Shown piece after piece: positions 1 to 64,000 of a stretch of DNA of 64,000 nt (positions are counted from its first letter, which is position 1; the number at the start of each line of letters is the position of its first letter). The notes beneath the pieces are model-generated. The model ran no database searches, was not told the origin of the DNA, and saw only the letters and a list, made by a program, of their open reading frames with translations. Where the stretch lies: NCBI GenBank assembly GCA_944320495.1, contig CALUHR010000013.1, forward strand, positions 416,001-480,000, written 5' to 3'. The stretch comes from Candidatus Methanomethylophilaceae archaeon. GTDB lineage: Archaea > Thermoplasmatota > Thermoplasmata > Methanomassiliicoccales > Methanomethylophilaceae. Made by a program: the position numbers and the translations under genes.

Positions 1-506
1 ATGGTGTCCCTCTGGTTGTAGTCCTCGATCATGGAGTCCACGCCCCTCTCGAGGTTGCGGATCTCCGCCTTCGCGTCCGCCCCGAGGTCGACGGTCTTGA
101 GCAGGTCGGCGGCACCCTGCCTGAGGAGCTCGATGTCCTCCACGAGCTTCGCATCCCATCTCACGAGGGCCTCGAGGTCGTCCTCGGTGATCTTCACGGT
201 GGAATGGAATCCGGAGTACCCGTTCACCGCCTTCCTGACGGCGACGTCGTACCTGTCGACCTTGGTCCTGATGCGCTCCATGTCGAGCATCAGGTCCGGC
301 TGGGAGACGAGCTCCCTCTGGATGGTCGCCAGGTCCGCCTTGGTGCCCTTGATCGTCTTGGCGACCTCCGCCCTCACGGCGCGGTCCTCGTCCCTGCGGA
401 GGTTCTTCTCCCTGTATCCCCTGTACCCGGGGATGTACAACGCTATCCTCTCGATGAGCGACAGCTCGCTCTTCATCTCCGATCTGACGGTCTCTTCGAC
501 TCCCAT
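1..506 (-). CDS. conserved hypothetical protein (3' end outside window), last visible gene of a 4-gene operon
   Basis: Manual translation from ATG at 506: MGVEETVRSEMKSELSLIERIALYIPGYRGYREKNLRRDEDRAVR..., open to the window edge with GC3-rich codons. It starts 2 nt after the stop of the upstream gene and is absent from the ORF track because no stop lies in the window. Confidence 0.8.
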   Translation of the reverse strand, partial: MGVEETVRSEMKSELSLIERIALYIPGYRGYREKNLRRDEDRAVRAEVAKTIKGTKADLATIQRELVSQPDLMLDMERIRTKVDRYDVAVRKAVNGYSGFHSTVKITEDDLEALVRWDAKLVEDIELLRQGAADLLKTVDLGADAKAEIRNLERGVDSMIEDYNQRDT

Positions 507-508
507 GA

Positions 509-871
509 TCACACGCTCCTGTTCTTGACCGCCAGGGCGATGCCCACGACGGCGACGATGACGATCAGGACGGCCACGGTGATCGTGACCTCCCCGGTGA
601 AGCTCCAAACGAAGCCGGTTATTCCGACGCCGGCCACGATGAGCCCTCCGGCCATGGCGGCGTCCGCGTCGGAGGGGCCGAAGCTGTCCGCCCTGCCCTT
701 CCTGGCGAAGCTGGTGGCGGCCATGTAGGCCCCGAACACCAGCAGAATCATCGAGAACGCGTTGATGGCATCCCCGGTGTACCACCAGAGGATGATGCCC
801 AGCGCAACCGCTATAAGCAGCGCCCCGGCGGCTATCGCGTTCCACGTCCTGTTGCTTCCGTTGTCTGACAT
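509..871 (-). CDS. small membrane protein, about 4 TM helices (120 aa)
   Basis: Four hydrophobic segments; GAGGT SD-like motif upstream; TGA stop. Confidence 0.8.
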   Translation of the reverse strand: MSDNGSNRTWNAIAAGALLIAVALGIILWWYTGDAINAFSMILLVFGAYMAATSFARKGRADSFGPSDADAAMAGGLIVAGVGITGFVWSFTGEVTITVAVLIVIVAVVGIALAVKNRSV

Positions 872-879
872 GTGTTACC

Positions 880-2427
880 TCGCAGTTTGAGCAGTTTATC
901 CGGGTTCGCGGCCCGGAGTATGAGGGGTTCCAGCCCTCCGAATGCGTCCGGGAGTGCGAAGCTCCCTCCGGCGGTGTCGCACGGCACGTACACCAGCCCC
1001 TTGACGCTGGGCTTGCTCAGCTTCAGCTTGGAGTGCGTCTGCGAGCACTGGGTCAGGTACATCTCCACCAGCCTGGACGCCTCGGTCCTGGTGCAGAGCG
1101 GGATGAACACGGTGCGGGATCCAGGGGACCCCTCGGATGCGGAGTCGGCGAGGCGGCCGATCCCCGCGCTCCCGCTGATGCTGTGCTCCTCGCCTTTGAG
1201 GCGGTTCAATATGGAGCTTTCGGGAGCCGCTGCGAAGATGTCGGTCAATCCCGAGCGGGGGTCGGACAGCGCCCTCTCGAACACCGTGAACACGGCGGGG
1301 ACCATCAGGTCCTCCTTCACGACCACGGACTTCTTGGAGAGGAACGAGCCGGTGGTGAAGCTGTACTGCAGGTCCACGTCCCAGAAGGGCATCAGCGAGT
1401 CGCCTCCGCCCTGGCATATCGGTATCGTGCCGCCGTTCTTGGCCGCCACGACGTCGTTGACGTAGCCGTAGAGCTCGAAGTCGCGGGCCTCCGACGTCAG
1501 CAGCCTGTTCCATTGCGGGTTGTCCGGGTATTCCGCGGAGGCGACCCCGTTGATCAGCGTGAGCGTCTTGAGCGGGTCCTTGGACGTGCCGTTGTTGACC
1601 ATGTCGACCACGTTCTTCAGCGTCCTGGTCTGGGAGATCTCCATGTCCACAGCCCTGAGGGTCACGGCGAGCCTGGGGTTGGAGAGCAGCTCCCTCTTCG
1701 CCGCCTCCAGCTCGGAGAGCCCCTCCTCCGCCTTGGCGGAGCATCCGAGGGCGTCCCCGTTGAGCACCATGTCGGATGCAGCGCAGACGTCGGACAGCGC
1801 CCTGAGCCTGGATGCGAGCGGCTCGTACCCTTCGCACTTCGCCATTGCGTCCGCCGATTCGAGGAAGTTCTTCGACATGATGGCGAAGCGCCCGGGGGAC
1901 CCGGTCTCGGTCAGCAGCTTGGAGTTGTTCAGTATCATCGCATAGGCGTTGGCGATGCCCTCGCCGGTGACGATGGATTTCCTGCTCTCGTCGTCCACGG
2001 CCATGGGCTCGACGCTCTTCAGCCTGGCCTGGAACTCGAAGGCCTGCGTGGAGGTGTGGTCGGACCTGACCGGCTCCCCCTTGCTGAACGGGAGCACGAT
2101 GAGCGGCGAGGCGATCACGGAGTTCAGCGCGAAGCGGTACTCGTTGATCTCCACGTCCACCCTGGGCTTGACGCTGTTGACGTATATGCTGTGCCTGGCG
2201 ACGGGGTCCACGTTGTCGACCGACCCCATGGCGAAGCCGCCGGGGATGGTCTTGGCGATCCAGCTCTGGATCTGCCCCATCATCTGCTCCATGTACTTCC
2301 TGGCGTCCAGCCTCTGCTGGGTGGTGCCGCAGCTGGGGCAGGTTATGTAGGGGGAGTCGGACTCTATGTCCTTCCTGTCGAGGGGCGCGCCGCAGTACTT
2401 GCAGCGCAGCTCAACCATGTCGTCCAT
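880..2427 (-). CDS. N-terminal double zinc-ribbon protein (515 aa, CGA-terminated)
   Basis: CKYC...CPSC at the N-terminus. The first in-frame CGA (880-882) lies 8 nt before the next ATG and overlaps its GAGGT SD; the ORF track runs on to a TAG at 832. Confidence 0.75.
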
Positions 2428-2428
2428 C

Positions 2429-3358
2429 TTATCTTCCCATCCTCGCGAAGGCGATCTGGCTCTGCAGCGCGGCGATCTCCGCCTGCAACCTGGCCTCCAT
2501 CGCCATCATCTCCCTCATGGACTGCTGGTAGTACTCGTTGGCGATCTCGTCGGAGCGGTTGGAGATCGCGGTGTAGCATGCCTTGCAGACGTAGATGTGG
2601 TCGTACCCCTCCCTGGACGCCGCGGCCGCAGAGGCCTTGTCCTCCAGGGACTTGGGCGCCTCCGCGGGGGCCGCGTAGAAGTTGATGCCCTCCCCGGTGG
2701 CGATCCTGCCGCATATCCAGCAGGTGCAGGTGGCGGAGTACTCCCTCACCCTGCGCAGGTTCTCCTCGGCGGACTGCCCGTTCTGCTGCCTGTACCCCGC
2801 CGCGATCTGCTGGTACTCCGCGGCCTGGGACGGATTCTCCCCGACGGTCGCGTCCGCCATGATCTCGTATGCCAGGGCCATGAGGTTGTAGAACTCGGTG
2901 GTCCCGGTGACGGAGGTGTCCTTCCTGAAGAGCGAGAGTGCGATCAGGCTGCGGTCGCCGATCCTGGACTGGAAGTCCTGGGCGAGAGCTATGAGCTGCT
3001 GTCCGCGCTCCATGCCGGACGTCCTGTCGCCGGATGAGAGCAGGGTCATCTTCCTGATGGTGAGCTCGCACTCCGTCTTCATCTCCGCCACGTCGATGGT
3101 CTCCAGCCCGAACTGGACGGTCGTGGCGGAGGTCAGCCTCTCCAGGGTCGTCAGGAGGTTCTGGTATGCCTGCATGCTGCTGAGCCTGTCCGACAGGTCG
3201 ATCAGGGCGACCTGTACGGCCGCGACGTCGTCCGTGCCGCCCTCCTTGTCTATGGATTTGATGAGGTAGTCGCGGGCCTTGTCGAACTCCCCTCTCTTGA
3301 TCAGCTCCTGGCTGTCATCGTAGAGCTCGTCGCCGTTCTTGAATAGCTTGAAAGCCAT
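2429..3358 (-). CDS. helical-repeat (TPR-like) protein with C-terminal Cys zinc finger and coiled coil (309 aa)
   Basis: Helical N-terminal region, CTCWIC...CKAC motif, heptad-rich C-terminus; TAA stop 1 nt before the next ATG. Confidence 0.75.
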   Translation of the reverse strand: MAFKLFKNGDELYDDSQELIKRGEFDKARDYLIKSIDKEGGTDDVAAVQVALIDLSDRLSSMQAYQNLLTTLERLTSATTVQFGLETIDVAEMKTECELTIRKMTLLSSGDRTSGMERGQQLIALAQDFQSRIGDRSLIALSLFRKDTSVTGTTEFYNLMALAYEIMADATVGENPSQAAEYQQIAAGYRQQNGQSAEENLRRVREYSATCTCWICGRIATGEGINFYAAPAEAPKSLEDKASAAAASREGYDHIYVCKACYTAISNRSDEIANEYYQQSMREMMAMEARLQAEIAALQSQIAFARMGR

Positions 3359-3581
3359 GTCCCATCTCCCTGGTTGAGTATGCGCGTCGCATGATTAAAT
3401 GGGTGGTCCTGGCGTTCCCCGAGCCGCGGGCCCCGTCCGCGAAGCATGGATTCCGACAACATCTCTGTATGGCCGAATATGATTAGACGTTTAGTCTATT
3501 GAATCGAATGACCTTGGATGAATGTCTAATCTTTTCAGATAATCACAACGTATAAATCAAAGATATCCCCAATCCGGGTTC

Positions 3582-5765
3582 ATGACTTACACCAGGTTCG
3601 ACGCCGTGGAGGAGGCCTTCACCCACCCTCCCATCAAGGCCGTCCCGCCCGCACCTGCCACATCGGACTACTACGGTTGCAACGTCTTCAACAGGAAGAA
3701 CATGAGGAAGTACCTCTCGGCAGACACCAGGCAGAAGGTCTACGAGTCGATCGAGCAGGGCATCACCCTCCAGAGGGACGTGGCCGAGCAGGTCGCCGCC
3801 GGCATGAAGCGCTGGGCGATGGACATGGGGGCCACCCATTACACCCACTGGTTCCAGCCCCTCACCGGCGGAACCGCCGAGAAGCACGACTCCTTCGCGG
3901 AGCCCTACGGCAAGGGCGAGAGCCTGGAGGAGTTCACCGGCAAGCTGCTGTGCCAGCAGGAGCCGGACGCGTCCTCGTTCCCCTCCGGAGGGCTGAGGAA
4001 CACCTTCGAGGCCCGCGGGTACACCGCCTGGGACCCTTCGTCGCCAGCGTTCGTCCTCGGGGACACGCTCTGCATTCCCACCGTCTTCATCTCCTACACC
4101 GGCGAGGCCCTGGATTACAAGACCCCGCTTCTGAGGTCCGAGACCGCCGTCGCCAAGGCCACCGAGGACGTCCTGAGGTACTTCGGGATCGAGAACGATG
4201 CCGTGTTCTCCTACCTCGGGTGGGAGCAGGAGTACTTCCTGGTGGACGCGTCGCTCTATGCGCTGCGCCCCGACATCATCATGGCCGAGAGGACCCTCGT
4301 CGGCCACAACTCCGCCAGGAACCAGCAGCTGGAGGACCACTACTTCGGATGCATCCCCTCCAGGGTCCTGGAGTTCATGAGGGACCTCGAGTTCTCCGCC
4401 TACAAGCTCGGCATCCCGATCAAGACCAGGCACAACGAGGTCGCCCCGAACCAGTTCGAGATCGCCCCCGTGTACGAGCAGGCGAACCTCGCGATAGACC
4501 ACAACCTGGAGCTCATGGCCCTGATGAAGACCACCGCCGAGAAGCACGGCTTCAAGGTCATCCTCCACGAGAAGCCCTTCGCAGGCATCAACGGGTCCGG
4601 GAAGCACTGCAACTGGTCCCTTGGCACCGCCTCCGGCATCGGCCTGATGTCCCCCGGGAAGACGGACGTGGAGAACCTCAGGTTCCTCGTGTTCATGGCG
4701 AACGTTCTCAAGGCCGTCTACGACAACAACGCCCTGCTCAAGGCGTCCGTCATGTCGGCGAGCAACGCCCACAGGCTCGGAGCCAACGAGGCCCCGCCGG
4801 CGATCATCTCCTGCTTCCTCGGCACCCAGGTGACCAAGGCCTTCGAGGAGCTGCTCAGCAAGGACTCCGTCAGGATCGAGGGCAAGAGCAAGTACAATCT
4901 GGGGATCCCCCAGGTCCCCGAGCTCCTGATCGACAACACCGACAGGAACAGGACCTCCCCGTTCGCGTTCACCGGCAACAGGTTCGAGTTCAGGGCGGTC
5001 GGCTCGTCGGCCAACTGCTCCAGCGCCGTCACCGTGCTGAACACCATCGTGGCCCATCAGCTCAAGCAGTTCAAGGCCGCCGTGGACAAGAGGATCGAGT
5101 CCGGCGCGTCCGTCACCCAGGCGCTGCTCGAGGAGACCAAGGAGACCTACCGCAGGTGTCAGAAGATATGCTTCGATGGCAACGGATACTCCGAGGAGTG
5201 GAAGGCCGAGGCCGCCAAGCGCGGACTGGACTGCGAGACCTCCGCCCCCGTCTGCTACGACGCCTACCTGACCAAGGAGTCCGTCGGCGTCTACAGGGAC
5301 GTGGGCGTGATGTCCGAGACCGAGCTGCGCGCCAGGGCGGAGATCTGCTGGGAGATCTACTCCAAGAAGGTGGAGATCGAGGCCCGTGTGCTCGCCGACC
5401 TCACGGCCAACCACATCCTGCCCGTCGCCACCAGGTACGAGTCGGTCCTGCTGGACAACGTCTCGAAGATGAAGGACATCTTCACCGAGAAGGACGAGTT
5501 CGAGCAGGTGGCCGCCGCCGAGATCCAGATCATCAAGGACATCGCCACCCACTGCAGCGCGGCCAGGTCCCTGGCCGTGGAGATGGAGGACGAGTGCGAT
5601 GCCATCCTCGGCAAGGATTCCGAGAGGGAGAAGGCGGTCGCATTCCACGACAAGATCACCGGGTACCTTGACAGGATAAGGGAGCACGTCGACGCCCTCG
5701 AGATGATCGTCGACGACGAGATGTGGCCCCTGCCCAAGTACCGCGAGCTGCTGTTCATCCGCTGA
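3582..5765 (+). CDS. glnA: glutamine synthetase type III
   Basis: 727 aa; HWFQPLTG, EPDASSFPSGGLR, HNEVAPNQFE, NGSGKHCNWS and DRNRTSPFAFTGNRFEFRAVGS motifs typical of GSIII. Confidence 0.97.
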   Translation: MTYTRFDAVEEAFTHPPIKAVPPAPATSDYYGCNVFNRKNMRKYLSADTRQKVYESIEQGITLQRDVAEQVAAGMKRWAMDMGATHYTHWFQPLTGGTAEKHDSFAEPYGKGESLEEFTGKLLCQQEPDASSFPSGGLRNTFEARGYTAWDPSSPAFVLGDTLCIPTVFISYTGEALDYKTPLLRSETAVAKATEDVLRYFGIENDAVFSYLGWEQEYFLVDASLYALRPDIIMAERTLVGHNSARNQQLEDHYFGCIPSRVLEFMRDLEFSAYKLGIPIKTRHNEVAPNQFEIAPVYEQANLAIDHNLELMALMKTTAEKHGFKVILHEKPFAGINGSGKHCNWSLGTASGIGLMSPGKTDVENLRFLVFMANVLKAVYDNNALLKASVMSASNAHRLGANEAPPAIISCFLGTQVTKAFEELLSKDSVRIEGKSKYNLGIPQVPELLIDNTDRNRTSPFAFTGNRFEFRAVGSSANCSSAVTVLNTIVAHQLKQFKAAVDKRIESGASVTQALLEETKETYRRCQKICFDGNGYSEEWKAEAAKRGLDCETSAPVCYDAYLTKESVGVYRDVGVMSETELRARAEICWEIYSKKVEIEARVLADLTANHILPVATRYESVLLDNVSKMKDIFTEKDEFEQVAAAEIQIIKDIATHCSAARSLAVEMEDECDAILGKDSEREKAVAFHDKITGYLDRIREHVDALEMIVDDEMWPLPKYRELLFIR

Positions 5766-5778
5766 GAGATTGGTTCAG

Positions 5779-8700
5779 ATGTCGGGACGGGACTACGGAG
5801 GGCTGTACGACACGGAGGACGCCCGCGACAGCTGCGGCGTCGGCCTGGTCGTCGACATCGGCGGGAGGAGGTCCCACTCCGTCGTGGAGAAGGGCCTCCG
5901 CCTCATCGAGGGCATGGCCCACAGAGGCGCGGAGAACGGGGACGGCAGGAGCGGGGACGGCGCGGGGATACTCGTGCAGATCCCCCACGGGTTCGTCTCG
6001 TCCCTGGGGATCCCAGTCCCCGAGGCGGGCAGGTACGGCACGGGGCTGGTCTTCCTCCCGAAGGACAGGGATCAGGGCGACGCCCTGCTCGCGGTCCTGG
6101 AGGGGATCTGCGCGGAGCACGCGGTCAGCGTGATCGCCGTCCGCGAGGTGCCGGTCGACCACACGGTCCCGGGACCCATGGCCCTGGAGGGGGAGCCGCG
6201 CATCGTGCAGGTGTTCGCATCCTCCTACGATTCGCAGGAGACCCTCGAGAGGAAGCTGTTCGTCATCAGGAAGACCGCCGGCAACAGGATCGCTGCGTCG
6301 GACATGCCCGGGAGGGACGGGTTCTACATCTGCTCGCTCTCCACCCGCACCATGGTGTACAAGGGGATGCTCACGCCGGAGCAGCTCCGCGCGTACTACC
6401 CCGACCTGTCGGACCCGATGTTCGAGTCGGCCATCGCGATGGTCCATTCCAGGTTCAGCACCAACACCCTGCCCGCATGGAAGCTGGCGCAGCCCTTCAG
6501 GATGCTGTGCCACAACGGCGAGATCAACACCATCCGCGCCAACCGCGCGTGGATGGGCGCCAGGGAGGGCGTGCTGTCGGCGCCGGCGCTCCCGCGCTCC
6601 GACGGGATCTTCCCTGTGGTCCAGGCGGGCATGAGCGACTCCGCGTCGCTGGACAACGTCTTCGAGTTCCTGACCATGGCCGGGAAGTCGATGCCCAACG
6701 CGCTGTCCATCATGATCCCGGAGTCATGGAACGACAGGAACCCCATCCCGGACAGCCTCAAGGCCTACTACGAATACCATTCCATAATGATGGAGCCCTG
6801 GGACGGCCCAGCCGCGGTGATGTTCACCGACGGCGTGCTCGCCGGGGGGATGCTGGACCGCAACGGCCTGCGCCCCGCCAGGTACGCCGTGACCGCCGAC
6901 GGCGAGTTCATCCTCGCCTCCGAGGCGGGGATAATCCGCAGGATGCCCGGGGAGACCATCGAGACCGGCCGCATCAGACCCGGGAAGATGATCCTCGTGG
7001 ACACGTCCGAGGGCCGCATCCTCCGCGACTCGGAGATCAAGGAGGTCCTCGCCTCCGCCTACCCGTACAGGGACTGGCTCGAGAGGAACCGCCTCGACCT
7101 GGACAGGCTCTCCTCCGGTAGGCAGGTCGGACGCGCCGTGGAGGACCTGACGGTCATGGAGTCCCGCTTCGGGTACACCGCGGAGGACATCGACAGGATC
7201 ATCGCGCCCATGGTGTCCGGAGGAAAGGAGCCCGTGGGCTCGGCGGCGTACGACGCGCCCCTGGCCGTGCTCTCGGACAGGCCGCAGTCCCTGTTCTCGT
7301 ACTTCAGGCAGCTCTTCGCGCAGGTCACCAACCCTCCGATCGACCCGATCAGGGAGGAGCTGGTGATGTCCATCACGGGCTACGTCGGTTCGGTGAGCCA
7401 GAGCATCCTGGACCCGACGCCCAGGAACTGCAAGGTAGTGAAGGTCCGCCACCCGGTCATAACCAACAGGGAGCTGGACCTGCTCCGCAACCTCCGCTAC
7501 AGGGGGTTCGATGCCGTGACGATCGATACCACGTTCCCCGCGGCCGGCGGCCCCGGGGCGCTCGGCCCCGAGATCGACCGCGTCTGCCGCGAGGCGGAGA
7601 GGGCGGTGGACGACGGTAACGCGTTCGTGATCCTCTCGGACCGCGCGGTCTCGGCGGAGAGGGCGCCGATGCCCTCGCTCCTCGCGCTGTCCGCCGTTCA
7701 CCAGCACCTGCTGTCCAGGAAGAAGAGGATGCAGACCGCGCTGGTCGTGGAGTCCGGGGAGCCGCGCGAGGTCATGCACTTCGCTCTCCTGATCGGATAC
7801 GGGGCCAACGCGGTCAACCCGTACCTGGCGCTCGCCGCCGCGGAGGAGCTGTCCGATTCGGGCCGCATCAGGATGGACGCCGATGCGGCCGAGGCCTCGT
7901 ACATCAGGGCGGTGGAGAAGGGCCTGCTGAAGGTGATGTCCAAGATGGGCGTCGCCACCATCCGCTCCTACAGGGGATCGGGCCTGTTCGAGGCCGTGGG
8001 GATATCCCACGAGGTCGCCGACAGGTACTTCGGGGGAGCGTCCTCGGAGGTGTCCGGGGTGGGCCCCGATGGCATCGCCGCGGACTATCTGAGGATGCAC
8101 GCATCCGCCGGCGGGGAGCTGGAGGACGCGGGCGTGTACTCGTACAGGAAGGACGGGGAGCGCCACAGCTGGTCCCCGGAGGTCGTCAGGGCCCTGCGCC
8201 AGGCCGCCAGGAGCGGCGATCCGGACGACTACGCCAGGTTCGCCGACGCCGCCGACAGGGGGCTGTTCCACATCCGCGACCTCCTGGAGATAAGGGAGGG
8301 CGACCCGGTGCCCATCGGGTCGGTCGAATCCGCCGAGTCGATCATGCACAGGTTCGAGGCGGCTGCCATATCCTTCGGGGCCATCAGCAGGCAGGCCCAC
8401 GAGACGCTCGCCGAGGCCATGAACTCGCTGGGCTGCAGGAGCAACACCGGCGAAGGAGGGGAGGACGAGGCCAGGTTCGGGCCGCTCCCCGGTGGCAGGA
8501 GCCGCCGCTCCGCCGTGAAGCAGGTGGCTTCCGGGAGGTTCGGCGTCACCGCCGCCTACCTCGTGGACGCCGACGACATACAGATCAAGGTCGCCCAGGG
8601 CGCGAAGCCCGGGGAGGGCGGCCAGCTGATGGGGTTCAAGGTGGACGCGGCGATCGCCGCCGTCAGGCACACGATCCCGGGGGTCACGCTGATCTCCCCG

Positions 8701-10185
8701 CCCCCACATCACGACATCTACTCCATCGAGGACCTGAAGCAGCTGATCCACGACCTGAAGTGCGTCAACCCGCGCGCCAGGATAAGCGTCAAGCTCGTCT
8801 CCGAGACGGGCATAGGGACCGTCGCCGCCGGCGTGGCGAAGGCAGGTGCGGACGCGATCGTGGTCTGCGGGGCCGACGGCGGGACGGGCGCCAGTCCGCT
8901 CTCGTCGATGCGCTACGCGGGGGCCCCCTGGGAGACGGGGCTGTCCGAGGTCCAGCAGGCGCTCGTCGCCAACGGGCTGAGGGACAGGGTCGCCGTGCAG
9001 GTGGACGGCCAGCTCAGGACCGGCCGCGACGTGATCGTGGCGGCGCTCATGGGGGCGGAGGAGTTCGGCTTCGCCACCGCACCGATGATCGCGATGGGCT
9101 GCGTCATGTGCAGGAAGTGCCAGACCAACACCTGCCCCGTCGGCATAGCCACCCAGGACCCCTCCAGGACGGCGAAGTTCGCCGGCACCGCCGACGACGT
9201 GAGGAACTACTGGAGGCTCCTGGCCGAGGACGTCCGCGGGAGGCTCGCCGCCATGGGCTTCACATCCCTCGGCGACATCATCGGGAGGACGGACCTGCTG
9301 TGCAGGAGATCCGTCGGCGGAAGGTCGGACTCGCTGGACCTGGGCCCGATGCTCGTCCGTCCCGAAGGGCCGGCCAGCCTCGGGGCCGGCCAGCCAGAGG
9401 AGGACCTAGGACAGATCGACAGGATGGTGATCGGATACGCCGAGGACGCGCTTTCCGGCGGCGGGCCCGTGGAGCTCTCCTGCCCGATAGCGAACACGGA
9501 TCGCTCGGTGGGCGCCATGCTCGCCGGCGAGGCGGTCAGGAGAGGGGCGAAGCTGTCCGACGGCGCGATCCGCGTGACGTTCACCGGGGCGGCGGGCCAG
9601 AGTTTCGGCGCGTTCCTCGTGCCCGGCATCGAGTTCCGCCTCAGGGGAGTGGCCAACGACTACGTCGGCAAGGGGCTGTCCGGAGGCCGCATCATCGTCA
9701 CGCCGGACGGGGACGCCTCCGAGGGCAACGTCATCGCGGGGAACACCCTGATGTACGGGGCGACGTCGGGCGAGCTGTACGTCGCCGGTTCCGTCGGCGA
9801 GAGGTTCTGCGTCAGGAACAGCGGCGCCGTGGCCGTCTGCGAGGGCGCCGGCGACCACTGCTGCGAGTACATGACAGGAGGCAGGGTCGTGGTCCTCGGG
9901 CGCTGCGGCAGGAACTTCGCCGCGGGGATGTCCGCGGGCATAGCGTACGTCTACGACGAGGACGGCGACTTCGACAGGCACTGCAACATGGACCTGGTGG
10001 AGCTCAGTCTCGTGGAGTCCGGGCAGGACGTCGCCGAACTGAGGTCCATCATAGAGAACCACCGCCGCCTGACCGGATCACCGACGGCGGGACGCATCCT
10101 GGAGCATTGGGACGAGGAGCTGCCGAGGTTCCTCAAGGTCATACCCGTCGGCTACAAGCTCCTGCTGGAGCAGTCCTCGGAGTGA
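5779..10185 (+). CDS. gltB: glutamate synthase large subunit (full-length bacterial type)
   Basis: DSCGVG propeptide/Ntn Cys, HSRFSTNT, HNGEINT, QIKVAQGAKPGEGGQL, CVMCRKCQTNTCPVG 3Fe-4S motif and C-terminal GXGXG domain. Confidence 0.97.
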   Translation: MSGRDYGGLYDTEDARDSCGVGLVVDIGGRRSHSVVEKGLRLIEGMAHRGAENGDGRSGDGAGILVQIPHGFVSSLGIPVPEAGRYGTGLVFLPKDRDQGDALLAVLEGICAEHAVSVIAVREVPVDHTVPGPMALEGEPRIVQVFASSYDSQETLERKLFVIRKTAGNRIAASDMPGRDGFYICSLSTRTMVYKGMLTPEQLRAYYPDLSDPMFESAIAMVHSRFSTNTLPAWKLAQPFRMLCHNGEINTIRANRAWMGAREGVLSAPALPRSDGIFPVVQAGMSDSASLDNVFEFLTMAGKSMPNALSIMIPESWNDRNPIPDSLKAYYEYHSIMMEPWDGPAAVMFTDGVLAGGMLDRNGLRPARYAVTADGEFILASEAGIIRRMPGETIETGRIRPGKMILVDTSEGRILRDSEIKEVLASAYPYRDWLERNRLDLDRLSSGRQVGRAVEDLTVMESRFGYTAEDIDRIIAPMVSGGKEPVGSAAYDAPLAVLSDRPQSLFSYFRQLFAQVTNPPIDPIREELVMSITGYVGSVSQSILDPTPRNCKVVKVRHPVITNRELDLLRNLRYRGFDAVTIDTTFPAAGGPGALGPEIDRVCREAERAVDDGNAFVILSDRAVSAERAPMPSLLALSAVHQHLLSRKKRMQTALVVESGEPREVMHFALLIGYGANAVNPYLALAAAEELSDSGRIRMDADAAEASYIRAVEKGLLKVMSKMGVATIRSYRGSGLFEAVGISHEVADRYFGGASSEVSGVGPDGIAADYLRMHASAGGELEDAGVYSYRKDGERHSWSPEVVRALRQAARSGDPDDYARFADAADRGLFHIRDLLEIREGDPVPIGSVESAESIMHRFEAAAISFGAISRQAHETLAEAMNSLGCRSNTGEGGEDEARFGPLPGGRSRRSAVKQVASGRFGVTAAYLVDADDIQIKVAQGAKPGEGGQLMGFKVDAAIAAVRHTIPGVTLISPPPHHDIYSIEDLKQLIHDLKCVNPRARISVKLVSETGIGTVAAGVAKAGADAIVVCGADGGTGASPLSSMRYAGAPWETGLSEVQQALVANGLRDRVAVQVDGQLRTGRDVIVAALMGAEEFGFATAPMIAMGCVMCRKCQTNTCPVGIATQDPSRTAKFAGTADDVRNYWRLLAEDVRGRLAAMGFTSLGDIIGRTDLLCRRSVGGRSDSLDLGPMLVRPEGPASLGAGQPEEDLGQIDRMVIGYAEDALSGGGPVELSCPIANTDRSVGAMLAGEAVRRGAKLSDGAIRVTFTGAAGQSFGAFLVPGIEFRLRGVANDYVGKGLSGGRIIVTPDGDASEGNVIAGNTLMYGATSGELYVAGSVGERFCVRNSGAVAVCEGAGDHCCEYMTGGRVVVLGRCGRNFAAGMSAGIAYVYDEDGDFDRHCNMDLVELSLVESGQDVAELRSIIENHRRLTGSPTAGRILEHWDEELPRFLKVIPVGYKLLLEQSSE

Positions 10186-10187
10186 CG

Positions 10188-10211
10188 CGGACGGGGTCCA
10201 GACCCCGTCCG
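10188..10211 (+). terminator. GC-rich inverted repeat after gltB
   Basis: cggacggggtc-ca-gaccccgtccg, 11-bp perfect arms just after the stop. Confidence 0.55.
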
Positions 10212-10360
10212 GCCTCCGTCGGGGGCCAGCCGACCGAGTGCTCCTCAAACCCTTTCCCTTTCCGCGCCCCTTTAGAAGGGGGACCAATCAAGCTTATATA
10301 GAAGTTCTAACATAAGCGGGTTTAGAAGTCCGTACTATCGGATCATTCGGAGGAACTAAT

Positions 10361-11989
10361 ATGGGAATGGGCAACGCACCCGTCATCATCCTCAGGGAAG
10401 GAACCAAGAGAGAGAAGGGCAAAGACGCTCAGTTCAACAACATCGCCGCCGCCATGGCGATCTCCGACGCCGTCAGGTCCAGCCTGGGACCCCGCGGCAT
10501 GGACAAGATGCTCGTCGACTCCGTCGGCGACGTCGTCATCACCAACGACGGTGTGACCATCCTGAAGGAGATGGACGTCCAGCACCCCGCGGCCAAGATG
10601 CTCGTCGAGGTCGCCAAGACCCAGGACGCCGAGGTCGGGGACGGAACCACCACCAGCGTCATCCTCGCCGGTGAGTTCCTGAAGAAGGCCAGGGACCTGA
10701 TCGACGCCAACGTCCACCCCACGATCATCGCCAAGGGATACAGGATGGCCAACGAGAAGGCCCAGGAGGTCCTCAAGGCCAAGTCCATGAAGGTCGCCCT
10801 CGAGGACACCGAGACCCTGAAGCTGATCGCCCAGACCGCCATGATCTCCAAACAGGTCAACTCCTGCAAAGAGGAGTTCTCCGACCTGGTCGTGGACGCG
10901 GTCAGGACCGTCGTCGACAAGGACAAGGACGGCAACTACACCATCGACCTGAAGAACATCCAGACGGTGAAGAAGGAGGGCGCCAGCATGGAGAACTCCT
11001 ACATCGTCAAGGGCCTCATCATCGACAAGGAGCCCGTCCAGACCAGCATGCCCAAGTTCGTCAAGGACGCCAAGATCGCCCTGATCGACGCCGCCTTCGA
11101 GGTCAAGAAGACAGAGATCGACGCCAAGATCCAGATCAGCGACCCCAACATGCTCAGCCAGTTCGTCGCCGAGGAGGAGAACATGCTCAGGGAGATGGTG
11201 GCCAAGGTCAAGGCCTCCGGAGCCAACGTCGTGTTCTGCCAGAAGGGAATCGACGACCTCGCCCAGCACTTCCTCGCCAAGGAGGGCATCTACGCCTGCA
11301 GGCGCGTCAAGAAGTCCGACATGGAGAGGCTCGGAAGGTCCACCGGCGCCAACATCGTCAACAAGATCAGCGAGATCACCGCCGACGACCTCGGATACGC
11401 CGAGACCGTCGAGCTCAAGAAGGTCGAGGACGAGGACATGACCTTCATCACCGGCGTCAAGGAGCCCAAGACCGTGTCCGTGCTCGTCCGCGGAGGAACC
11501 AAGCACGTCGCCGACGAGGTCGAGAGGTCCCTCGTGGACGCCTGGTCCGTCGTCAGGGTCGCCATCGAGGACGGCATGATGGTCACCGGCGGAGGATCCA
11601 CCGCCATGGAGATCGCCATGCAGCTCCGCGACTACGCCGCCTCCGTCGGAGGACGCGAGCAGATCGCCATCGAGGCCTACGCCTCCGCCATGGAGAGCAT
11701 CCCCAGGACCCTGGCCGAGAACGCCGGACTGGACCCGATCGACATCCTCATCGAGATGAGGAAGCAGCACAAGGGCGGCAACATCTACGCCGGTCTCAAT
11801 CCCTACACCGGCAAGGTGGAGGACATGAAGGCCCTGAACGTCATCGAGCCCTACAGGATCGGCAAACAGGCCATCAACTCGGCCACCGACGCCGCCGTCA
11901 TGATCCTCAGGATCGACGACGTCATCGCGTCCAAGGCCAGCCCCATGCCCCAGGTCGGCGAGGGCGGAATGCCCCCCGGAATGGAGTGA
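10361..11989 (+). CDS. ths: thermosome subunit (group II chaperonin)
   Basis: SSLGPRGMDKML, TITNDG-like ITNDGVTIL, GDGTTTSV, GGG motif and a GGMPPGM tail; TTATATA box upstream. Confidence 0.97.
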   Translation: MGMGNAPVIILREGTKREKGKDAQFNNIAAAMAISDAVRSSLGPRGMDKMLVDSVGDVVITNDGVTILKEMDVQHPAAKMLVEVAKTQDAEVGDGTTTSVILAGEFLKKARDLIDANVHPTIIAKGYRMANEKAQEVLKAKSMKVALEDTETLKLIAQTAMISKQVNSCKEEFSDLVVDAVRTVVDKDKDGNYTIDLKNIQTVKKEGASMENSYIVKGLIIDKEPVQTSMPKFVKDAKIALIDAAFEVKKTEIDAKIQISDPNMLSQFVAEEENMLREMVAKVKASGANVVFCQKGIDDLAQHFLAKEGIYACRRVKKSDMERLGRSTGANIVNKISEITADDLGYAETVELKKVEDEDMTFITGVKEPKTVSVLVRGGTKHVADEVERSLVDAWSVVRVAIEDGMMVTGGGSTAMEIAMQLRDYAASVGGREQIAIEAYASAMESIPRTLAENAGLDPIDILIEMRKQHKGGNIYAGLNPYTGKVEDMKALNVIEPYRIGKQAINSATDAAVMILRIDDVIASKASPMPQVGEGGMPPGME

Positions 11990-12069
11990 AAACCGAACAA
12001 ACGATCGAACAAACCGGGGGGCCCAGCCCCCCCATTAACCCGTTGTGAACACACTCAAAGGCGATACCC

Positions 12070-12627
12070 ATGACCGGAAGGAAGGACAAGTCCGAGGAGA
12101 TCCAGGCCGAGGCCGAGGCCCCCAGGGACCTGGAGGCGGAGCTGAGGCAGGCGCAGGAGAAGGCCGACCAGTACCTGGACATGGCCCGTCGCCTGCAGGC
12201 CGACTTCGACAACTACCGCAAGAGGACCCAGCGCGAGAACGAGGAGTACAGGAAGTACGCCTGTTCGTCCATCGTGCAGGACCTGCTCACGGTGGTCGAC
12301 GACCTAGACAGGGCGCTGGCGAACGCCGGCGAGGACACGGTCTTCGTGCAGGGCGTCCGCGGCGTCAGGTCCAACCTGATGAAGGTCCTGGAGGCCAACG
12401 GCCTGAAGGAGGTCCCCGCCGAGGGGAGGTTCGACCCCGACTACCACGAGGCGCTCTGCGCCGTGGACGGGGACGAGGACGGCATGATCGCCGAGGTGTT
12501 CCAGAAGGGCTACACCCTGAACGGGAAGGTAGTGCGTTACGCCAAGGTGAAGGTAACGAGGAAGGCGGAGCCGCAGGCGCCCGAGCAGGCGCCGGAGGCC
12601 CCGGAAGTAGAGGATCGCAAGGAGTGA
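12070..12627 (+). CDS. grpE: nucleotide exchange factor GrpE
   Basis: [21 protein letters not shown] and [17 protein letters not shown] motifs; lies upstream of dnaK. Confidence 0.95.
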
Positions 12628-12632
12628 TTGAA

Positions 12633-14507
12633 ATGTCAAGGATAATCGGAATAGATCTCGGAACAAGCAACTCCGCCGCCTCCGTCATGGAGGGCGGCAG
12701 GCCGACAATGATCCCCAGCGCCGAGGGTACCAGCGTGGGAGGGAAATCGTTCCCCTCGTACGTCGCGTTCACCAAGGACGGACAGCTCCTGGTCGGAGAG
12801 CCCGCCAGGAGGCAGGCCGTCACCAACCCGGACGGGACCATCAAGAACGTCAAGAGGAAGATGGGGTCCAGCGAGAAGGTGACCGCTCTCGGGAAAGAGT
12901 ACACCCCTCAGCAGATCTCCGCCTTCATCCTGCAGAAGATCAAGAAGGACGCCGAGTCCTACCTCGGCGAGACGATCGACAAGGCCGTCATCACCGTTCC
13001 CGCCTACTTCAACGACAACCAGAGGCAGGCCACCAAGGACGCCGGTGCCATCGCCGGCCTCGACGTCGTCCGTATCATCAACGAGCCGACCGCGGCCGCC
13101 CTGGCCTACGGTCTCGACAAATCCGATGTGGAGCAGAAGATCATGGTCTTCGACCTCGGAGGCGGGACCCTCGATGTCACCATCATGGACTTCAGCGACG
13201 GCGTGTTCGAGGTGCTGTCCACCTCAGGGGACACCCAGCTGGGAGGGTCCGACATGGACGAGGCCCTCACCAGGTACGTCATCGGAGAGTTCCAGAAGGA
13301 GACCGGGATCGATCTCGCGAAGGACAACATGGCGTTCTGGAGGGTGCGCGAGGCCTGCGAGAAGGCCAAGATCGAGCTGTCCACCACGATGCAGACCGAG
13401 ATCAACCTCCCGTTCATCGCATCCGACGCGTCCGGCCCGAAGCACCTGATCCAGACCATCACCCGCGCCAAGCTGGAGGAGCTCGTGGAGCCCATCGTCA
13501 GCCGCTGCAAGGGGCCGATGGAGCAGGCCATGAGCGATGCCAAGCTCTCCTCCGACAGGATCGACAAGATCATCATGGTCGGCGGACCCACAAGGATGCC
13601 CATCGTCCAGAACTTCGTCGAGTCCGTGGTCGGACCCAAGATCCAGCGCGGCATCGACCCCATGGAGTGCGTGTCCATGGGAGCCGCCATCCAGGGAGCC
13701 GTCCTGTCCGGAGAGGTCAAGGACGTCCTGCTCCTGGACGTCACCCCCCTGAGCCTCGGCATCGAGACCCTCGGAGGCGTCGCCACCAAGCTGATCGACA
13801 GGAACACCACCATCCCGACCAAGAAGTCGCAGGTGTTCTCCACCGCCGTGGACAACCAGCCCTCCGTCGAGATCAACGTCGTGCAGGGAGAGAGGCCCAT
13901 GGCCGCCGACAACACATCCCTCGGCAGGTTCGTGCTCGACGGCATACCGCCCGCACCCCGCGGCATCCCTCAGATCGAGGTCACATTCGACATCGATGCG
14001 AACGGCATCATCAACGTCTCCGCCAAGGACAAGGGCACCGGGAAGGAGCAGAAGATCACCATCGCGTCCTCCAACAAGCTCAGCAAGGAGGAGATCGACG
14101 AGCTGGTCAAGCAGGCCGAGAAGTTCGCCGACGCGGACAAGAGGAAGATGGAGCTCGTCGACATGCACAACCAGGCCGAGACCTCCATCTACAGCGTCCG
14201 CAAGTCCCTGGACGAGCTGGGCGACAAGGTCACCCAGCAGGAGCGCATGACCATCGACCAGGCCATCTCCGACCTGGAGGCGGCCAACAAGGGCGACAAC
14301 GTGGACGAGATCAAGTCCAAGATGGACGCCCTGATGAAGGCCATGGCGCCGATCAGCCAGAGGATCTACCAGGACGCGCAGCAGCAGGCCGGGGCCCAGC
14401 AGGGAGCCCAGCAGGGTGCGCAGTCCGGAGCCGGGCAGCAGTCGCAGGAGAAGAAGTCCGACGACGGCTACGTCGATGCGGACTACAAGATCGTCGACGA
14501 CGAGTGA
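12633..14507 (+). CDS. dnaK: Hsp70 chaperone DnaK (624 aa)
   Basis: [35 protein letters not shown] and DLGGGTLD motifs. The true start is ATG 12633; the ORF-track N-terminal extension is an alternate frame of grpE. Confidence 0.98.
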
Positions 14508-14521
14508 GGGGGCCGAGCGGT

Positions 14522-15685
14522 ATGCCGAGGGACTACTACGAGGTGCTTGGGGTCGCCAAGGACTCCTCGCCGGACGAGATCAAGAAGGCGTACCGCACAC
14601 TCGCCAAGAAGTACCACCCGGACGTGTCCACCGAGCCTAAGGAGGTCGCCGAGGCCAAGTTCAAGGAGATCTCCGAGGCGTACGAGGTGCTGTCCGATCC
14701 CGAGAAGAGGAAGCTCTACGACCAGTACGGGCACGAGGGGGTCAAGAACTCCTTCGGCCAGGACGGGTTCACGTGGGACGACTTCACCAGAGCGGACGAC
14801 ATCTCGGACATATTCGGGGACATCTTCGGCAGCATGTTCGGTGGCGGGTTCGGGGGCCGCGGATCGCGGCGCTCCCGCAACGCGCCCCAGCAGGGCGACT
14901 CCCTCAGGTACGACCTGGAGGTCACCCTGGAGGACGTGCTCAACGGCAAGAAGGTCAACATCGACGTTCCCCACTCGATCGTCTGCGACGAGTGCAAAGG
15001 CACCGGTGGCAAGGGCGGCAAGGTCACCACCTGCAAGACCTGCGGAGGGCAGGGCCAGGTCCAGAAGGTCATGAGGGGCCCGTTCGGCAACATGGTCTCC
15101 ATCTCCGACTGCCCCGACTGCAGGGGTCGCGGCACCACCTTCGAGGAGCGCTGCCCCAACTGCCGCGGGACCGGCCGCATCACGAAGGAGGCCAAGATCT
15201 CCCTCAACATCCCCAAGGGCGTCGACGACGGCGTCAGGCTGAGGGTCACCGGGGAGGGCAACGCCGGATACAACGGCGGGCCCGCAGGCGACCTCTTCGT
15301 GATAATCCACGTGAAGGAGGACAGGGTCTTCGACCGCGACGGCCCGAACCTCTGGACCGGCGTGACCGTCTCTTACCCCAAGCTCGTGCTCGGCGGCGAG
15401 GAGAAGGTGAAGACCCTGGAGGGCGAGACCGTCGCCCTGAAGATCCCCGCCGGGACCGACGTGGGCACCGTGCTCCGCATACCCGGCAAGGGCCTGCCGA
15501 GGATGAACTCCTCGTCCAGGGGCGACCTGCTGGTCCGCGTGGCCGTGGACATACCCAAGAGGGTCACCGCCGAGCAGAGGGAGCTCCTCACCAAGCTGGA
15601 CTCCTCCGCCGGCTCCAAGGCCAGGAAGGGCAAGTCCAAGCTCAGGGATAAGATCCAGGACACGATCGAAGACCTTACGAACTGA
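14522..15685 (+). CDS. dnaJ: chaperone DnaJ (387 aa)
   Basis: J-domain with HPD, G/F-rich region and four CxxCxGxG repeats. Confidence 0.98.
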
Positions 15686-15689
15686 AACC

Positions 15690-15710
15690 GACGGGGGCTA
15701 CGCCCCCGTC
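15690..15710 (+). terminator. hairpin after dnaJ
   Basis: gacgggggc-tac-gcccccgtc, 9-bp stem 4 nt after the stop. Confidence 0.55.
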
Positions 15711-16036
15711 ATCTCCTCCGTACGCGGTCGCGGACGGACATTCTATCGGATACGGATCAGCGCCCGACCGCATGCGCACGTCTCCCATCCCAGTCGGACA
15801 ATCCAGATCGCAGCTGCAAGTCCGGAGCGGGCTCCCCGATCAGATGAGAGGGCCCCGGACCACTGGGCCTTCACATCGGAGCAGGAGGTGTACCACCTCC
15901 GCCTCGAGGACAGTGTCAGGTCGGGGACGGCAGGCTCTCAGAGGATCACGGGGGACCCGTCGAAGAGTGTTCGACGGGTCGTGAGAAGCATCGCCGGGCG
16001 GGGGAACCCTCCCGGCGCGGCCGGCATCGCCGGCCT

Positions 16037-16534
16037 TCACTGGTAGACCTTGTGTCCCGGCTCGGCGGAGTGGTACTTGCCGGTCCTGGACTCGGGCACA
16101 ATCTCGAAGATCCCGGTGGGCGGGACCCTCTTCGCGTCGATCTCGTCCATCCTCCTCTCGGGGGTCAGCTTGTCGACGGTGGCCCTGAGGATCCTCATCT
16201 TCTCCGCATCATCCTCGATCGTCCTCACCTTTCCGCGGATGATGACGCACTCGTAGAGCGACGTGGTGTTGCAGGCGCCGTCGTCACACCTCTCGAATCC
16301 CTGTTCCTCCACGACGGTGAAGCAGCATCTGGGGTCCCTTCTGAGGTTGGAGACCTTCTCGCCGATCTTCCTCCCGTGGAAGAAGATCCTCCCGTCCAGG
16401 ACCACGAAGTTCACAGGGGTACCGTAGGGGTACCCGTCCTCCCCGATGGTGGAGATCACGCCGTAGCGTGACCTCTCCATGAGGGCGTCCATCTGCTCGT
16501 CCGTGAGCTGGTACTTCTGCATGTTGGGCTGCAT
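16037..16534 (-). CDS. pyridoxamine 5'-phosphate oxidase-like flavin-binding protein (NimA-like)
   Basis: GVISTIGEDGYPYGTPVNFV, FFHGRKIGEK and YECVIIRG split-barrel motifs; start chosen at MQPNMQ. Confidence 0.88.
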   Translation of the reverse strand: MQPNMQKYQLTDEQMDALMERSRYGVISTIGEDGYPYGTPVNFVVLDGRIFFHGRKIGEKVSNLRRDPRCCFTVVEEQGFERCDDGACNTTSLYECVIIRGKVRTIEDDAEKMRILRATVDKLTPERRMDEIDAKRVPPTGIFEIVPESRTGKYHSAEPGHKVYQ

Positions 16535-16661
16535 GGGATTAACATGCGCATGCCGCCTATAAGGCATGCGTGTTGTAAGGACAACACATCCTTCATACGG
16601 TTGCCGTGAAGTCCAGGAACGCGTATATCCGTCCCCGTGGATGACATCCATAGGATTTACC

Positions 16662-17273
16662 ATGGACATCATCTCGTTCGTATCTGTGGCGCTCTCGATA
16701 TTCCTGGTGATGAACCCGTTCTCCAGCATTCCTACGTTCCTGTCGATCACGGACGGGGTGGACCACGATACGCTGAGGAGCTATGCCAACCGCGCGGTAG
16801 TCGTGGCCGGGGTCCTCCTGTTCGCGTTCATATTCATCGGGGAGCCGCTGATGTCCCTGTTCGGTGTCACCATGGAGAGCTTCAGGGTGGCCGGAGGTGT
16901 GATCCTCGTGCTGATGGGGGCGGAGCTGGTGTTCGGCCTCCATCTCGGGAAGATGGACGACAAGAAGGATGCGCCGTGGATCATAGTGGCCACGCCGATC
17001 ATGACGGGCCCCGGAGTCATAACAGCCGCGATCCTGTTCACCCAGGAGTACGGCTACATGGAGGTCGTGCTGGCGGGTCTGCTCGCCCTGCTGGCCACAT
17101 GGGCCCTGCTGAGGCTGTCCCCTTCGATCGTTCGTCTCGTGGGTGAGAACGCCCTGAGCATCACGTCGAAGATCGTCGGACTCCTGCTGGCCGCGCTGGG
17201 GGTGGAGTACATGTTCCAGGGAGCCAACGAATGGGCCTCCATGTACTGGGGCGTCACATCCATGCTGGTGTGA
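16662..17273 (+). CDS. marC: MarC family membrane protein
   Basis: VMNPFSSIPTF, FRVAGG, ATPIMTGPGVIT and KIVGLLLAALGVE motifs. Confidence 0.9.
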   Translation: MDIISFVSVALSIFLVMNPFSSIPTFLSITDGVDHDTLRSYANRAVVVAGVLLFAFIFIGEPLMSLFGVTMESFRVAGGVILVLMGAELVFGLHLGKMDDKKDAPWIIVATPIMTGPGVITAAILFTQEYGYMEVVLAGLLALLATWALLRLSPSIVRLVGENALSITSKIVGLLLAALGVEYMFQGANEWASMYWGVTSMLV

Positions 17274-18228
17274 CGGACGGGATGCATCCGGAGATCTCCA
17301 GATAGAGGGACTCCGTGGACCTCTCGTCCGCGAGGTTGAACACGGTGACGCCTCCGGAATGGTGCACCACTATGCACGTGCCCACATCCCTGTGAACCGC
17401 GAGATGGTACCTTCCGAACTCGTCGTTCTCGAAGTTCCCCGAGAGATACTTCGAGTTGCCCAGTCCGCCCACGCGGGAGCCGTAGTCCATGTCCTCCCTC
17501 AGTTCGACGGATGTGATGGAATCGTAGGGGATGTCCTCGTGGAGCATGGTGGCGTCGATCGAGACGGAGTCGTCGTCCGCAGAGACGTCCACATGGCCGG
17601 CGGTCATGGAGACCGCCAATATGATGACGGTCGCGATGACGGCTATCCCGACGACGATGGCGGTCATCCTCTTGTGCGAGCGGTGGGATCTCTCGGCCGC
17701 CTCCCTGCGGGACGGGTCGACCTCCAGTGACCCCGCCTCCGAGGCCACCTTGACGCTCTGGTACGCGGACAGCGTGGTGGCCTCGTCCACGAGGTTGAAC
17801 GCCGCGTAGCGTTCCCTGCCCTTGAAGGAGTAACGGACGACGACCATGTTCCTGATGCGTGTGTCGCCGGCCAGGGTGTATCCGCCCAGGGTCTTGTTGG
17901 AGAAGTCCCCCGATCCGCGCTTCAGACCCCCGTAGCCCATGACGCGCAGGCCGACATCGAAGTCCTGGACGCAGTCCACCGCCGTGATCGACCGATACGG
18001 GATGTCCAGGTTGGCCATTGGGGCGCGTATCTCGATGCGGTCCTCGGTCAGTCTGACCCAATCGCCCTTGAGTGTCAGGAACGGCACGAACGTGATGACG
18101 AGTCCTACTACCAGCACGATCCAGAACCAGAGCATGGGGAGCCCGACGGCCACGGCCAGGATGACGTCGATGAACACCAACGCCATTCCTGCCGCTATCC
18201 CGGCCCAGATCTTCACGCCGTCCTTCAT
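17254..18228 (-). CDS. membrane protein with two bacterial PH-like domains
   Basis: Two TM helices, a beta-rich domain (IPYRSITAV...GSGDFSNKTLGGY), one TM helix and a second similar domain (IPYDSITSV...SGNFENDEFGRY). Confidence 0.7.
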   Translation of the reverse strand: MKDGVKIWAGIAAGMALVFIDVILAVAVGLPMLWFWIVLVVGLVITFVPFLTLKGDWVRLTEDRIEIRAPMANLDIPYRSITAVDCVQDFDVGLRVMGYGGLKRGSGDFSNKTLGGYTLAGDTRIRNMVVVRYSFKGRERYAAFNLVDEATTLSAYQSVKVASEAGSLEVDPSRREAAERSHRSHKRMTAIVVGIAVIATVIILAVSMTAGHVDVSADDDSVSIDATMLHEDIPYDSITSVELREDMDYGSRVGGLGNSKYLSGNFENDEFGRYHLAVHRDVGTCIVVHHSGGVTVFNLADERSTESLYLEISGCIPSVTPAWM

Positions 18229-18337
18229 GTCCCGGAATCGGCACCTGGTATTAAGAGGGGGGGGGGGGTGCTACAATCCGGATGGTAATCCCGATGCTGT
18301 CTGGAGGGGAGCTCAACAGAGGTGTGATGTGGAGAAA

Positions 18338-18422
18338 TGGCGCCGAGGGAGAGATTCGAACTCCCGAGGGTTACCCCAGCGGTTTTCGAGACCGCCGCCA
18401 TACCGGGCTTGGCTACCTCGGC
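18338..18422 (-). tRNA. tRNA-Ser (anticodon CGA), CCA encoded
   Basis: GCCGAGG acceptor stem, GCGGT-CTCGAAA-ACCGC anticodon arm, long variable arm, GTTCGAATC T-loop, 3' CCA. Confidence 0.96.
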
Positions 18423-18536
18423 CTAGGCGTCCCGACACGATTTCGATATAAATCGTTTTTCGATGCCGGGGGCTGTCGTCCAGCATCGACCCCCGTATAT
18501 ACCCGACAGGCGGATGTCATCGTCGAGGTTTCTATC

Positions 18537-19250
18537 ATGGAATCCGCTTCCATCAGCAAATACGTCGCCGAGCTCATCGGGACCATGGTCCTGACGCTGG
18601 TCGGCTGCGGCGTGGCGGTCGTCGTCGGTTGTGATACGTCCGGCGGTGTCGTCGCGACCGCCCTGGCGTTCGGTCTCTCGGTCGTCGCCATGGCATACTG
18701 CATCGGACGCGTGTCCGGATGTCACATCAACCCCGCGATCACCGTCGGCATGTACCTCGACAAGAGGATGGACGCCAAGGACGCGGTCGGATACATCGTG
18801 TTCCAGTTCATCGGGGCCATCATCGGAGCCGCCATCCTGTGGTTCGTGCTCAGCCAGACCGGGGACGGAGTCACCGGGCTAGGCACAAACGGATACGGCG
18901 TGGCCGTCGACAGCGGCATCTCGCTCGCCGGAGCGCTGGTCGTCGAGGTCGTCATGACATTCATCTTCGTCCTGGCCGCCCTCGGGGTCACCTCCACCAA
19001 GGCGACCTCCGCCCAGGCCGGACTCGTCATCGGTCTGACCCTCGTGCTCGTCCACCTGATGGCCATCGGTCTGACCGGAACATCCGTCAACCCCGCCAGG
19101 TCCTTCGGACCCGCCCTCATGATGCTCGCCGAAGGTTCCACCCTCGCCATCGAGCAGGTCTGGGTCTTCATCGTCGCACCGGTCATCGGAGCGATCATCG
19201 CCGCCCTCGTCTGGAAGGTGCTCAAGCCCGCCGACGAGGAGGAGGCCTGA
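18537..19250 (+). CDS. aqpZ: aquaporin (MIP family)
   Basis: SGCHINPA and GTSVNPARSFGPA motifs, 6 TM helices. Confidence 0.93.
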   Translation: MESASISKYVAELIGTMVLTLVGCGVAVVVGCDTSGGVVATALAFGLSVVAMAYCIGRVSGCHINPAITVGMYLDKRMDAKDAVGYIVFQFIGAIIGAAILWFVLSQTGDGVTGLGTNGYGVAVDSGISLAGALVVEVVMTFIFVLAALGVTSTKATSAQAGLVIGLTLVLVHLMAIGLTGTSVNPARSFGPALMMLAEGSTLAIEQVWVFIVAPVIGAIIAALVWKVLKPADEEEA

Positions 19251-19477
19251 AACCTCTCTCCCCGGGGACCCCTGCTCCGGCCGGGCCCCGAATTCAATGT
19301 TCCAGACTCTGCGGATGTGTCCAGGATTGTTGTGCGATCACACGACCTGCATGGGTTCCCAGGGTCGATTATTCACTAGATGCATGATGGGGTGGTGCCG
19401 ATCGGAACACCATCCAGACGCATCGGCGTTCTGGCCCCATCGCCAACAGTTTAACCGTGCGCGCGCATGCGCCCCCC

Positions 19478-20800
19478 ATGAACGACGTGATTGCGGAGGT
19501 CAAGGCCGCCAAGACGGCCTCCGTGGCGCTCTCGGCGATCGGCACCGATGTCAAGGACTCCGCCCTGGAGGCGATGGCTAACGCTCTGGACTCCCACAGG
19601 GAGGAGATCCTGGAGGCCAACGCCGTCGACATGCGCAACGGGCAGGAACTGGTCGACTCCGGCGCCATCTCTAGGTCGATGTACAAGAGGCTCGCGATAG
19701 ACGGCCCCAAGATCGACGGGATGATCGCAGGCATCCGCGACGTCATGAGGCTCAGGGACCCGGTGGGGGAGGTCATGTCCGCCCTCGACCTGGACGACGG
19801 TCTCACCCTGTACCAGATTCGCTGTCCCATAGGGATGCTCGGCGTGATATTCGAGTCCCGTCCGGACGTCGTCCCGCAGATAATGTCGCTCTGCTTGAAG
19901 TCGGGCAACGCGGTGGCCTTCAAGGGCGGCCGCGAGGCGACCGAGTCCATCCGCACGCTCTTCAACATCCTGCGCGACGCGGCGGCCTCCGCAGGCATAC
20001 CCGGGGAGGCGTTCGTGCTCATGGAGTCCAGGGAGGACATCAACAGCATCCTCGGCCTCCACGACTACATCGACCTCCTGATCCCCCGCGGGTCCAACGA
20101 GTTCGTCAGGTACATTCAGTCCAACACCAGGATACCGGTGCTCGGCCACGCCGCGGGGATCTGCCACCTATATGTAGACCCGTCCGCCGATTTGGACATG
20201 GCGTGCGACGTGGTCCTCGATTCGAAGACCCAGTACCCCGCCGTTTGCAACGCGCTGGAGACGCTGCTCGTCGACGCTTCCGTCGCGGAGGCCTTCCTGC
20301 CGAGGATGGCGGAGCTGTTCAGGTCCAAGGGCGTGGAGGTCCGCGGGGACAACCGCACCCGTGCGATCATCGACGCGATCCCGGCGACGAGTGAGGACTG
20401 GGACACCGAGTACGGCGACCTCATTATCTCCATTCACATCGTCGATTCGATGGAGGATGCGATGTCCTTCATCAACTCCCACGGCTCCCATCACACCGAC
20501 GCCATCGTAACATCAGACATGTCCCGCGCCGCTAGGTTCGTCGCCGGCGTAGACTCCGCCGACGTGTTCGTCAACGCCTCCACCCGCTTCGCCGACGGAT
20601 ACCGCTACGGCAAGGGCGCGGAGGTCGGCATCAGCACCAACAAGATCCACGCCCGCGGGCCGGTCGGCATGGAGGGCCTGATGATCTACAAGTACGTCCT
20701 CGTCGGCCACGGCCAGGTCGTCAGGGACTACGTCGGTCCCGACGCGAAGCCCTTCACCCACGTCCCCTCATCCGATCCCTATCCATTCGGGGGCGAGTGA
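19478..20800 (+). CDS. proA: gamma-glutamyl phosphate reductase
   Basis: PIGMLGVIFESRP, CLKSGNA, LLIPRGS, VCNALET, NASTRFADG and GISTNKIHARGPVG motifs. Confidence 0.96.
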   Translation: MNDVIAEVKAAKTASVALSAIGTDVKDSALEAMANALDSHREEILEANAVDMRNGQELVDSGAISRSMYKRLAIDGPKIDGMIAGIRDVMRLRDPVGEVMSALDLDDGLTLYQIRCPIGMLGVIFESRPDVVPQIMSLCLKSGNAVAFKGGREATESIRTLFNILRDAAASAGIPGEAFVLMESREDINSILGLHDYIDLLIPRGSNEFVRYIQSNTRIPVLGHAAGICHLYVDPSADLDMACDVVLDSKTQYPAVCNALETLLVDASVAEAFLPRMAELFRSKGVEVRGDNRTRAIIDAIPATSEDWDTEYGDLIISIHIVDSMEDAMSFINSHGSHHTDAIVTSDMSRAARFVAGVDSADVFVNASTRFADGYRYGKGAEVGISTNKIHARGPVGMEGLMIYKYVLVGHGQVVRDYVGPDAKPFTHVPSSDPYPFGGE

Positions 20801-21913
20801 TTGGAGTCCAGGAAGGACCTGCTCGGCGAGGTCGGCCGCGTGGTCATCAAGATAGGGTCCTCGTCGATCATGAGGAACCAGACTTCCATCTCGAGGGACT
20901 TCATGGACTCCGTGGCGGAGCAGGTCGCCCGTCTCAGGGAGATGGGCATGGAGGTGCTCATCGTCTCGTCCGGTGCGATAGCGATCGGCCTCAAGGCGAT
21001 GAAGGTCAAGCCCAAGCCCAACGAGATACCCATAAGGCAGGCCGCATCGGCGGTCGGCCAGAGCATCCTGATGAAGGAGTGGGGCGAGTGCTTCCAGCGC
21101 CACGGGATGCTCGTCGGCCAGGTCCTCATGACCCTGGACAACTACTCCGACCGCACCGAGGCGGTCAACATGAACAACACCATCGAGTCGCTCCTGAAGA
21201 ACGGCGTGGTGCCGATCTTCAACGAGAACGACGCGGTGTGCATCAGCGAGATCAAATTCGGGGACAACGACACCCTCTCCGCGATAGTTGCGAGCAGGAC
21301 CGACGCGGACCTGCTGGTGATCCTATCGGATGTCGCGGGCCTCTACACCGGCGATCCCACATCCGACCCTTACGCCAGGCTGGTGCCGGTGGTCTGGAAC
21401 ATCGAGGACGTCCGTCATATGGCCGGGGACTCCGTCTCCGGCGTGGGCACCGGCGGCATGAAGACCAAGCTCAGCGCCGCCCAGGTCTGTCACGATGCGG
21501 AGTGCGGGATGATCATCGCCCTCAGCAGGGAGGACCAGGTCATCTACAGGGCATGCACCGGCGAGGACATCGGCACGATCTTCGTGGCCGACAAGGGCAT
21601 CTCGAAGAAGCGCCGCTGGATAAAGTCCGCCCACCCGTCCGGTCGCATAATCATCGACGAGGGGGCCGGGAGGGCCGTGGCCGCCCACAAGTCGCTGCTC
21701 CCTGTGGGCATCCGCGATGTGGAGGGCCGTTTCAACAAGGGCGACGTCGTGGACATCGTCTGCAACGGTGTCGTCGTCGCCAAGGGCATCATCGGATACG
21801 ATTCGACGGACCTGAAGATGATCAAGGGCAAGCACAGCGACGAGATCGAGTTCATCCTCGGCTACAAGGCCCACGACGATGCCGTGATCTCGGAGAACAT
21901 CGCGCTGATATGA
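20801..21913 (+). CDS. proB: glutamate 5-kinase with PUA domain
   Basis: VVIKIGSS, VSSGAIA, PIFNENDAV, FGDNDTLSA and GTGGMKTK motifs plus a C-terminal PUA domain; TTG start abuts the proA stop. Confidence 0.96.
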   Translation: MESRKDLLGEVGRVVIKIGSSSIMRNQTSISRDFMDSVAEQVARLREMGMEVLIVSSGAIAIGLKAMKVKPKPNEIPIRQAASAVGQSILMKEWGECFQRHGMLVGQVLMTLDNYSDRTEAVNMNNTIESLLKNGVVPIFNENDAVCISEIKFGDNDTLSAIVASRTDADLLVILSDVAGLYTGDPTSDPYARLVPVVWNIEDVRHMAGDSVSGVGTGGMKTKLSAAQVCHDAECGMIIALSREDQVIYRACTGEDIGTIFVADKGISKKRRWIKSAHPSGRIIIDEGAGRAVAAHKSLLPVGIRDVEGRFNKGDVVDIVCNGVVVAKGIIGYDSTDLKMIKGKHSDEIEFILGYKAHDDAVISENIALI

Positions 21914-21960
21914 ACCGGTCGCGGCCCACCGGGGTCGCGACCGGTGCTCTCTCTCTCTCG
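21914..21960. terminator. inverted repeat plus (TC)n tract between convergent genes
   Basis: accggtcgcg...cgcgaccggt, 10-bp arms (21914-21945), followed by a ctctctctctc tract. Confidence 0.55.
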
Positions 21961-21964
21961 GATC

Positions 21965-22291
21965 TCGCTCGGGAAGGCGCTCGATCCTGAAGATGACGGG
22001 TCTCGTCCCGTCGTTGCAGCAGGCGATCATGACGCCGTCGTCCCTGTTCCACCCGTCCATGATGGCTCCGCCGTTCATGGCGGCGTAGACGTACCTGCTG
22101 ATGCAGCTCCATGCCTCCGAGCAGAACCTCCCGTGCATCAGATGACGCCATTCGTCGGGGGTGACGATGAACTCGTCGCCCGGGTGGAATAGCGAGCACG
22201 GCCCCGTCTCGGGGTTCGACAGATACTCCTTCTGGAGGTCATCGTAGCATCTGCATTCGAGGACGGTGATCCTCACGTTGTGCATCGTCAT
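21965..22291 (-). CDS. TIGR04076-family protein, copy B (108 aa, CGA-terminated)
   Basis: Paralog of the adjacent copy (CSEAWSCISRYVY, ACCNDGTRPVIFRIERL). ATGA overlap with copy A; the first in-frame CGA follows RIERLPE, just before the terminator. Confidence 0.8.
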
Positions 22292-22641
22292 TCCGACTCC
22301 TCCTCGTCGAGCCTCTCTATCCTGAATATCACCGGTCTCGTCCCGTCGTTGCAGCAGGCGATGAACTGCCTGTCGTCCCTGGACCAGCCCGTCATCGGCG
22401 ACCCGCCGTGTAGCGCCGTGTAGACGTACCTGCTGATGCAGTCCCACGCCTCGGCGCACGGGAAGTTCCCTCCGAGCATGTGCCAGAAGTCCTCCCTGCT
22501 GCCGTCGTTCCATGAGAAGACGAACTCCTGCCCCACATCGAAGAACGGGCACGGCCCCGCCTTCGGATCCATGAGGTATTGCTCCTGCAGCCTCTCGTCG
22601 CACTCCTTGCGGAGTACGGTGACCTTGCATCTGTGCTCCAT
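22288..22641 (-). CDS. TIGR04076-family protein, copy A (117 aa)
   Basis: KVTVLRKEC, GPCPFF, CAEAWDCISRYVY and ACCNDGTRPVIFRIER motifs. Confidence 0.85.
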   Translation of the reverse strand: MEHRCKVTVLRKECDERLQEQYLMDPKAGPCPFFDVGQEFVFSWNDGSREDFWHMLGGNFPCAEAWDCISRYVYTALHGGSPMTGWSRDDRQFIACCNDGTRPVIFRIERLDEEESE

Positions 22642-22693
22642 CGGTCGTTTCCCTCCGTACGGAGCCATCTCCGTCCGGGGTTATAATCCTGAT

Positions 22694-22723
22694 AAAAAGG
22701 TCCCTCCCCTCGGCGAGGGGAGG
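22694..22723 (-). terminator. hairpin plus T-tract after the alanine symporter
   Basis: cctcccctcg-g-cgaggggagg, 10-bp arms followed on the minus strand by a run of 5 T. Confidence 0.6.
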
Positions 22724-22742
22724 TAAGGGGTTTACGGGGGGA

Positions 22743-24194
22743 TCACTCCCACTCGGTGATCTTGGCGTTCTTCTCGTCTATGAGGTCCTGCACGACGGAG
22801 CGGTGGAACACCGGGTCCTCGATGCCCGCGTCCTCCTGCTCGCGCCAGTCCTTGTAGGCGCGGAAGACGAACTTGCTCAGGTAGAACACGACGATCATGT
22901 TCACGGCGCCCATCGCGGCCATGAACGTGTCGCAGATGGTCTCCATCTGCCCGGTGCTGATGACGCACGAGAGGAAGGCGACCGCGATGACCAGGATGCG
23001 GACCGCGAAGATGAAGCCCTTCTTGTCGGAGATGAACCTGACGTTGGACTCGCTCATCGTGTAGTACCCGATCAGGCTGGTGAACGCGAAGATCAGCATG
23101 AAGAACGAGATGATGATCCCGCCGATCTCCCCTCCGAGGGTGGAGTTGACGATGGCCTGCACGAGCTGGGCGTTACCGATGTTGTCGGCCTGGGTCGGGT
23201 TGATGGCGGTGATGTCGCCGTAGGACCCGAAGGACAGGATGACGAAGGCGGTGAACGAGCAGACGACGAGGGTGTCGACGATGGTGCCGAAGGACTGGAT
23301 CATGCCCTGCTTGATGGGGTGCTTGACGTCCGCGGTTCCGGCGATGTTGGCGATGGAACCGAGACCCGCCTCGTTGGAGAAGACGCCGCGCTTGAGGCCC
23401 ATCATCATGACGGCTCCGAGCGCTCCCCCTCCGACGGACTGGATACCGAAGGCGTTCTTGAAGATCATCTCCACGGCGTGGACGACGCCGTCGATGTTCA
23501 TGACGATGACCACGATGCAGAAGACGAACCAGAGGAGGGCCATGACGGGCACGACCTTGGTGGAGAACTGGGCGATCCTCTTGACGCCGCCGAAGATGAT
23601 GACGGCGGCGGCGATGGCGATGATCGCCCCGAAGATCAGCATGTTGTTCTCGAACTCGAACGCTCCGGCGAGGGCGGCCGCGGAGTTGGTGGCCTGGACG
23701 CCGACGAATCCGATCCCGAAGGTGACGATGATCAGAACGGCCAGCAGAACCGCGAGAGGGCGGCTGCCGACGCCCTTGAGGGCGTAGTAGGCGGGGCCGC
23801 TGTGGTACTGGCCGTCGGACTTCTTCTCCTTGAACAGCTGGGAGAGGGTGGACTCCATGAAGCTGCTCGCGGAGCCGATGATGGCGAATATCCACATCCA
23901 GAAGACCGCTCCCGGTCCTCCGACGATGATGGCGCTGGCGACTCCGGCGATGTTACCGACGCCGACGCGGGCGCCCAATCCGATGCAGAAGGCCTCGAAG
24001 GACGAGACCGTGTGGCTGTGCTTGCCCTCTTTCGTCCCGGAGAGCGCAAGACGGGATGTCTTGTGGATCCTCAGGATCGGAAGGCCCTTCAGCCTGATCA
24101 TGAAGTATATGCCGAGACCGACGAGGAACACGAACGCGACGTACCACACGTAGGTGTTGGCTGTCCCGATGGCTGCGGCGAAATCAATAGCCAT
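22743..24194 (-). CDS. alsT: alanine/glycine:cation symporter (AGCS family)
   Basis: RVGVGNIAGVA, GGPGAVFWMW and GLKRGVFSNEAGLGS motifs; multi-TM. Confidence 0.93.
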   Translation of the reverse strand: MAIDFAAAIGTANTYVWYVAFVFLVGLGIYFMIRLKGLPILRIHKTSRLALSGTKEGKHSHTVSSFEAFCIGLGARVGVGNIAGVASAIIVGGPGAVFWMWIFAIIGSASSFMESTLSQLFKEKKSDGQYHSGPAYYALKGVGSRPLAVLLAVLIIVTFGIGFVGVQATNSAAALAGAFEFENNMLIFGAIIAIAAAVIIFGGVKRIAQFSTKVVPVMALLWFVFCIVVIVMNIDGVVHAVEMIFKNAFGIQSVGGGALGAVMMMGLKRGVFSNEAGLGSIANIAGTADVKHPIKQGMIQSFGTIVDTLVVCSFTAFVILSFGSYGDITAINPTQADNIGNAQLVQAIVNSTLGGEIGGIIISFFMLIFAFTSLIGYYTMSESNVRFISDKKGFIFAVRILVIAVAFLSCVISTGQMETICDTFMAAMGAVNMIVVFYLSKFVFRAYKDWREQEDAGIEDPVFHRSVVQDLIDEKNAKITEWE

Positions 24195-24435
24195 GGTATC
24201 AAATCCCCGGGGACCGTCCGAAGGCGGTCGTACCCGATTCAGAAGCCGGTATGACGTGCTCTGTCATGGCATACCACTCGGGGCGCGATGATCCATTACC
24301 CGTCGAATCCAGCATGCGCGCGCATGCCTTTGATGTTTATAAAAAAGTTATGGGGACGCCACAATTGTCTTGAAGATTGATGGATAATTAGACATTTGTC
24401 GAGGAGAACCTCATACAAACATTTGGTCCAGAAGA

Positions 24436-24511
24436 TGGTGGGCCCGGCCGGAATCGAACCGGCGATCTCCGCCATGTCAAGGCGACGTCATAACCCCTAG
24501 ACCACGAGCCC
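24436..24511 (-). tRNA. tRNA-Val (anticodon GAC), CCA encoded
   Basis: GGGCTCG acceptor stem, TCGCC-TTGACAT-GGCGG anticodon arm, GGTTCGATTCC T-arm, 3' CCA. Confidence 0.96.
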
Positions 24512-24646
24512 AGTGAACCGAGGATATACTTATGATAGATAAACATTACTGTCGGGTATATAAACTCCAGAATTGGACGACATCTCCGAAGGCCTCCTCG
24601 GACAGAACAACCCTATATCTGGACCCCGTTCCGGTGGCGAAGACCG

Positions 24647-25627
24647 ATGCTGACTCTAGGGATCGAAGGGACCGCACATACGTTGGGCGTTGGGATAGTT
24701 GACTCCGAGTGCAACGTCCTCGCCAACGAGATCGACATGTTCCGCCCTCCTCAGGGCGGGCTGCACCCCCGTGAGGCCGCCAACCATCACGCCGAGGTGG
24801 CAGCGAAGACGATCTCCGCCGCGCTGGACCACGCCGGCGTGGATCCTTCGGACATAGGTCTCGTGTCGTTCTCCATGGGACCAGGCCTCGGACCCTGCCT
24901 CAGGGTGGCGGCCACCGCCGCCAGGGCGTTCGCCTGCACCCTCGGCGTTCCGATCGTCGGCGTCAACCACTGCATCGCCCACATCGAGATCGGACGCGCG
25001 CTCACCGGCTGTACCGACCCCGCTCTGCTCTACGCCTCTGGCGGGAACACGCAGGTCATCGCCTACGCGGAGGGCAGGTACAGGATATTCGGGGAGACGC
25101 AGGACATAGGCATCGGGAACATGCTGGACAAGCTCGGCAGGGACCTCGGCATGGGGTTCTACGCCGGGCCGATGTTCGAGAAGCTCGCCCGTGAGGGCAC
25201 GAGGTACCACGAGCTCCCCTACTCGGTGAAGGGCATGGACGTCGCGTTCTCCGGTATGATAACCGCCGCGGTCTCGCTATACAAGAAGGGGGTCCCGCTG
25301 GAGGACATAGCTCTCTCGGTGCAGGAAACCGCGTTCGCCATGCTGACCGAGGTCACGGAGCGTGCCATGGCCCACATTGGGAAGAGGGAGGTCCTCCTCG
25401 GGGGCGGCGTGGCGCAGAACGGGCGTCTCAGGGACATGGTCGAGGACATGGCCCACGCCCGCGGGGCGGAGATGTTCGTCCCGGACAGGCAGTTCTGCAG
25501 GGACAACGGCGCGATGATTGCCTGGCTCGGCAGCGAGATGCACTCGTCCGGGGTCAGGATGTCCGTCATGGACACCGTCGTGCGCCAGAGGTTCAGGACC
25601 GACGAGGTCGATGTGACCTGGCGCTGA
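24647..25627 (+). CDS. kae1: tRNA N6-threonylcarbamoyltransferase Kae1 (stand-alone, no Bud32 fusion)
   Basis: LGIEGTAHT, GPGLGPCL, VNHCIAHIE, ASGGNTQ and DNGAMIAW motifs. Confidence 0.96.
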   Translation: MLTLGIEGTAHTLGVGIVDSECNVLANEIDMFRPPQGGLHPREAANHHAEVAAKTISAALDHAGVDPSDIGLVSFSMGPGLGPCLRVAATAARAFACTLGVPIVGVNHCIAHIEIGRALTGCTDPALLYASGGNTQVIAYAEGRYRIFGETQDIGIGNMLDKLGRDLGMGFYAGPMFEKLAREGTRYHELPYSVKGMDVAFSGMITAAVSLYKKGVPLEDIALSVQETAFAMLTEVTERAMAHIGKREVLLGGGVAQNGRLRDMVEDMAHARGAEMFVPDRQFCRDNGAMIAWLGSEMHSSGVRMSVMDTVVRQRFRTDEVDVTWR

Positions 25628-25636
25628 GAACGGTCC

Positions 25637-26986
25637 TCACTCCTTCTTCCCCTCGGCGAGCTGCCTCCCCAGGATGTCGTCGAGGTTCCTCAGGAACTGG
25701 TCCACCATGTCCTCGGGAACGGATCCTCCGGCCGCGATCCTGTGGCCGCCGCCCTCCCCTCCGACGGACGCGCACGCCTCGCGCATTGCCGCGGCGAGGT
25801 CTATGCCCCTCTCCAGCTGGGAGAACATCCCCCTGGAGGAGAGGTTCACCGGGTCGTTGGAGCGGTTCATGCCGATGGTCGGTTTCGTCGGATCGGCGAT
25901 GGACTGCATCGCGATGCCGCAGAGCATCCCCGTGTATCCGGAGTCGGTGGAGTCGAACCACTGGAAGTTGGTCATCTGTGTCAGACCGCGCCTATCGAGT
26001 TCGACCATTGCGGCCACGAGTCCCCTCGCGGCCTCCTCGTCGGTGTCGGAGGCGATCTTCAGGCACCTCTCGTCACCCATCCCGGCGGCGATGCCGGCGC
26101 CTCCGAGCCCGGAGCGTCCGCAGCTGTTGAGGAGGTTCGACAGATGCTCGGCATCCATCCTCCAATCCCTCAGCTCGTACCTGTCGCGGGCGACCTCCAT
26201 CATGGAGGACAGCTGGACGCCCTGCTCGGTGAGCCTGACGGCTATCAGCGACGCGAGCCTGCTGCGCTCGTCCTCGCTCAGATCCGAATAGGACTTGTCG
26301 TTGGGGATGCCAGCCTCCTTCATGAGTGCCGCGACCCCCTCCACGCTGCCGCTGACGCCGCGTATGTACGGGTCGGTGTCGAGGAACAGGCGGGTCATGA
26401 GATTGCCCGACGGGACCAGGGACCCCTGGGTCCTGGTGACGAACCCGCGCCTGGACCCTTCCTCGAAGAGGTAGGTGTTCAGGCCGGACAGTCCGTTGAT
26501 GTGCTGCCTGTCGCCGGCGATGCCGGCGAACGCGACCTGCACGAGGTCCCAGTTGCTCTCGTCCATGGCGACCGCGAACAGGAGGCTCATGGTGGCTCCG
26601 CACCCGGACGTCATGCCGTCGATGCCGTAGAGGTGGGGGTTCGCGTAGACGATCCTCTTCGCCTCGGAGATGACGGTGTGGTGGTCCAGGACGATGACCG
26701 GCGTGTCCATCTCGTCCAGCTGGTCGATGTAGGACGCACCCAGGTCGGATATGATGATGCAGTCCGCCTTGGTGGCGCGGATGGTCTTCATGTTGTTGTC
26801 GTTCAGCGTCGTGAACAGGGTGACCCTGAACTCCTTCCCCGCGCGGATGAGCGTCTTGGCGATGATCGCCGCGGAAGAAACGCCGTCCGCATCGTAGTGC
26901 GAGTAGACCTGGAAGAACCGGTGGCCGCGGACGACGTCCGCGGCTTTGGAAAGTGTGTTAAGAAGTTTTGGCGGAAGTTCGTCCAT
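25637..26986 (-). CDS. DHH/DHHA1 phosphoesterase (archaeal RecJ/GAN-like)
   Basis: HYDADG, ISDLG, LDHH and C-terminal GGGHRIAAG motifs; conserved neighbour of rps15. Confidence 0.9.
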   Translation of the reverse strand: MDELPPKLLNTLSKAADVVRGHRFFQVYSHYDADGVSSAAIIAKTLIRAGKEFRVTLFTTLNDNNMKTIRATKADCIIISDLGASYIDQLDEMDTPVIVLDHHTVISEAKRIVYANPHLYGIDGMTSGCGATMSLLFAVAMDESNWDLVQVAFAGIAGDRQHINGLSGLNTYLFEEGSRRGFVTRTQGSLVPSGNLMTRLFLDTDPYIRGVSGSVEGVAALMKEAGIPNDKSYSDLSEDERSRLASLIAVRLTEQGVQLSSMMEVARDRYELRDWRMDAEHLSNLLNSCGRSGLGGAGIAAGMGDERCLKIASDTDEEAARGLVAAMVELDRRGLTQMTNFQWFDSTDSGYTGMLCGIAMQSIADPTKPTIGMNRSNDPVNLSSRGMFSQLERGIDLAAAMREACASVGGEGGGHRIAAGGSVPEDMVDQFLRNLDDILGRQLAEGKKE

Positions 26987-26994
26987 AGGTGGAC

Positions 26995-27450
26995 TCACTT
27001 GAGCATGAGCTCCGCGTTGCTGAGAGAGTACTTCCAGTCTGCGGGAAGGGTTCCGATCCTCTTGTAGTAGCGCTCCAGCCTCCTGATCTTGGCCTCAATC
27101 ATGTTGAGACCCCTCTTGTTGGAGACGTCTCCCTTGTTGTCCCTGAGGTGGACGTTCAGGTCGATGGCGCGCCTCATGAGGTTGGCGAGGTCCTCGGGCA
27201 GGGAGCCCGCGACACCCTTCTCCTCCATGATCTGGGTGATGCTCTTGCCAGTGGCGAGCTTGACGTTGGGAACTCCGTACTGGTCCCTCAGGACGAGTCC
27301 GATCCTAGCGGAGATCATTCCGTCCTTGGCGAGTTTCACGACCAGGTCCTCGATCTCGGTGGCGTTGAGAGGAACCCAGGAGGGATTCTCGGAGATCATC
27401 GGGCGGGTGGAGCCCGACTTTCCCTTTCTTCTAGTGTGCATTCTTGCCAT
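26995..27450 (-). CDS. rps15: 30S ribosomal protein S15P/S13e
   Basis: MARMHTRRKGKSGS, IGLVLRDQYG and IEAKIRRLERYYK motifs. Confidence 0.98.
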   Translation of the reverse strand: MARMHTRRKGKSGSTRPMISENPSWVPLNATEIEDLVVKLAKDGMISARIGLVLRDQYGVPNVKLATGKSITQIMEEKGVAGSLPEDLANLMRRAIDLNVHLRDNKGDVSNKRGLNMIEAKIRRLERYYKRIGTLPADWKYSLSNAELMLK

Positions 27451-27627
27451 TTTTGATCCTCCGAATCATATGGCGGCGAGGCTGATTCTCGCGATGCGCG
27501 TGCTCTATATAAATGGTAGCATTGTCGTCGAGCATTTGATTATCAATATAGCAGCGTACCGAATCCGCAGGAGAATCCGAGACGATCGAACCGGGTCCAC
27601 ATCCGGACGCCAGGCGCCTCACCGGTA

Positions 27628-28005
27628 TCGAAGGGCCGATGGGGGAACCCGAGGGATGACGCGGTCCACCTCGTTCTTCGCCCATGGCACGGTGTCCAGA
27701 TACTCATCGCGGTCGAAGGACAGCTCGTCCGGCAGCTCCGAGAACAGGCGGGACTCCATCTCGCAGTCCTCCCTGACCTTCCTACCGAGGATCGCCGCGC
27801 ACACGTCGCAGTACCCGATGTCGCGGGTGGCCACAATCTCGATCTCGTACCCCGCCTCCTCCAGGAACTCCCTCGCGGCGGCCTGGGCGGAGGTCTCTCC
27901 CTCCTCGACGTGTCCGCCGGGCATCTCCCAGCCCTTCCTGCGCCTGTGCCAGACCATCAGGAACCTGTCGCCGTCGAAGGCCACGGCGTAGGCGGTCCTG
28001 CCCAT
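27628..28005 (-). CDS. NUDIX hydrolase (CGA at 27628-27630; TGA two codons later at 27619)
   Basis: GGHVEEGETSAQAAAREFLEEAG Nudix box. Confidence 0.9.
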
Positions 28006-28006
28006 G

Positions 28007-28660
28007 TCACGCCCTCCTGGCGACGATCATCCTGTGGTCCTTCTCGTAGGGTTCCAGGGACCTGGAGTCGACGATGCGGTAGCCCCTCTCGCGTATGCGG
28101 GCCTCCGCCTGCTCGAAGATCCTCTCGGGCGGGGCCGTCACGTCCTCGGACCTGGCCTTCACGGCGACCATCCCCCACTGCGCGTTGAACGCGTCCATGT
28201 TGTCGCAAAGGATGTCAGCCTGGTGCTTCTGGGCCACGTCCTGGTACACCGCGTCCACCCTCTCGGCGAACATGGCGTACTCCTCCGGCTTCGTGGCATC
28301 CCCCAGCACCGGCATCATCATGGGCCTGCCCTCGGAGTTCCGGACCAGCTCCCTGAACATCCTCGGCGCGAACTCCACGCAGACGACCCTCCCGTCGCGG
28401 ACGATGTCGGCCACGTGCGACGGCGTCGTTCCGCTGGACGCTCCGAGGTAGAGCACGGTGGACCCCCTGCCGAACGGGACGTCCCTCCCGCCCGCGGTCA
28501 GGTACGCGGACAGCTTGCTCCTGCGCGGGTCCCACTCGCGGTATTCCCTGCCGCCGGAGGAGACCAGCCTCTCGCCGTATACCCTGAATCCGGGCCGTGC
28601 CGATTCGGTGTACAGCCTGCCGCGGTCCTCGAAGACGCCATCCGGTCCCAAAGGTTGCAT
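28007..28660 (-). CDS. flpA: fibrillarin-like rRNA/tRNA 2'-O-methyltransferase
   Basis: YREWDPRRSKL, VLYLGASSGTTPSHVAD and YQDVAQ motifs. Confidence 0.96.
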   Translation of the reverse strand: MQPLGPDGVFEDRGRLYTESARPGFRVYGERLVSSGGREYREWDPRRSKLSAYLTAGGRDVPFGRGSTVLYLGASSGTTPSHVADIVRDGRVVCVEFAPRMFRELVRNSEGRPMMMPVLGDATKPEEYAMFAERVDAVYQDVAQKHQADILCDNMDAFNAQWGMVAVKARSEDVTAPPERIFEQAEARIRERGYRIVDSRSLEPYEKDHRMIVARRA

Positions 28661-28711
28661 GCCGCTTTCCAGGGCAACCACCTATTAAGGGATGGTGCCT
28701 ACGGCCCCCTC

Positions 28712-30322
28712 ATGATAACGATGCGGGACCTCGTGGCCATCGCCGACGCGGTCCAGGAGGCTGTCGACAGCATACCCAGTTCGGAGGAGCGGGGCAAGAA
28801 GGTGTGCATGGGCGCGGACGGGTCGTGCTCGTCCGAGGTGGACAAGGTCGCCGAGAACGCCGCCCTGATGTACATCGAGCGCGAGCATCTGCCGCTGAAC
28901 GTCCTGAGCGAGGAGATCGGCTACGTGGACAACGGCGGCGAGGAGGTCCTGGTCATGGACCCGGTCGACGGGACGTCCAACGCCATAGCCGGGCTGCCGC
29001 TGTACACCGTGTCCCTGGCCGTGGGCGCCTCGTGCCTGTCCGATGTGCGCCTGGCGTACATGAGGAACCTCGCCACCGGCGACGCCATGTGGGCGGAGAG
29101 GGGCAAGGGGGCGTTCAAGAACGGCGAGCCCATCCACGTCAGGCGCGCCGAGCTGGACGACATCTTCCTGATGATCTACGAGGGCAACGGGGCCCACCCG
29201 GATGCATTCTCCGTCGCCAAGGTCGTCCGCTCCTCCAGGTCGCTGGGCTGCACCTCCCTCGAGATGGGCATCGTCGCCGAGGGCCAGGCGGACGGCTACT
29301 TCATGAAGGCCGAGAAGTACACCCGCTCGGTCCGCGTGGTGGACATCGCCGCCAGCTCCCTCATCCTGAGGGAGGCGGGAGGGGAGGTCTACGACCTTGA
29401 CAACAACGTCCTCGACATGCCCTTCGACCTCGAGCACCGCTCCAACTTCCTCGCCGTGGGCGACCGGAGGATCTACGACATCATCGTCAGGCACAGGGTC
29501 AGCCACGTCCACAGGTACGGGGTGTACGCGAACGCGCATATAGGCAACATCCTGGACCCCGCCCGCAGGGTCATCGACGTGCTCAGGGAGGAGGGCGCCG
29601 ACTTCTGCGTAGACACCGAGATCGCCGATGCGCTGGGAGTCCCGGGCATACCCCTGTCCAGGATGGGCGCTGACATCGTGATCGTCGTCGGAGGGGACGG
29701 CACCATCCTCCGCGCGCTCCAGGCCACCGACGCCATAATCGTCGGCGTCAACGGCGGCAGCGTGGGGTTCCTCGCGGAGATCGAGACCGACGGCATCGAG
29801 GAGGGCATCAGGAGGCTACTGGCCGAGGACTACATCGTGGAGTCCAGGTTCAAGATCGCCACCTTCTACAACGGCGAGTACCTGAAGGACTCGGTGAACG
29901 AGGCCGTGGTGCACACCGACACGATCGCCAAGATCCGCCACTTCAGGGTGTACGTCGACGACGTGCTCGCCTCGGAGCTCAGATCCGACGGCGTCATAGT
30001 CTCCACCCCGACCGGGTCCACCTGCTACGCGATGTCCCTCGGTGCCCCGTACATGGATCCGAAGGTCGAGGCGATGATGGTGGTCCCGATGGCCGCCTAC
30101 AGGTTCAACTCCCGCCCGTTCGTGGTCCCCGCCACATCCAAGGTCACCGTAGAGAACGTCCTGGACAAGGGATGCATCATCGTGCTGGACGGACAGGAGG
30201 AGATCTACATGGAGGGAGGGTCCAAGGTCGAGTTCATGATGTCCGAGAGGAGGGCGAGGTTCGTCCGCTTCGACACCGACTTCTACTCCAGGGTCAAGGA
30301 CAAGCTGGTGAACTCCCTATGA
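28712..30322 (+). CDS. bifunctional inositol monophosphatase/NADP phosphatase - NAD kinase (MJ0917-type fusion)
   Basis: N-terminal SEE...MDPVDGTSNA and VDIAAS IMPase motifs; C-terminal GGDGT, GVNGGSVGFL, NEAVV and DGVIVSTPTGSTCY NAD kinase motifs. Confidence 0.92.
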   Translation: MITMRDLVAIADAVQEAVDSIPSSEERGKKVCMGADGSCSSEVDKVAENAALMYIEREHLPLNVLSEEIGYVDNGGEEVLVMDPVDGTSNAIAGLPLYTVSLAVGASCLSDVRLAYMRNLATGDAMWAERGKGAFKNGEPIHVRRAELDDIFLMIYEGNGAHPDAFSVAKVVRSSRSLGCTSLEMGIVAEGQADGYFMKAEKYTRSVRVVDIAASSLILREAGGEVYDLDNNVLDMPFDLEHRSNFLAVGDRRIYDIIVRHRVSHVHRYGVYANAHIGNILDPARRVIDVLREEGADFCVDTEIADALGVPGIPLSRMGADIVIVVGGDGTILRALQATDAIIVGVNGGSVGFLAEIETDGIEEGIRRLLAEDYIVESRFKIATFYNGEYLKDSVNEAVVHTDTIAKIRHFRVYVDDVLASELRSDGVIVSTPTGSTCYAMSLGAPYMDPKVEAMMVVPMAAYRFNSRPFVVPATSKVTVENVLDKGCIIVLDGQEEIYMEGGSKVEFMMSERRARFVRFDTDFYSRVKDKLVNSL

Positions 30323-30693
30323 CGAGGATACGCGGGGTGGACGTGGACTTCATAGACGCCTTCAACGAGGCGGCCCGTTCCACCTACCCCGACGAGTTCC
30401 TCTGCATGCACCGCGAGATCGACGGCATCATCAGCGAGATGGTCATGCTGCCAGGGACGGTGTACGGGGACTCGCACAGCTTCCTGAACCAGTGGATGGC
30501 CCCGATAGACTACAGTCTGGCGGGCTCCGCCCACTCGCACCCGGGGTACTCGAACGAGCCCTCTGATGCCGACAAGGACTTCTTCAGGAACACAGGGGGC
30601 ATCCACTTCATAACGTGTCAGCCATACGACAGGACCAGCTGGCGCGCCTATGACTCCTACGGGGAGCCGGTAGACATCGAGGTCATCTACCGA
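30319..30693 (+). CDS. JAMM/MPN+ metalloprotease (124 aa, CGA-terminated)
   Basis: PDEF...AHSHPGYSNEPSDAD JAMM motif. ATGA overlap with the upstream gene; the CGA at 30691-30693 abuts the stop of the convergent gene. Confidence 0.85.
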
Positions 30694-32040
30694 TCACTCG
30701 GCCCTGAGGACGCGCTGGACCAGTTCGTCGGCCATCTCCATCAGGCCGATGATGTAGGCCATGTCCTGGGACTCGGCTATTGTCTCGACGACCTGGTCCT
30801 CCCCGTCCTGCCTGAGGCGCACGAGGAACCATCCGCCGTCCATGGACACGCGGAACTCAGATCCGTACTGGGAGGTCCTCCCAGCCACCTGCCCGAGGTT
30901 CTCCTCCACGGCCCTCCTGAACACATCGGGCCTCATCTGACACTCGTAGGTGCGGCTGTCGCGGATGTAGGACGGCAGCCTCTCCGTGACCGAGTGGAGG
31001 CTGTTGCCCCCGGCCATCTTGGCGATGGCCGCCGCGGTGCGCACGCCGTCTCCTATGGCGGCTCCGCCCCCGAAGACGATGCTGCCGTGGTAGTATCCGA
31101 GGTCCGCACCGGACGCGACCGCCTCGCATATGGCGGCGGCACTGTCCTGGGTCATCACGGCGCTCCTCTCCGGCGGTTCCTCGAACGGGGTGCTCACCTC
31201 GACGTCTATGCGACCCATGAGGGCGTCCTCGATCACCGACGGGGCGTCTGCGGTGATGGCGATGGTGGCCGGTCTCATGTACAGGACCAGGAGGGCGAAC
31301 ACGCGGTCCATGGGTATCACGTCGCCCTGCTCGTCCACGACGTCGACGGCCGTGCCCACGGGGTTGATCCCGATGCCGATGCTTCCCGGGGTCGCCCCGA
31401 CGAGTCTCTTCAGCCCGTCGAGCGAATCCTCGTCCGCCGTCGGGAGCGGGTGGAAGTCCTCGTCCCACTGCGCGTTGACAGCAAGAACGTCGGCGCCGAG
31501 GGCGTTGAGGATCTGGGGGACGGAATGGGCCCCGCATCCGCACCGGCAGTCCACGACGACGGTGCATCCGGCGCCCCCCACGAACATGGACTCGACCTTC
31601 GCGTTGTACTCCTCGGTGATCCCGTCGCGGATGGAGTAGCCTCCGAGACCTTCGTGATCCGGGGCCGGCGGGGGGTTCTGGAGGACGACCTCCAGGTGCC
31701 TGATCTGGTCGTCCCTGAACAGGCTCCCGTCGGGATTGACGAGGAAGTACCCGCTGATCATGCCCGGGCGGGCGGCGACGTACACCAGGCAGTCGCCCAG
31801 GTCCGAGCGGCTGGCCGCCACGGGTATCCCTACGACACCTAGGTCGATGACGTCCGCCCCCTGGGACAGCAGCCCCGAGATCACGGCGTCTGCCATCATC
31901 GAGCTGCTGCGCATCGGGTCGCGAGCGACGACCACCCTGCCGTGGTCCGCGGCAAGGGCCCTTCCGAGCACGATGCCGTCCTCCGGGGACATCTCCCCCG
32001 TCTGGGAGGACTTGAGGACGATCCTCCCTCTCTGATTCAT
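30694..32040 (-). CDS. phosphohexomutase-fold protein lacking catalytic motifs
   Basis: Overall PMM/PGM architecture (VVVARDPMRSS, VVVDCRCGCG, LNALGADV). The TASHNP loop appears as VAARPG and the DGDxDR metal loop as NPVGTA. Confidence 0.8.
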   Translation of the reverse strand: MNQRGRIVLKSSQTGEMSPEDGIVLGRALAADHGRVVVARDPMRSSSMMADAVISGLLSQGADVIDLGVVGIPVAASRSDLGDCLVYVAARPGMISGYFLVNPDGSLFRDDQIRHLEVVLQNPPPAPDHEGLGGYSIRDGITEEYNAKVESMFVGGAGCTVVVDCRCGCGAHSVPQILNALGADVLAVNAQWDEDFHPLPTADEDSLDGLKRLVGATPGSIGIGINPVGTAVDVVDEQGDVIPMDRVFALLVLYMRPATIAITADAPSVIEDALMGRIDVEVSTPFEEPPERSAVMTQDSAAAICEAVASGADLGYYHGSIVFGGGAAIGDGVRTAAAIAKMAGGNSLHSVTERLPSYIRDSRTYECQMRPDVFRRAVEENLGQVAGRTSQYGSEFRVSMDGGWFLVRLRQDGEDQVVETIAESQDMAYIIGLMEMADELVQRVLRAE

Positions 32041-32242
32041 GCTGATGCCATCGCCCTGCCATTGAAATGGATTTTGTTCGGATTATACATCCATCTTCAG
32101 CCATGTGACCCATTCGTCGATCCTCTCGGATGCTCGGTCACAATCGTAGGGAGATCGAACGGATGTGCTGGCTATGCGGGCCTTATATTTTTATATTTAA
32201 ATAGGCTTAAAAAGCTCAGACTAGGGGGGATTTGCCATAGTC

Positions 32243-32455
32243 ATGGAGAAAATCGACATCAAGAAGGCCCAGGCCATCGCCAAGAACAAGGGTCTCAAGC
32301 CCGGCAAGGTCAAGGGAACCGACGGGGTCCAGTTCACGAAGGGGAAGAACGAGAGGCTCGACGTCATCACATGGGATGAGTTCGAGGCCATTCTCGCCAA
32401 GAGGAGCCTGGCCATCTATGAGTCGGGCGGTTGGATGAAGATAATGAAGGCCTGA
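32243..32455 (+). CDS. small basic hypothetical protein (70 aa)
   Basis: Strong TTTATATTTAAATA box upstream, codon bias like the highly expressed genes, downstream hairpin. Confidence 0.8.
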   Translation: MEKIDIKKAQAIAKNKGLKPGKVKGTDGVQFTKGKNERLDVITWDEFEAILAKRSLAIYESGGWMKIMKA

Positions 32456-32482
32456 ATCACGATTTCATCGCTTCACATTCAG

Positions 32483-32508
32483 ACCTGCCCGGATCCGGAC
32501 GGGCAGGT
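32483..32508 (+). terminator. hairpin after the small basic protein gene
   Basis: acctgcccg...cgggcaggt, 9-bp arms followed by a pyrimidine/T-rich tract. Confidence 0.55.
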
Positions 32509-32559
32509 TCACTTCATCTTTTTATACTATGACAATATCCGCGTCTTAAGGCTCTCCGT

Positions 32560-32647
32560 GCAAGGGTATCCGAGCCTGGCCAAAGGAGATAGGTTCAGGG
32601 CCTATTCTCGTAGGAGTTCGAGGGTTCAAATCCCTTCCCTTGCACCA
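32560..32647 (+). tRNA. tRNA-Leu (anticodon CAG), CCA encoded
   Basis: GCAAGGG/CCCTTGC acceptor stem, ATAGG-TTCAGGG-CCTAT anticodon arm, long variable arm, GGTTCAAATCC T-arm. Confidence 0.96.
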
Positions 32648-32774
32648 ATTTCTGCATCCTGACAGCTCGTCAGAGCGTCACGCCCCCCATCCCCCGATTT
32701 CGAAGCATCCGCCCATCTGTCGTCCCATCCCATCGCCGAATAGCTCTCCGGCTACATGTCTGGCACATCGCGTC

Positions 32775-33038
32775 TCACAGCGAGATGAGGATCCCGACGA
32801 CCGTTATGGCCAGCAGTATGCCGGCGACCATCGCCCAGAACATGTCCCTCTCCTTCAGGAGGCAGGCGAGGCTGACGATAATGCCCGCGAACGGGGAGAG
32901 TATGAGTACGAGGATGCCCGCGTGGAGGAGGCCGTCCCCCATGCCGAGGAGCTCCGCGGCGATGCCGGCGACCATCAGGACCATCCCGATCATCACGACC
33001 GCACGGAGCATGAGCGCGGTGGACTTGTTCAGCTCCAT
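32775..33038 (-). CDS. small 3-TM membrane protein (DUF1634-like partner of TSUP exporter, 87 aa)
   Basis: MELNKSTAL...GILVLILSPF, hydrophobic; its ATG overlaps the CGA of the upstream gene (CGATG). Confidence 0.75.
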   Translation of the reverse strand: MELNKSTALMLRAVVMIGMVLMVAGIAAELLGMGDGLLHAGILVLILSPFAGIIVSLACLLKERDMFWAMVAGILLAITVVGILISL

Positions 33039-33859
33039 CGGAGCACCCCCGCCGCCTGTAGAAGGACGATCGTCGCCATCACGAACACGACGACGGAGAA
33101 GTACTTCCTGAGATGCCTGGCGTTGATCCTGCGCGTCACCACGGTCCCGGCCAGGGACCCTAGGAACGCACCTATCGCGATCCCGGCGGCGAACTCCAGG
33201 AGGACCTGTCCGCCGAGGAAGTAGGTGATCGCTCCGGAGAAGGCGGTGATGCCGATCATGTAGCTGCTGGTGGCGCTGGCCGTCTTCATCGGCACGTGCA
33301 TGTACAGGTTCATCAGTGGGACCTTGACCATCCCGCCGCCGACGCCCGTCATGGAGGATATCATCCCGGCGACGGTGCAGAGTGCCATCCCACCTCTGAC
33401 GTGTTGGAGCTCGTACGAGACGTCCTCCCCGCTCGCCTCGTCCCTGTAAGAGAAGGCGTACCTGCCCCTTGCGTCCTCGGATGGGTGGACTATCGTCTCG
33501 GGGCTCCTGATCATGCGGTATCCGCTGAAGTAGACGATGATGGCGAAGATCACCATGAGGACCCATTCCTCGAGGTACGTCGCGACTATCGCCCCGATTA
33601 TCGCTCCTGTCGCCGTGGTTATCTCGAGAAGGAGGCCCAGGCGCACGTTCGAGAGGCCCTTGTCCACGTAGACCGTGGACGCTCCCACGGATCCGGCTAT
33701 GATGCCTATGAGGCTGATCGCCACCGCCTCCGTCGGCTCCAGACCCATGAGGAGGAGGACGGGCACGAAGATGATGCCTCCACCGAGGCCGAACAGGGCC
33801 CCGAGTATGCCGGCTCCGAGGCCGATGACCATCAGCAGAACCAGCAGCAGCGGATCCAT
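33038..33859 (-). CDS. sulfite exporter TauE/SafE (TSUP) family protein (273 aa, CGA-terminated)
   Basis: GALFGLGGGIIFVP, SSMTGVGGGMVKVP and ASATSSYMIG motifs. Confidence 0.9.
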
Positions 33860-33933
33860 GCAACCCGCATCGGTGATCCGTTTCTATACCTTACGCGGAA
33901 ACGCTCTTAATCGCACATCCCGTGACAACGCTC

Positions 33934-35250
33934 ATGGGCGTCTCCGAGTCGCTTGACAGGTTCTTCGAGATAAGCGGCAGGGGATCCACCATCTCCACGG
34001 AGGTCAAGGGCGGCGTCCTGATCTTCCTCTCGATGGTGTACATCATCGCCGTAAACACGGGCATGATGGTGGCCGCCGGGATGGACGAGTCGGCCTGCTA
34101 CACCGCGACCATCGTGATGGCCATCATCGGAACTCTCCTGATGGCGCTGTATGCCAAGTTCCCGGTGGCGCAGGCCCCGCTCATGGGCGTCAACGCGTTC
34201 TTCGCCTACACGATAGCGGGGACCATGGGGTTCTCCTGGCAGGAGGCCCTCGTGGCGGTCCTGATCTCGGGAGTGATATTCTTCGTGATCGCGATCACCG
34301 GCGTGAGGAAGCGCGTGCTGGACCAGATTCCCGCGAGCCTCAGGTTCGGGATCACCGCCGGCATCGGATGCTTCATCGTCTTCATCGGTCTGCAGAACGC
34401 CGGTCTGATAGCTGATTCCACCACCCTCGTGGGTCTCGGGGACTTCTCCGACCCCGCGGTCATCCTGGCGTTCTTCTGCATCATCCTCACCCTGTTCCTC
34501 TACGCCATGAGGGTCCCGGGGGCGGTGTTCTTCGGGATGATCGTCACGGCGGTGATCGGTGTGGCGATAGGCATCATCCCGTTGCCCGACGAGCTCGTCT
34601 CCATGCCATCCATGCCGCCGGTGGGCGACTTTATGGACGGGATATCTTCCAAACTCCTGAGCGTCGACTTCCTCGTGGCGGTGATCTCGCTGGCATTCGT
34701 CCAGTTCTTCGACAGCACCGGCACCCTGATGGCGACCGGGGAGAGGGCGGGGATCCTGGACGAGAAAGGCAACGTGAAGTGCGATAGGGCCCTCAATGCG
34801 GATTCGGCCACGTCCGTGATCAGCGGGCTCGTCGGAGCCACCCCCACCGGGTCCTTCGCGGAGTCCACTGTGGGCATCGAGGCGGGAGCAAGGACCGGCC
34901 TGGCGGCACTGACGGTCGCGTGCCTGTTCGCCGTCGCCCTGTTCGTGGGGCCGGCGTTCTCCGTGATCGGATACAGTTGCACGGTCGGAGCGATGGTCAT
35001 CGTCGGCGCCGCCATGATAACCCAGCTCAAGGGAGTGACATGGGACGACTGGCCGACCGCCGTGGCGGTCATGGCGACGGTCATCATCATGATCCTCACC
35101 TACTCGATCACCGACGGCATAGTGTTCGGCATACTGTTCTACTGCGTGTGCATGCTCGGGGCCCGCAGGTGGAGGGAGGTCAGCCCGATCATCTACGGTC
35201 TCGCGGTCCTGTTCGTGCTGTACCTGGTGTTCGTCGTGGGGAGGCTGTGA
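33934..35250 (+). CDS. NCS2/AzgA-type purine permease
   Basis: FLSMVYIIAVN, QAPLMGVNAFF, FFDSTGTL and ESTVGIEAGARTGL motifs. Confidence 0.92.
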   Translation: MGVSESLDRFFEISGRGSTISTEVKGGVLIFLSMVYIIAVNTGMMVAAGMDESACYTATIVMAIIGTLLMALYAKFPVAQAPLMGVNAFFAYTIAGTMGFSWQEALVAVLISGVIFFVIAITGVRKRVLDQIPASLRFGITAGIGCFIVFIGLQNAGLIADSTTLVGLGDFSDPAVILAFFCIILTLFLYAMRVPGAVFFGMIVTAVIGVAIGIIPLPDELVSMPSMPPVGDFMDGISSKLLSVDFLVAVISLAFVQFFDSTGTLMATGERAGILDEKGNVKCDRALNADSATSVISGLVGATPTGSFAESTVGIEAGARTGLAALTVACLFAVALFVGPAFSVIGYSCTVGAMVIVGAAMITQLKGVTWDDWPTAVAVMATVIIMILTYSITDGIVFGILFYCVCMLGARRWREVSPIIYGLAVLFVLYLVFVVGRL

Positions 35251-35290
35251 CATCCGTCACTGTTTTATCCGCAGTGCCGATGGTCCGTGC

Positions 35291-36121
35291 GTGTCCGTAA
35301 TACTCGCCAGATACGCGGAGATAGGCCTGAAGAGCGCGCCGGTCAGGCGCCGGTTCGAGAACCAGCTCCGCGAGAACGCCGTCAACATGCTCATGGAGGA
35401 CGGCGTGGAGGCCATCGTCGAGAAGCAGGGAGCCAGGCTCTACGTGGAGGCCGAGGATCCCGAGAGGGCGGTGGCGACCCTGAGGAGGGTGTTCGGCATA
35501 GCCTCCGTCTCCGTCACGGAGACGACCTCGTCCAAGATGGAGGACATCTGCGCACTGGCGGCCTCGTACTCCCTTCCCAGGCTGTCGCAGGGGCAGTCCT
35601 TCGCCGTCCGCGCCCGCAGGGAGGGATCCCAGGGATACACGAGCATGGACGTCGGCCGCGAGGCCGGCTCGGCGATATTCATCGCCAACGAGGACAAGGG
35701 AGTCAGGGTCGACCTCACCGATCCGGACGTGGTCTTCAACGTGGAGGTCAGGGACAACAGGGCCTTCGTGTTCGGCGACGTGGTGAGGTGTCACGGCGGG
35801 TTCCCGGTCGGGAGCCAGGGCAAGGTCCTCGCCAGGATCGATGACGACCGCGGCATCGTGTCCGCCTGGCTCATGATGAAGCGCGGGTGCAGGGTCATAG
35901 CTTCCGGTTCCGCGGACTGGTCCTGCCTCAGGGCGTACGACCCGATGATCCGCGAGGGCACCGAGCACAGGCAGGCCCTGGGCCTGGTCATGGGCACCGC
36001 GCTGGAGGGCCTCGACTCGGTGGACGTGTCGCAGTACGATCTCCCGGTCTATTTCCCGACCATCGGGATGACCGATGCGGAGGTCGCGGAGCTGGCCGAG
36101 ACGATCAGGGCTGGTCTCTGA
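35291..36121 (+). CDS. THUMP-domain ThiI-like protein with degenerate PP-loop domain
   Basis: ILARYAEIGLKS...RRFENQL, SFAVRARR, VDLTDPD and GFPVGSQGKV match ThiI; the SGGxDS loop appears as RIDDDRG. Confidence 0.8.
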   Translation: MSVILARYAEIGLKSAPVRRRFENQLRENAVNMLMEDGVEAIVEKQGARLYVEAEDPERAVATLRRVFGIASVSVTETTSSKMEDICALAASYSLPRLSQGQSFAVRARREGSQGYTSMDVGREAGSAIFIANEDKGVRVDLTDPDVVFNVEVRDNRAFVFGDVVRCHGGFPVGSQGKVLARIDDDRGIVSAWLMMKRGCRVIASGSADWSCLRAYDPMIREGTEHRQALGLVMGTALEGLDSVDVSQYDLPVYFPTIGMTDAEVAELAETIRAGL

Positions 36122-36230
36122 TTCTATTCCCTCACACCTCGAACGACTTCGAGAGGCTGCCGGTCCGCGAATCATGTGCGGGTGAAACGGTACCGGATCC
36201 GATATCGGAATTCTATGGGCTGAAAAGGTC

Positions 36231-36248
36231 CCGCCCCCGAAGGGGCGG
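36231..36248 (-). terminator. hairpin after rpl15e
   Basis: ccgcccc-cgaa-ggggcgg, followed on the minus strand by a short T run. Confidence 0.5.
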
Positions 36249-36271
36249 TAAGAGGTTTCAGGAAGTGAATA

Positions 36272-36901
36272 TCACTTGATCCTTCTCTGGTTGGCCCTGA
36301 CGGAAGGCCTGGCCTTCTCGGCACCCTTTCCGGTGTGCCTCATTCCACGGCCCTTCTGGCCTGCGGAGGTCTTACCGCGGTAGACACGGTTGGTGTGCTC
36401 CTTGTCGCAGATCCAGTTGATCTTGGGGTCGGCCTTGATCACGGGGTGCGCGGGGTCCACGAGGATGACCTCGTACCACTCCTGCTGTCCGTCGGCTCCG
36501 ACCCAGTAGGAGTTCAGAACCTCGAGGTTGGGGTAGCGCTTGGCGGTCCTCTCCTCGGCCATCCTCTGGAGGGACTTGCCGACGGTGATCTGGTTGATTC
36601 CCTTCCTCTTGGCCCTGCGTCCGGTGACGATGGCCCTCTTCTGGAAGGAACCCTTCCTGACCCTGGCCCTGACGACGACGTATCCCTGCTTGGCCTTGTA
36701 GCCGAGAGCCCTTGCCCTGTCGAGCCTGGTGGGGCGCTCGATGCGGAGGAAGTTCTCCTCCTTGCGCCACTGGATCCTGCGCTCGTAGTTCAGGGCCTTG
36801 ACGTAGCTCTTCTCGGGGACGTCCCAGGCCTTTCCGATATAGTAGTACATGCTTTTCCCGTTGACCGGGCGTGTCTCCTGCTGCTGAGTCTCTTCGCTCA
36901 T
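36272..36901 (-). CDS. rpl15e: 50S ribosomal protein L15e
   Basis: [33 protein letters not shown] and [10 protein letters not shown] motifs. Confidence 0.98.
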
Positions 36902-37019
36902 TGGAATCACCTTTACGGATTCACCGATGGACGGCACATCTCCGTTCGCGCGGCTAAGCGCCGCACTACGGTGGCGAGGGTCATCCGCTATAAATAGTCT
37001 GTTTCCCGGGCAGGATGTC

Positions 37020-38576
37020 TCGGTCCGAGTAGCTCCTCCTCATGGATGATGACGGGACTGGGATGCCCAGAGATTCGAAGATGACCTTCTGGTCATACGT
37101 CGGAGGATTGACGCGGTACTCGTCGTTCACTCTGAACGCTTTGATGTCGGAAGCCGCGGAGATGACGTCGAGATAGTTTATGCGACCGGCCAGTTCCGAC
37201 CCTTCCACCATGCCTATGAGGGCCGATTTCATTATGGATGCGAAGAAGTCCCCCATCATCGAAGCCAATGCCGTCTCGTTCGACGGAAACAGGGACGCCC
37301 CGCCCTGAAGGTCCGTCCTGAAGATGGTCCAGTCCTGCTGATAACGGCCTGATTTCCAGATGATCCCAAGCATCTCCTCGATGGAGTACCTGGAGTTTGA
37401 CACTATGACGGTTGCGCCGAGGCACAGTTCCTCCGACAATATGGCTTCCGCGTTACGTTCGACGTCTATGCCTCCGTCCGGGCCTCTGTTCAGCGTGAAG
37501 AACCGCATCAGATCGTCGAATCCGTAGTCTGCGATGATGCGGTCCTCGATCGATGGGCTCCATCTCATGCGCGATACGGTGTCCTCGAACTGTCTTAGAT
37601 TGGAATAGAACTCGACGGTGCGCTCGTCATGCGCTCTCATGTCAACGACCAGGTACACGTCGCAGCGGTTCAGTCCGAACGTCCTCTCCAGACGGAGAAT
37701 CTTGTACAGGGACCTGTCATAAACGACCGAGTCGTATCTCACGATGTCGCGGTTCTCCAGCAGCAGTTCCCTGGCGATGGGGGACGAGGAACCGACATCC
37801 ACGATGGTACTGTAGTCGGTCCCCAGGTAGTGTTCGATCTCGGACTCCGTGTATTCCCTTTCGCTCATGCAGAACGTGACGTCATTCACACCCATCCGGT
37901 CCAGATCCGCCGAGATGGCCTTCATCGTGCTGCGGTCTGCGCCGGAGTAGTTCGCCATGCGGAAGTAGAATGGCAATCCGGATTCGATGCTCAGTCCGAG
38001 GAACAGGCTCTTCGACGGAAAGTGGTCGAAGGATGCATGGCTGCTCGTGCCGAACAGCTTGTAGATGCTGATGGGCTCCTTGAGGACGTCTATGTCGTAC
38101 ACGATGGCAGATTTGCCCTTCGCAAACCTGGCGAAGAATTCGTGACGGTGGCGGTATACGGTGATCAGCAGGTTCATGTATCCGTGGAGGGACATCGGCG
38201 CAGAGTCCAGGGGCATGTCGAAGAACTCCGGCAGTATCGAGGACCTGATGTTCTGCGTGGACTGCGTCGGGGGACAGCAGCGGATCGCCCTACTGACGCA
38301 GTGGGAGAAGAGGTATTTCGAACAGTCCGTGCCGTACACATCGCACAATGCATCCCAGAGGCCGCAGCGTCTGCAGACGTTGAACATGAGATAGTACTCG
38401 CCCATGTCCTTGCTGTCGACGTCCACCGATTTGGACGATACGAGGTTGCCGTCCTTGTCGCATTTGCCGATGTACTTCCTCTTCTGTCTGGAGCGCTTCT
38501 TCTCAGGGTCCCACTCGGCCGTCACCTCATAGAGGTAGTAGTTGTCGCGAACCTTCTGGACCACGTTATAAGACAT
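37020..38576 (-). mobile_element. IS1634-family transposase-like ORF, catalytically degenerate (518 aa, CGA-terminated)
   Basis: N-terminus YYLYEVTAEWDPEKKRSRQKRKYIGK and overall layout resemble archaeal IS1634/IS4 transposases. The third Asp and the catalytic Glu region appear diverged, and no terminal inverted repeats were seen. Confidence 0.6.
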
Positions 38577-38590
38577 GGTAACTATGATTG

Positions 38591-38673
38591 TAATAACTCG
38601 TTATTAACATCACACATCATTCATCAAAGCTAGAATATTTCGATTATGGGCATATGTTGATAACCATGTTATC
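38591..38673. promoter_or_regulatory. two related ATAAC-N2/3-GTTAT palindromes in an AT-rich divergent promoter region
   Basis: taataac-tc-gttatta (38591-38606) and gataac-cat-gttatc (38659-38673). Confidence 0.45.
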
Positions 38674-38737
38674 TCGACGTGGGTCTTTACCTTTGGTTCG
38701 ACATGTTGTCCGTTCAACCTCTTGAGGAGGAGACGAC

Positions 38738-40552
38738 ATGGAACAGGTACTCAACGATGTCAAGGAATGCATCACGAAATACCGCTTCAGGGACATAGTC
38801 CCCAAGGTGAACGCTGCCCTCGATGCCGGATTCACGGCAGGACAGATCCTGGACCAGGGCATGGTCGCAGGAATGAACGAGATCGGAGAGGGCTTCAAGA
38901 ACAACACGATCTTCATGCCCCAGATGCTCATGGCCGCCAAGACCATGCAGGCAGGGCTGGAGGTTCTCAGGCCCAAGCTTGCCGAGTCTGACGACTCCGG
39001 CGTCAAGGGCAGGGCGATCGTCGGATCCGTCATGGGGGACGTTCATGACATCGGGAAGAACCTGGTCACCGTCATGTTGCAGGGTGTCGGAATGGACGTC
39101 ATCGATCTCGGTGCCGATGTCCCCCCGGAGGACTTCGTGTCGAAGCTCGACGAGAACCCCGACACGCGGATCGTCGCGTGCTCCTCGTCCATGACCCCCA
39201 CCCGTCAGGCCCTCAAGGACACCGCTGACAGGCTCAATGCCAGGGCCGACAGATCTGGTTTCGCCATTTTCGTGGGAGGGGCCACCATGGATCAGATGTT
39301 CAGCGACGAGATAAAGGCCGACATCTACACAGTCGATGCGGCAACTGCCGCCGACAGGGCGAAGGCGCTCCTCAGCGGATGTCCCATCGCGAAGCTCTCC
39401 GAGGAATCCAGGAGGGCGGCACTGGATTCGATGAGGGAGGTCGAGAGGGACATCGAGGCGGAGGAGGCGGTTGAGGTCCGCCACCGTCACATGGAGCCCC
39501 CTGCGATCAGGGCCCTCAGGGACTCCGGCAGGTACGACAGGTCCAAGATGTCCATCTGGGAGAACCTCCAGGAGTGGCTCAAGCACGACGAGGGTGTCCC
39601 GGACGCGTTCCTGAACCAGTACTTCTTCGATGTGCTCTTCGATCCCGTCATGATGAACTCGAGGAACCTCAAGGATGAGCTCCTCGAGCCCCTGCCCAGG
39701 TACGTGGACGCATGGGGCGTGACGCACCTCAACCCCGAAGGGTCCGCAGGGTCCCATCCCGAGGAGACTCCCGAGACCATCGTCATCAAGGACATCACAA
39801 AGTGGAGGGAGTATGTCCACGAGCAGCCCGCCACCGAGTTCCCTGATGAGGCCTGGGCGTTGGCGGATCAGCAGGCGGCGGCAGCACGCGAGGCAGGAAG
39901 GCCGATCGCCATCCCGATGTTCCCCGGACTGTTCGAGAGGACCCACTTCCTCCTCGGGATGAACGCGGCGCTCACCGCGTACTACGAGCACCCCGACGAG
40001 ATGCACGAGCTCATCGATTGGATCGCGGACTGGGAGTGCAGGTCCCTGGATGCCACCATGGGACGCTACCACGCCGAGATCCTCTTCCACCACGATGACT
40101 GGGGAACGGCCATCAACTCGTTCCTGGACCCAGACACCCACAGGGAGTTCTTCCTCAAGCCATACAAGAGGATCTTCGACCATTTCAGGGAGCTCGGCGG
40201 AAAGGTCGTGATCCACCACTCCGACAGCTACGCCGCCAATCTGGTGCCGATACAGATCGACATGGGCGCTGACATCTGGCAGGGTCCGGTCAGTGCCAAC
40301 AACATCCCGGAGCTGATCGACAAGTACGGAGACCGCTTCATCTTCATGGGCGGGATCGACAACGCCATCATCGATGCCCCCGGATTCACCGATGAGGGCG
40401 TCGAGGAGTTCGTCAGGCAGAGGATCGAGCAGAACGGATGTCACAGCTACATCCCCTGCCTCACCAGGGGCCTGGGGATCTCCATCGTCCCCGGCGTGTA
40501 CGACTCGGTCTCCAAGGCGATAGACAAGATCTCCGCCGAGAAGTTCGATTGA
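38738..40552 (+). CDS. corrinoid-binding protein fused to URO-D/MtaA-like methyltransferase domain (604 aa)
   Basis: N-terminal cap plus GDVHDIGKNLV...SSM...VGG B12-binding motif; C-terminal DAWGVT, GLFERTH, HHDDWG, HHSD and FMGGID TIM-barrel MT2-like motifs. Confidence 0.88.
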   Translation: MEQVLNDVKECITKYRFRDIVPKVNAALDAGFTAGQILDQGMVAGMNEIGEGFKNNTIFMPQMLMAAKTMQAGLEVLRPKLAESDDSGVKGRAIVGSVMGDVHDIGKNLVTVMLQGVGMDVIDLGADVPPEDFVSKLDENPDTRIVACSSSMTPTRQALKDTADRLNARADRSGFAIFVGGATMDQMFSDEIKADIYTVDAATAADRAKALLSGCPIAKLSEESRRAALDSMREVERDIEAEEAVEVRHRHMEPPAIRALRDSGRYDRSKMSIWENLQEWLKHDEGVPDAFLNQYFFDVLFDPVMMNSRNLKDELLEPLPRYVDAWGVTHLNPEGSAGSHPEETPETIVIKDITKWREYVHEQPATEFPDEAWALADQQAAAAREAGRPIAIPMFPGLFERTHFLLGMNAALTAYYEHPDEMHELIDWIADWECRSLDATMGRYHAEILFHHDDWGTAINSFLDPDTHREFFLKPYKRIFDHFRELGGKVVIHHSDSYAANLVPIQIDMGADIWQGPVSANNIPELIDKYGDRFIFMGGIDNAIIDAPGFTDEGVEEFVRQRIEQNGCHSYIPCLTRGLGISIVPGVYDSVSKAIDKISAEKFD

Positions 40553-40553
40553 G

Positions 40554-41717
40554 GTGGAAACCGTGGGCGCGTACTCCGACGGGATGGGGAAGCCGGGTCT
40601 GGCGGCCGTGATGACCCTGTACTTCTTCAGTCTGGGGTTCTGCATAGTGACCCCTGCGATGGCGAAGTTTGCCGAGGCCTTCCCGTCCCAGGAGTACGCG
40701 CTCATAAACTCCCTTCCGACGATCTTCATAGCGGCTGCAGGGATAGCCTTCGGATTCGTGGCCGGCAGAAAGGTCGGATACAGGACGATGGCCGTCGCAG
40801 GTTCAGCTCTGTGCCTGGTCGCCGGCATAGCTCCCGCGTTCATCGACGATTTCGGGCTCATCCTCGTATGCCGCTCCATCGTCGGCATCGGGGTCGGGCT
40901 GCTCATACCGATGGCGAACGCCCTGGTCAACGGCTCCTTCGAGGGGGATGCCAGGGCAAGGTTGCTGTCTGCAGGCAGCCTGATGCTCAACCTGGGCGGC
41001 ATAGTCCTGCAGTCCGTCGGAGGGTTCCTGGCAGACGTCGGATGGCAGACGACGTTCTACGGCTACCTCCTATTCATCGTGGCGCTGGTGATGTCGTTCA
41101 TGATCCCCGATGTCCGCAGCGACGGACCCATGGGGTGGAGGTGCCTGGACCGCCGGATGGCCGTCGTGGTGGCCCTCTTCATGGTTTACGGCATCCTCCA
41201 GTTCTCGGTCATGCAAAACACCTCCGAGCTGTTCGAGCTCCGTGGCGCGGGAGGCGCATCCGCATCAGGCCTGGCACTGTCGGTTTTCACCGCTCTGGGG
41301 TGCGTCGGCGGGATGCTGTATTCACGCATAAGGTCGGTCTCAACCCGTGCGGTGTTTCCCCTGCTGTGGGCGGCAACGGCGGTGGGCGCGCTGATACAGG
41401 CGGTCTCCGAGAGCGGAGCGCTGATGACCGCAGGGCTGGCGGTGTTCGGATTCGGCTTCGGAATGATCATCCCCGCCTTCGTCGATTGGGCAGGGGTCAT
41501 GAGCAAGCCGTCCACCGTCGCATTCGCCACGGCCCTGACGACATCCGGGCTCTACACGGGCAGCTTCCTCTCCCTGGTGTGGAGCGGGGTCGGCGATTCG
41601 CTGTTCGGGGAGCACCTGGTGTCGAATCTGTGGGCGGCGGTCGCTGTCGGTGCACTGCTGGCGGTCGTGTTCCTCCTCTATGACCCCCTGAGGTCCAGCT
41701 CCGATGGGAGGAGCCGA
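40554..41717 (+). CDS. MFS transporter (387 aa, CGA-terminated)
   Basis: About 12 TM helices and a GFVAGRKVGYR motif A. The CGA at 41715-41717 lies 4 nt before the next ATG. Confidence 0.85.
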
Positions 41718-41721
41718 GCGG

Positions 41722-42282
41722 ATGGACGCCGTCGAAGCAGCCGTGCGTTCGGTGCCAGGTCCGAACGTCACGTACGTGGGGTCGTTCGATCTGGCGGAGC
41801 ACCCGGTTAGGATAACGGAGGAGGTCCGCCGTGCCTGCGAAGCCAACTACTGCGGGCACTATGGGAGGAATCGGGCATGTCCTCCTCACGCACCGCCGTG
41901 CCAGACGTGCGCAGCGATGCTCTCGCGTTACATCAAGGTGATATTGATCAGGACGACGTTTGCACGCGACGGACCGTTCGACCTCGAAGGGATGGAGAGG
42001 GCGTCAGAGGCGCACGCGGGCTACTCCTTCGATGTTCGTAGGATGCTCCGGGGCATCGACGGGCTGGAATTCACGATGCTTGGGGCCGGTCCTTGCACCC
42101 ATTGCTCGGGACGCCCCTGTCCGGAGGATGGGTGCAGGTCGCCTCCCGATCGCATGTTCTCGATAGAGGCGTACGGCATCGATCTGACATCGTTCCTCGT
42201 CTCCAACGGCATTGACCGCAGGGGAGGAGACAGGGAGCAGTCGTACTTCTCGATGGTCTTCTACAACCCTCTGGAGCATCGA
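41722..42282 (+). CDS. DUF2284-like Cys-rich metal-binding protein (186 aa, CGA-terminated)
   Basis: CEANYCGHYGRNRACPP, LGAGPCTHC...CRSP and FSIEAYGID motifs; ends YFSMVFYNPLEH before the CGA. Confidence 0.8.
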
Positions 42283-42289
42283 CGGAGCA

Positions 42290-43159
42290 TCAGTCCGCGG
42301 ACGTCGGACGTGTAGAGTTCAGGAACGACTTGCACTTGGCGTAGAGGTCGACGGTGGGCTGCGTGCTCGCCCATCCCGGCTCGGCATCCTTGATCTCGAG
42401 GCGCATCCTCCTTTCCAGGACCTTCAGGTTCTCGTCGAAGTTCTCGTTCCCGATCCCGTTGTCCAGTCTGAGCAGGTACTTGTAATCCCCGAGGCTCAGC
42501 AGCCATCTCATGTACCCGTCCTGTCCCGGCTCTATCCCGAGCACCTCCATCATGTCGGGCGTAAGGTTCTCGGCGATGGCCTCGGCCTCCTTGTTGTTGG
42601 CCCTCATGAAGTCGTCGTAGTTCGTCGCCATCGCCGGGAACACGTACATGCACCTCGGATAGCGCTTCTCCATCTGGAAGTACTTCGGGCCGCCGGCGAT
42701 GTTGACGCCGACGCAGTCGTGGCACAGGTTGCCTTCGGAGTCGCAGAACATCGCGGACGGCTTGTAGCCCTTCGAGCGGCACCACTCGGGGATGTTCCAT
42801 TCGTAGTTGCCGCACGTCCCGAGGTAGAACCCTATGGCGTCGACATGGGGCTGCATCTCCTCGGTCATCGCCTCCACCTTGGCCCTAAGGTCGTCGGGGA
42901 CCGCATGGAGTCCCAGATTGAACATGAGCACGACGAGGTTGAACCGGTCAGAGGACGGTACGTACCTCCCTGCGAGGAAGTCCCCCTCCTCGATCAGCCT
43001 GTAGGGGATGGAGTGGCTCTCCAGCTTCCTGCACATGGACCCGATGTTCTCGTTCCTGATGATTGCCACGTCCTTCTCCTCGGGGTCGCTGCTGAGGCTG
43101 TAGATGAGATTGTCCTCCAGCATAGGGCATCCGATGATGCCCAGAACTCCAGATGTCAT
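42290..43159 (-). CDS. DUF1638-domain protein
   Basis: GLHAVPDDL, FYLGTCGN and CHDCVG motifs. Start chosen at MTSGVLG; the ORF-track TTG extension has CGA as its second codon. Confidence 0.75.
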   Translation of the reverse strand: MTSGVLGIIGCPMLEDNLIYSLSSDPEEKDVAIIRNENIGSMCRKLESHSIPYRLIEEGDFLAGRYVPSSDRFNLVVLMFNLGLHAVPDDLRAKVEAMTEEMQPHVDAIGFYLGTCGNYEWNIPEWCRSKGYKPSAMFCDSEGNLCHDCVGVNIAGGPKYFQMEKRYPRCMYVFPAMATNYDDFMRANNKEAEAIAENLTPDMMEVLGIEPGQDGYMRWLLSLGDYKYLLRLDNGIGNENFDENLKVLERRMRLEIKDAEPGWASTQPTVDLYAKCKSFLNSTRPTSAD

Positions 43160-43263
43160 GAGTATGACATATCGCAATCCGGCGTATATATTGGGAGGGG
43201 AAACGGATTATACCTGGGTCCGGCGGCATCGGGTTTAATACGCCGTCGGGTTTGAGGCGCCGC

Positions 43264-43677
43264 ATGGATACGCGCGTCCGGTATCTGGTTGTGCTCATCG
43301 CGTACGTGGCCATCGTGATAGTCGCTGGCACTGCGGTGACGATCAGGTTCACGGAGCTGGACGCCGTCGATTCGTTCTATTACGTGGTGCAGACCCTGTG
43401 GACGGTCGGCTACGGCGATGTCGTCCCGGCAGGACACGTCGGCAAGGTGATCACGCTCTGGCTGAACATCCTGGGGACGGTGGCCGTCCTCTCCGCGATC
43501 GGAATCGTCAGCGGCATCGTCCTGGACCGGTTCATGGACCGCCAGAGGAAGCTGGAGTCCGAGGCGTCGGAGCGCCGCAGGGAGATGCGCAGGGCCGTCC
43601 TGGCATGGGCCGACCGCAACGGCATAGACCGCTCCGAGATCGAGGGGGTGATTGGCGATGGTCCTAAGGAGCACCGA
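43264..43677 (+). CDS. minimal 2-TM potassium channel subunit A (137 aa, CGA-terminated)
   Basis: DSFYYVVQTLWTVGYGDVVP pore signature; no RCK domain. Confidence 0.85.
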
Positions 43678-44131
43678 TGCGGAGCTGCTGAGGTGGGTCC
43701 TCATCGTCGCCGTCGTCCTGGGCGCGTTCACCCTCATGTTCTCTCACGTGGAGGGGTGGGACCTCTTCGACTCGTTCTACTTCGTGCTCTGCACGTCCAC
43801 CACCTCCGGCTTCGGGGACGTCGTGGTCTCTCCGGAGAACAGGCTGCTGGCATCCGTCTTCATCATCGTGGCCGCCACCCTGGTCCTGTCCCTGGCCGCC
43901 AACGTGGGGCAGTGGATCATGGACTCGGTGGGCCGCAGGATGGCGGTAAGGAGGTTCAGGGGCGAGGTGGCGGATACGAAGCTCCGGCTGAGGGGCCTGG
44001 GTGCCGACACGTCGGACCTGGAGGCCGAGCTGGATCGCATCATGGAGGCCGGGAGCAGGGCCATGGGGGAGATGAGGGCCGATGAGCTCGATCTCGGTCC
44101 AGAGCTGGAGGGTCTCCGCAGGAGGCGCCGA
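43658..44131 (+). CDS. minimal 2-TM potassium channel-like subunit B (157 aa, CGA-terminated)
   Basis: DSFYFVLCTSTTSGFGDVV variant filter, followed by a coiled-coil tail. Confidence 0.78.
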
Positions 44132-44182
44132 CCGTCCCCATGGCTACGTTCACTTTATCACGGTCCCGCGCATCTCTCGTGC

Positions 44183-45139
44183 ATGTACCGCCACGCCGAC
44201 CTGGGGGAAGCCATAGCACGCTCGGTCAGGGAGTCCTCCGAGGGGCGCGATGTCGCCGTAGCATTCTCTGGCGGCCTGGATTCCGGACTCGTCGCAGGTC
44301 TTGCGGCGAGATATGCGAGGTCCGTGCATCTGTACACGTGCGGCACCGCCAACGCCTACGACGTGGTCGCCGCCGACGAGCTCTCGAAGAGGCTCGGCCT
44401 GCCGTGGACGCATGTGAGGCTCACCACCGGGAACATAGGTCCTCTGATCGTCGAACTGATGTCCGCCACTGGGGTGACCGATCCGTTCACCGTGTCCTAC
44501 GAGCTCCAGCTGTTCAGCGTCTGCAGGGAGTGCTCCGAGGACGTGGTCCTCACCGGGCAGGGTGCGGACGAGTACTTCATGGGATGCGCCAAGTACGTGG
44601 GGAGGACGGCGGAGGCCTACGACTCACTGGTGAGGGCGGGGAAGGACCGTCTCCGCGAGGTGTCGATTCCGTGCGAGCTCGCCATAGCATCCCACTTCTC
44701 GAAGGACCTGCGTTATCCGTACATGGATCCGGAGGTCGTCGAGCAGGCGGAGGCCCTGGACCCGGAGGAGCTCTTGCCGAGGGATATGGATTCGAGGAAG
44801 GCCGTGCTGAAGGACATCGCCCGCGGCCTGGGGTTCGACTGCCTTCTGGACAGGAGGAAGAAGTCCTCCCAGTACGGCTCCGGGACCACCGACCTCATAA
44901 GGGCGGTCGCCAGGGAGAGGGGCATGAGGTACAACGAGTACATCGATTCCCTGCGCGGTGCCGCAACGTCGGGTCTGCCGATGAGCGGACGCGGGTCCGT
45001 GGTGGACGCCAGGGTGGACTCGGTCCTCAAGGCGGAGGCGGAGAGGATCATCCGTGAGGGTGGGATGGACCCGTCGGCGGTCATCGAGGCGGTTTACCGC
45101 AGGATCGTCAGGGACGGGGACCTGAGGTCCGTCAGGTGA
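44183..45139 (+). CDS. asparagine synthase C-terminal (PP-loop) domain protein with C-terminal RelB/DinJ-like RHH domain (318 aa)
   Basis: VAFSGGLDSG, VLTGQGADEYFMG, LRYPYMD and RKKSSQYGSG motifs. It has its own TATA-like box (ctttatca, 44153-44160) about 25 nt upstream of the ATG. Confidence 0.82.
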   Translation: MYRHADLGEAIARSVRESSEGRDVAVAFSGGLDSGLVAGLAARYARSVHLYTCGTANAYDVVAADELSKRLGLPWTHVRLTTGNIGPLIVELMSATGVTDPFTVSYELQLFSVCRECSEDVVLTGQGADEYFMGCAKYVGRTAEAYDSLVRAGKDRLREVSIPCELAIASHFSKDLRYPYMDPEVVEQAEALDPEELLPRDMDSRKAVLKDIARGLGFDCLLDRRKKSSQYGSGTTDLIRAVARERGMRYNEYIDSLRGAATSGLPMSGRGSVVDARVDSVLKAEAERIIREGGMDPSAVIEAVYRRIVRDGDLRSVR

Positions 45140-45301
45140 ACGATAAGCCCTCGATCCAAAAGCAATCGAGGGGCCATCCAAACGCTCGCTCAGCAATCCA
45201 GAATATCTGAAGCCGGGTCTCGGGATCCGGACCGGCGTCCGGATGACGGCAACGCGCATAACCATTTTAGGCGGGGCCACCATCCGGAACCAGGTGCCAA
45301 C

Positions 45302-45874
45302 ATGGATGTCATCGGCGTTATCGCCATCATGCTGAACGGACTCTGGCTGTTCCTGCCCGCGATGCTGCCGAACTCGGCGGCCGTCGTGTTCGGCGGAGGC
45401 ACCAAGATAGACTTCGGCAAGTCCTGGAGGGGCAGGAGGATCTTCGGGGACGGGAAGTCCTGGAGGGGATTCTTCGGAGGCGCGTTCTCCGGGATCCTGT
45501 TCGGGCTGATCCTGATCGGGATCTCCGCCCTGTTCGGTTCGGAGGACTACTGGGGCTTCGGGGCGTTCTGGGGCAACGTGGGCGTTCTCGCCTGCCTGTC
45601 CTTCGGAGCGGTGCTCGGGGACCTCTGCGGGGCGTTCATCAAGAGGCGCCTCGGCATGGAGAGGGGCCAGAAGGCCCCGATCCTGGACCAGTATGACTTC
45701 GTCATAGGCGCGTTCCTCGTGACGGCGCTGTTCTTCCCCGACTGGGTCTACGCCAACTTCATCGAGGGCTGGCACATCGCGGCCCTGATCTTCATCATAG
45801 TCATCATGTTCGCCATCCACAGGCTGGTGAACATAATCGGTTACAGGATGGGCCTGAAGAAGGAACCCTGGTGA
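45302..45874 (+). CDS. carS: CDP-archaeol synthase
   Basis: PAMLPNSAAV, RIFGDGKSWRGF, GDLCGAFIKRRLG, PILDQYDF and the C-terminal GLKKEPW. Confidence 0.93.
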   Translation: MDVIGVIAIMLNGLWLFLPAMLPNSAAVVFGGGTKIDFGKSWRGRRIFGDGKSWRGFFGGAFSGILFGLILIGISALFGSEDYWGFGAFWGNVGVLACLSFGAVLGDLCGAFIKRRLGMERGQKAPILDQYDFVIGAFLVTALFFPDWVYANFIEGWHIAALIFIIVIMFAIHRLVNIIGYRMGLKKEPW

Positions 45875-45879
45875 TTCAA

Positions 45880-46410
45880 ATGAGCGAGCTATCCGACGCA
45901 TTGAAGGAGTGCGGAGCGCTGCAGTTCGGCGAGTTCACCCTCGCCTCCGGCGCCAAGAGCGACTACTACATCAACATCAAGAAGGCCAGCACGGACCCGA
46001 AGGTCCTGGGCCTCATCGCCCGCCTGATGGCGGAGAAGGTCCGCGAGAACGGCATCGAGGCCGACAGGATCGCCGGCGTCGTGCTCGGGGCCGTGCCGCT
46101 GGAGGCCGCGCTGGCCCTGGAGACGGGCCTCCCGTTCGTCATGGTCCGCAAGGAGAAGAAGGACCACGGGACCGGGAAGCAGATCGAGGGCGACCTGAAC
46201 GAGGGCGAGAGCGTCCTGATGGTGGAGGACGTGGTCACCACCGCCGGGTCCTGCATCAAGGGCATCCACGTGCTCCGCGAGGCCGGTGCGGACGTGAAGT
46301 GGGTCCTCTCCGTCATAGATCGCGAGGCCGGAGGCGCCGAGGCCCTGGAGGCCGAGGGAGTGAGGTTCATCCCGCTCGTCAAGGGCTCCGAGCTCCTGGG
46401 TGAGAGATGA
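45880..46410 (+). CDS. pyrE: orotate phosphoribosyltransferase
   Basis: FTLASGAKSDYYINIK, VRKEKKDHG and VEDVVTTAGS PRPP-binding motif. Confidence 0.96.
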   Translation: MSELSDALKECGALQFGEFTLASGAKSDYYINIKKASTDPKVLGLIARLMAEKVRENGIEADRIAGVVLGAVPLEAALALETGLPFVMVRKEKKDHGTGKQIEGDLNEGESVLMVEDVVTTAGSCIKGIHVLREAGADVKWVLSVIDREAGGAEALEAEGVRFIPLVKGSELLGER

Positions 46411-47747
46411 GGCCCGATCCCGACTGCAGGCTCTGCGGGCTCTGCGAGGGCCGCACGCAGGTCGTCTACCCGGACGGGAACCCCGGCAACGGGATCATCT
46501 TCGTCGGGGAGGGGCCGGGCGAGAACGAGGACCTGAAGGGCAGGCCGTTCGTGGGCAAGTCGGGGAAGATCCTGGAGGACATGATGGCGGCCCACGGCTT
46601 CGGCCGCGCCGACGTCATGATCACCAACACCGTCAAGTGCAGGCCGCCTGGCAACAGGGACCCCCTCCCGGAGGAGATGGCCGCCTGCCGCCCGTTCCTG
46701 TTCTCCGAGCTGGAGGATGCCAGGCTGGTCGTCGGCCTGGGGAAGTCGGCCTGCAGGAACCTGATGGGGTACGAGGGGCCGATGTCCCAGATAGTCAACG
46801 TTCCCGTGACGATAGACATCAACGGCCGCGAGGTCCTGTTCATCCCCACGTACCATCCGGCGGCGACGATATACAACCGCAACTCGCGTGCCGCCCTGGA
46901 CGAGACCATGAGGGTGGTGTCCCAGTGGCTCGGGAGGCCGGAACGGCAGGAGCCGAAGACCATGAGGTTCGGCGGGTTGATGCTGGACATGGACGGGACC
47001 GTCTACAAGGGCGGCGTCCCGATCCCTGGGGCCAGGGAGCTCATATCGTTCCTGAGGGACCAGAGGGTGCCATTCGTCTTCCTGACGAACAACTCTTCCC
47101 ACCCGCGCTCGTTCTACGGCGACAAGCTCAGGCGCCTGGGCTTCGACGTCACCGACCGCGAGGTCCTGACTTCGACGATCGCGACCATAAGGTTCCTCCT
47201 CTCCCAGCGGATGGGCAGGACCGTGTACCCTGTGGCGGTGCCCGGGGTCGTCGACGAGCTCAGGGAGGCGGGCATCCCGCTGGTCGAGGAGGACCCGGAC
47301 ATCGTGCTGCTGACCTTCGACACGATGATCACCTACGAGAAGATCAACAGGGCGTACAGGTTCCTGAAGGGCGGGGCGGAGCTCATAGCCACGCACCCTG
47401 ACGACCTGTGCCCGACCGAGGACTCCTACGACATAGACATCGGACCGTTCATCAGGATGTTCGAGCAGATGTGCCAGACCACCGCGACGGTCATCGGGAA
47501 GCCGAACCGTCTGATGCTCGAGATGGCCGCCCGCGAGATGGGCGTCGACCCGGGCGAGTGCGTCATGGTCGGAGACCGCCTGTACACGGACATAGCGATG
47601 GCGCAGAACGCCGGCACGCAGTCGGTGCTGGTCCTCTCCGGCGAGACCGACGAGGGGATGCTGGAGGGCTCCGACATCCACCCGACGGCCGTGCTCGGGT
47701 CCGTCGCGGAGCTCCCAGAGCTCATACTCCAGTCATTCGACGATCGA
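46407..47747 (+). CDS. family-4 uracil-DNA glycosylase fused to HAD-IIA (NagD-like) hydrolase (446 aa, CGA-terminated)
   Basis: UDG motifs CRLC, GEGPG, PFVG, KCRPPGNR and YHPAA; HAD motifs DMDGTVY, LTNNSS, GKP and MVGDRLYTD. An internal ATG at 46962 is preceded by GGAG. Confidence 0.82.
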
Positions 47748-47945
47748 CGTCAGCCGGTCGCAGGGCATCCCACGGATCCCCGAGGACAGGTGGCCAGATG
47801 TTCCTGGCTTTAAACCCCCTTTAAATATTCGCACCCCTTATCCTTTTAGGTCGTGCGCGCGTCCGGGAAGAGAAGGGTTCCCGGCCGGAAACCGCACAGG
47901 CACGGCATGGGATGCAGGGACGCATGTCCTGGAGAGGTGTGACAG

Positions 47946-50900
47946 TTGCATTTGAAAGCGGTCGAGATGGAGAACTTCAAGTCGTTCGGCGGTAAGATCG
48001 CCGTTCCGCTCATGGACGGATACACGGCGGTCACGGGACCGAACGGCTCGGGCAAGTCCAACATCACCGACGCCATCCTCTTCGTCCTGGGACCCAAGAG
48101 CTCCAAGGCCGTCCGCGCCGGGAAGCTCACCGACCTGATATTCGACGGCGGGAAGTCCCGCGGGAAGGCCGGGTTCACCAAGGTCTCCCTCGTGTTCGAC
48201 AACACCGACCGCCTCATGCCGTGGGACGACGACGAGGTCCGCCTCACACGCTTCGTCAAGCTCTCGGACAACGGCACCGACTACAGCTCATACTTCTACG
48301 TCAACGACCGCAAGTCCACGATGTCCGAGTTCGACGCCCTCCTCACCAAGGCCAGGATATCCGCCGACGGGTACAACCTCGTGCAGCAGGGGGACGTCAC
48401 ACGCATCGTCCAGATGAGCAACATGGAGCGCCGCCGCATCATCGACGGCATCTCGGGCATATCGAGCTTCGATGCCGACATCGAGAAGGCGCGCACCGAG
48501 AGGGCGGAGGCCGAGACCAACCTGGACAGGATCGGCATCGTGATGGAGGAGCTCGCCGTCCAGATCCAGAGGCTGGACCACGACAGGCAGGACGCCCAGA
48601 GGTACCTGGATGCTCAGGCCGCCCTGGAGACCGCCAAGGCGCAGTACGCTCACCGCAGGCTGCAGATGGAGACCGCCAAGCAGGCCTCCGTCGCCGAGCA
48701 GATAGGCCGCCTGGAGGCGTCCATCTCATCGGACACGGACTCCAAGGCCGAGATGGAGAGGCAGCGTGACGAGAAGATCGCGGAGATCCAGGCGAAGGAG
48801 CAGGAGATCGCCTCGAGGATCGGACCCGAGTACACCGAGCTCAAGAAGAGGATCGAGGGTGCGAAGATCGACCTGGCCACCAAGAAGAACGTGGTCGAGA
48901 GCGCCCAGACGGACATGGAGGAGCAGGAGGAGTTCCGCCAGACCTTCGAGGAGTCCATGGCCGCCAACAACGAGCAGGCCAACATGCTCAGGCAGAAGTC
49001 CGTGGAGCTCGACGAGGCCATATCCAAGGCGGAGTCGGAGCTCCAGGCCGCATCCGCGGAGGAGGCGGAGGCCTCGGAGGCCATCGCCCAGACCGGAGGG
49101 GAGCAGAGGGAGCTCCAGGCCAGGCTCGACAGCCTCGACGCGGAGTTCTCGCAGCGCTCGGAATCGCTCAGGCAGGCGCAGGCGGAGCTGTCCAAGGCGG
49201 AGGCCGAGGCGGACGAGGCCCACACGGCCGTCGCCGACCTGGACGAGCGCATCCAGAGCATCGATTTCGAGATCAAGGACGCCAAGTGGAGCCTGGACCA
49301 GCTGAAGGCGGAGGCCGGGCCCAGCACCGAGGACTTCGGGCAGAGGATCCTGGAGGCCAAGAGGCGCGAGGCGGAGCTGGAGAGGCAGGAGTCCGAGCTG
49401 GACTCCGCGTACCGCAGGATTGACGGGGAGTACAACGCCCTGCAGGCCGAGAAGCGCGTCACCGAACGCATGGGCCGCGGAAGCGCGGCCGTGGAGGCCA
49501 TCCTCGCGCTGAGGAATCGCGGCGAGATGCGCGGCATCCACGGCACCATCCAGGAGCTCGCCACCGTCGACAAGGAGTACGAGACCGCGCTCTCCGTCGC
49601 GGCGGGCAGCAAGATGATGGCGGTCGTCGTGGACGACGACCAGGTCGCCGCGGACGCGATCGCCTTCCTGAAGAGGGAGAGGCTGGGCCGCGTGACGTTC
49701 CTGCCCCTCACCAAGATGATGGGTGGCAAGCCCAGGGCCAAGGCGATCATCTCGGAGAAGGACTCCGAGGGGTACGCGATCAACCTCATCGATTTCGACC
49801 CGAAGTACCAGAACGCCTTCTGGTACGTCCTCGGGGACACCCTCGTGGTGAGGGACATGGACGCGGCCAGGAGGATCATGGGCGGCGTCAGGATCGTGAC
49901 CAGGGCCGGGGAGCTCGTGGAGGCCTCCGGAGCCATGGTGGGAGGGACGCTGAGCCTCCAGAACATGCCGCGCTTCGGCGCCGCGTCGGAGGACAAGCTC
50001 GCCGCCACCGGCGAGAAGCTCAGGAAGGCGCAGGAGGCCCTGGCCGATGTGCGCGCGAAGCTCCGCCAGGTGCGCGAGGAGATCCGCGGCATAGACGACG
50101 AGATGCGCAAGGCGTCCTCGTCGGGCATGGAGCAAAGGGAGCTCATGGCCCAGACCAAGGGCCGCGTGGAGGAGCTGGAGCGCTCCAGGAAGGCCGCCGC
50201 CGAGCAGATGAGGGCCGCCCGCGAGAGGATGTCCGCCGCCGACACCGCGCTGGAGGCGGCCACCAAGGCGTTCTCCGAGGGATCCTCGGAGATGTCCCGC
50301 GTGTCGGAGGAGAGGGCCGCGGTCAAGGACCGTATGGCGAAGATCGCCCCGGCCGACCTCCAGGCGAGGATACAGGCGGTCCGCGACAGGATATACAGGC
50401 TGAAGGACAGGCTGTCCGACCTCAGGATGCAGCGCAACGGCGCCTCCACCGAGATCAACGGTCTCGCGAAGCAGAACGAGTCCCTGCAGGTCCAGTTGGA
50501 CTCCGTCCTCCGCGCGATCGAGCAGGACCGCACGGCCATAGCCGAGGGTACCGCGCAGATCGAGAGGTCCAGGCTGGACCTGGACGCCCTCCGCAGGATC
50601 GAGTCCGAGATGGAGAGCGGCATCGAGGGCCTCCGCAACGAGAAGGACGCCCTCAACGAGGCGCGCTACAAGCTGGACGCGGACATCCGCGAGAAGTCGA
50701 AGGACATCGAGAACTCCGTGTCCGCACTGTCCTCGTTCAGGGCGCAGGCCATCCAGGTGGCCGACGCGGTGGAGCAGTGCCGCGCGGAGGTCGCCGCCAT
50801 AACGGTGGAGGTCCCGGAGCCGATCCCCTCGGAGGAGGAGATCCGCAGGGCCATACGCACCCATGAGTCCACCATCGCCAAGATCGGGAACGTCAACCTG

Positions 50901-51530
50901 AGGGCGATCCAGGACTACGAGGAGCGCAAGAGCCGCCACGACGCCCTGGGCGCCGAGGTGGAGAGCCTCAACCGCCACATCAGGGAGCTCAACGACCTGA
51001 TGGACACGCTCACCTCCAAGAAGCGCGGGCTCTTCATGTCGTCCTACGAGGCGGTCAACGAGAACTTCAAGGCCATATACGCCCAGCTCTCCGGAGGAGG
51101 GGAGGCGTTCATGGGCCTGGAGAACGAGGACGACCCGTTCGCGGGCGGCCTCATGATAAACGCGAAGCCCAGGAACGGCAAGCTCCTGAGGCTGGAGGCG
51201 CTGTCCGGAGGGGAGAAGTCCCTCACGGCGCTCTCGTTCATCTTCGCGATCCAGGAGTACCAGCCCTCGCCCTTCTACGTGCTGGATGAGGTGGACATGT
51301 TCCTGGACTCCGTGAACGCGGAGATGGTCGCCAAGAGGGTGAAGGAGAGCTCCTCGAAGGCGCAGTTCATACAGGTGTCCCTGAGGAAGGTCACCCTGGC
51401 GCTCGCCGACCATCTGATCGGCGTCACCAGACCGCCCACGGGGATCAGCAGGATAATCATGCAGCCGGACCTGGCCGAGGTCTCCAAGTACGAGGAGGAG
51501 GCCGAGGCCAAGAGGAAGGAGGCGATGTGA
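47946..51530 (+). CDS. smc: chromosome segregation protein SMC
   Basis: Walker A GPNGSGKS, coiled coils, hinge GRVTFLPL, LSGGE signature and Walker B VLDEVD. Confidence 0.97.
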   Translation: MHLKAVEMENFKSFGGKIAVPLMDGYTAVTGPNGSGKSNITDAILFVLGPKSSKAVRAGKLTDLIFDGGKSRGKAGFTKVSLVFDNTDRLMPWDDDEVRLTRFVKLSDNGTDYSSYFYVNDRKSTMSEFDALLTKARISADGYNLVQQGDVTRIVQMSNMERRRIIDGISGISSFDADIEKARTERAEAETNLDRIGIVMEELAVQIQRLDHDRQDAQRYLDAQAALETAKAQYAHRRLQMETAKQASVAEQIGRLEASISSDTDSKAEMERQRDEKIAEIQAKEQEIASRIGPEYTELKKRIEGAKIDLATKKNVVESAQTDMEEQEEFRQTFEESMAANNEQANMLRQKSVELDEAISKAESELQAASAEEAEASEAIAQTGGEQRELQARLDSLDAEFSQRSESLRQAQAELSKAEAEADEAHTAVADLDERIQSIDFEIKDAKWSLDQLKAEAGPSTEDFGQRILEAKRREAELERQESELDSAYRRIDGEYNALQAEKRVTERMGRGSAAVEAILALRNRGEMRGIHGTIQELATVDKEYETALSVAAGSKMMAVVVDDDQVAADAIAFLKRERLGRVTFLPLTKMMGGKPRAKAIISEKDSEGYAINLIDFDPKYQNAFWYVLGDTLVVRDMDAARRIMGGVRIVTRAGELVEASGAMVGGTLSLQNMPRFGAASEDKLAATGEKLRKAQEALADVRAKLRQVREEIRGIDDEMRKASSSGMEQRELMAQTKGRVEELERSRKAAAEQMRAARERMSAADTALEAATKAFSEGSSEMSRVSEERAAVKDRMAKIAPADLQARIQAVRDRIYRLKDRLSDLRMQRNGASTEINGLAKQNESLQVQLDSVLRAIEQDRTAIAEGTAQIERSRLDLDALRRIESEMESGIEGLRNEKDALNEARYKLDADIREKSKDIENSVSALSSFRAQAIQVADAVEQCRAEVAAITVEVPEPIPSEEEIRRAIRTHESTIAKIGNVNLRAIQDYEERKSRHDALGAEVESLNRHIRELNDLMDTLTSKKRGLFMSSYEAVNENFKAIYAQLSGGGEAFMGLENEDDPFAGGLMINAKPRNGKLLRLEALSGGEKSLTALSFIFAIQEYQPSPFYVLDEVDMFLDSVNAEMVAKRVKESSSKAQFIQVSLRKVTLALADHLIGVTRPPTGISRIIMQPDLAEVSKYEEEAEAKRKEAM

Positions 51531-51531
51531 G

Positions 51532-52401
51532 ATGGATGGGAACACAAGGATGGAGGATCTGGAGCAGCATCTGCTGTTCCACAGGGCGCTCGCCGACGAC
51601 GACGAGTCGCTCAGGAGGATAGGGGGATACATGGACATCCTCTCCCGGGCGGAGTCCGGGGAGAGGCTCCAGGACCCCGTGGACGAGTCGATCAGGGCCG
51701 TCTTCAGCCTGGTGCTGGAGAAGGGCATCGACCCCTGGGAGGTGGACCTCTCGGAGTTCGCCCGCATGTACGAGGCCAAGGTCTCCAGGGACAGCTTCGA
51801 CATGATCGTCGCGGGCAAGCTGCTGCTCATGGCATGGAGAATCCTGCGCATGCAGTCGGAGTCCACTAGGGCCAGGAGCGAGCCGCCGGTCGAGCCCGTC
51901 ATCGAGGAGGCCGACGACAGCTTCTTCTTCGAGGACGAGCCGCTGTACGTGCCCGAGGTCAGCTTCAGGGAGGCCTTCAGGAGGCAGACCGAGAGGCCCG
52001 TCACCGTGTACGAGCTCATCGACGCCTTCGAGGACGCCCGCAGGGACATCGATATCCAGCGCGAGCGCGAGCGCGTCCGCCGCGAGCTCAAGGCCAAGGA
52101 GCCCAAGAGGTTCGACAACAAGGCCCACGACGAGGACGACGAGCGCGACGTCGAGGCCGTGTGGAAGCGGATCGAGAGGCTCGGCACCGGGCAGATCGCC
52201 ATCCGCGACCTCTACACAGCCGACCTCCAGGAGAACCTCACCACCTTCGTGGCGGTGCTCCACCTGGTCAGGGACGGCAGGCTGGCCGTCTGGCAGGACG
52301 AGCTGCCCTACGGCACCATCTATCTGGAGATCAAGACGGACTGGTCCTCAGGGACCCTCGAGGACTCGCCCGGCCAGCTGGTGACCGAGGCGGTGAACCG
52401 A
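51532..52401 (+). CDS. scpA: segregation/condensation protein A, kleisin (289 aa, CGA-terminated)
   Basis: IDPWEVDL and C-terminal TFVAVLHLVRDGRLAVWQ motifs. The CGA at 52399-52401 lies 1 nt before the scpB TTG. Confidence 0.9.
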
Positions 52402-52402
52402 T

Positions 52403-52927
52403 TTGGACGCCAAGGGAGCGGCCGAGGCCGCGCTGTTCGCCAGTCCGGAGAACCTGAGGATCTCCGACATAGCGGAGCGCACGGGGTTCCCGGAGGAGGA
52501 GATCCGCACCGCGCTGATGGACCTCCGCAGGGAGTACGAGGAGCGCGATTCAGCCATAGTCATAGCCAAGATAGGCTCCGAGTACGGCATGATGCTCCGC
52601 GCGGAGTACTCCGACTTCCCCGGCATGTTCGGGAAGGCGGAGATGTCCGGAGGGCTGATGAGGACCCTCAGCACCATCGCATACAACCAGCCCGTGCTGC
52701 AGTCGGAGCTCGTGAGGACCAGGGGTCCCCGCGGGTACGACGACGTCCACAGGCTGATTGAGATGGGATTCGTCTCGGGGAAGAAGAGCGGGCAGACGCT
52801 GGAGCTGACGACGACCAAGAAGTTCTCGGACTACTTTGGCATCGGCTCCACCCGCAAGGCGGACATCCGCAAGTGGATCGAGTCCCAGGCGTCCAACTCC
52901 CGCATGCCCGAAGACGGCCAGGAATGA
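52403..52927 (+). CDS. scpB: segregation/condensation protein B
   Basis: AEAALFAS, TLSTIAYNQPV, TRG and TTKKFSDYFG motifs. Confidence 0.92.
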   Translation: MDAKGAAEAALFASPENLRISDIAERTGFPEEEIRTALMDLRREYEERDSAIVIAKIGSEYGMMLRAEYSDFPGMFGKAEMSGGLMRTLSTIAYNQPVLQSELVRTRGPRGYDDVHRLIEMGFVSGKKSGQTLELTTTKKFSDYFGIGSTRKADIRKWIESQASNSRMPEDGQE

Positions 52928-52929
52928 CA

Positions 52930-53011
52930 GATTGCGTATAAGCATTCGTCTCACACAATCATTTTGTGCAATCGGGTGTCGAAAGGCATCCGATTGCATA
53001 CATATTGCATA
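52930..53011. promoter_or_regulatory. four ATTGC(A/G)(T/C)A boxes upstream of the ABC operon
   Basis: gattgcgta (52930), inverted tgtgcaatc (52965), gattgcata (52992), tattgcata (53003). Confidence 0.4.
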
Positions 53012-53092
53012 AGGACAATTCCATATCGCTATCTATCCCGTCTGGACTACATATCCCTAAAGAAAATCCTTATATGGGTTCACGAGGGTGAG

Positions 53093-53176
53093 ATGAGCAT
53101 CATGACGGTGCCCTCTGCCGACGTAGATGCCGCTCCGAGTGCCAGTGCAGTCCATCGGGACCTGGAGGACTGCCGA
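53093..53176 (+). CDS. putative 24-27 aa leader ORF coupled to the ABC permease via CGATG
   Basis: ATG 53093 (or 53102) downstream of a CCTTATAT box reads MSIMTVPSADVDAAPSASAVHRDLEDC, then a CGA whose A is the first base of the permease ATG. Confidence 0.45.
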
Positions 53177-54822
53177 TGTCCCTCCTGAAGAAGATAGATG
53201 AGATATCCGGCAGCTACAAGGCGAGGAACGCCTGGCTGACGTTCGCCATAGTTCTCTTCATAGCGATCATCGTCATCCCCGCGATATTCGTAGTCACCAA
53301 GCTCTTCACGGAGTGGGACCTGGTCAGCGGGGTCCTGAACGATCCCGCGAGCATGGAGGTAATCGAGGGCGCGGTGTGGAACTCGTTCAGCATAGCGGCC
53401 ATAGTCACGGTCATCGACATCCTCGTGGGACTGCCGATGGCGTGGATCATGGTCCGCAGGGATTTCAAGGGCAAGAAATGGCTCGACACCCTGCTGGACA
53501 TGCCCCTGGCGTTCCCGACCGCCGTCCTCGGAATCTCGGTGGTCATGTTCTGGGGCGCCCCCGAGGGCATCACGATCCCGGGGCTGGGGCTGGACCTGTC
53601 ACCGTACGTGATGCTCCTGTTCCTCCACATCATATTCACCTATCCGTACATGGTCCGCTCCCTGTCCGGAATCCTGGAGCAGATCGACGTCAACTACGAG
53701 ACCGCGGCCATGACCCTCGGCGCTTCGAAATGGACCGCCGTGAGGACCATCACGATCCCCCTGTTCCGCGCCGGTCTCGCCACCGGGTTCATCCTGTGCT
53801 TCGCCAGGTCCCTGTCGGAGACCGGGGGCACATACATCGCCCTGACCATGATGGGCGTCGAGAGCACCTTCTTCACCGGGCCGTCGTTCATCAGCTGGCT
53901 GAAGTCCGACCCGACCATGGTCGACTCCGGGGACTACATGGGCGCCATGATCCTGATCAGCGTAGTCATGATCGTCCTGGCCCTGATCCTCCTCGTGGTG
54001 GTGAAGTGGATCATCGCGAGGTTCAGGATCCCCTGGAAGAAGGTCTGGCCGGAGATCGGCAGGAGCGTCAGCCGCGGCCCCCTCCCGAAGGTCAAGGACG
54101 TCATCACAGTCGTGTTCCTGATTATCGTGGTCCTGCTGCCCTCTTTCTACATATTCGCGTATCTGACGGAGCCGATCCCCGACATAGACTACGGGACGCT
54201 CCTGTCGTCCACCGGGGTGTCGTTCCTGGTTGCGGGCGTGGCCGTCCTCGTCGACCTCATCCTGGGCATCCCGCTGTCGCTCTACATCGCCAGGCACAAG
54301 GGCGGGAAGCTCGCCGGCATCCTGGACGGGCTGGTCAACGTCCCCCTGATCATCCCGACCACCGCGCTTGGATTCTCCCTGGCGCTGTTCTGGGCCAGCT
54401 TCGGTGCTGGGGACTCGATGGCCATCGTGCTGGTCATCCTCGGTCACATCTCGTTCACGTATCCGCTCGTGGTGAGGAACCTGGTGGGCGCGATAGAGGA
54501 GGTCAACCCGGAGTGCGAGGAGATCGCCATGACCCTCGGCGCCAAGCCCTTCCGCGCGTTCAGGACAATCCTCATGCCGATCATCAAGTCGTCCGTCGTC
54601 GCCGGATGCATCCTGGCGTTCACCAGGTCCCTGGGCGAGACGGGCGCGACCATCGCCATCAGCGACAGCGTCAGCACGGTCCCGATCTACATCACCAACC
54701 TGGTCCAGGACCACATGTACACCGAGGCGGCGATGTGCTCCATCGTCCTGATCGCCATCTGCTTCGTGCTGATGATGGTCGTCAGGATGCTAACACACAG
54801 GAGGCAGGGTAGGGATGCCTGA
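53176..54822 (+). CDS. ABC transporter permease, two fused TMDs (Fe3+/molybdate/sulfate-like class)
   Basis: Two EAA-like loops (ETAAMTLGAS, EEIAMTLGAK) and FARSLSETG / FTRSLGETGA motifs. Confidence 0.9.
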   Translation: MSLLKKIDEISGSYKARNAWLTFAIVLFIAIIVIPAIFVVTKLFTEWDLVSGVLNDPASMEVIEGAVWNSFSIAAIVTVIDILVGLPMAWIMVRRDFKGKKWLDTLLDMPLAFPTAVLGISVVMFWGAPEGITIPGLGLDLSPYVMLLFLHIIFTYPYMVRSLSGILEQIDVNYETAAMTLGASKWTAVRTITIPLFRAGLATGFILCFARSLSETGGTYIALTMMGVESTFFTGPSFISWLKSDPTMVDSGDYMGAMILISVVMIVLALILLVVVKWIIARFRIPWKKVWPEIGRSVSRGPLPKVKDVITVVFLIIVVLLPSFYIFAYLTEPIPDIDYGTLLSSTGVSFLVAGVAVLVDLILGIPLSLYIARHKGGKLAGILDGLVNVPLIIPTTALGFSLALFWASFGAGDSMAIVLVILGHISFTYPLVVRNLVGAIEEVNPECEEIAMTLGAKPFRAFRTILMPIIKSSVVAGCILAFTRSLGETGATIAISDSVSTVPIYITNLVQDHMYTEAAMCSIVLIAICFVLMMVVRMLTHRRQGRDA

Positions 54823-55915
54823 GATTGTTCTGGACGACCTCTGCAAGGACTTCGACGGCCATGTCGCAGCCGACCATCTGAGCCTGACCATAGGCGATGG
54901 GGAGTACGTCTGCATCCTGGGTCCCACCGGGGCCGGGAAGACCACCGCCATGAGGATGATCTGCGGTCTCACGATCCCCGATTCCGGGAGGGTGCTCCTG
55001 GACGGGAGGGACGTGACCATGGATTCGCCGGACTCCAGGAACGCCACCATGCTCACGCAGACCTACGCGCTATTCCCGCACATGACGGTCTACAACAACG
55101 TCATGTTCGCCCCCAAGACCAAGGGGTGGCCGGAGGGCGAGTCGAAGCAGATCGTCAGGAGCATGCTGCACCTGGTGCATCTCGACCAGAAGGCGGACTG
55201 GGTCCCCGGGGAGCTATCCGGCGGCCAGCAGCAGCGCATTGCCCTCGCCCGCGCCCTCGCATCCGGGTCGAAGATCCTCCTGCTGGACGAGCCGCTCAGG
55301 GCGCTGGACGCGCGCCTGAGGATCGACCTGAGGAAGGAGCTCAGGTCCCTGGCCAAGGAGATGGGGCTCACGTGCATCCACGTCACCCACGACCAGGATG
55401 AGGCCCTGGAGATGGCCGACCGCATCGCCGTCATCCGCAAGGGCAGGATCATACAGTTCGGGACCCCCCGCGAGGTCTTCGAGAACCCGGCCACGCCGTT
55501 CGTGGCCAACTTCGTGGGCAGGTCCAACATATTCTCCGGCAAGGTCGTCGGAGCCGGCGACGGCAGGGTGTCCGTGGACGTCGGCGGGATCGTCCTGACC
55601 GGGAGGGGGGACGGGATGGAGCCCGGCTCCGAGGCGGTTCTCGCCGTCAAGGTCGGGTTCACCAGGCTCTCGGCGCCCGGGGAGGGGCCGGAAGGTTCCG
55701 TGAAGGGCATAGTGGAGCGCATCGTGTACGAGGGGGCCACCGTGACCGTGGAGGTCTCCGCCGGGTCGTTGGGCCTGGTTTCGTCCAAGCTGCCGAGCGC
55801 GAGGTTCGAGGAGTTCAGCGTCGGAGCCGCGGTCGATGTATCGTGGCCGGCCGACAAGGCGACGGTGTTCCAGATGCCCGCCGGCGGGCTCGAAGAGGAG
55901 ATGAGGTTGGACCGA
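54815..55915 (+). CDS. ABC transporter ATP-binding protein 1 (366 aa, CGA-terminated)
   Basis: GPTGAGKT, LSGGQQQR, LLLDEP and HVTHD motifs plus a TOBE domain; ends EEEMRLD-CGA, overlapping the next ATG. Confidence 0.92.
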
Positions 55916-57000
55916 TGGCAAGGATCAAGTTGGACAGGATCTCCATGCGCTTCGGCGATTTCTACGCCGTCAGGGACATATCGCTCGAGATCGGGAACGG
56001 CGAGTACGTGACCATCCTCGGACCGTCCGGTTGCGGCAAGACCACGCTCATCAAGGTCATATCGGGGATCTGGACCCCGACCGAGGGGAAGGTCTACGTG
56101 GATGGCAGGGACGTCACGAACATCCCCATGGAGGACAGGGACGTCGGATACGTGTTCCAGAACATCGCACTGTTCCCGCACATGAACCTGAGGGACAACG
56201 TCGAGTACAGTCCCAGGGTGAAGGACCAGGGCGACGAGAGGATGGCCGAGCTGTCAGAGGAGTACCTCAAGCTCGTGGGCATGTTCCAGAGGGCCGGGAT
56301 GCTCCCGTCGGAGCTCTCCGGAGGGGAGCAGCAGAAGGTCGCCATCGCCCGCGCGCTGGCATCCGGTTCCAAGATGCTGATGCTCGACGAGCCGCTGTCC
56401 GCTCTGGACGCTCGCGTCCGCGTCGAGCTGAGGTACGAGCTCCGCAGGATCGTCAAGAAGCTCGGGATAACCGTTCTCCACGTCACGCACGACCAGGAGG
56501 AGGCCATGTCGGTCTCCGACCGCATCGTGCTCATGCGCTACGGCGCCATCGCCGAGTCCGGTGCGCCCCTGGACATATACCGCCGTCCGAAGTCCGTCTT
56601 CGCGGCCAACTTCATCGGGGAGACCAACCTCTTCGAGTGCACCGTCTCCGATTGGTCCAAGAGCGGGAAGACCAGGGTCACCATGCGCGGTGGCCGCGAG
56701 ATCCGCGTGTCCCGCACGGACTTCCGTCCCGGGGACGCCGTCGTAGTGTCCGTGAGGCCGGAGCATGTGCGTCCGGACGAGGACGGGATCGAGGCGAAGG
56801 TGCGCTCCGTGTCCTTCAGAGGGGTCTACTGGAGGGTGAGGACCATGGCCGAGAGCAGTGACTATATTGAGTACGACGTACCTGCAGACGGTGAGGTCCC
56901 CGAGGTGGGAGACACCGTGCGCCTGTCCTTCGACAGGAACGCATCCGTCGTGTTCCCCAGACCCGAGGGCGGAATAGAGGAGGAGATCAGACTTGAGTAA
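55915..57000 (+). CDS. ABC transporter ATP-binding protein 2 (361 aa)
   Basis: GPSGCGKT, LSGGEQQK and MLDEP motifs; ends EEEIRLE-TAA. Confidence 0.93.
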   Translation: MARIKLDRISMRFGDFYAVRDISLEIGNGEYVTILGPSGCGKTTLIKVISGIWTPTEGKVYVDGRDVTNIPMEDRDVGYVFQNIALFPHMNLRDNVEYSPRVKDQGDERMAELSEEYLKLVGMFQRAGMLPSELSGGEQQKVAIARALASGSKMLMLDEPLSALDARVRVELRYELRRIVKKLGITVLHVTHDQEEAMSVSDRIVLMRYGAIAESGAPLDIYRRPKSVFAANFIGETNLFECTVSDWSKSGKTRVTMRGGREIRVSRTDFRPGDAVVVSVRPEHVRPDEDGIEAKVRSVSFRGVYWRVRTMAESSDYIEYDVPADGEVPEVGDTVRLSFDRNASVVFPRPEGGIEEEIRLE

Positions 57001-57673
57001 GGATCAATCCGGCCTGCTTGGATGGTTCGGGAAGAGGAAGGAGGGCGTCGTCGGAGACGGTCTCCGCGCCATGTCCCTCTCCGTCCGCGACTGCGTAACC
57101 GAACTTGGCCTGGCACTGCGCGCCATGGGCGAGGAGGACTCCTCCGCCGCCAAGAAGGCCATCGAGAGGCTGTTCAAGTGCGAGCACGAGGCCGACGCCC
57201 AGGAGGACGAGCTCTGCAACCAGATAAGCATAGGCGAGCTCGGCGCCCAGGAGCGCGAGGACCTCATGCACTTCATCCGCAAGACGGACAAGATCGCCAA
57301 CTGGAGCAAGGAGGCCGCCATCGGCGTCTCCCTGGTCGACGAGCTGGGCATGAAGGTGCCCAAGGGCATCTGGGACATGCTCGCGCAGTCCGTGTCCGAC
57401 CTGGAGTCGGAGGTCCGCGGCCTCGCCAATTCGATAGAGATGATGGGGTCCGAGGGATCCGACATCATGGAGTGCGTCCGCGGCATCAGGGAGATGGAGA
57501 GGACGCTCGACCGCGCCTACTACGAGATGACGAAGACCATCTTCCGCGCGGACATCGATCCCAAGGCGGTCATCATGCTGCTGAGGATAGTGGACGCCAT
57601 CGAGATGGCGGCGGACACCTGCAAGGCCTGCTCCGACACCGTCGCGATCCTCCACTACGCCAAGAGGGTGTGA
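56993..57673 (+). CDS. DUF47/PhoU-like helical bundle protein
   Basis: Repeated EHEADAQ / EREDL...D-K-I-A and ERTLD...D-A-I-E-M-A-A-D motifs. Confidence 0.85.
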   Translation: MSKDQSGLLGWFGKRKEGVVGDGLRAMSLSVRDCVTELGLALRAMGEEDSSAAKKAIERLFKCEHEADAQEDELCNQISIGELGAQEREDLMHFIRKTDKIANWSKEAAIGVSLVDELGMKVPKGIWDMLAQSVSDLESEVRGLANSIEMMGSEGSDIMECVRGIREMERTLDRAYYEMTKTIFRADIDPKAVIMLLRIVDAIEMAADTCKACSDTVAILHYAKRV

Positions 57674-59058
57674 GCCTGACCCTCTTCGGGCCCGGCGGCG
57701 TCAGGGCCGTCGTCAACAGCGACCTGACGCCGGAGGTGGCGCTGGATCTGGGACGCGCCGTGGGGAGGACCCTCGGCGGCACGGTGGCCCTCGCCACCGA
57801 CGCAAGGGACTCCGCCCGCATGGTCAGGTCGGCCATGGTCGCCGGCATGATGGCCGTCGGGGCGGACGTCGTGGATCTCGGCATGATCCCCACGCCGGCG
57901 CTGCAGTTCTACGTCCGCGAGCATCCGGGGATATCCGGAGGCGTCATGGTGACGGCCTCCCACAACCCTCCCGAGTATAACGGTATGAAGCTGATACTCG
58001 GTGACGGCACGGAGGCCACCACCGAGGACGAGGCCGAGCTGGGCACATCCTACGCAATGGAGGCCCGCGATGCCGATTGGGACAGGGTCGGGCGCATCCG
58101 CACCGAGGAGGGCGCGATATCCGATTACATAGACGCGATAGTCTCCAAGGTCGATGCTGAGGCCATCCGTTCCGCCGGTCTGACCGTTTGCGTCGATTGC
58201 GCGTGCGGTGCGGCCAGCTTCTCGACGCCGCTGCTCCTCAAGAGGCTCGGCGTCTCCACGGTGACGATAGGCTGCGACCCCGTGGCGTCCCCTCACAGGG
58301 ACAGCGACCCGACGGAGGAGAACCTCACGACCCTCATGGGTCTGGTAAGGTCCTCCGGCGCCGACATGGGCATCGCCCACGACGGTGACGGGGGCCGCGC
58401 AGTGTTCATCGACGGGACTGGGAGGTTCCTCAACGGATCAGTCTCCGGGGCCATAGTCGCAAGGAGCATCCTGGCCGAGGGCAAGGGCAAGGTCGTGACC
58501 CCGATAAGCTCGTCAAAGGTCCTGGAGGACGTGGTGACCGAGGCAGGAGGGCTGGTGAAGTACACCGAGGTCCTCTCGCACCAGGTCGTCCGTAAGATGC
58601 AGGAGAACCTCGCGGTGTTCGGGGTCGAGGAGCACGGGGGCATGGTGTTCCCCCAGATGCAGATGTGCAGGGACGGCGCCATGGCGCTCGCCAAGATGCT
58701 GGAGATCATCGCCAAGAACGGTCCGCTGGCCGACATGGTGTCGCAGCTCCCGTCGTACAGCACGAGGAAGGTCAAGGTCCCCTGTCCGGAGGGGCTCAAG
58801 GTGCCCGTGATGGACAGGCTTCACAGGGATGTGGAGGCCGCGGGGTCCCGCATGGACGTGACCGACGGCATCAAGATAATCCTGAACGACGGATGGGCGC
58901 TGATCCGCGCCTCTACGACGGAGCCCTGCATCAGGGTGTACTCGGAATCGATGGACGCCGGTACCGCCGACAGGATACTGTCGGAGTACTCCAGGATGGT
59001 CAAGGACCTGGTTCGCGGGCTCACAGATGCTTCGCGTGCACAGCCAGAGCCTCGTTGA
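57670..59058 (+). CDS. phosphomannomutase/phosphoglucosamine mutase (462 aa)
   Basis: GTVALATDAR, VTASHNPPEYNG, HDGDGGR and LIRASTTEP motifs; GTGA overlap with the upstream gene. Confidence 0.92.
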   Translation: MSLTLFGPGGVRAVVNSDLTPEVALDLGRAVGRTLGGTVALATDARDSARMVRSAMVAGMMAVGADVVDLGMIPTPALQFYVREHPGISGGVMVTASHNPPEYNGMKLILGDGTEATTEDEAELGTSYAMEARDADWDRVGRIRTEEGAISDYIDAIVSKVDAEAIRSAGLTVCVDCACGAASFSTPLLLKRLGVSTVTIGCDPVASPHRDSDPTEENLTTLMGLVRSSGADMGIAHDGDGGRAVFIDGTGRFLNGSVSGAIVARSILAEGKGKVVTPISSSKVLEDVVTEAGGLVKYTEVLSHQVVRKMQENLAVFGVEEHGGMVFPQMQMCRDGAMALAKMLEIIAKNGPLADMVSQLPSYSTRKVKVPCPEGLKVPVMDRLHRDVEAAGSRMDVTDGIKIILNDGWALIRASTTEPCIRVYSESMDAGTADRILSEYSRMVKDLVRGLTDASRAQPEPR

Positions 59059-59878
59059 TGAGCCTGGCCGCCAGGATCGAGGTTATGCCGGAGGGGTCGG
59101 CCGGAGGGCAGACCTCGTTGACGTCGAATCCCACGAGCCTCTCGCCGATGATGTTGATGACCTTCTTCACATCCATCGGCATGAGGCCGAACGGTTCGGG
59201 TGTGCCGGTCCCGGGTGCGAACGCGGGGTCGATCCCGTCTATGTCCACGGTGAGGTAGACCTTCTCGGCCTTGACCTCGTCGAGGGCCTTGCCGATGGCC
59301 TTCTCGATCCCCATGTCCATGATGTCGTAGGAACTGATGAACGGGACGACGTCGTCCCTGTCGAGCTCCTCCTCGCCGATGGCTCTGGCTCCGAGGACGT
59401 AGACGTTGTCCAGTCCCAGGTGCTCCGCGGCGCGCCTCATGACGCAGGCGTGGCTGTTCGGGGTCCCGAGGTACTCGCCCCTCGAATCGAGGTGGGCGTC
59501 TATCGAGATGAGCGCGATGCTTTTCTCGGGGAAGGCGCGGACGATCGGGATGTTGATGGAGTGCTCCCCTCCGATGGCCACCGTGAACTTCCCGTCGTTG
59601 ATGGCGGGACGGACGGCGAAGTCCACCTCGGCGAACATGTCCTCGGGAAGGATGAAGTCGTCGCAGTTCCCGTAGTCGTACACCTCGAGACGTCTCTGGT
59701 GGATCCCGTGCTCGAAGTGTATCTCCTCAAAATTGTAGGAGGCCCGCCGGATGGCGGTCGGGGCCTCCCTGGCACCCGCCTTGAAACAGGCGGTGTGGTC
59801 GTACGGGATGCCGAATATCACGGCCTCCGCGTCGTTGTATTCTGATTCGGCGCCGGCGTAGGCAAGCCCGTACGACAT
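59021..59878 (-). CDS. speB: agmatinase
   Basis: GGEHSI, IDAHLD and TVDIDGIDPAFAPGTGTPEP ureohydrolase motifs; adjacent to aIF5A. Confidence 0.93.
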   Translation of the reverse strand: MSYGLAYAGAESEYNDAEAVIFGIPYDHTACFKAGAREAPTAIRRASYNFEEIHFEHGIHQRRLEVYDYGNCDDFILPEDMFAEVDFAVRPAINDGKFTVAIGGEHSINIPIVRAFPEKSIALISIDAHLDSRGEYLGTPNSHACVMRRAAEHLGLDNVYVLGARAIGEEELDRDDVVPFISSYDIMDMGIEKAIGKALDEVKAEKVYLTVDIDGIDPAFAPGTGTPEPFGLMPMDVKKVINIIGERLVGFDVNEVCPPADPSGITSILAARLINEALAVHAKHL

Positions 59879-59888
59879 TGGTTTCACC

Positions 59889-60266
59889 TCACATTATCTT
59901 GTATCTGCCCATGGCCTCGAGGTAGAGGATCTCTCCGCCCTCGGCGAGGGGCTGCTCGTGGTCGGCGTTGATGGGGATAGAGATCTGCTCGAAGGTCTCC
60001 ATGTCCATGATGAGGGCCTCCTCATCGCTGAGGGTCAGGATCTGTCCCTTCCTCTTGTCGATGACGGGCACCTGGACCTTGGTGCTCACGGGTCCGACGA
60101 TGGACTTCTTAGCGCCGGTGAAGATGCTGACCGCGTCAACGTTGGCTTTGGCGGATCCGTGCTTTCCGGGCTTGGAGGTCGTGATCTTGATGATCTTGCA
60201 GGGCTCGTCGTCGACGTTGACGTACCTGCCCTCTTTCAGCTCCCTGATCTCTTTCATCTCCCACAT
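59889..60266 (-). CDS. eif5a: translation factor aIF5A
   Basis: TSKPGKHGSAK hypusination motif. Confidence 0.97.
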   Translation of the reverse strand: MWEMKEIRELKEGRYVNVDDEPCKIIKITTSKPGKHGSAKANVDAVSIFTGAKKSIVGPVSTKVQVPVIDKRKGQILTLSDEEALIMDMETFEQISIPINADHEQPLAEGGEILYLEAMGRYKIM

Positions 60267-60629
60267 TTGGACTCACTCTCTCATATTGATGAATGGCTCC
60301 GCGCCCATCAAGGCCGGAGGTTCACCCCCGTGAAGGAGGCGTCGATACGCATGTTCTTTGCAATCATGCTATCTGGACCACCCCTACGGGAGTATCTGGA
60401 TATTAAGATTACTGGGAAAACGGAATCTGGCACTCGTCTGGTGCCGGCATGTGTGGATCAGGTCCGGCGGATAGTTCGTCAGCGTCCCGCAGGGGTCTCC
60501 GGTCGGCGACGGCGGTGAGCACCACCGATGTGATCAGGTACGTGATTAGACCGGCGCCCGGGGATGTCCGCGCGGAGCCTTCCGGCTCCGTACGCGGTCA
60601 CGAGCCCGGGGTCGCGGTGGCGAAGCCGA

Positions 60630-61730
60630 TCGCCGCCTGCGCGGTCCGCCCTTGCCCTTGCCGCCCCTGTTCCTGGGCTTCCCCGACTTCTGCTTCTGGG
60701 GCTTCTTCGGCGGGTCGGGGTACCTCCTGCGGATGTCCTCCACCCTGGCCCTGAACTCCTCGTTCAGGCGGTCCCCGGCGAACTCGCCGTGGTACTCGTC
60801 GATCTTCGCCGCGATCAGGACCTTGCCGGCCAGCGCCCTGGCGACCTTCCCGCGCTGCCAATAGGGCGAGCGGTGGACCTCCGGGTGCTGGTAGATTATG
60901 CCGTGCTTGGGCCCCCTCTTGCCGGAGCGCATGCTCCTGAACATGGCCTTCTCGGCCCCGAGGAGCTGCACGGTGGAAGACGGGAGGGAGGCGAGCCTCT
61001 CCAGCCCTCCGGCGAGGGACACCAGCCTCGCGGCCAGCGGTCCTCCGAGCATGGCGCACATGTTGGGGCACGACTCCTCGACGATCCCCTGGATGTAGGC
61101 CTGGGTCCTGAGCTCGTCGTCGTAGAGGCGGTCGAGGGTGTCCGCCAGGTCCATGACCGCGCGGAGGTCCTCGTCATCCATGTCGGACCCGATGGACTCG
61201 ATGTCTATGCCGAGCTCCCCCATCACGGAGTCCCTGTCGCCGTATCTGGCGACGAGCTCGGCGTACCTCCTGTCGTGGGCGTAGTCCGCGAGCTCCGGGA
61301 AGTGCATCCCGTACCACTCGTGCAGCCTCTCGTTGTACAGGTTGATCGTCGCGATCTGGTCGTCCAGGCATCTGATGGCCTGGGCCATGCTGCGGTCCCT
61401 GGCTATGGGCTCGGAGGTCCTGAGCCTGCCGAGTCCCAGCATGACCTCGTGCATGAACGCGTCGTCGTATCCGTAGTCGGCGGCATGGATGAACGAGGAG
61501 TCGAACATCATGGGCTTCCCGAGCTCGGACTGCCTGCGCTCGGATACGGAGGGCTTCTCGATTCCGGCGACGAGCTCGCGCTCCTCGTCGAGCACGCCCC
61601 CGCGCTGCATCTCCGCCAGCTTCTGCGCCGCGGCCTCGGCGTCCTTGGGCATCAGCCTCTTGTCGAGGATCCTCCCGGACTTCTCGTCCACGAGGAAGCA
61701 CCCGAACCATTTCGTCACGAGCACCGCCAT
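60630..61730 (-). CDS. nop5: C/D box sRNP protein Nop5/Nop56 (366 aa, CGA-terminated)
   Basis: NERLHEWYGMHFPEL, LASLPSSTVQLLGAEKAMF and KHGIIYQHP motifs; the basic tail ends GKGKGGPRRR-CGA. Confidence 0.92.
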
Positions 61731-62332
61731 CGCATCACCCCCAGCTTCGCGAGCTCGGAGTCCGGGAGGTCCTCAGCATCGCCGCAGAGCAGCTGCAGGC
61801 GGGCCTGGAACTCCAGCTCCTCCATCCTGTCGAAGGCCTCCTCCAGGGTGGTCCCCTGCGTGAGGGCGCCGTGGCGGACCATGAGCATGGCCTTCGCGTC
61901 GGCGTGCTCGGCCACGGCGTCCACGAGCTCCTGGGTGCCCGGGGTCACGTACGGGACCTCCGCGACCCTCCCCAGGAGGAGCGCCCCTTCTGGGGTGAGG
62001 TTGCATCTGAGCCTCTCGCCCCGGACGGTGATCGCGATGCAGTTGAGCGGGTGGCAGTGGACCACCGCGTTCGTTCCGGGGTTGGCGCGGTACAGTGCCA
62101 GATGGAAGCCCGTCTCGATCGACGGCCTCCCTCCTGACACGACGGTGCCGTCCATGGAGACCTTCACCAGGTCCTCGGGGGACAGCAGGCTCTTGTTCCT
62201 GCCGGACGGCGTGATCAGGATGCCGTCGTCGATCCTGACGCTCATGTTCCCGCCGGCCGACACGGTGAGGTCCCTGTCGTACAGCATCCTGCAGGTCGCG
62301 ACCAGCGCCCCGCGAGCCTCCGCCTCGTCCAT
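61730..62332 (-). CDS. class II aldolase/adducin family protein (200 aa, CGA-terminated)
   Basis: GGNMSVR, ITPSG, PSIETGFH, VVHCHP and MVRHG motifs; the CGA overlaps the nop5 ATG (CGATG). Confidence 0.9.
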
Positions 62333-62333
62333 G

Positions 62334-63332
62334 TCAGTCCCTCATGACGTGGACCTCGTCCGGTCTGAGGATCCCTTTCTCGGTGATGAACCCGGTCACG
62401 AGCTCCGCGGGGGTGACGTCGAACGCAGGGTTCAGCGCCTGGGAGCCCTCCGGGGCGATCCTGGCGCCGTTCATGACGCAGACCTCGTCCTGGGAGCGCT
62501 GCTCGATGACGATGTCCTTGCCCGACTCCATGGACAGGTCGAAGGTGGACACGGGCGCGGCGACGTAGAACGGGATGCCGAAGTGCTTCGCGACGATGGC
62601 CTTATCGAATGTCCCGATCTTGTTGGCGAAGTCCCCGTTGGCGGTGATCCTGTCCGCCCCGGTGATGATCATGTCGACGCCCTGGCTCATGTAATATGCG
62701 GACGCCCCGTCCGGGATGATCCTGTGCTCGATGCCCTCCTGCCACAGCTCCCAGGCGGTGAGCTGCATGCCCTGGAGGCGCGGTCTCGTTTCGGACACGT
62801 AGACGAAGAAGTCCCTGCCGGCGTCGTGCGCGTACCTCATGGGGGCGAGCGCGGTGCCGACGTCGACGGTGGCGAGGGCCCCGGCGTTGCAGTGGGTCAT
62901 CAGCTTCATGCCGTCCTCTATGAGCTCGCCGCCGTACCTGCCGATACTCCTGCACTTCTCGACGGTGGTCTCCGCATAGGTGTCAGCGGCCTTCACCGGG
63001 TCCTCGCCCTCGGCGAGCCTGGCGGACATCCAGTCCACGGCGTGGAAGAGGTCGTACGCGGTGGGGCGGGCGGCCTTGATGTCACTGGCGGCCCGGGCGA
63101 GGTCGTCCCCGTTCAGGGCCGCGAGGCACATGCCGTAGGCGGCGGAGGCCCCGATGGACGGCGCCCCGCGGGTGGTCATGTTCCTGATGGCCTCGGCCAC
63201 GTCGCGGTAGTCCCTGAACCCGACGATGCCGATCCTGGCCGGCAGCAGCCTCTGGTCGATCATGCGGACCTCACCGCCCTCGAACCAGACGGCCCTGATG
63301 TCCTTCCTGATTCCGTCTACGACAGCCTTCAT
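62334..63332 (-). CDS. mtnA: methylthioribose-1-phosphate isomerase
   Basis: IDQRLLP, TRGAPSIG, ARPTA, THCNAGALAT, ETRPRLQG, NKIGT and NPAFDVTP motifs. Confidence 0.93.
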   Translation of the reverse strand: MKAVVDGIRKDIRAVWFEGGEVRMIDQRLLPARIGIVGFRDYRDVAEAIRNMTTRGAPSIGASAAYGMCLAALNGDDLARAASDIKAARPTAYDLFHAVDWMSARLAEGEDPVKAADTYAETTVEKCRSIGRYGGELIEDGMKLMTHCNAGALATVDVGTALAPMRYAHDAGRDFFVYVSETRPRLQGMQLTAWELWQEGIEHRIIPDGASAYYMSQGVDMIITGADRITANGDFANKIGTFDKAIVAKHFGIPFYVAAPVSTFDLSMESGKDIVIEQRSQDEVCVMNGARIAPEGSQALNPAFDVTPAELVTGFITEKGILRPDEVHVMRD

Positions 63333-63447
63333 GTTAACAACGGGGGAAGGTCGGGGACGTAGATAAGATGATGCCGATCCCCGTCCGTGCGAATCTCCAG
63401 TTCCATGATGCGTACAGTTTTTATCATTCGCAGGCATCACCCGGCTC

Positions 63448-64000
63448 ATGACCGACGGCCCACTCACAGACTTCGAGCTGTACTTCACCAAGAACGGACT
63501 GGTGCAGGTGTCGAACGACGTGAGGCGCCGCATCCTCCACGAGCTGGAGACGAAGGACCTGTCCCTCACAGACCTCTCCAAGATCCTCGGCAAGGCGCAG
63601 TCTACCCTTTCGGTACATCTGGACAAGATGGTCGACGAGAGCCTCATCGCCGTACACGACGATCCGGAGGACAGCAGGAGGAAGGTGTACTCCCTCGTGT
63701 CCATCATGCTCGCGTACTCCAAGCCCCCGTCGGACGACGCCATGACCATGGCGATGAAGGTCCTCACGGAGGTCGCGGATGACCCCATCGCGACGCGCAA
63801 CGCCCTGACCAAGTTCCTCTTCCTGGGGTTCGACGGGATGGGTCTTTCGGTGGAGCCCATGGCCACGATCCTGGGGTCCATACACGCTATGGCGCTGGGA
63901 GGGTTCCTCACGGGACCCACCATCGAGGACACGGTCGCCAACGCCAGGGACTACTACAAGAAGATGGGGTTCGGTGACGCCAGTGTGTTCTCCCTGAAAC
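63448..64000 (+). CDS. ArsR-like winged-HTH regulator with probable C-terminal V4R-type domain (3' truncated by window)
   Basis: RRRILHEL...SLTDLSKILGKAQSTLSVHLDKMVDESLI...DSRRKVY HTH; open to the window end. Confidence 0.75.
   Translation, partial: MTDGPLTDFELYFTKNGLVQVSNDVRRRILHELETKDLSLTDLSKILGKAQSTLSVHLDKMVDESLIAVHDDPEDSRRKVYSLVSIMLAYSKPPSDDAMTMAMKVLTEVADDPIATRNALTKFLFLGFDGMGLSVEPMATILGSIHAMALGGFLTGPTIEDTVANARDYYKKMGFGDASVFSLK

What the first reader, a model, noticed from the sequence alone, without database searches (positions are those of the whole stretch)
880..61732. CGA acts as a stop codon throughout the window: candidate non-canonical genetic code or CGA-to-UGA recoding system
Seen in sequence: in 16 ORFs the first in-frame CGA lies at or next to the point where homology ends. 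Positions: 880-882(-), 21965-67(-), 27628-30(-), 30691-93, 33038-40(-), 37020-22(-), 41715-17, 42280-82, 43675-77, 44129-31, 47745-47, 52399-401, 53174-76, 55913-15, 60630-32(-), 61730-32(-). Reading past these CGAs gives low-complexity, off-bias tails, overlaps of tens to over 1000 nt, or false fusions. Stopping there gives normal operon spacing: a 1-nt overlap (x4), a 1-nt gap, a 4-nt gap, an 8-nt gap with SD, a 0-nt tail-to-tail junction. In a manual read of the Arg codons of GSIII, GltB, SMC, ProA/B, Nop5, PMMs, DHH, MtnA and others I found no internal CGA, whereas CGG, CGT and CGC occur internally. The other stops are about 39 TGA and 2 TAA. Established: archaeal aRF1 reads UAA/UAG/UGA, and CGA normally needs tRNA-Arg(UCG). 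I know of no described organism that uses CGA as a stop. Inference: possible mechanisms are loss of tRNA-Arg(UCG) plus an aRF1 tolerant at codon position 1, C-to-U mRNA editing that creates UGA, or termination by stall and rescue at an unassigned codon.
Basis: partly seen in the sequence, partly recalled or inferred. Interest (0 to 1): 0.97.

Follow-up and report, generated by a model that had tools for sequence, protein, structure and literature searches.

The report
CGA used as a stop codon
In this chicken-gut methanogen (Methanoprimaticola-type, Methanomassiliicoccales) the arginine codon CGA is almost absent inside genes and ends about a quarter of them exactly where relatives have TGA, TAA or TAG, which would be a sense-to-stop code change not described for any cellular genome.

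Summary
All 16 listed positions are in-frame CGAs at the point where coding signal, Pfam domains or orthologues end. The window has 39 TGA, 2 TAA and 14-16 CGA gene ends, and no internal CGA in about 19,500 codons. Genome-wide, 351 of 1,534 confident genes meet CGA before any standard stop. Sequence after these CGAs is as non-coding as sequence after TGA. Orthologues place TGA, TAA or TAG in the same column. The avoidance is frame-specific, which argues against editing or artefact. CGA has been purged from coding sequence in five genera of Methanomethylophilaceae, but it still aligns with Arg in Methanoplasma, genus g14 and other families.

A tRNA-Arg(UCG) gene lies 2.6 kb upstream of the window, with an anticodon-stem mismatch.

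CGA is also not a pure stop. One in-frame CGA is invariant in the release-factor gene aRF1 (24 of 24 aligned species of the genus) and at codon 30 of rpl18e (53 of 54 family genomes).

Best reading: CGA is a fourth stop codon, read in frame and probably by aRF1. It competes with a retained tRNA, and the CGA inside aRF1 provides RF2-like autoregulation. No protein-level proof exists.

Earlier follow-ups of this scan reached the same verdict on other windows of this genome.

The parts
880..882 (-). CGA terminator of gene 880-2427 (515 aa, weak zinc-ribbon N-terminus)
   Evidence: The coding segment ends 1 codon before the CGA. A 15-codon tail runs to TAG, and the next gene starts 8 nt downstream.
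21965..21967 (-). CGA terminator of small gene 21965-22291 (108 aa, no Pfam)
   Evidence: The coding signal ends 5 codons before the CGA. The 213-codon tail runs antisense through gene 20801-21913(+).
27628..27630 (-). CGA terminator of NUDIX gene 27628-28005
   Evidence: It is an in-frame CGA 2 codons before a TGA, so this site does not discriminate on its own.
30691..30693 (+). CGA terminator of JAB-domain gene 30319-30693
   Evidence: Prok-JAB ends 14 residues before the CGA. The 382-codon tail is antisense to gene 30694-32040(-). CGA|TCA abuts that gene's TGA with no gap.
33038..33040 (-). CGA terminator of TauE/SafE exporter gene 33038-33859
   Evidence: TauE covers residues 9-262 and the CGA is codon 274. 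CGATG gives a 1-nt overlap with the start of gene 32775-33038.
37020..37022 (-). CGA terminator of gene 37020-38576 (518 aa, no Pfam)
   Evidence: The coding signal ends 19 codons before the CGA. Homologues in relatives match residues 1-511.
41715..41717 (+). CGA terminator of MFS transporter gene 40554-41717
   Evidence: The coding signal ends 5 codons before the CGA. The closest relative, G078, has CGA 2 codons later. A DNA contig from an independent study matches 41468-41885 with no difference.
42280..42282 (+). CGA terminator of DUF2284 gene 41704-42282
   Evidence: The DUF2284 profile is matched to position 160 of 161 at residue 186, and the CGA is codon 193. The coding score is weak.
43675..43677 (+). 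CGA terminator of ion-channel gene 43252-43677
   Evidence: The coding signal ends 7 codons before the CGA. The 135-codon tail overlaps the next gene.
44129..44131 (+). CGA terminator of second ion-channel gene 43652-44131
   Evidence: Read-through would fuse Ion_trans_2 (residues 18-90) with an Asn_synthase-type protein (185-314) that starts downstream.
47745..47747 (+). CGA terminator of UDG-HAD gene 46407-47747
   Evidence: Hydrolase_like ends at residue 436 and the CGA is codon 447. The coding signal ends 2 codons before it.
52399..52401 (+). CGA terminator of ScpA-like gene 51532-52401
   Evidence: In the orthologue column CGA appears in G000, G078, G009 and G004, and TGA in G006, G074 and G002. 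The next gene starts 1 nt later. Public gene calls read through, giving tails of differing length.
53174..53176 (+). CGA at the end of a doubtful 78-aa ORF (52940-53176), overlapping the ATG of the permease gene
   Evidence: There is no coding signal and a homologue was found only in G078. This is the weakest of the 16 sites.
55913..55915 (+). CGA terminator of ABC-transporter ATPase gene 54815-55915
   Evidence: All 15 orthologues end after ...EEEMRLD / ...ELRVE. The terminator is CGA in G000, G078 and G009, TGA in 9 genomes and TAG in 3, including four other families. CGATG overlaps the next start.
60630..60632 (-). CGA terminator of Nop5 gene 60630-61730
   Evidence: The basic tail ends ...PRRR-CGA in G000 and G078 and ...QNRR-TGA in G009. 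Others have TGA or TAA within a few codons.
61730..61732 (-). CGA terminator of class II aldolase gene 61730-62332
   Evidence: In the same column after ...KLGVM, G000, G010 and G001 have CGA. G078 (98% identical) and 12 other genus genomes have TGA and G076 has TAA; G003 and G012 end 1-2 codons later with TGA. CGATG overlaps the Nop5 start.

Best explanation
CGA works here as a fourth translation terminator.

Shown from sequence. Ribosome-frame CGA has been purged from coding sequence in a subclade of Methanomethylophilaceae: genus g1 (Methanoprimaticola, by contig titles), g9 (Methanomethylophilus), g10, g12 (Methanogranum) and g13. In the GC-rich genome of this window, TGA stops have drifted to CGA in about 23% of genes without loss of the gene end.

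Inferred. The single aRF1 recognises CGA in the A site. CGA is a somewhat weaker stop than UGA and prefers U at the +4 position. It competes with a retained tRNA-Arg(UCG) that may be attenuated. That tRNA allows read-through as Arg at the only two conserved internal CGAs. One is in aRF1 itself, where it would give RF2-like negative feedback: much aRF1 means termination at its own CGA, and little aRF1 means read-through. The other is at codon 30 of rpl18e.
For: 1. In-frame CGA with coding signal on both sides: 15 of 786, against 411 of 1,146 for CGG. Within the best coding segments there are 64 CGA in 480,315 codons.

2. In 351 of 1,534 genes CGA is the first terminator, and 309 of these lie within -3 to +10 codons of the end of coding signal.

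3. The 40 codons before a terminal CGA have mean LLR +0.48 and those after it -0.54. The values for TGA are +0.57 and -0.44. The tail to the next stop has a median of 21 codons, against 28 after TGA.

4. Orthologue end offsets have median 0 if CGA is a stop. Under the standard code they are +33 codons (G008) and +24 (G018). Where ends align exactly, the relatives have TGA in 19 cases (G008), or TGA in 6 and TAA in 4 (G018).

5. In outgroups CGA aligns with Arg of G000: G070 28 of 38, G016 65 of 152, G018 38 of 83. In the purged genera 0-2 CGA per 130-170 orthologue pairs fall in coding context.

6. The signal is frame-specific. NCG|A occurs at 0.87-0.95 and NNC|GAN at 0.96 of expectation.

7. 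Independent assemblies show the same usage, and an independent DNA contig shows C at 41715.

8. aRF1 has one CGA at NIKS+20 in 24 of 24 aligned genus species, with codon entropy 0 while neighbouring codons vary. It sits at -33 in g9, g10, g13 and G005, and at -47 in g12. Outgroups have 0-5 CGAs at scattered sites.

9. There is a +4 context effect: T follows 59% of terminal CGAs and 29% of TGAs.

10. The NIKS loop has Arg to Met at the human R68 equivalent in the whole family. R68 is part of the NIKS loop and is needed for positioning in the A site (PMC3632111).
Against: There is no protein, ribosome-profiling or RNA evidence; everything is comparative.

A tRNA-Arg(UCG) gene with a correct anticodon is present. 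An essential gene, rpl18e, keeps an internal CGA. Termination therefore cannot be absolute, and I found nothing that clearly separates read-through CGAs from terminal ones: +4 is C in aRF1 of the window's genus and G in rpl18e, and both bases also occur at terminal sites.

The Arg-to-Met change after NIKS is also present in g11 and g14, where CGA is still Arg. It therefore does not track the trait exactly.

The rpl18e CGA also occurs in more distant genomes (64% identity), so it may predate the purge and have another cause.

No known eRF1 or aRF1 accepts C at codon position 1 (own knowledge).

In g9 and g10, CGA gene ends are rare and lie 2-5 codons before a standard stop. There, 'unassigned' cannot be told apart from 'stop'.
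Confidence: 0.8

Rival explanations
1. CGA is an unassigned or 'hungry' codon. The tRNA-Arg(UCG) is barely expressed or defective. Ribosomes stall at CGA and are resolved without codon recognition by a release factor, for example through Pelota/ABCE1 splitting followed by peptidyl-tRNA hydrolase. Genes can then end at CGA without a true stop signal.
For: The tRNA-Arg(UCG) of the purged lineages carries an anticodon-stem mismatch: A31-A39 in G000 and C27-A43 in g9. The g14 tRNA, from a genus where CGA is still Arg, has a perfect stem. In g9, g10, g12 and g13 CGA is simply unused, with few or no CGA gene ends. CGA-ended genes have lower codon bias (0.476 against 0.565) and slightly more nearby backup stops.
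Against: Rescue-based release at 23% of genes would be costly. A conserved CGA in aRF1 has a clear feedback logic only if aRF1 reads CGA. Terminal CGAs show a +4 base preference, as release-factor-read stops do. 72 CGATG junctions mimic TGATG termination-reinitiation coupling. The essential rpl18e keeps a CGA, so the codon is decodable.
Confidence: 0.12
2. C-to-U editing of the mRNA converts terminal CGA to UGA, so the code itself is standard.
For: CGA differs from the dominant stop TGA by one C/T. TGA and CGA replace each other in orthologue columns. The RNA contigs laid here could not be read at the sites, so editing is not directly excluded.
Against: Editing cannot see the reading frame, yet only in-frame CGA is avoided. 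8,915 NCG|A and 34,002 NNC|GAN occurrences inside genes lie at 0.87-0.96 of expectation. The 16 sites share no extended motif. Internal CGAs at conserved Arg in aRF1 and rpl18e would then be edited to stops as well.
Confidence: 0.04
3. CGA is an ordinary but very rare Arg codon, and the extended tails are really translated.
For: The tRNA-Arg(UCG) is present. Public gene callers output the read-through proteins.
Against: The tails have non-coding statistics and run up to 736 codons through other genes. Their length differs among strains of about 87% identity or more. Orthologues stop at the CGA column. A rare codon would not sit at gene ends 20 times more often than inside genes.
Confidence: 0.03
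4. The pattern is a sequencing or assembly artefact (T miscalled as C).
For: None found.
Against: The same usage appears in many independently assembled genomes (G078, G009, G010, G001, G004, G008). A DNA contig from another study is identical over 41468-41885. The pattern is frame-specific and has no sequence motif.
Confidence: 0.01

Closest known systems
Sense-to-stop codes of organelles (NCBI tables 2, 22, 23: AGA/AGG in vertebrate mitochondria, UCA in Scenedesmus, UUA in Thraustochytrium mitochondria; own knowledge)
   Same: A former sense codon, an Arg codon in table 2, marks gene ends and is purged from coding sequence. For AGA/AGG a dedicated release factor (mtRF1) has been reported to act.
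   Different: Those cases involve tiny organellar genomes with a handful of genes. Here a free-living archaeon with about 1,700 genes uses the codon at about 350 gene ends. It has a single aRF1, the cognate tRNA gene is retained, and internal sites are conserved.
Bacterial prfB (RF2) autoregulation through an in-frame UGA (own knowledge)
   Same: The release-factor gene carries, near its 5' end, an in-frame copy of a codon that the factor itself would read. Expression of the full-length protein would therefore fall when the factor is abundant. The site is strictly conserved.
   Different: prfB needs a +1 frameshift with a Shine-Dalgarno stimulator. Here the frame continues through the CGA, so plain read-through by tRNA-Arg(UCG) would suffice. 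Feedback has not been shown.
Context-dependent stop/sense codons of ciliates and trypanosomatids (Condylostoma, Blastocrithidia; own knowledge, and PMC13092985 for 4-bp anticodon-stem tRNAs)
   Same: One codon is both sense and stop, and a tRNA with an altered anticodon stem is involved in some of these systems.
   Different: There, standard stops became mostly sense. Here a sense codon became mostly stop. Archaea have no poly(A)/PABP positional cue.
CGA unassigned, 'possibly a stop', in two Njordarchaeales assemblies (bioRxiv 10.64898/2026.04.02.715157)
   Same: This is an archaeal lineage with no CGA in HMM-aligned positions, and the author raises the possibility of a stop.
   Different: It is a different phylum. 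It is coupled to CGG=Trp and tRNA-UCG was not found. No gene-end evidence was given. Methanomassiliicoccales are not mentioned.
Genetic code 34 (all TAG = pyrrolysine) in Methanomethylophilus and relatives (bioRxiv 10.1101/2024.09.30.615893)
   Same: It concerns the same family of archaea and shows that their termination system has already been remodelled.
   Different: It is a stop-to-sense change. The paper does not mention CGA (0 occurrences).

Membership tests
Sense-to-stop codon reassignment | The codon is (nearly) absent from conserved sense positions. | tested here: met
   There is no internal CGA in the window. Genome-wide, 15 of 786 in-frame CGAs lie in coding context. In the purged genera, 0-2 CGA per 130-170 orthologue pairs do.
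Sense-to-stop codon reassignment | The codon occupies the column of standard stops in orthologues. | tested here: met
   This holds for the ABC ATPase, aldolase, ScpA and Nop5 columns. Genome-wide end offsets have median 0 with CGA as a stop.
Sense-to-stop codon reassignment | Sequence downstream of the codon is not under coding constraint. | tested here: met
   Mean LLR is -0.54 after CGA and -0.44 after TGA. The tail-length distribution is close to that after TGA.
Sense-to-stop codon reassignment | The cognate tRNA is lost or disabled. | tested here: inconclusive
   The tRNA-Arg(UCG) gene is present and scores 55.7 bits on the Rfam tRNA model. It carries an A31-A39 mismatch, and expression and charging are unknown.
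Sense-to-stop codon reassignment | A release factor recognises the codon, and proteins end there. | not testable with these tools
   This needs release assays, C-terminal proteomics or ribosome profiling.
Release-factor autoregulation by an in-frame stop (prfB-like) | A conserved in-frame copy of the factor's own target codon lies early in its gene. | tested here: met
   CGA is at NIKS+20 in 24 of 24 aligned genus species. It sits at -33 or -47 in the other purged genera, while CGA is otherwise purged.
Release-factor autoregulation by an in-frame stop (prfB-like) | A frameshift is needed to make the full-length protein. | tested here: not met
   The aRF1 frame is continuous through the CGA and encodes the conserved Arg of the ...RLK... 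segment.
Release-factor autoregulation by an in-frame stop (prfB-like) | Expression responds to the level of the factor. | not testable with these tools
   This needs reporter or profiling experiments.
C-to-U mRNA editing | RNA differs from DNA at the sites, and recognition is by sequence context rather than reading frame. | tested here: inconclusive
   There is no shared motif and no avoidance of out-of-frame CGA, which argues against editing. RNA contigs covering a site could not be read base by base.
Unassigned codon (codon-capture intermediate) | The codon is unused everywhere, including at gene ends, and its tRNA is absent. | tested here: not met
   351 gene ends in G000 use CGA, and the tRNA gene is present. 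The description may still fit g9, g10, g12 and g13.

The most novel reading that the evidence does not exclude
A cellular organism has turned the arginine codon CGA into a fourth stop codon read by its single aRF1. It keeps tRNA-Arg(UCG) only to read through two conserved 'sensor' CGAs. One of them lies in the release-factor gene itself, giving an archaeal analogue of RF2 autoregulation. GC pressure then spreads CGA over a quarter of all gene ends.
Probability: 0.5. Interest if true: 0.95.

Novelty: new variant of a known kind. Interest (0 to 1): 0.9.

Why it matters
Sense-to-stop reassignment is known only from mitochondria. A free-living archaeon with hundreds of CGA gene ends would add a new route of code evolution and would challenge the rule that eRF1/aRF1 requires U at codon position 1.

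There is a practical consequence. Public gene calls for these gut methanogens read through CGA. The 398-aa and 409-aa read-through proteins are in the databases and the CGA-terminated forms are not. About a quarter of this genome's proteins therefore carry false tails or false fusions.

The family also supplies the PylRS/tRNA pairs widely used for genetic code expansion. An aRF1 with widened specificity and a self-sensing codon would interest that field.

The conserved CGA in aRF1 makes the idea directly testable.

Tried and rejected
1. RNA check for editing. The runs are kept only as contigs. One RNA contig (X16 record 11, 41591-41818) spans site 41715, but the table of differences was cut, so I could not read the base. 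This is inconclusive.

2. BLAST with the 74-nt tRNA found only 3 relatives because it is too insensitive. The covariance model R1 gave a high-scoring hit of 81-89 bits, above the presumed GCG tRNA, in G061, G090, G029, G104, G050, G110 and G103 (g1, g10, g11, g12).

3. The 'gene X' ending at CGA 63351 was rejected. Its homologues carry stops in that frame, and the region is coded on the + strand.

4. The 289-aa member P0026 of the ScpA cluster looked like a TGA allele, but it is a fragment with a different N-terminus.

5. The '1 TGA inside' flags for homologues of gene 42290-43177 are simply their real stops, not selenocysteine.

6. A looser coding threshold (0.2) inflated the count of 'internal' CGAs in this GC-rich genome through antisense ORFs. 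The stricter runs were used instead.

7. Frameshifting at CGA onto a hidden standard stop was rejected. Neither the -1 frame (NCG) nor the +1 frame (GAN) gives a stop.

8. In-frame TAG candidates in the window are all antisense artefacts.

9. Literature searches for a CGA stop in Methanomassiliicoccales found nothing.

Full report
**What the window is.** It is G000:C13:416001-480000 of a 1.77-Mb, 14-contig genome with 62% GC. Contig titles of close relatives name Candidatus Methanoprimaticola and Methanomethylophilaceae. Public runs that hold the stretch are mostly chicken-gut or bird metagenomes from several studies. Arg is encoded almost entirely by AGG and CGC. TGA is the dominant stop.

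**Observation.** All 16 coordinates are in-frame CGAs.
- I trained a codon log-likelihood model on the genome. With it, the best coding segment of each ORF ends 1-19 codons before the listed CGA.
- Pfam domains end just before the CGA. Read-through would join unrelated domains, for example Ion_trans_2 with Asn_synthase at 44129, or run for up to 382 codons antisense through neighbours.
- A gene map that treats CGA as a terminator gives 39 TGA, 2 TAA and 14 CGA ends above threshold. It also gives the weaker DUF2284 end at 42280 and a doubtful 78-aa ORF at 53174. There is no internal CGA in about 19,500 codons.
- The in-frame CGA at 63351(-) is not a gene end.

**Genome-wide statistics.**
- Only 15 of 786 in-frame CGAs in good ORFs have coding signal on both sides, against 411 of 1,146 for CGG, 903 of 1,507 for CGT and 925 of 1,420 for AGA. 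111 have coding signal upstream only.
- In 351 of 1,534 confident genes (22.9%) CGA comes before any standard stop. 309 of these lie within -3 to +10 codons of the end of coding signal.
- The 40 codons before such a CGA score +0.48 and those after score -0.54. The figures for TGA are +0.57 and -0.44.
- The in-frame distance to the next standard stop has a median of 21 codons, against 28 after TGA. There is only a slight excess of very short tails (KS p = 0.005).
- CGA-ended genes have lower codon bias (p = 5e-15). This hints that CGA is a slightly weaker stop, or one tolerated by drift.

**Orthologues.**
- I compared G000 with 400 kb of a genus member at 54% GC (G008) and 400 kb of a genome of another family (G018; 41.5% GC and a 1,931,651-bp single contig, a size I recall for Methanomassiliicoccus intestinalis). 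C-terminal end offsets have median 0 if CGA is a stop. Under the standard code they are +33 and +24 codons. Where ends align exactly, the relative has TGA or TAA.
- In single genes from the window the column is exact. All 15 orthologues of the ABC ATPase end after ...EEEMRLD or ...ELRVE. The terminator is CGA in three genomes, TGA in nine and TAG in three.
- The aldolase ends ...KLGVM-CGA in G000, G010 and G001. It ends with TGA in the 98%-identical G078 and in 12 other genus genomes, and with TAA in G076; G003 and G012 end 1-2 codons later with TGA.
- ScpA has CGA in four genomes and TGA in three.
- Nop5 ends in CGA in G000, G078 and G010, and in TGA at the same position in G009.

**Distribution.** CGA is absent from coding context in g1, g9 (Methanomethylophilus; G042's 1,666,795-bp single contig matches the size I recall for M. 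alvus Mx1201), g10, g12 (Methanogranum) and g13. It still aligns with Arg in g14 (28 of 38), Methanoplasma g11, f5 (65 of 152), f6 and f7. CGA gene ends are frequent only in the GC-rich G000 (23%). They make up 3.5% in G008, some with tails of 20-42 codons, and 2% or less in g9 and g10, where a standard stop follows within 2-5 codons. This fits a clade-wide loss of CGA as a sense codon, followed by GC-driven TGA-to-CGA drift wherever CGA terminates well enough.

**Artefact and editing.**
- Many independent assemblies show the same usage.
- A DNA contig from a different study matches 41468-41885 without any difference.
- The sites share no motif.
- Avoidance is strictly frame-specific. 8,915 NCG|A and 34,002 NNC|GAN occurrences inside genes lie at 0.87-0.96 of expectation.
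- The signal is therefore read by the ribosome and not by a frame-blind enzyme.
- Direct RNA evidence could not be obtained.

**tRNA.** Its anticodon stem has an A31-A39 mismatch. Two g9 genomes have C27-A43. The g14 genome, where CGA is Arg, has a perfect stem. The sample is too small for a firm conclusion. Four-base-pair anticodon stems are common and their role is debated (PMC13092985).

**CGA is not a pure stop.** A few internal CGAs remain. Two of them are remarkable.
- aRF1 is a single copy in G000 and carries one in-frame CGA at the conserved Arg 20 residues after NIKS. This codon is invariant in 24 of 24 aligned species of the genus while flanking codons vary synonymously. In g9, g10, g13 and G005 the single CGA sits 33 residues before NIKS, at Y-R-G-(K/R)-G-T-E. 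In g12 it sits 47 residues before NIKS. Outgroup aRF1 genes have 0-5 CGAs at scattered sites.
- rpl18e has CGA at codon 30 (AAIW-R-D) in 53 of 54 family genomes, again with variable neighbouring codons. More distant genomes also have it, so this site may be older than the purge.
- These sites need read-through, which explains why the tRNA is retained. The aRF1 site is what an RF2-like feedback loop would look like. A first-stage note of this scan (e1-5716832) proposed the same for G000. The cross-genus conservation is new here.

**Release factor and context.** NIKS and YxCxxxF are intact. The family has NIKS-K-T-T-M-K where outgroups have NIKS-Q-G-T-R-K, and HQGGQSSV where outgroups have RMGGQSAQ. 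The Met replaces the equivalent of human R68, a NIKS-loop residue needed for placing eRF1 in the A site (PMC3632111). This change also occurs in g11 and g14, so it is at most permissive. Terminal CGAs prefer U at +4 (59%, against 29% for TGA). 72 of them form CGATG overlaps with the next start, which is half of all such junctions. About a dozen visible convergent gene pairs abut as the palindrome CGA|TCG.

**Literature.** I found no description of a CGA stop in Methanomassiliicoccales. The code-34 paper on this family does not mention CGA. A 2026 preprint speculates that CGA may be a stop in two Njordarchaeales assemblies, without gene-end evidence. Public protein collections hold the read-through forms of the window's genes and not the CGA-terminated forms.

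**Verdict.** The reading 'CGA terminates translation' is well supported by comparative evidence (about 0.8-0.85). The mechanism is inferred (about 0.5): aRF1 reads CGA in competition with a retained tRNA, with autoregulation through its own CGA. Stall-and-rescue at an unassigned codon is the main rival. Earlier follow-ups of this scan on other windows of this genome reached the same main conclusion.

Noticed in passing
G000:C2:86932-86934 (-), locus L049; outside the window: The aRF1 gene carries a single in-frame CGA at a conserved Arg (…SIAA-R-LKTYK). It is invariant in 24 of 24 aligned species of the genus. In other CGA-purged genera it sits at alternative N-domain positions (-33 or -47 from NIKS). 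It is a candidate autoregulatory site.
   Followed up: yes
G000:C13:191824-191826 (-), locus L051:825-827; outside the window: Codon 30 of ribosomal protein L18e (…AAIW-R-DVALRLE…) is CGA in 53 of 54 Methanomethylophilaceae genomes, with variable neighbouring codons. The reason is unknown. It also occurs in more distant genomes.
   Followed up: yes
G000:C13:413317-413390 (+), 2.6 kb before the window start: This is tRNA-Arg(UCG) with an A31-A39 mismatch in the anticodon stem. Two g9 genomes have C27-A43, and a g14 genome, where CGA is Arg, has a perfect stem.
   Followed up: partly
G008:C1, within 1-400000, minus strand (loci L009-L028): The hydrogenase small-subunit gene of G008 has CGA at the conserved Gly of the …YVP-G-CPP motif, where G000 has Gly. 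This could be an assembly error, a pseudogene or an unexplained decoding event.
   Followed up: partly
window 30691-30696, and for example G000:C3:57417-57422 and C13:504936-504941: Convergent gene pairs end back to back with no spacer, as CGA|TCA or as the palindrome CGA|TCG. The listing shows 52 terminal CGAs followed by TCG and about a dozen reciprocal pairs.
   Followed up: partly
G000:C8:55685-55687 (+), locus L052: An internal CGA lies in a flavodoxin-like gene (…GKTI-R-PFCTNEGSG…) in strong coding context. It aligns with Val in G018.
   Followed up: no
window 46407-47747 (+): A uracil-DNA glycosylase domain (residues 23-164) and a HAD phosphatase (192-436) lie in one open frame with no terminator of any kind between them. 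This is an apparent fusion protein.
   Followed up: no
window 62334-63950 (-): The in-frame CGA at 63351-63353 lies in the leader of MtnA. The apparent upstream 196-aa ORF is antisense to the + strand gene 63448-63999 and is not a gene.
   Followed up: yes
L217 (G076:C61), homologue of window gene 42290-43177 (DUF1638): An in-frame TAG aligns with Gln 273 of the G000 protein. It is a possible pyrrolysine or TAG-sense site, in line with code 34 reported for this family.
   Followed up: no
whole genome G000: CGA-ended genes have lower codon bias than TGA-ended genes (0.476 against 0.565). They also have a small excess of standard stops within 6 codons downstream, which hints that CGA is a somewhat leaky stop.
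   Followed up: partly

Follow-up and report, generated by a model that had tools for sequence, protein, structure and literature searches.

CGATG gene overlaps in a methanogen point to CGA as a stop codon

Sense codons that have become stop codons are familiar from organelles, in which AGA and AGG in vertebrate mitochondria, UCA in Scenedesmus and UUA in Thraustochytrium end translation (NCBI tables 2, 22 and 23). Release factor genes can themselves contain a codon that their product reads, as in bacterial prfB, the in-frame UGA of which serves the autoregulation of RF2. In archaea, TGATG and ATGA overlaps between neighbouring genes couple translation by termination-reinitiation (Huber et al. 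2019, PMC6728339; PMC10666635). Yeast eRF1/eRF3 can release at CGA, and UGA-biased eRF1 variants do so best (Wada and Ito 2018, PMC7379694). A possible CGA stop has been raised for two hydrothermal-vent archaeal assemblies in which CGG encodes Trp, and the authors gave no gene-end or junction evidence and left the question open (KACI preprint, 10.64898/2026.04.02.715157). No account of CGA stops in the lineage of Candidatus Methanomethylophilaceae archaeon emerged from our literature searches. Here we describe one-base CGATG overlaps in a 64,000-nucleotide (nt) stretch of the genome of this gut-type methanogen (hereafter the window), in which CGA very probably serves as the stop of the upstream gene, in-frame CGA ending coding both in this organism and in its genus.

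A preliminary description of the window had listed four CGATG operon junctions. The pentamers are present at all four positions in the frames described, and at each of them one A is shared by the upstream in-frame CGA and the downstream ATG, so that the last base of the former is the first base of the latter. Three of the four sites proved to be real gene junctions, whereas the second, between a 'leader' ORF and a permease gene, was not supported as one (Table 1). At sites 1, 3 and 4, Pfam identities and ORFs called with CGA as a stop define co-directional, adjacent protein genes, and these ORFs tile exactly at the TauE/DUF1634, ATPase 1/ATPase 2 and Aldolase_II/Nop pairs; site 2 has no such pair. 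The downstream starts are kept in relatives. Under table 11, none of the four upstream frames ends at CGA, and TGA is reached only after a further 2 (TSUP), 3 (leader ORF), 31 (ATPase 1) or 4 (aldolase) codons. Judged from the sequence, sites 1, 3 and 4 are true stop/start overlaps, the CGA counterpart of the classic TGATG junction, and as such they add an independent line of evidence that the genetic code has here turned a sense codon into a stop.

Table 1. Genes and CGATG sites in the window (coordinates of the window; ORFs read with CGA as a stop where so stated).
Feature	Coordinates	Strand	Basis or remark
DUF1634-like membrane protein gene, 87 aa, TGA stop	32775..33038	-	Pfam DUF1634, 28.1 bits (cut-off 27.5)
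CGATG junction 1, A common to TSUP CGA and DUF1634 ATG	33036..33040	-	
TauE/SafE (TSUP) permease gene, 273 aa, CGA end at 33040..33038	33038..33859	-	Pfam TauE, profile positions 1-234 of 237; ORF with CGA as stop
Probable scpA gene, CGA end	51550..52401	+	Gene probable
scpB, TTG start one base after the scpA CGA	52403..52927	+	Pfam SMC_ScpB; hidden under table 11
27-codon 'leader' ORF, CGA end	53093..53176	+	Unsupported as a gene
CGATG at permease start (site 2)	53174..53178	+	Probably chance CG before ATG
ABC permease gene, two BPD_transp_1 stretches, 548 aa, TGA stop	53176..54822	+	Pfam; ORF with CGA as stop
ABC ATPase 1 gene (ABC_tran + TOBE_2), 366 aa, CGA end at 55913..55915	54815..55915	+	Pfam; ORF with CGA as stop
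CGATG junction 3, A common to ATPase 1 CGA and ATPase 2 ATG	55913..55917	+	
ABC ATPase 2 gene (ABC_tran + TOBE_2), 361 aa, TAA stop	55915..57000	+	Pfam; ORF with CGA as stop
nop5 gene (Nop domain), 366 aa, own CGA end at 60632..60630	60630..61730	-	Pfam; ORF with CGA as stop
CGATG junction 4, A common to aldolase CGA and nop5 ATG	61728..61732	-	
Class II aldolase gene, 200 aa, CGA end at 61732..61730	61730..62332	-	Pfam Aldolase_II, profile positions 3-183 of 183; ORF with CGA as stop

At orthologous positions, CGA and TGA are equivalent. The preliminary description had proposed looking for TGATG at orthologous junctions, and TGATG, ATGA or a TGA followed by a spacer is indeed found where the present genome has CGATG. 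Orthologues of the TSUP gene end with TGA at the same position, as TGATG, ATGA or GTGA; junction 1 is CGATG in G018, TGATG in G002, G014 and G006, and ATGA or GTGA in seven other genomes. Junction 3 is CGATG in G018 and G009, TGATG in G013 and the outgroup G029, and TGA-C-ATG in four genus genomes. Junction 4 is TGATG in the 96%-identical G018 and in G009 and G013, CGATG in G001 and G010, and ATGA in G003, and in five others TGA lies 5′ of the ATG. The end of ATPase 1 is especially well defined: residue 352 matches the final TOBE_2 profile position, orthologues throughout the order, outgroup families included, end with ...EEEMRLD or ...EL(K/R)VE followed by TGA or TAG at exactly the place of the CGA, and the 31-codon tail that table 11 would append is absent from all orthologues compared. 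Elsewhere in the window, the CGA that ends nop5 aligns with TGA in G009 and G013, and the stop of scpA is CGA in G018, G009 and G004 and TGA in G006 and G002. The junctions are evidence of another kind than codon counts. Whether the stop is TGA or CGA, the functional geometry, with one base common to stop and start, remains intact, and this is difficult to account for if the ribosome does not treat the two stops alike.

The CGATG at the permease start has most probably arisen by chance. The leader ORF has no Pfam family match and is conserved only in the 96%-identical relative, its only SD-like motif (GGGTGA) lies 1-2 nt from its ATG, which leaves no well-spaced SD, and no overlapping upstream ORF precedes the permease starts of G009 and G013. 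The permease ATG has a GGAGG of its own at -14 to -10. Across the genome, CG precedes 112 of 1085 ATG starts with a non-coding upstream frame (about 10%), and with this background, the poor conservation and the missing family match, we dropped the leader ORF as a gene.

In the 1.77 Mb genome as a whole, CGA ends about a quarter of all genes. Gene and start calls were made with a dicodon caller built for the present analysis. In-frame CGA is rare far from the table-11 stop (0.2 per 1000 codons beyond a distance of 160 codons) and reaches 14.7 per 1000 in the last five codons; AGA, CGT and CGG occur at 1.7 to 3.6 per 1000 inside genes. Coding ends at CGA: the dicodon score per codon is about +0.57 ahead of the first in-frame CGA and lies between -0.4 and -0.86 behind it, GC3 drops from 0.87 to 0.56, and the tails are up to 400 codons long; no such drop follows control codons. 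Calling genes with CGA as a stop yields 1694 rather than 1538 genes, with higher coverage and total score, and the stops are distributed as TGA 1206, CGA 416, TAA 54 and TAG 18. U stands at +4 of the CGA stops in 48-54% of cases, whereas it follows 23% of all CGA triplets in the genome and 28% of TGA stops. Off-frame CGA inside genes is not avoided (8,640 NCG-A, 0.91 of expectation; 33,978 NNC-GA, 0.96). A count on stop-to-stop ORFs gave CGA at 4.0 per 1000, a seeming refutation that is misleading because 1778 of the CGAs lie upstream of real starts, in off-frame sequence of neighbouring genes. The known exceptions among in-frame CGAs are Arg78 of aRF1, one site within the flavodoxin domain of a flavodoxin gene, and one SIS-HAD ORF. 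In the genus member G008, CGA stands at 0.0 per 1000 inside genes. In the outgroup G024, CGA is a normal sense codon, spread evenly over the length of genes at 1.2-1.7 per 1000, and a four-stop code lowers the score of this genome, which shows that the pattern is not made by our pipeline.

The junction geometry recurs genome-wide. The preliminary description held that it would be expected only if CGA terminates translation, and set the frequency of CGATG against that of identically placed codons at gene starts as the test. Of 55 table-11 overlaps of at least 7 nt, 26 have CGA as the codon that contains the A of the ATG, 7 have GGA and 1 has AGA, although AGA is 18 times and GGA 100 times commoner than CGA inside genes, where CGA makes up well under 1% of NNA codons. 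The excess at gene starts therefore stands, although 'only if' overstates the case, given that site 2 in the window is most likely a chance CGATG. When CGA is counted as a stop, there are 48 CGATG and 34 TGATG one-base overlaps, of which 13 of the 48 CGATG cases read CGATGA and are equally well read by table 11 as ATGA overlaps. The gaps that follow CGA-ended genes peak sharply at -1 (n=48; every other value at most 10), and an SD-like motif is found at 44 of the 48 junctions. Among the 40 states of nine junction families compared across species, GATG is preceded by C in 30 and by T in 10, A and G being absent, and two CGATG junctions are conserved in 5-6 species. This peak, the motifs, the conservation and the missing A and G support the earlier suggestion that the signal is under selection rather than decaying. 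In addition, CGA stands where relatives carry standard stops at eleven orthologous gene ends. A further 19 kb with four more junctions (G000:C5:134000-153000) has almost no conserved counterpart in five relatives and added one comparison. CGATG is not genus-wide: 400 kb of G008 contain no CGATG junctions, and CGA ends only 16 of 372 genes there. Two other origins of the pentamer were rejected. CG is not a preferred initiation context before ATG, as CGA makes up only 14 of 181 ATGA junctions, and CGATGG does not derive from CGATGA by A-to-G change, as the NNA codons at ATGA junctions are mostly AGA, GAA and GCA.

What reads CGA as a stop may be sought in aRF1 and in the cognate tRNA. In 16 of 17 genus genomes, the aRF1 gene contains exactly one CGA, at the conserved Arg78, where outgroup aRF1 genes have other Arg codons, and the protein has a genus-specific change adjoining NIKS. 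Because it stands at this conserved Arg, CGA is not an absolute stop. The tRNA-Arg(UCG) gene is kept in every genus genome examined. Its presence might seem to refute a CGA stop, but both subclades depart from the canonical anticodon arm, with a mismatch at 31:39 in 13 genomes and C33 in 3, whereas the single outgroup copy seen is canonical. The retained tRNA and the CGA codons in aRF1 and the flavodoxin domain imply that decoding of CGA is possible, and the junctions may allow some read-through.

We propose that CGA most likely prompts release by aRF1, most effectively when U follows (CGA-U); the conserved CGA in aRF1, the change adjoining NIKS and the U preference at +4 are hints of such recognition. 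TGA and CGA would then be interchangeable stops, T-to-C and C-to-T changes at the first base would be near-neutral, and high G+C pressure would drive many TGATG junctions to CGATG; ATGA junctions would be unable to change, because their T belongs to the start codon. A ribosome that ends at CGA would be positioned directly on the AUG, 5-10 nt past the SD-like motif, so that translation of the downstream gene could be coupled to that of the upstream gene. By analogy with TGATG overlaps, we infer termination-reinitiation at CGATG junctions, with the peak at -1 and the SD-like motifs at 44 of the 48 junctions as indirect signs of coupling; independent initiation is possible instead, since the SD-like motifs would permit it. 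A fuller reading, which we consider moderately likely, is that CGA is a true fourth stop read by aRF1 genus-wide, strongest as CGA-U and fully exchangeable with TGA at coupling junctions, and that tRNA-Arg(UCG) is retained in attenuated form so that the one in-frame CGA of aRF1 can be read, as a feedback sensor. If so, sense-to-stop reassignment would here be seen in a cellular genome for the first time.

The same CGATG geometry would arise if CGA were unassigned or very slowly decoded and stalled ribosomes were freed by a rescue pathway, of the Pelota type or another, rather than by aRF1. Vertebrate mitochondrial AGA/AGG, a sense-derived terminator without a cognate tRNA, offers a precedent, and the anticodon arm of tRNA(UCG), altered in both subclades and canonical in the outgroup copy, would fit poor decoding. 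We nevertheless consider this improbable: the preference for U at +4 resembles the context of a release-factor signal, the sole conserved in-frame CGA lies in the aRF1 gene itself, where a feedback role would be meaningful only with aRF1 competing at CGA, stalls at a quarter of gene ends would be costly, and yeast eRF1 does release at CGA (PMC7379694). Less probable still, and in our view very unlikely, is that CGA is ordinary arginine and that the junctions are TGATG overlaps decayed by T-to-C change, with short junk tails and gene overlaps of 10-97 nt. It is true that under table 11 each upstream frame meets a TGA soon after the CGA, that the closest relative has TGATG at junction 4, that a tRNA(UCG) gene exists and that CGA encodes a conserved Arg in aRF1. 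However, about 300-400 genes would need untranslated-looking tails of up to 400 codons, with CGA otherwise absent from gene bodies. The tails are not selected for shortness: the next standard stop lies as far from the junction after CGATG as in read-through past true TGA stops (median 5 codons for CGATG, 5.5 for TGATG; Mann-Whitney p=0.58), which indicates that the read-on frame is unconstrained. Decay should also produce the GGATG and AGATG states that are missing among orthologues, and it would hardly leave CGATG in place in 5-6 species at two junctions; nor does the outgroup control allow the pattern to be attributed to the pipeline. Scarcely credible is C-to-U editing of CGA to UGA in mRNA, by which the ribosome would see a standard stop and which would hide exactly the T/C interchange present in the DNA at the first base of CGA/TGA: it would destroy the CGA at the conserved aRF1 Arg, a frame-blind form is rejected because off-frame CGA is so abundant that thousands of residues would be altered, and we know of no mechanism for frame-aware editing.

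If CGA ends genes, about one protein in four in the genus is annotated wrongly under the standard code: table 11 appends spurious tails that can be hundreds of residues long, makes genes seem to overlap over long stretches, and leaves others undetected, scpB in the window among them. It would follow that a cellular genome can turn a sense codon into a terminator, and the data hint at a route, in which a latent activity of aRF1/eRF1 on CGA and a weakened tRNA are joined by GC pressure that spreads the new stop. The CGATG junctions offer a simple experimental handle on termination and coupling together.

A comparison with the described systems places these junctions closest to the TGATG (-1) and ATGA (-4) overlaps, with which they share co-directional genes, a base common to the end of the stop and the beginning of the ATG, an SD-like motif inside the upstream gene and a gap distribution with a sharp maximum at -1; in relatives, TGATG or ATGA itself stands at the orthologous junctions. 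They differ in that the stop is CGA, a standard arginine codon, that ATGA has no CGA counterpart, and that coupling is here presumed. The vent assemblies likewise represent archaea with CGA absent from recognisable domains and a stop proposed, but belong to another lineage, in which no tRNA(UCG) was found and CGG is also reassigned (10.64898/2026.04.02.715157). Release by yeast eRF1 at CGA is a weak side reaction at rare-codon repeats, whereas here CGA ends about 25% of genes. As in prfB, a codon read by the gene's own product, putatively so in the case of aRF1, occurs in frame within a release-factor gene; the event in aRF1 would be read-through as Arg rather than a +1 frameshift. Finally, as in the organelle codes, a former sense codon ends genes and is missing from conserved sense positions, but here the genome is that of a free-living cell, the codon is CGA, a tRNA gene with the cognate anticodon is kept, and CGA is still used once as Arg, in aRF1.

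The genome that contains the window (G000:C13:416001-480000) comprises 1.77 Mb in 14 contigs (62% G+C); it encodes McrA and Nop5, and thus belongs to a methanogenic archaeon. The preliminary description had placed four CGATG junctions in the window, at which the A of an in-frame upstream CGA is also the A of the downstream ATG, and sequence reading confirmed the pentamer and the shared A at all four sites. Under the standard prokaryotic code (table 11), the upstream frames pass the CGA and reach a TGA 2, 3, 31 and 4 codons on at junctions 1–4, respectively. With CGA as a stop, the ORFs abut edge to edge at the junctions, and the upstream proteins match their Pfam family profiles to the end or to within three positions of it. 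The interpretation of the junctions as CGA stops is supported in silico. Hidden genes also emerge in the window under this code, such as scpB, which table 11 conceals beneath a false 120-codon tail of scpA.

Features discussed in the text (plain coordinates are window positions; the others are contig positions in the source genome, G000)
Feature	Position	Strand	Description
Junction 1	33036-33040	-	TauE/SafE (TSUP) to DUF1634 (Pfam)
Junction 2	53174-53178	+	27-codon leader ORF (53093..53176) to double BPD_transp_1 permease (Pfam)
Junction 3	55913-55917	+	ABC_tran+TOBE_2 to second ABC_tran+TOBE_2 (Pfam)
Junction 4	61728-61732	-	Aldolase_II to Nop (Pfam)
Probable scpA	51550..52401	+	CGA end at 52399..52401
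scpB (SMC_ScpB, 174 aa)	52403 to 52927	+	TTG start, one base after the scpA CGA
Gene visible only with CGA as a stop	30319..30693	+	
Gene visible only with CGA as a stop	21965..22285	-	
A/T-rich stretch with TTATAT	53056-53075	+	
tRNA-Arg(UCG) gene	G000:C13:413317-413390	+	2.6 kb before window start
aRF1 gene (L066)	G000:C2:85933-87165	-	Lone in-frame CGA at conserved Arg78, eRF1 domain 1
Flavodoxin gene (L067)	G000:C8:55331-55840	+	In-frame CGA at codon 119, within Flavodoxin_4 domain
SIS-HAD ORF (L065)	G000:C13:193618-194700	-	CGA between SIS and HAD, directly before AVFIDRDG
19-kb stretch (L161)	G000:C5:134000-153000		Four CGATG junctions

Across the genome, in-frame CGA is nearly absent within genes: its frequency is 0.2 per 1000 codons at distances above 160 codons from the table-11 stop, compared with 14.7 per 1000 over the final five codons. 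Gene-body values for AGA, CGT and CGG are 1.7–3.6 per 1000. An early count that gave apparently normal CGA use proved to be an artefact of stop-to-stop ORFs, its CGAs being located ahead of the genuine starts. For 306 table-11 genes, the dicodon score per codon is about +0.57 up to the first CGA but between −0.4 and −0.86 past it, and GC3 drops from 0.87 to 0.56; the tails are as long as 400 codons, and control codons show no comparable break. Off-frame CGA is plentiful and not avoided, indicating that the effect is frame-dependent and acts at decoding. Adding CGA as a fourth stop in gene calling raised the number of genes, the coverage and the total score, with genes ending in TGA (1206), CGA (416), TAA (54) or TAG (18), and 16 of the 60 genes in the window ending in CGA. 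TAG ends just 18 of 1694 called genes though the genome is G+C-rich, a scarcity that fits a pyrrolysine-using lineage.

The CGA pattern is not a product of the calling pipeline. An outgroup from the same order (G024, 41.5% G+C; 400 kb analysed) uses CGA as a sense codon at an even 1.2–1.7 per 1000 along its genes, and the four-stop code reduces its score. A single-contig member of the genus (G008, 54% G+C; 400 kb analysed) has CGA at 0.0 per 1000 inside genes and at the ends of just 16 of 372 genes, with no CGATG junctions versus 13 TGATG. CGATG junctions are abundant because CGA stops are, and both are a trait of the G+C-rich members.

Gene calls were made with our own dicodon caller, and co-directional neighbour pairs were inspected. 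Of 55 table-11 overlaps that are at least 7 nt long, lie in the relevant frame and have ATG as the downstream start, 26 carry the shared A in a CGA codon, 7 in GGA and 1 in AGA, contrary to the possibility, raised with the preliminary description, that CGA is no commoner there than other Arg codons; the same calls contain 33 TGATG junctions. CG is not merely a favoured context before ATG, since CGA is found at just 14 of 181 ATGA junctions. Under the four-stop call, one-base overlaps comprise 48 CGATG and 34 TGATG (at most 57 and 51 with alternative starts allowed), and in 13 of the 48 the sequence is CGATGA, an ATGA overlap under table 11. Gaps between CGA-ended genes and the gene that follows form one sharp peak, at −1 (48 cases; any other value, at most 10), and an SD-like motif lies 4–18 nt upstream of 44 of the 48 CGATG junctions versus half of all genes. 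The next standard stop is equally far from CGATG and TGATG (medians of 5 and 5.5 codons, p = 0.58), so the supposed tails are under no constraint to stay short. TGA is still the stop in all 221 ATGA-type four-base overlaps (ATGA, GTGA and TTGA). The CGA excess at NGATG (58.5% versus 39.8% among other stops followed by T, p = 0.002) arises partly because CGA stops prefer T at +4 (48–54%; T follows 23% of CGAs genome-wide and 28% of TGA stops). Hardly any of the 19-kb stretch that holds four CGATG junctions has a match at the DNA level in five relatives from the genus; the stretch may be variable or mobile.

Orthologous junctions in the comparison genomes contain TGATG at junctions 1, 3 and 4. 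Junction 1 is CGATG in the 96%-identical relative G018, TGATG in G002, G014 and G006, and ATGA or GTGA in seven others. Junction 3 is CGATG in G018 and G009, TGATG in G013 and TGA-C-ATG in four others; five outgroup genomes from other families place a TGA or TAG stop after the same residue of the upstream ABC ATPase, once as TGATG. Junction 4 is TGATG in G018, G009 and G013, CGATG in G001 and G010, and ATGA in G003. Six further junction families elsewhere in the genome behave in the same way, two of them being CGATG in five or six species, and across all nine families GATG is preceded by C in 30 cases, T in 10 and A or G in none. Relatives also have TGA where nop5 and scpA end in CGA.

Three of the four reported sites are real CGATG junctions, and junction 2 probably is not. 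Its leader ORF has no Pfam family match, carries an SD-like motif too near its own ATG and is kept solely in the 96%-identical relative, and no ORF overlaps the permease start in G009 and G013. Where the sequence ahead of an ATG start is non-coding, CG comes directly before about 10% of those ATGs, and we treat this CGATG as chance. The TTATAT-containing stretch, which precedes the leader ORF by about 20–30 nt and the permease ATG by about 100 nt, resembles a BRE/TATA promoter of archaeal type for the ABC transporter operon.

Few in-frame CGAs have coding sequence beyond them, mostly at in-frame neighbour genes (pelota/HMGL; NifH-like/NifD-like), and three are exceptions: aRF1, the flavodoxin gene and the SIS-HAD ORF. 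In 16 of 17 genomes of the genus, the Arg78 CGA is the sole CGA of aRF1; codons around it vary synonymously, and the next base is C. Its presence implies that CGA is no absolute stop; outgroups have CGC, CGT, CGG, AGA or AGG at this residue and CGA at other places. The genus retains tRNA-Arg(UCG), but its anticodon arm departs from the canonical form (loci L053–L064, L141, L142, L144 and L150): the 31:39 pair is mismatched (A.A, U.C or C.A) in 13 genomes, the other four stem pairs covary, and position 33 is C in place of U in G008, G007 and G015. The one copy seen in the outgroup G024 is canonical, with a 5-bp stem and U33. The conserved CGA of aRF1 suggests that aRF1 and a weak tRNA compete at CGA, as feedback on aRF1 synthesis, and the Arg78 codon may be an autoregulatory read-through site. 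The CGAs of the flavodoxin gene and the SIS-HAD ORF, the latter with no start codon nearby, could represent read-through, pseudogenes or fusions. The aRF1 sequence after NIKS is NIKSKTTMKNV in the genus versus NIKS(K/Q/A)(S/G/R)T(R/Q)K(N/A)V in outgroups, the residue three after NIKS+1 being Met in the genus and Arg in most outgroups (Gln in two), and the GT(S/E) loop reads GRST instead of GRGT in the source genome and G018.

In the simplest reading, CGA would be a release signal equivalent to TGA and CGATG a TGATG with a synonymous stop, GC pressure turning T to C wherever the T lies outside a start codon. By analogy, we infer that CGATG junctions couple translation by termination–reinitiation, as is established in archaea for TGATG and ATGA (PMC6728339; PMC10666635). 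Our literature searches found no account of CGA stops in this lineage. A possible CGA stop has been raised for two unrelated vent archaea in one preprint (10.64898/2026.04.02.715157), and release at CGA by an aRF1/eRF1-family factor has a precedent in yeast (PMC7379694).

Follow-up and report, generated by a model that had tools for sequence, protein, structure and literature searches.

The locus lies in a window of 64,000 nucleotides (contig C13, positions 416001-480000) of a 1.77 Mb archaeal genome with 61.6% GC from the genus Ca. Methanoprimaticola (G000 hereafter). On the forward strand, we found an operon that encodes a double permease of the sulfate/molybdate/tungstate type in fused form, followed by two ABC ATPases and a PhoU-like protein. 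The permease ORF of this ABC importer (53176..54822, + strand, 548 aa) comprises two CysT/ModB/WtpB-type halves, all under the equivalog cut-offs; it ends with a TGA and overlaps the start of ATPase 1 by 8 nt. The downstream PhoU-like protein (56993..57673, + strand) was related to the TIGR00153 family below its cut-off. Both ATPases passed the cut-offs of PF00005 (ABC_tran) and PF08402 (TOBE_2), which cover residues 20-161 and 290-352 of ATPase 1 (Pfam), and with a C-terminal TOBE domain they fit ABC transporter ATPases of the PotA/CysA/WtpC type. Since neither ATPase reached an NCBIfam equivalog cut-off, the substrate of the transporter was left unassigned.

The coding region of ATPase 1 (54815..55912, + strand, 366 codons) starts with an ATG at 54815 and has as its last codon the GAC at 55910-55912 (D366), so that the protein read from the sequence ends with ...GGLEEEMRLD. 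ATPase 2 (55915..57000, + strand, 361 aa) starts with the ATG at 55915-55917 and ends with ...GGIEEEIRLE followed by a TAA at 56998-57000. An earlier sequence-only reading had pointed to the matching termini EEEMRLD-CGA and EEEIRLE-TAA, and both are present in the sequence where it had placed them. The junction between the two genes reads gac CGA TGg. The CGA (55913..55915, + strand) stands at the terminator position of ATPase 1, is followed by U at +4, and overlaps the start codon of ATPase 2 by its A (CGATG). Just upstream, inside the EEEMRL codons, lies a Shine-Dalgarno-like GAGGAG / GAGGT (55895..55907, + strand), of which the GAGGT part leaves a spacing of 7 nt to the start codon of ATPase 2; its role in reinitiation is an inference. 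Under the standard code, the ATPase 1 frame goes on for 32 residues, CGA included, through a tail (55916..56011, + strand) to a TGA at 56009-56011, giving a protein of 398 aa instead of 366 aa. The frame is therefore open as had been claimed, and a CGA read as Arg would add 32 residues overlapping the next gene. We judged this tail to be outside the functional protein, and an open stretch of 32 codons is unremarkable by itself since off-frame stops occur at only ~2.3% per codon. Across the two-ATPase stretch, 56 CGA triplets were counted in all frames. None of them is in frame within the 366 and 361 codons of the two ATPases, which use 59 Arg codons (23 and 36).

The two ATPases were compared by BLASTP. 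They aligned end-to-end with 40% identity (E 7e-91), and D366 was paired with E361, with which ATPase 2 ends, while the 32-residue tail had no counterpart in ATPase 2 in this alignment. This agrees with the proposal that the CGA of the first copy occupies the position of the TAA of the second. The paralog pair locates the end of the conserved protein, not the efficiency with which ribosomes stop there.

The junction in related archaea

Next to the paralog, we looked at orthologous junctions from 17 genomes of the same order and 49 further archaeal records, giving 66 junctions outside this genome. The codon following the conserved C-terminus was TGA, TAA, or TAG in 55/66 and CGA in 10/66, and the alignment had slipped in the last one. 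In the 17 same-order genomes, the codon found after ...EEEMRLD or ...ELKVE was TGA or TAG in 15 and CGA in two, G018 (96% nucleotide identity) and G009 (75%). The 49 further records, in which several assembly projects are represented, had TGA in 37, TAA in 3, and CGA in 8, the slipped alignment being among them. All CGA junctions came from the closest relatives (Ca. Methanoprimaticola), and near relatives disagree at the junction, with TGA in G013 and CGA in G009. A record titled Ca. Methanoprimaticola sp. MG2 also has TGA there. Both the paralog and the ortholog alignments end at the same residue. At the level of sequence, the conserved ATPase 1 protein ends at D366 and relatives have a standard stop there; the same rule holds genome-wide (see below).

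In these orthologs, a stop/start overlap was present as TGATG (G013, G024, and others), TGAcATG, or TAGATG. The overlap is ancestral, and the local CGATG is accordingly a TGATG after a T-to-C change, in line with the earlier suggestion that gac CGA TG is the analogue of the TGATG coupling overlap. The likeness to TGATG coupling extends to the geometry, to the operon, which is the same in relatives, and to the SD-like GAGGT upstream, from which reinitiation is inferred; the difference is that the first base is C here. A -1 shift fusing ATPase 1 to ATPase 2 was also considered and was ruled out, since the frame relation of the two genes varies among orthologs with the type of overlap.

A conserved extension in orthologs would have refuted the stop. 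None was found among the junctions, most of which have a standard stop at this position, and the tails of the CGA-bearing orthologs differ in length (26-102 codons). Over the overlap, identity to these orthologs was 68-77% in the tail frame vs 97-100% in the ATPase 2 frame, and tail-frame identity was likewise 74% in a genome whose TGA blocks the tail. Every substitution in the overlap is silent for ATPase 2 and alters the tail. Judging from these substitutions, the tail evolves without constraint, and a conserved functional extension was ruled out by this lack of constraint together with the variable tail length. The 398-aa reading belongs to a public 90% cluster of 22 members coming from NCBI, ENA, and Logan, and the 366-aa form is absent from the protein collection in which this cluster was found. 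As the same CGA was recovered in several assembly projects and in this cluster of diverse origin, a sequencing or assembly error was excluded. The junction CGA is real DNA, recurrent, and currently mis-annotated.

CGA usage across the genome

The genome contains 97,784 CGA triplets, and about 1300 ORFs were called. Along ORFs chosen by codon statistics, without any use of homology, CGA followed a U-shaped distribution with 421 and 302 occurrences in the end deciles vs ~10 in the middle ones. Its frequency in gene centres was 0.47-0.63 per 1000 vs 34.5 off-frame, the strongest depletion among sense codons. CGG has the same off-frame frequency as CGA. For the coding-segment test, rare-codon scores were capped so that CGA and CGG count alike; in the 223 tailed ORFs, the first codon past the best coding segment was CGA in 63 cases, followed by AGA in 15, with CGG in fewer than 8. 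By the flank criterion, 215 of the 1156 classed genes (18.6%) are terminated by CGA, their sequence turning from coding to non-coding where the first CGA occurs. About 20 CGAs have coding sequence on both sides. These are mostly same-frame junctions between neighbouring genes, such as that of a SIS gene with the HAD gene downstream of it or that of two FMN reductase genes, and the exceptions are aRF1, L18e, and one flavodoxin gene. CGA is thus near-absent from conserved sense positions, as in a sense-to-stop code.

We then used as a reference a complete genome of the same genus (G008, 1,664,211 bases), whose ORFs were paired with those of G000. Among the 99 G000 genes whose 3' part contains a CGA, the C-terminus of the G008 ortholog coincided with the first CGA in 50, lay no more than 2 residues from it in 74 and no more than 5 in 89, and coincided with the standard stop in 3 only. 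In the control group of 511 G000 genes without a 3'-part CGA, 302 had the G008 C-terminus at the standard stop itself and 441 had it no more than 2 residues away. The G000 codon opposite G008 stops was TGA in 282 cases, CGA in 46, TAA in 10, and TAG in 4, making CGA the second commonest, and TGG was outside the 15 commonest codons (fewer than 4). Frequent CGA and rare TGG at these positions indicate an equivalence specific to CGA, not a general loss of stops. TGG is the other GC-increasing transition from TGA.

The context of the CGA terminators was also biased. The +4 base was U in 59% of them vs 23% of all CGA triplets, and a CGATG overlap was present at 25.6% of CGA terminators vs 6.8% for TGATG at TGA terminators; the ATPase 1 site combines the favoured CGAU and CGATG contexts. 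The +4 base was C or G in 16% and 20% of CGA terminators, respectively (36% together), and the sense CGAs of aRF1 and L18e are likewise followed by C or G, so the +4 context alone does not separate the stop and Arg fates of CGA. CGATCG occurred at 13% of CGA terminators vs a background of 1.4%, an enrichment that remains unexplained; a CGATCG palindrome serving as a terminator common to convergent genes was looked for within the gene set, and there was none. The next standard stop lay at a median of 15 codons after CGA terminators (vs 29). We did not count this distance as evidence of leakiness since ORF selection disfavours long tails.

The frequency of in-frame CGA was 0.07 per 1000 in G008 (53.5% GC) and 0.04 in a 220-kb sample of G005, and CGA terminators were almost nil in both (about 1% in G008). 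In the outgroup G030, CGA is a rare, evenly spread sense codon (1.1 per 1000). The purge of CGA was therefore found in 3/3 genus genomes analysed, and high terminator use in the 62% GC genome: 19% of terminators are CGA at 62% GC vs about 1% at 53.5% GC. GC pressure as a driver was tested only as this contrast between genomes. We infer that the pattern in the genus fits a neutral TGA-to-CGA drift once CGA terminates. In G008 and G005, CGA could be simply unassigned.

The release factor, tRNA-Arg(UCG), and L18e

The genome encodes a single aRF1. In its gene, codon 78 is an in-frame CGA and corresponds to the Arg in the conserved RLK segment that follows NIKS. This codon is CGA in 22/23 genus genomes, with neighbouring codons changing synonymously, and AAG in G005; in 7 outgroups it is CGC, CGT, CGG, or AGA. 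G005, with its AAG, still avoids CGA. A second conserved site is R31 of L18e (IW-R-D), encoded by CGA in 29/30 genomes of the order, outgroups included, indicating that CGA is still readable as Arg. At both conserved sites, residue 78 of aRF1 and residue 31 of L18e, an Arg reading of CGA is required.

A tRNA-Arg(UCG) is kept in 17/17 genus genomes examined, so that the cognate tRNA has not been lost as would be expected of a sense-to-stop change. Its apparent absence from G005, G007, G008, G015, and G019 by BLAST and two pattern searches turned out to be due to the queries: ARAGORN detected a divergent copy in the whole G008 genome, and BLAST with that copy recovered the rest. In all 17 genomes, the anticodon arm is abnormal, with a 4-bp stem, while it is canonical in 7 outgroup genomes. 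Two types were distinguished, one with a 31-39 mismatch (12/17) and one with a 27-43 mismatch and C33 (5/17). Compensatory changes in the stem indicate that the tRNA is functional. Given this tRNA and the Arg reading of CGA in both aRF1 and L18e, ATPase 1 is likely to undergo some read-through into its 32-residue tail. Altogether, the general claim of the sequence-only reading that CGA is a stop was backed by the genome-wide tests, with the qualification that the codon is not purely a stop.

The recognition motifs of aRF1, NIKS and YxCxxxF (Y-R-C-xxx-F), are intact, and the genus-specific substitutions only flank NIKS (QASNIKSKTTMK vs QSSNIKSQGTRK). For this reason, its sequence gives no proof of C recognition at the first codon position. 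In yeast, eRF1/eRF3 detectably reads a single CGA at a gene end as a stop in competition with tRNA-Arg, and a bulky residue (F, R, or Y) at x of YxC favours release at CGA (Wada and Ito 2018, PMC7379694). The factor is in both cases a class-I release factor of the eukaryote/archaeal type, and aRF1 has the Y-R-C form. However, release at CGA is a weak side reaction on reporters in yeast, whereas here it is apparently the normal end of ~19% of genes, and Y-R-C is at most a predisposition as it is common to outgroups that use CGA as Arg.

How the CGA codon may be read

We consider it likely that the ATPase 1 gene functionally ends at the CGA of positions 55913-55915, which would act as a competitive terminator, probably a leaky one, that aRF1 reads; the assignment has no support from peptides, ribosome profiling, or biochemistry. 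In this genome, CGA has disappeared from ordinary Arg positions and marks the end of ~19% of the genes, where it arises from TGA stops through T-to-C changes. According to the proposed mechanism, ribosomes would terminate at CGA because the single aRF1 accepts it as a UGA-like codon, a recognition that is itself inferred. The factor may compete with the structurally deviant and probably weak tRNA-Arg(UCG), with the best outcome when the next base is U. At the ATPase junction, the one-base overlap in CGATG and the GAGGT 7 nt upstream could then allow a ribosome that has just terminated to reinitiate on ATPase 2, as at the relatives' TGATG. Incomplete termination is probable, given that the two conserved in-frame CGAs require an Arg reading.

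The CGA within the aRF1 gene gives this mechanism a possible regulatory side. In bacteria, prfB (RF2) autoregulates through an in-frame UGA that is bypassed by a +1 frameshift. Similarly, the aRF1 gene carries its own candidate codon in frame, conserved, and a high activity of the factor would lower its own synthesis, an RF2-type negative feedback. Unlike in prfB, the bypass would be a read-through by tRNA-Arg and not a +1 frameshift, and there is no experimental support for it. We put forward only tentatively, as a possibility that may well prove wrong, that CGA is read in two ways in the genus, as a stop by default and as Arg where the weakened tRNA-Arg(UCG) wins, and that the CGA of aRF1 is a sensor setting the level of the factor as well as the balance between termination and read-through at one fifth of the genes. 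If true, RF2 autoregulation would have an archaeal equivalent, arising from a sense codon captured as a stop.

An unlikely alternative is that CGA is in effect an unassigned or 'hungry' codon, read so badly by the deviant tRNA-Arg(UCG) that ribosomes stall at it, release being due to rescue, either by aRF1 without true codon recognition or by a Pelota-type factor plus hydrolysis, with no reassignment of codon recognition. The genus-wide abnormality of the anticodon arm would fit, as would the unchanged recognition motifs of aRF1 and the purge of CGA in G008 and G005 without its adoption as a terminator; moreover, the yeast study presents release at CGA as rescue of stalled ribosomes (PMC7379694). 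Yet about 215 G000 genes, core genes included, rely on CGA, and a stall in one gene out of five would carry a high cost. The strong preference for U at +4 looks like a context effect of the release factor, and CGA is kept in L18e, a ribosomal and presumably highly expressed protein. For ATPase 1, the outcome of stalling and rescue would be unchanged, with an end at D366, and neither this alternative nor the two that follow affects the conclusion of a functional protein ending at this residue.

Retention of the standard code, with a TGA-to-CGA stop loss and a tolerated 32-residue junk tail as in public gene calls, seems to us very improbable. The presence of tRNA-Arg(UCG), the Arg reading in aRF1 and L18e, and the 398-aa form in public collections are what it can draw on. 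It would nevertheless require the same stop loss in one fifth of the genes, exclusively to CGA and in no case to TGG or another neighbour of TGA, it leaves the purge of CGA from gene interiors without a reason, and the tail that it would translate is unconstrained and variable in length. C-to-U editing of the mRNA, which creates stops from CGA in plant organelles and would need just one change to turn CGA into UGA at terminator sites, can hardly be upheld, as it would have to know the frame or recognize about 215 unrelated sites among all the CGA triplets of the genome, and we know of no mRNA editing described in archaea. Its frame-blind form was rejected after off-frame NCG-A(T) codons were found to align with the encoded amino acids in G008 like other NCG codons, with no Val, Met, or Leu signal.

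Termination at CGA by aRF1, the reading that we favour, can be set beside known sense-to-stop codes. These concern AGA/AGG in vertebrate mitochondria (table 2), TCA in Scenedesmus mitochondria (table 22), and TTA in Thraustochytrium mitochondria (table 23); to our knowledge, such changes have been accepted so far for organelles only. As in these codes, the sense codon is gone from gene interiors and found at gene ends, but the present case concerns CGA in a free-living archaeon, which retains the cognate tRNA in altered form and in which the codon still means Arg at no fewer than two conserved sites. In two archaeal assemblies from marine hydrothermal vents, CGA is missing from recognisable domains and a stop meaning was raised as a possibility, which resembles our case; these assemblies have CGG=Trp and lack tRNA-UCG, whereas tRNA-Arg(UCG) is kept here, and their author considered that a stop could not be inferred (Melnykov 2026, bioRxiv 10.64898/2026.04.02.715157). 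No 'Methanom...' name is mentioned in that preprint, and in the literature that we searched, a CGA stop was described neither for Ca. Methanoprimaticola nor for any free-living cell. If CGA terminates, this would be a sense-to-stop code change in a free-living organism with an archaeal/eukaryotic-type termination system, and its route would run from codon purge through tRNA weakening to TGA-to-CGA drift. The features of aRF1 and of the tRNA offer concrete starting points for experiments on first-base recognition by eRF1-type factors. In this gut methanogen, CGA is used as a stop genome-wide, the ATPase 1 junction being a single clean example, and by our own count about one fifth of the genes of this genome are annotated with a false tail or fused to a neighbour.

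CGA terminators in the window and same-frame gene pairs

Besides the CGA ending ABC ATPase 1, the window was found to contain nine CGA terminators, called by the criterion that coding switches to non-coding at the in-frame triplet. Listed by the lowest plus-strand coordinate of the triplet (genes on the minus strand show TCG on the plus strand), they are located at 41715, 42280, 47745 and 52399 on the plus strand, the last with a standard-code tail of 120 codons, and at 880, 27628, 33038, 60630 and 61730 on the minus strand. Genome-wide, CGATCG, the terminator's own CGA being counted, was observed at 13% of CGA terminators versus 1.4% of all CGA triplets, with an example in the window at 60630-60635. 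No CGATCG palindrome common to two convergent genes was found in the analysed gene set, and the enrichment at CGA terminators is unexplained.

Two standard-code ORFs, both on the minus strand, are each really two genes in one frame with a CGA as sole separator. In one (L025:102-1184) a HAD phosphatase gene comes after a SIS-domain gene; the other (L030:102-1595) is a pair of FMN reductase genes.

The release factor and the CGA-reading tRNA

In G000, a conserved Arg on the C-terminal side of the NIKS motif of aRF1, residue 78, is encoded by an in-frame CGA (L024:1101-1103, G000:C2:86932-86934, minus strand). This codon is CGA in 22 of the 23 genus genomes and another Arg codon in the outgroups. 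The CGA within the aRF1 gene is a candidate for a feedback similar to that of bacterial RF2. The aRF1 segment equivalent to the eRF1 GTS loop reads GRSTELIS in G000 and its near-twin G018 (stretch L032, residues about 27-30) and GRGTELIS in all others examined.

The tRNA-Arg(UCG) gene is located 2.6 kb upstream of the window (L023:101-174, G000:C13:413317-413390, plus strand). In its product A31 faces A39 as a mismatch, the D-loop is short and the variable loop has 4 nt. A 4-bp anticodon stem was observed in all 17 genus copies, five of them additionally carrying C33; the seven outgroup copies are all canonical.

Sense-like CGAs in other genes

In ribosomal protein L18e, the Arg of IW-R-D (L228:371-373, G000:C13:191824-191826, minus strand) is encoded by CGA in 29 of 30 genomes, all outgroup families among them, the exception being CGT in one genus genome. 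The surroundings are conserved at the nucleotide level, ATCTGG-CGA-GA(C/T). The fixation of a rare codon at this site across the whole order is unexplained. A Flavodoxin_4 gene (L029:102-611, G000:C8:55331-55840, plus strand) has a CGA at residue 119, within the domain (profile match 26-167). This could be a third sense CGA; alternatively, the gene could have been imported recently or be decaying. In G008, which otherwise has almost none, a lone sense-like CGA was noticed at residue 231 of a conserved protein (G008:C1:186604-187804, minus strand) 78% identical to its G000 ortholog, where the codon is GGA.

Titles of operon-carrying records

The archaeal ATPase operon was also seen in sequence records titled as bacteria (L279-L282, L287, L289, L291, L294 and L323), among them Bifidobacteriaceae, Bacteroides ovatus, Prevotella hominis, Dialister hominis and others; these bins look mislabelled.
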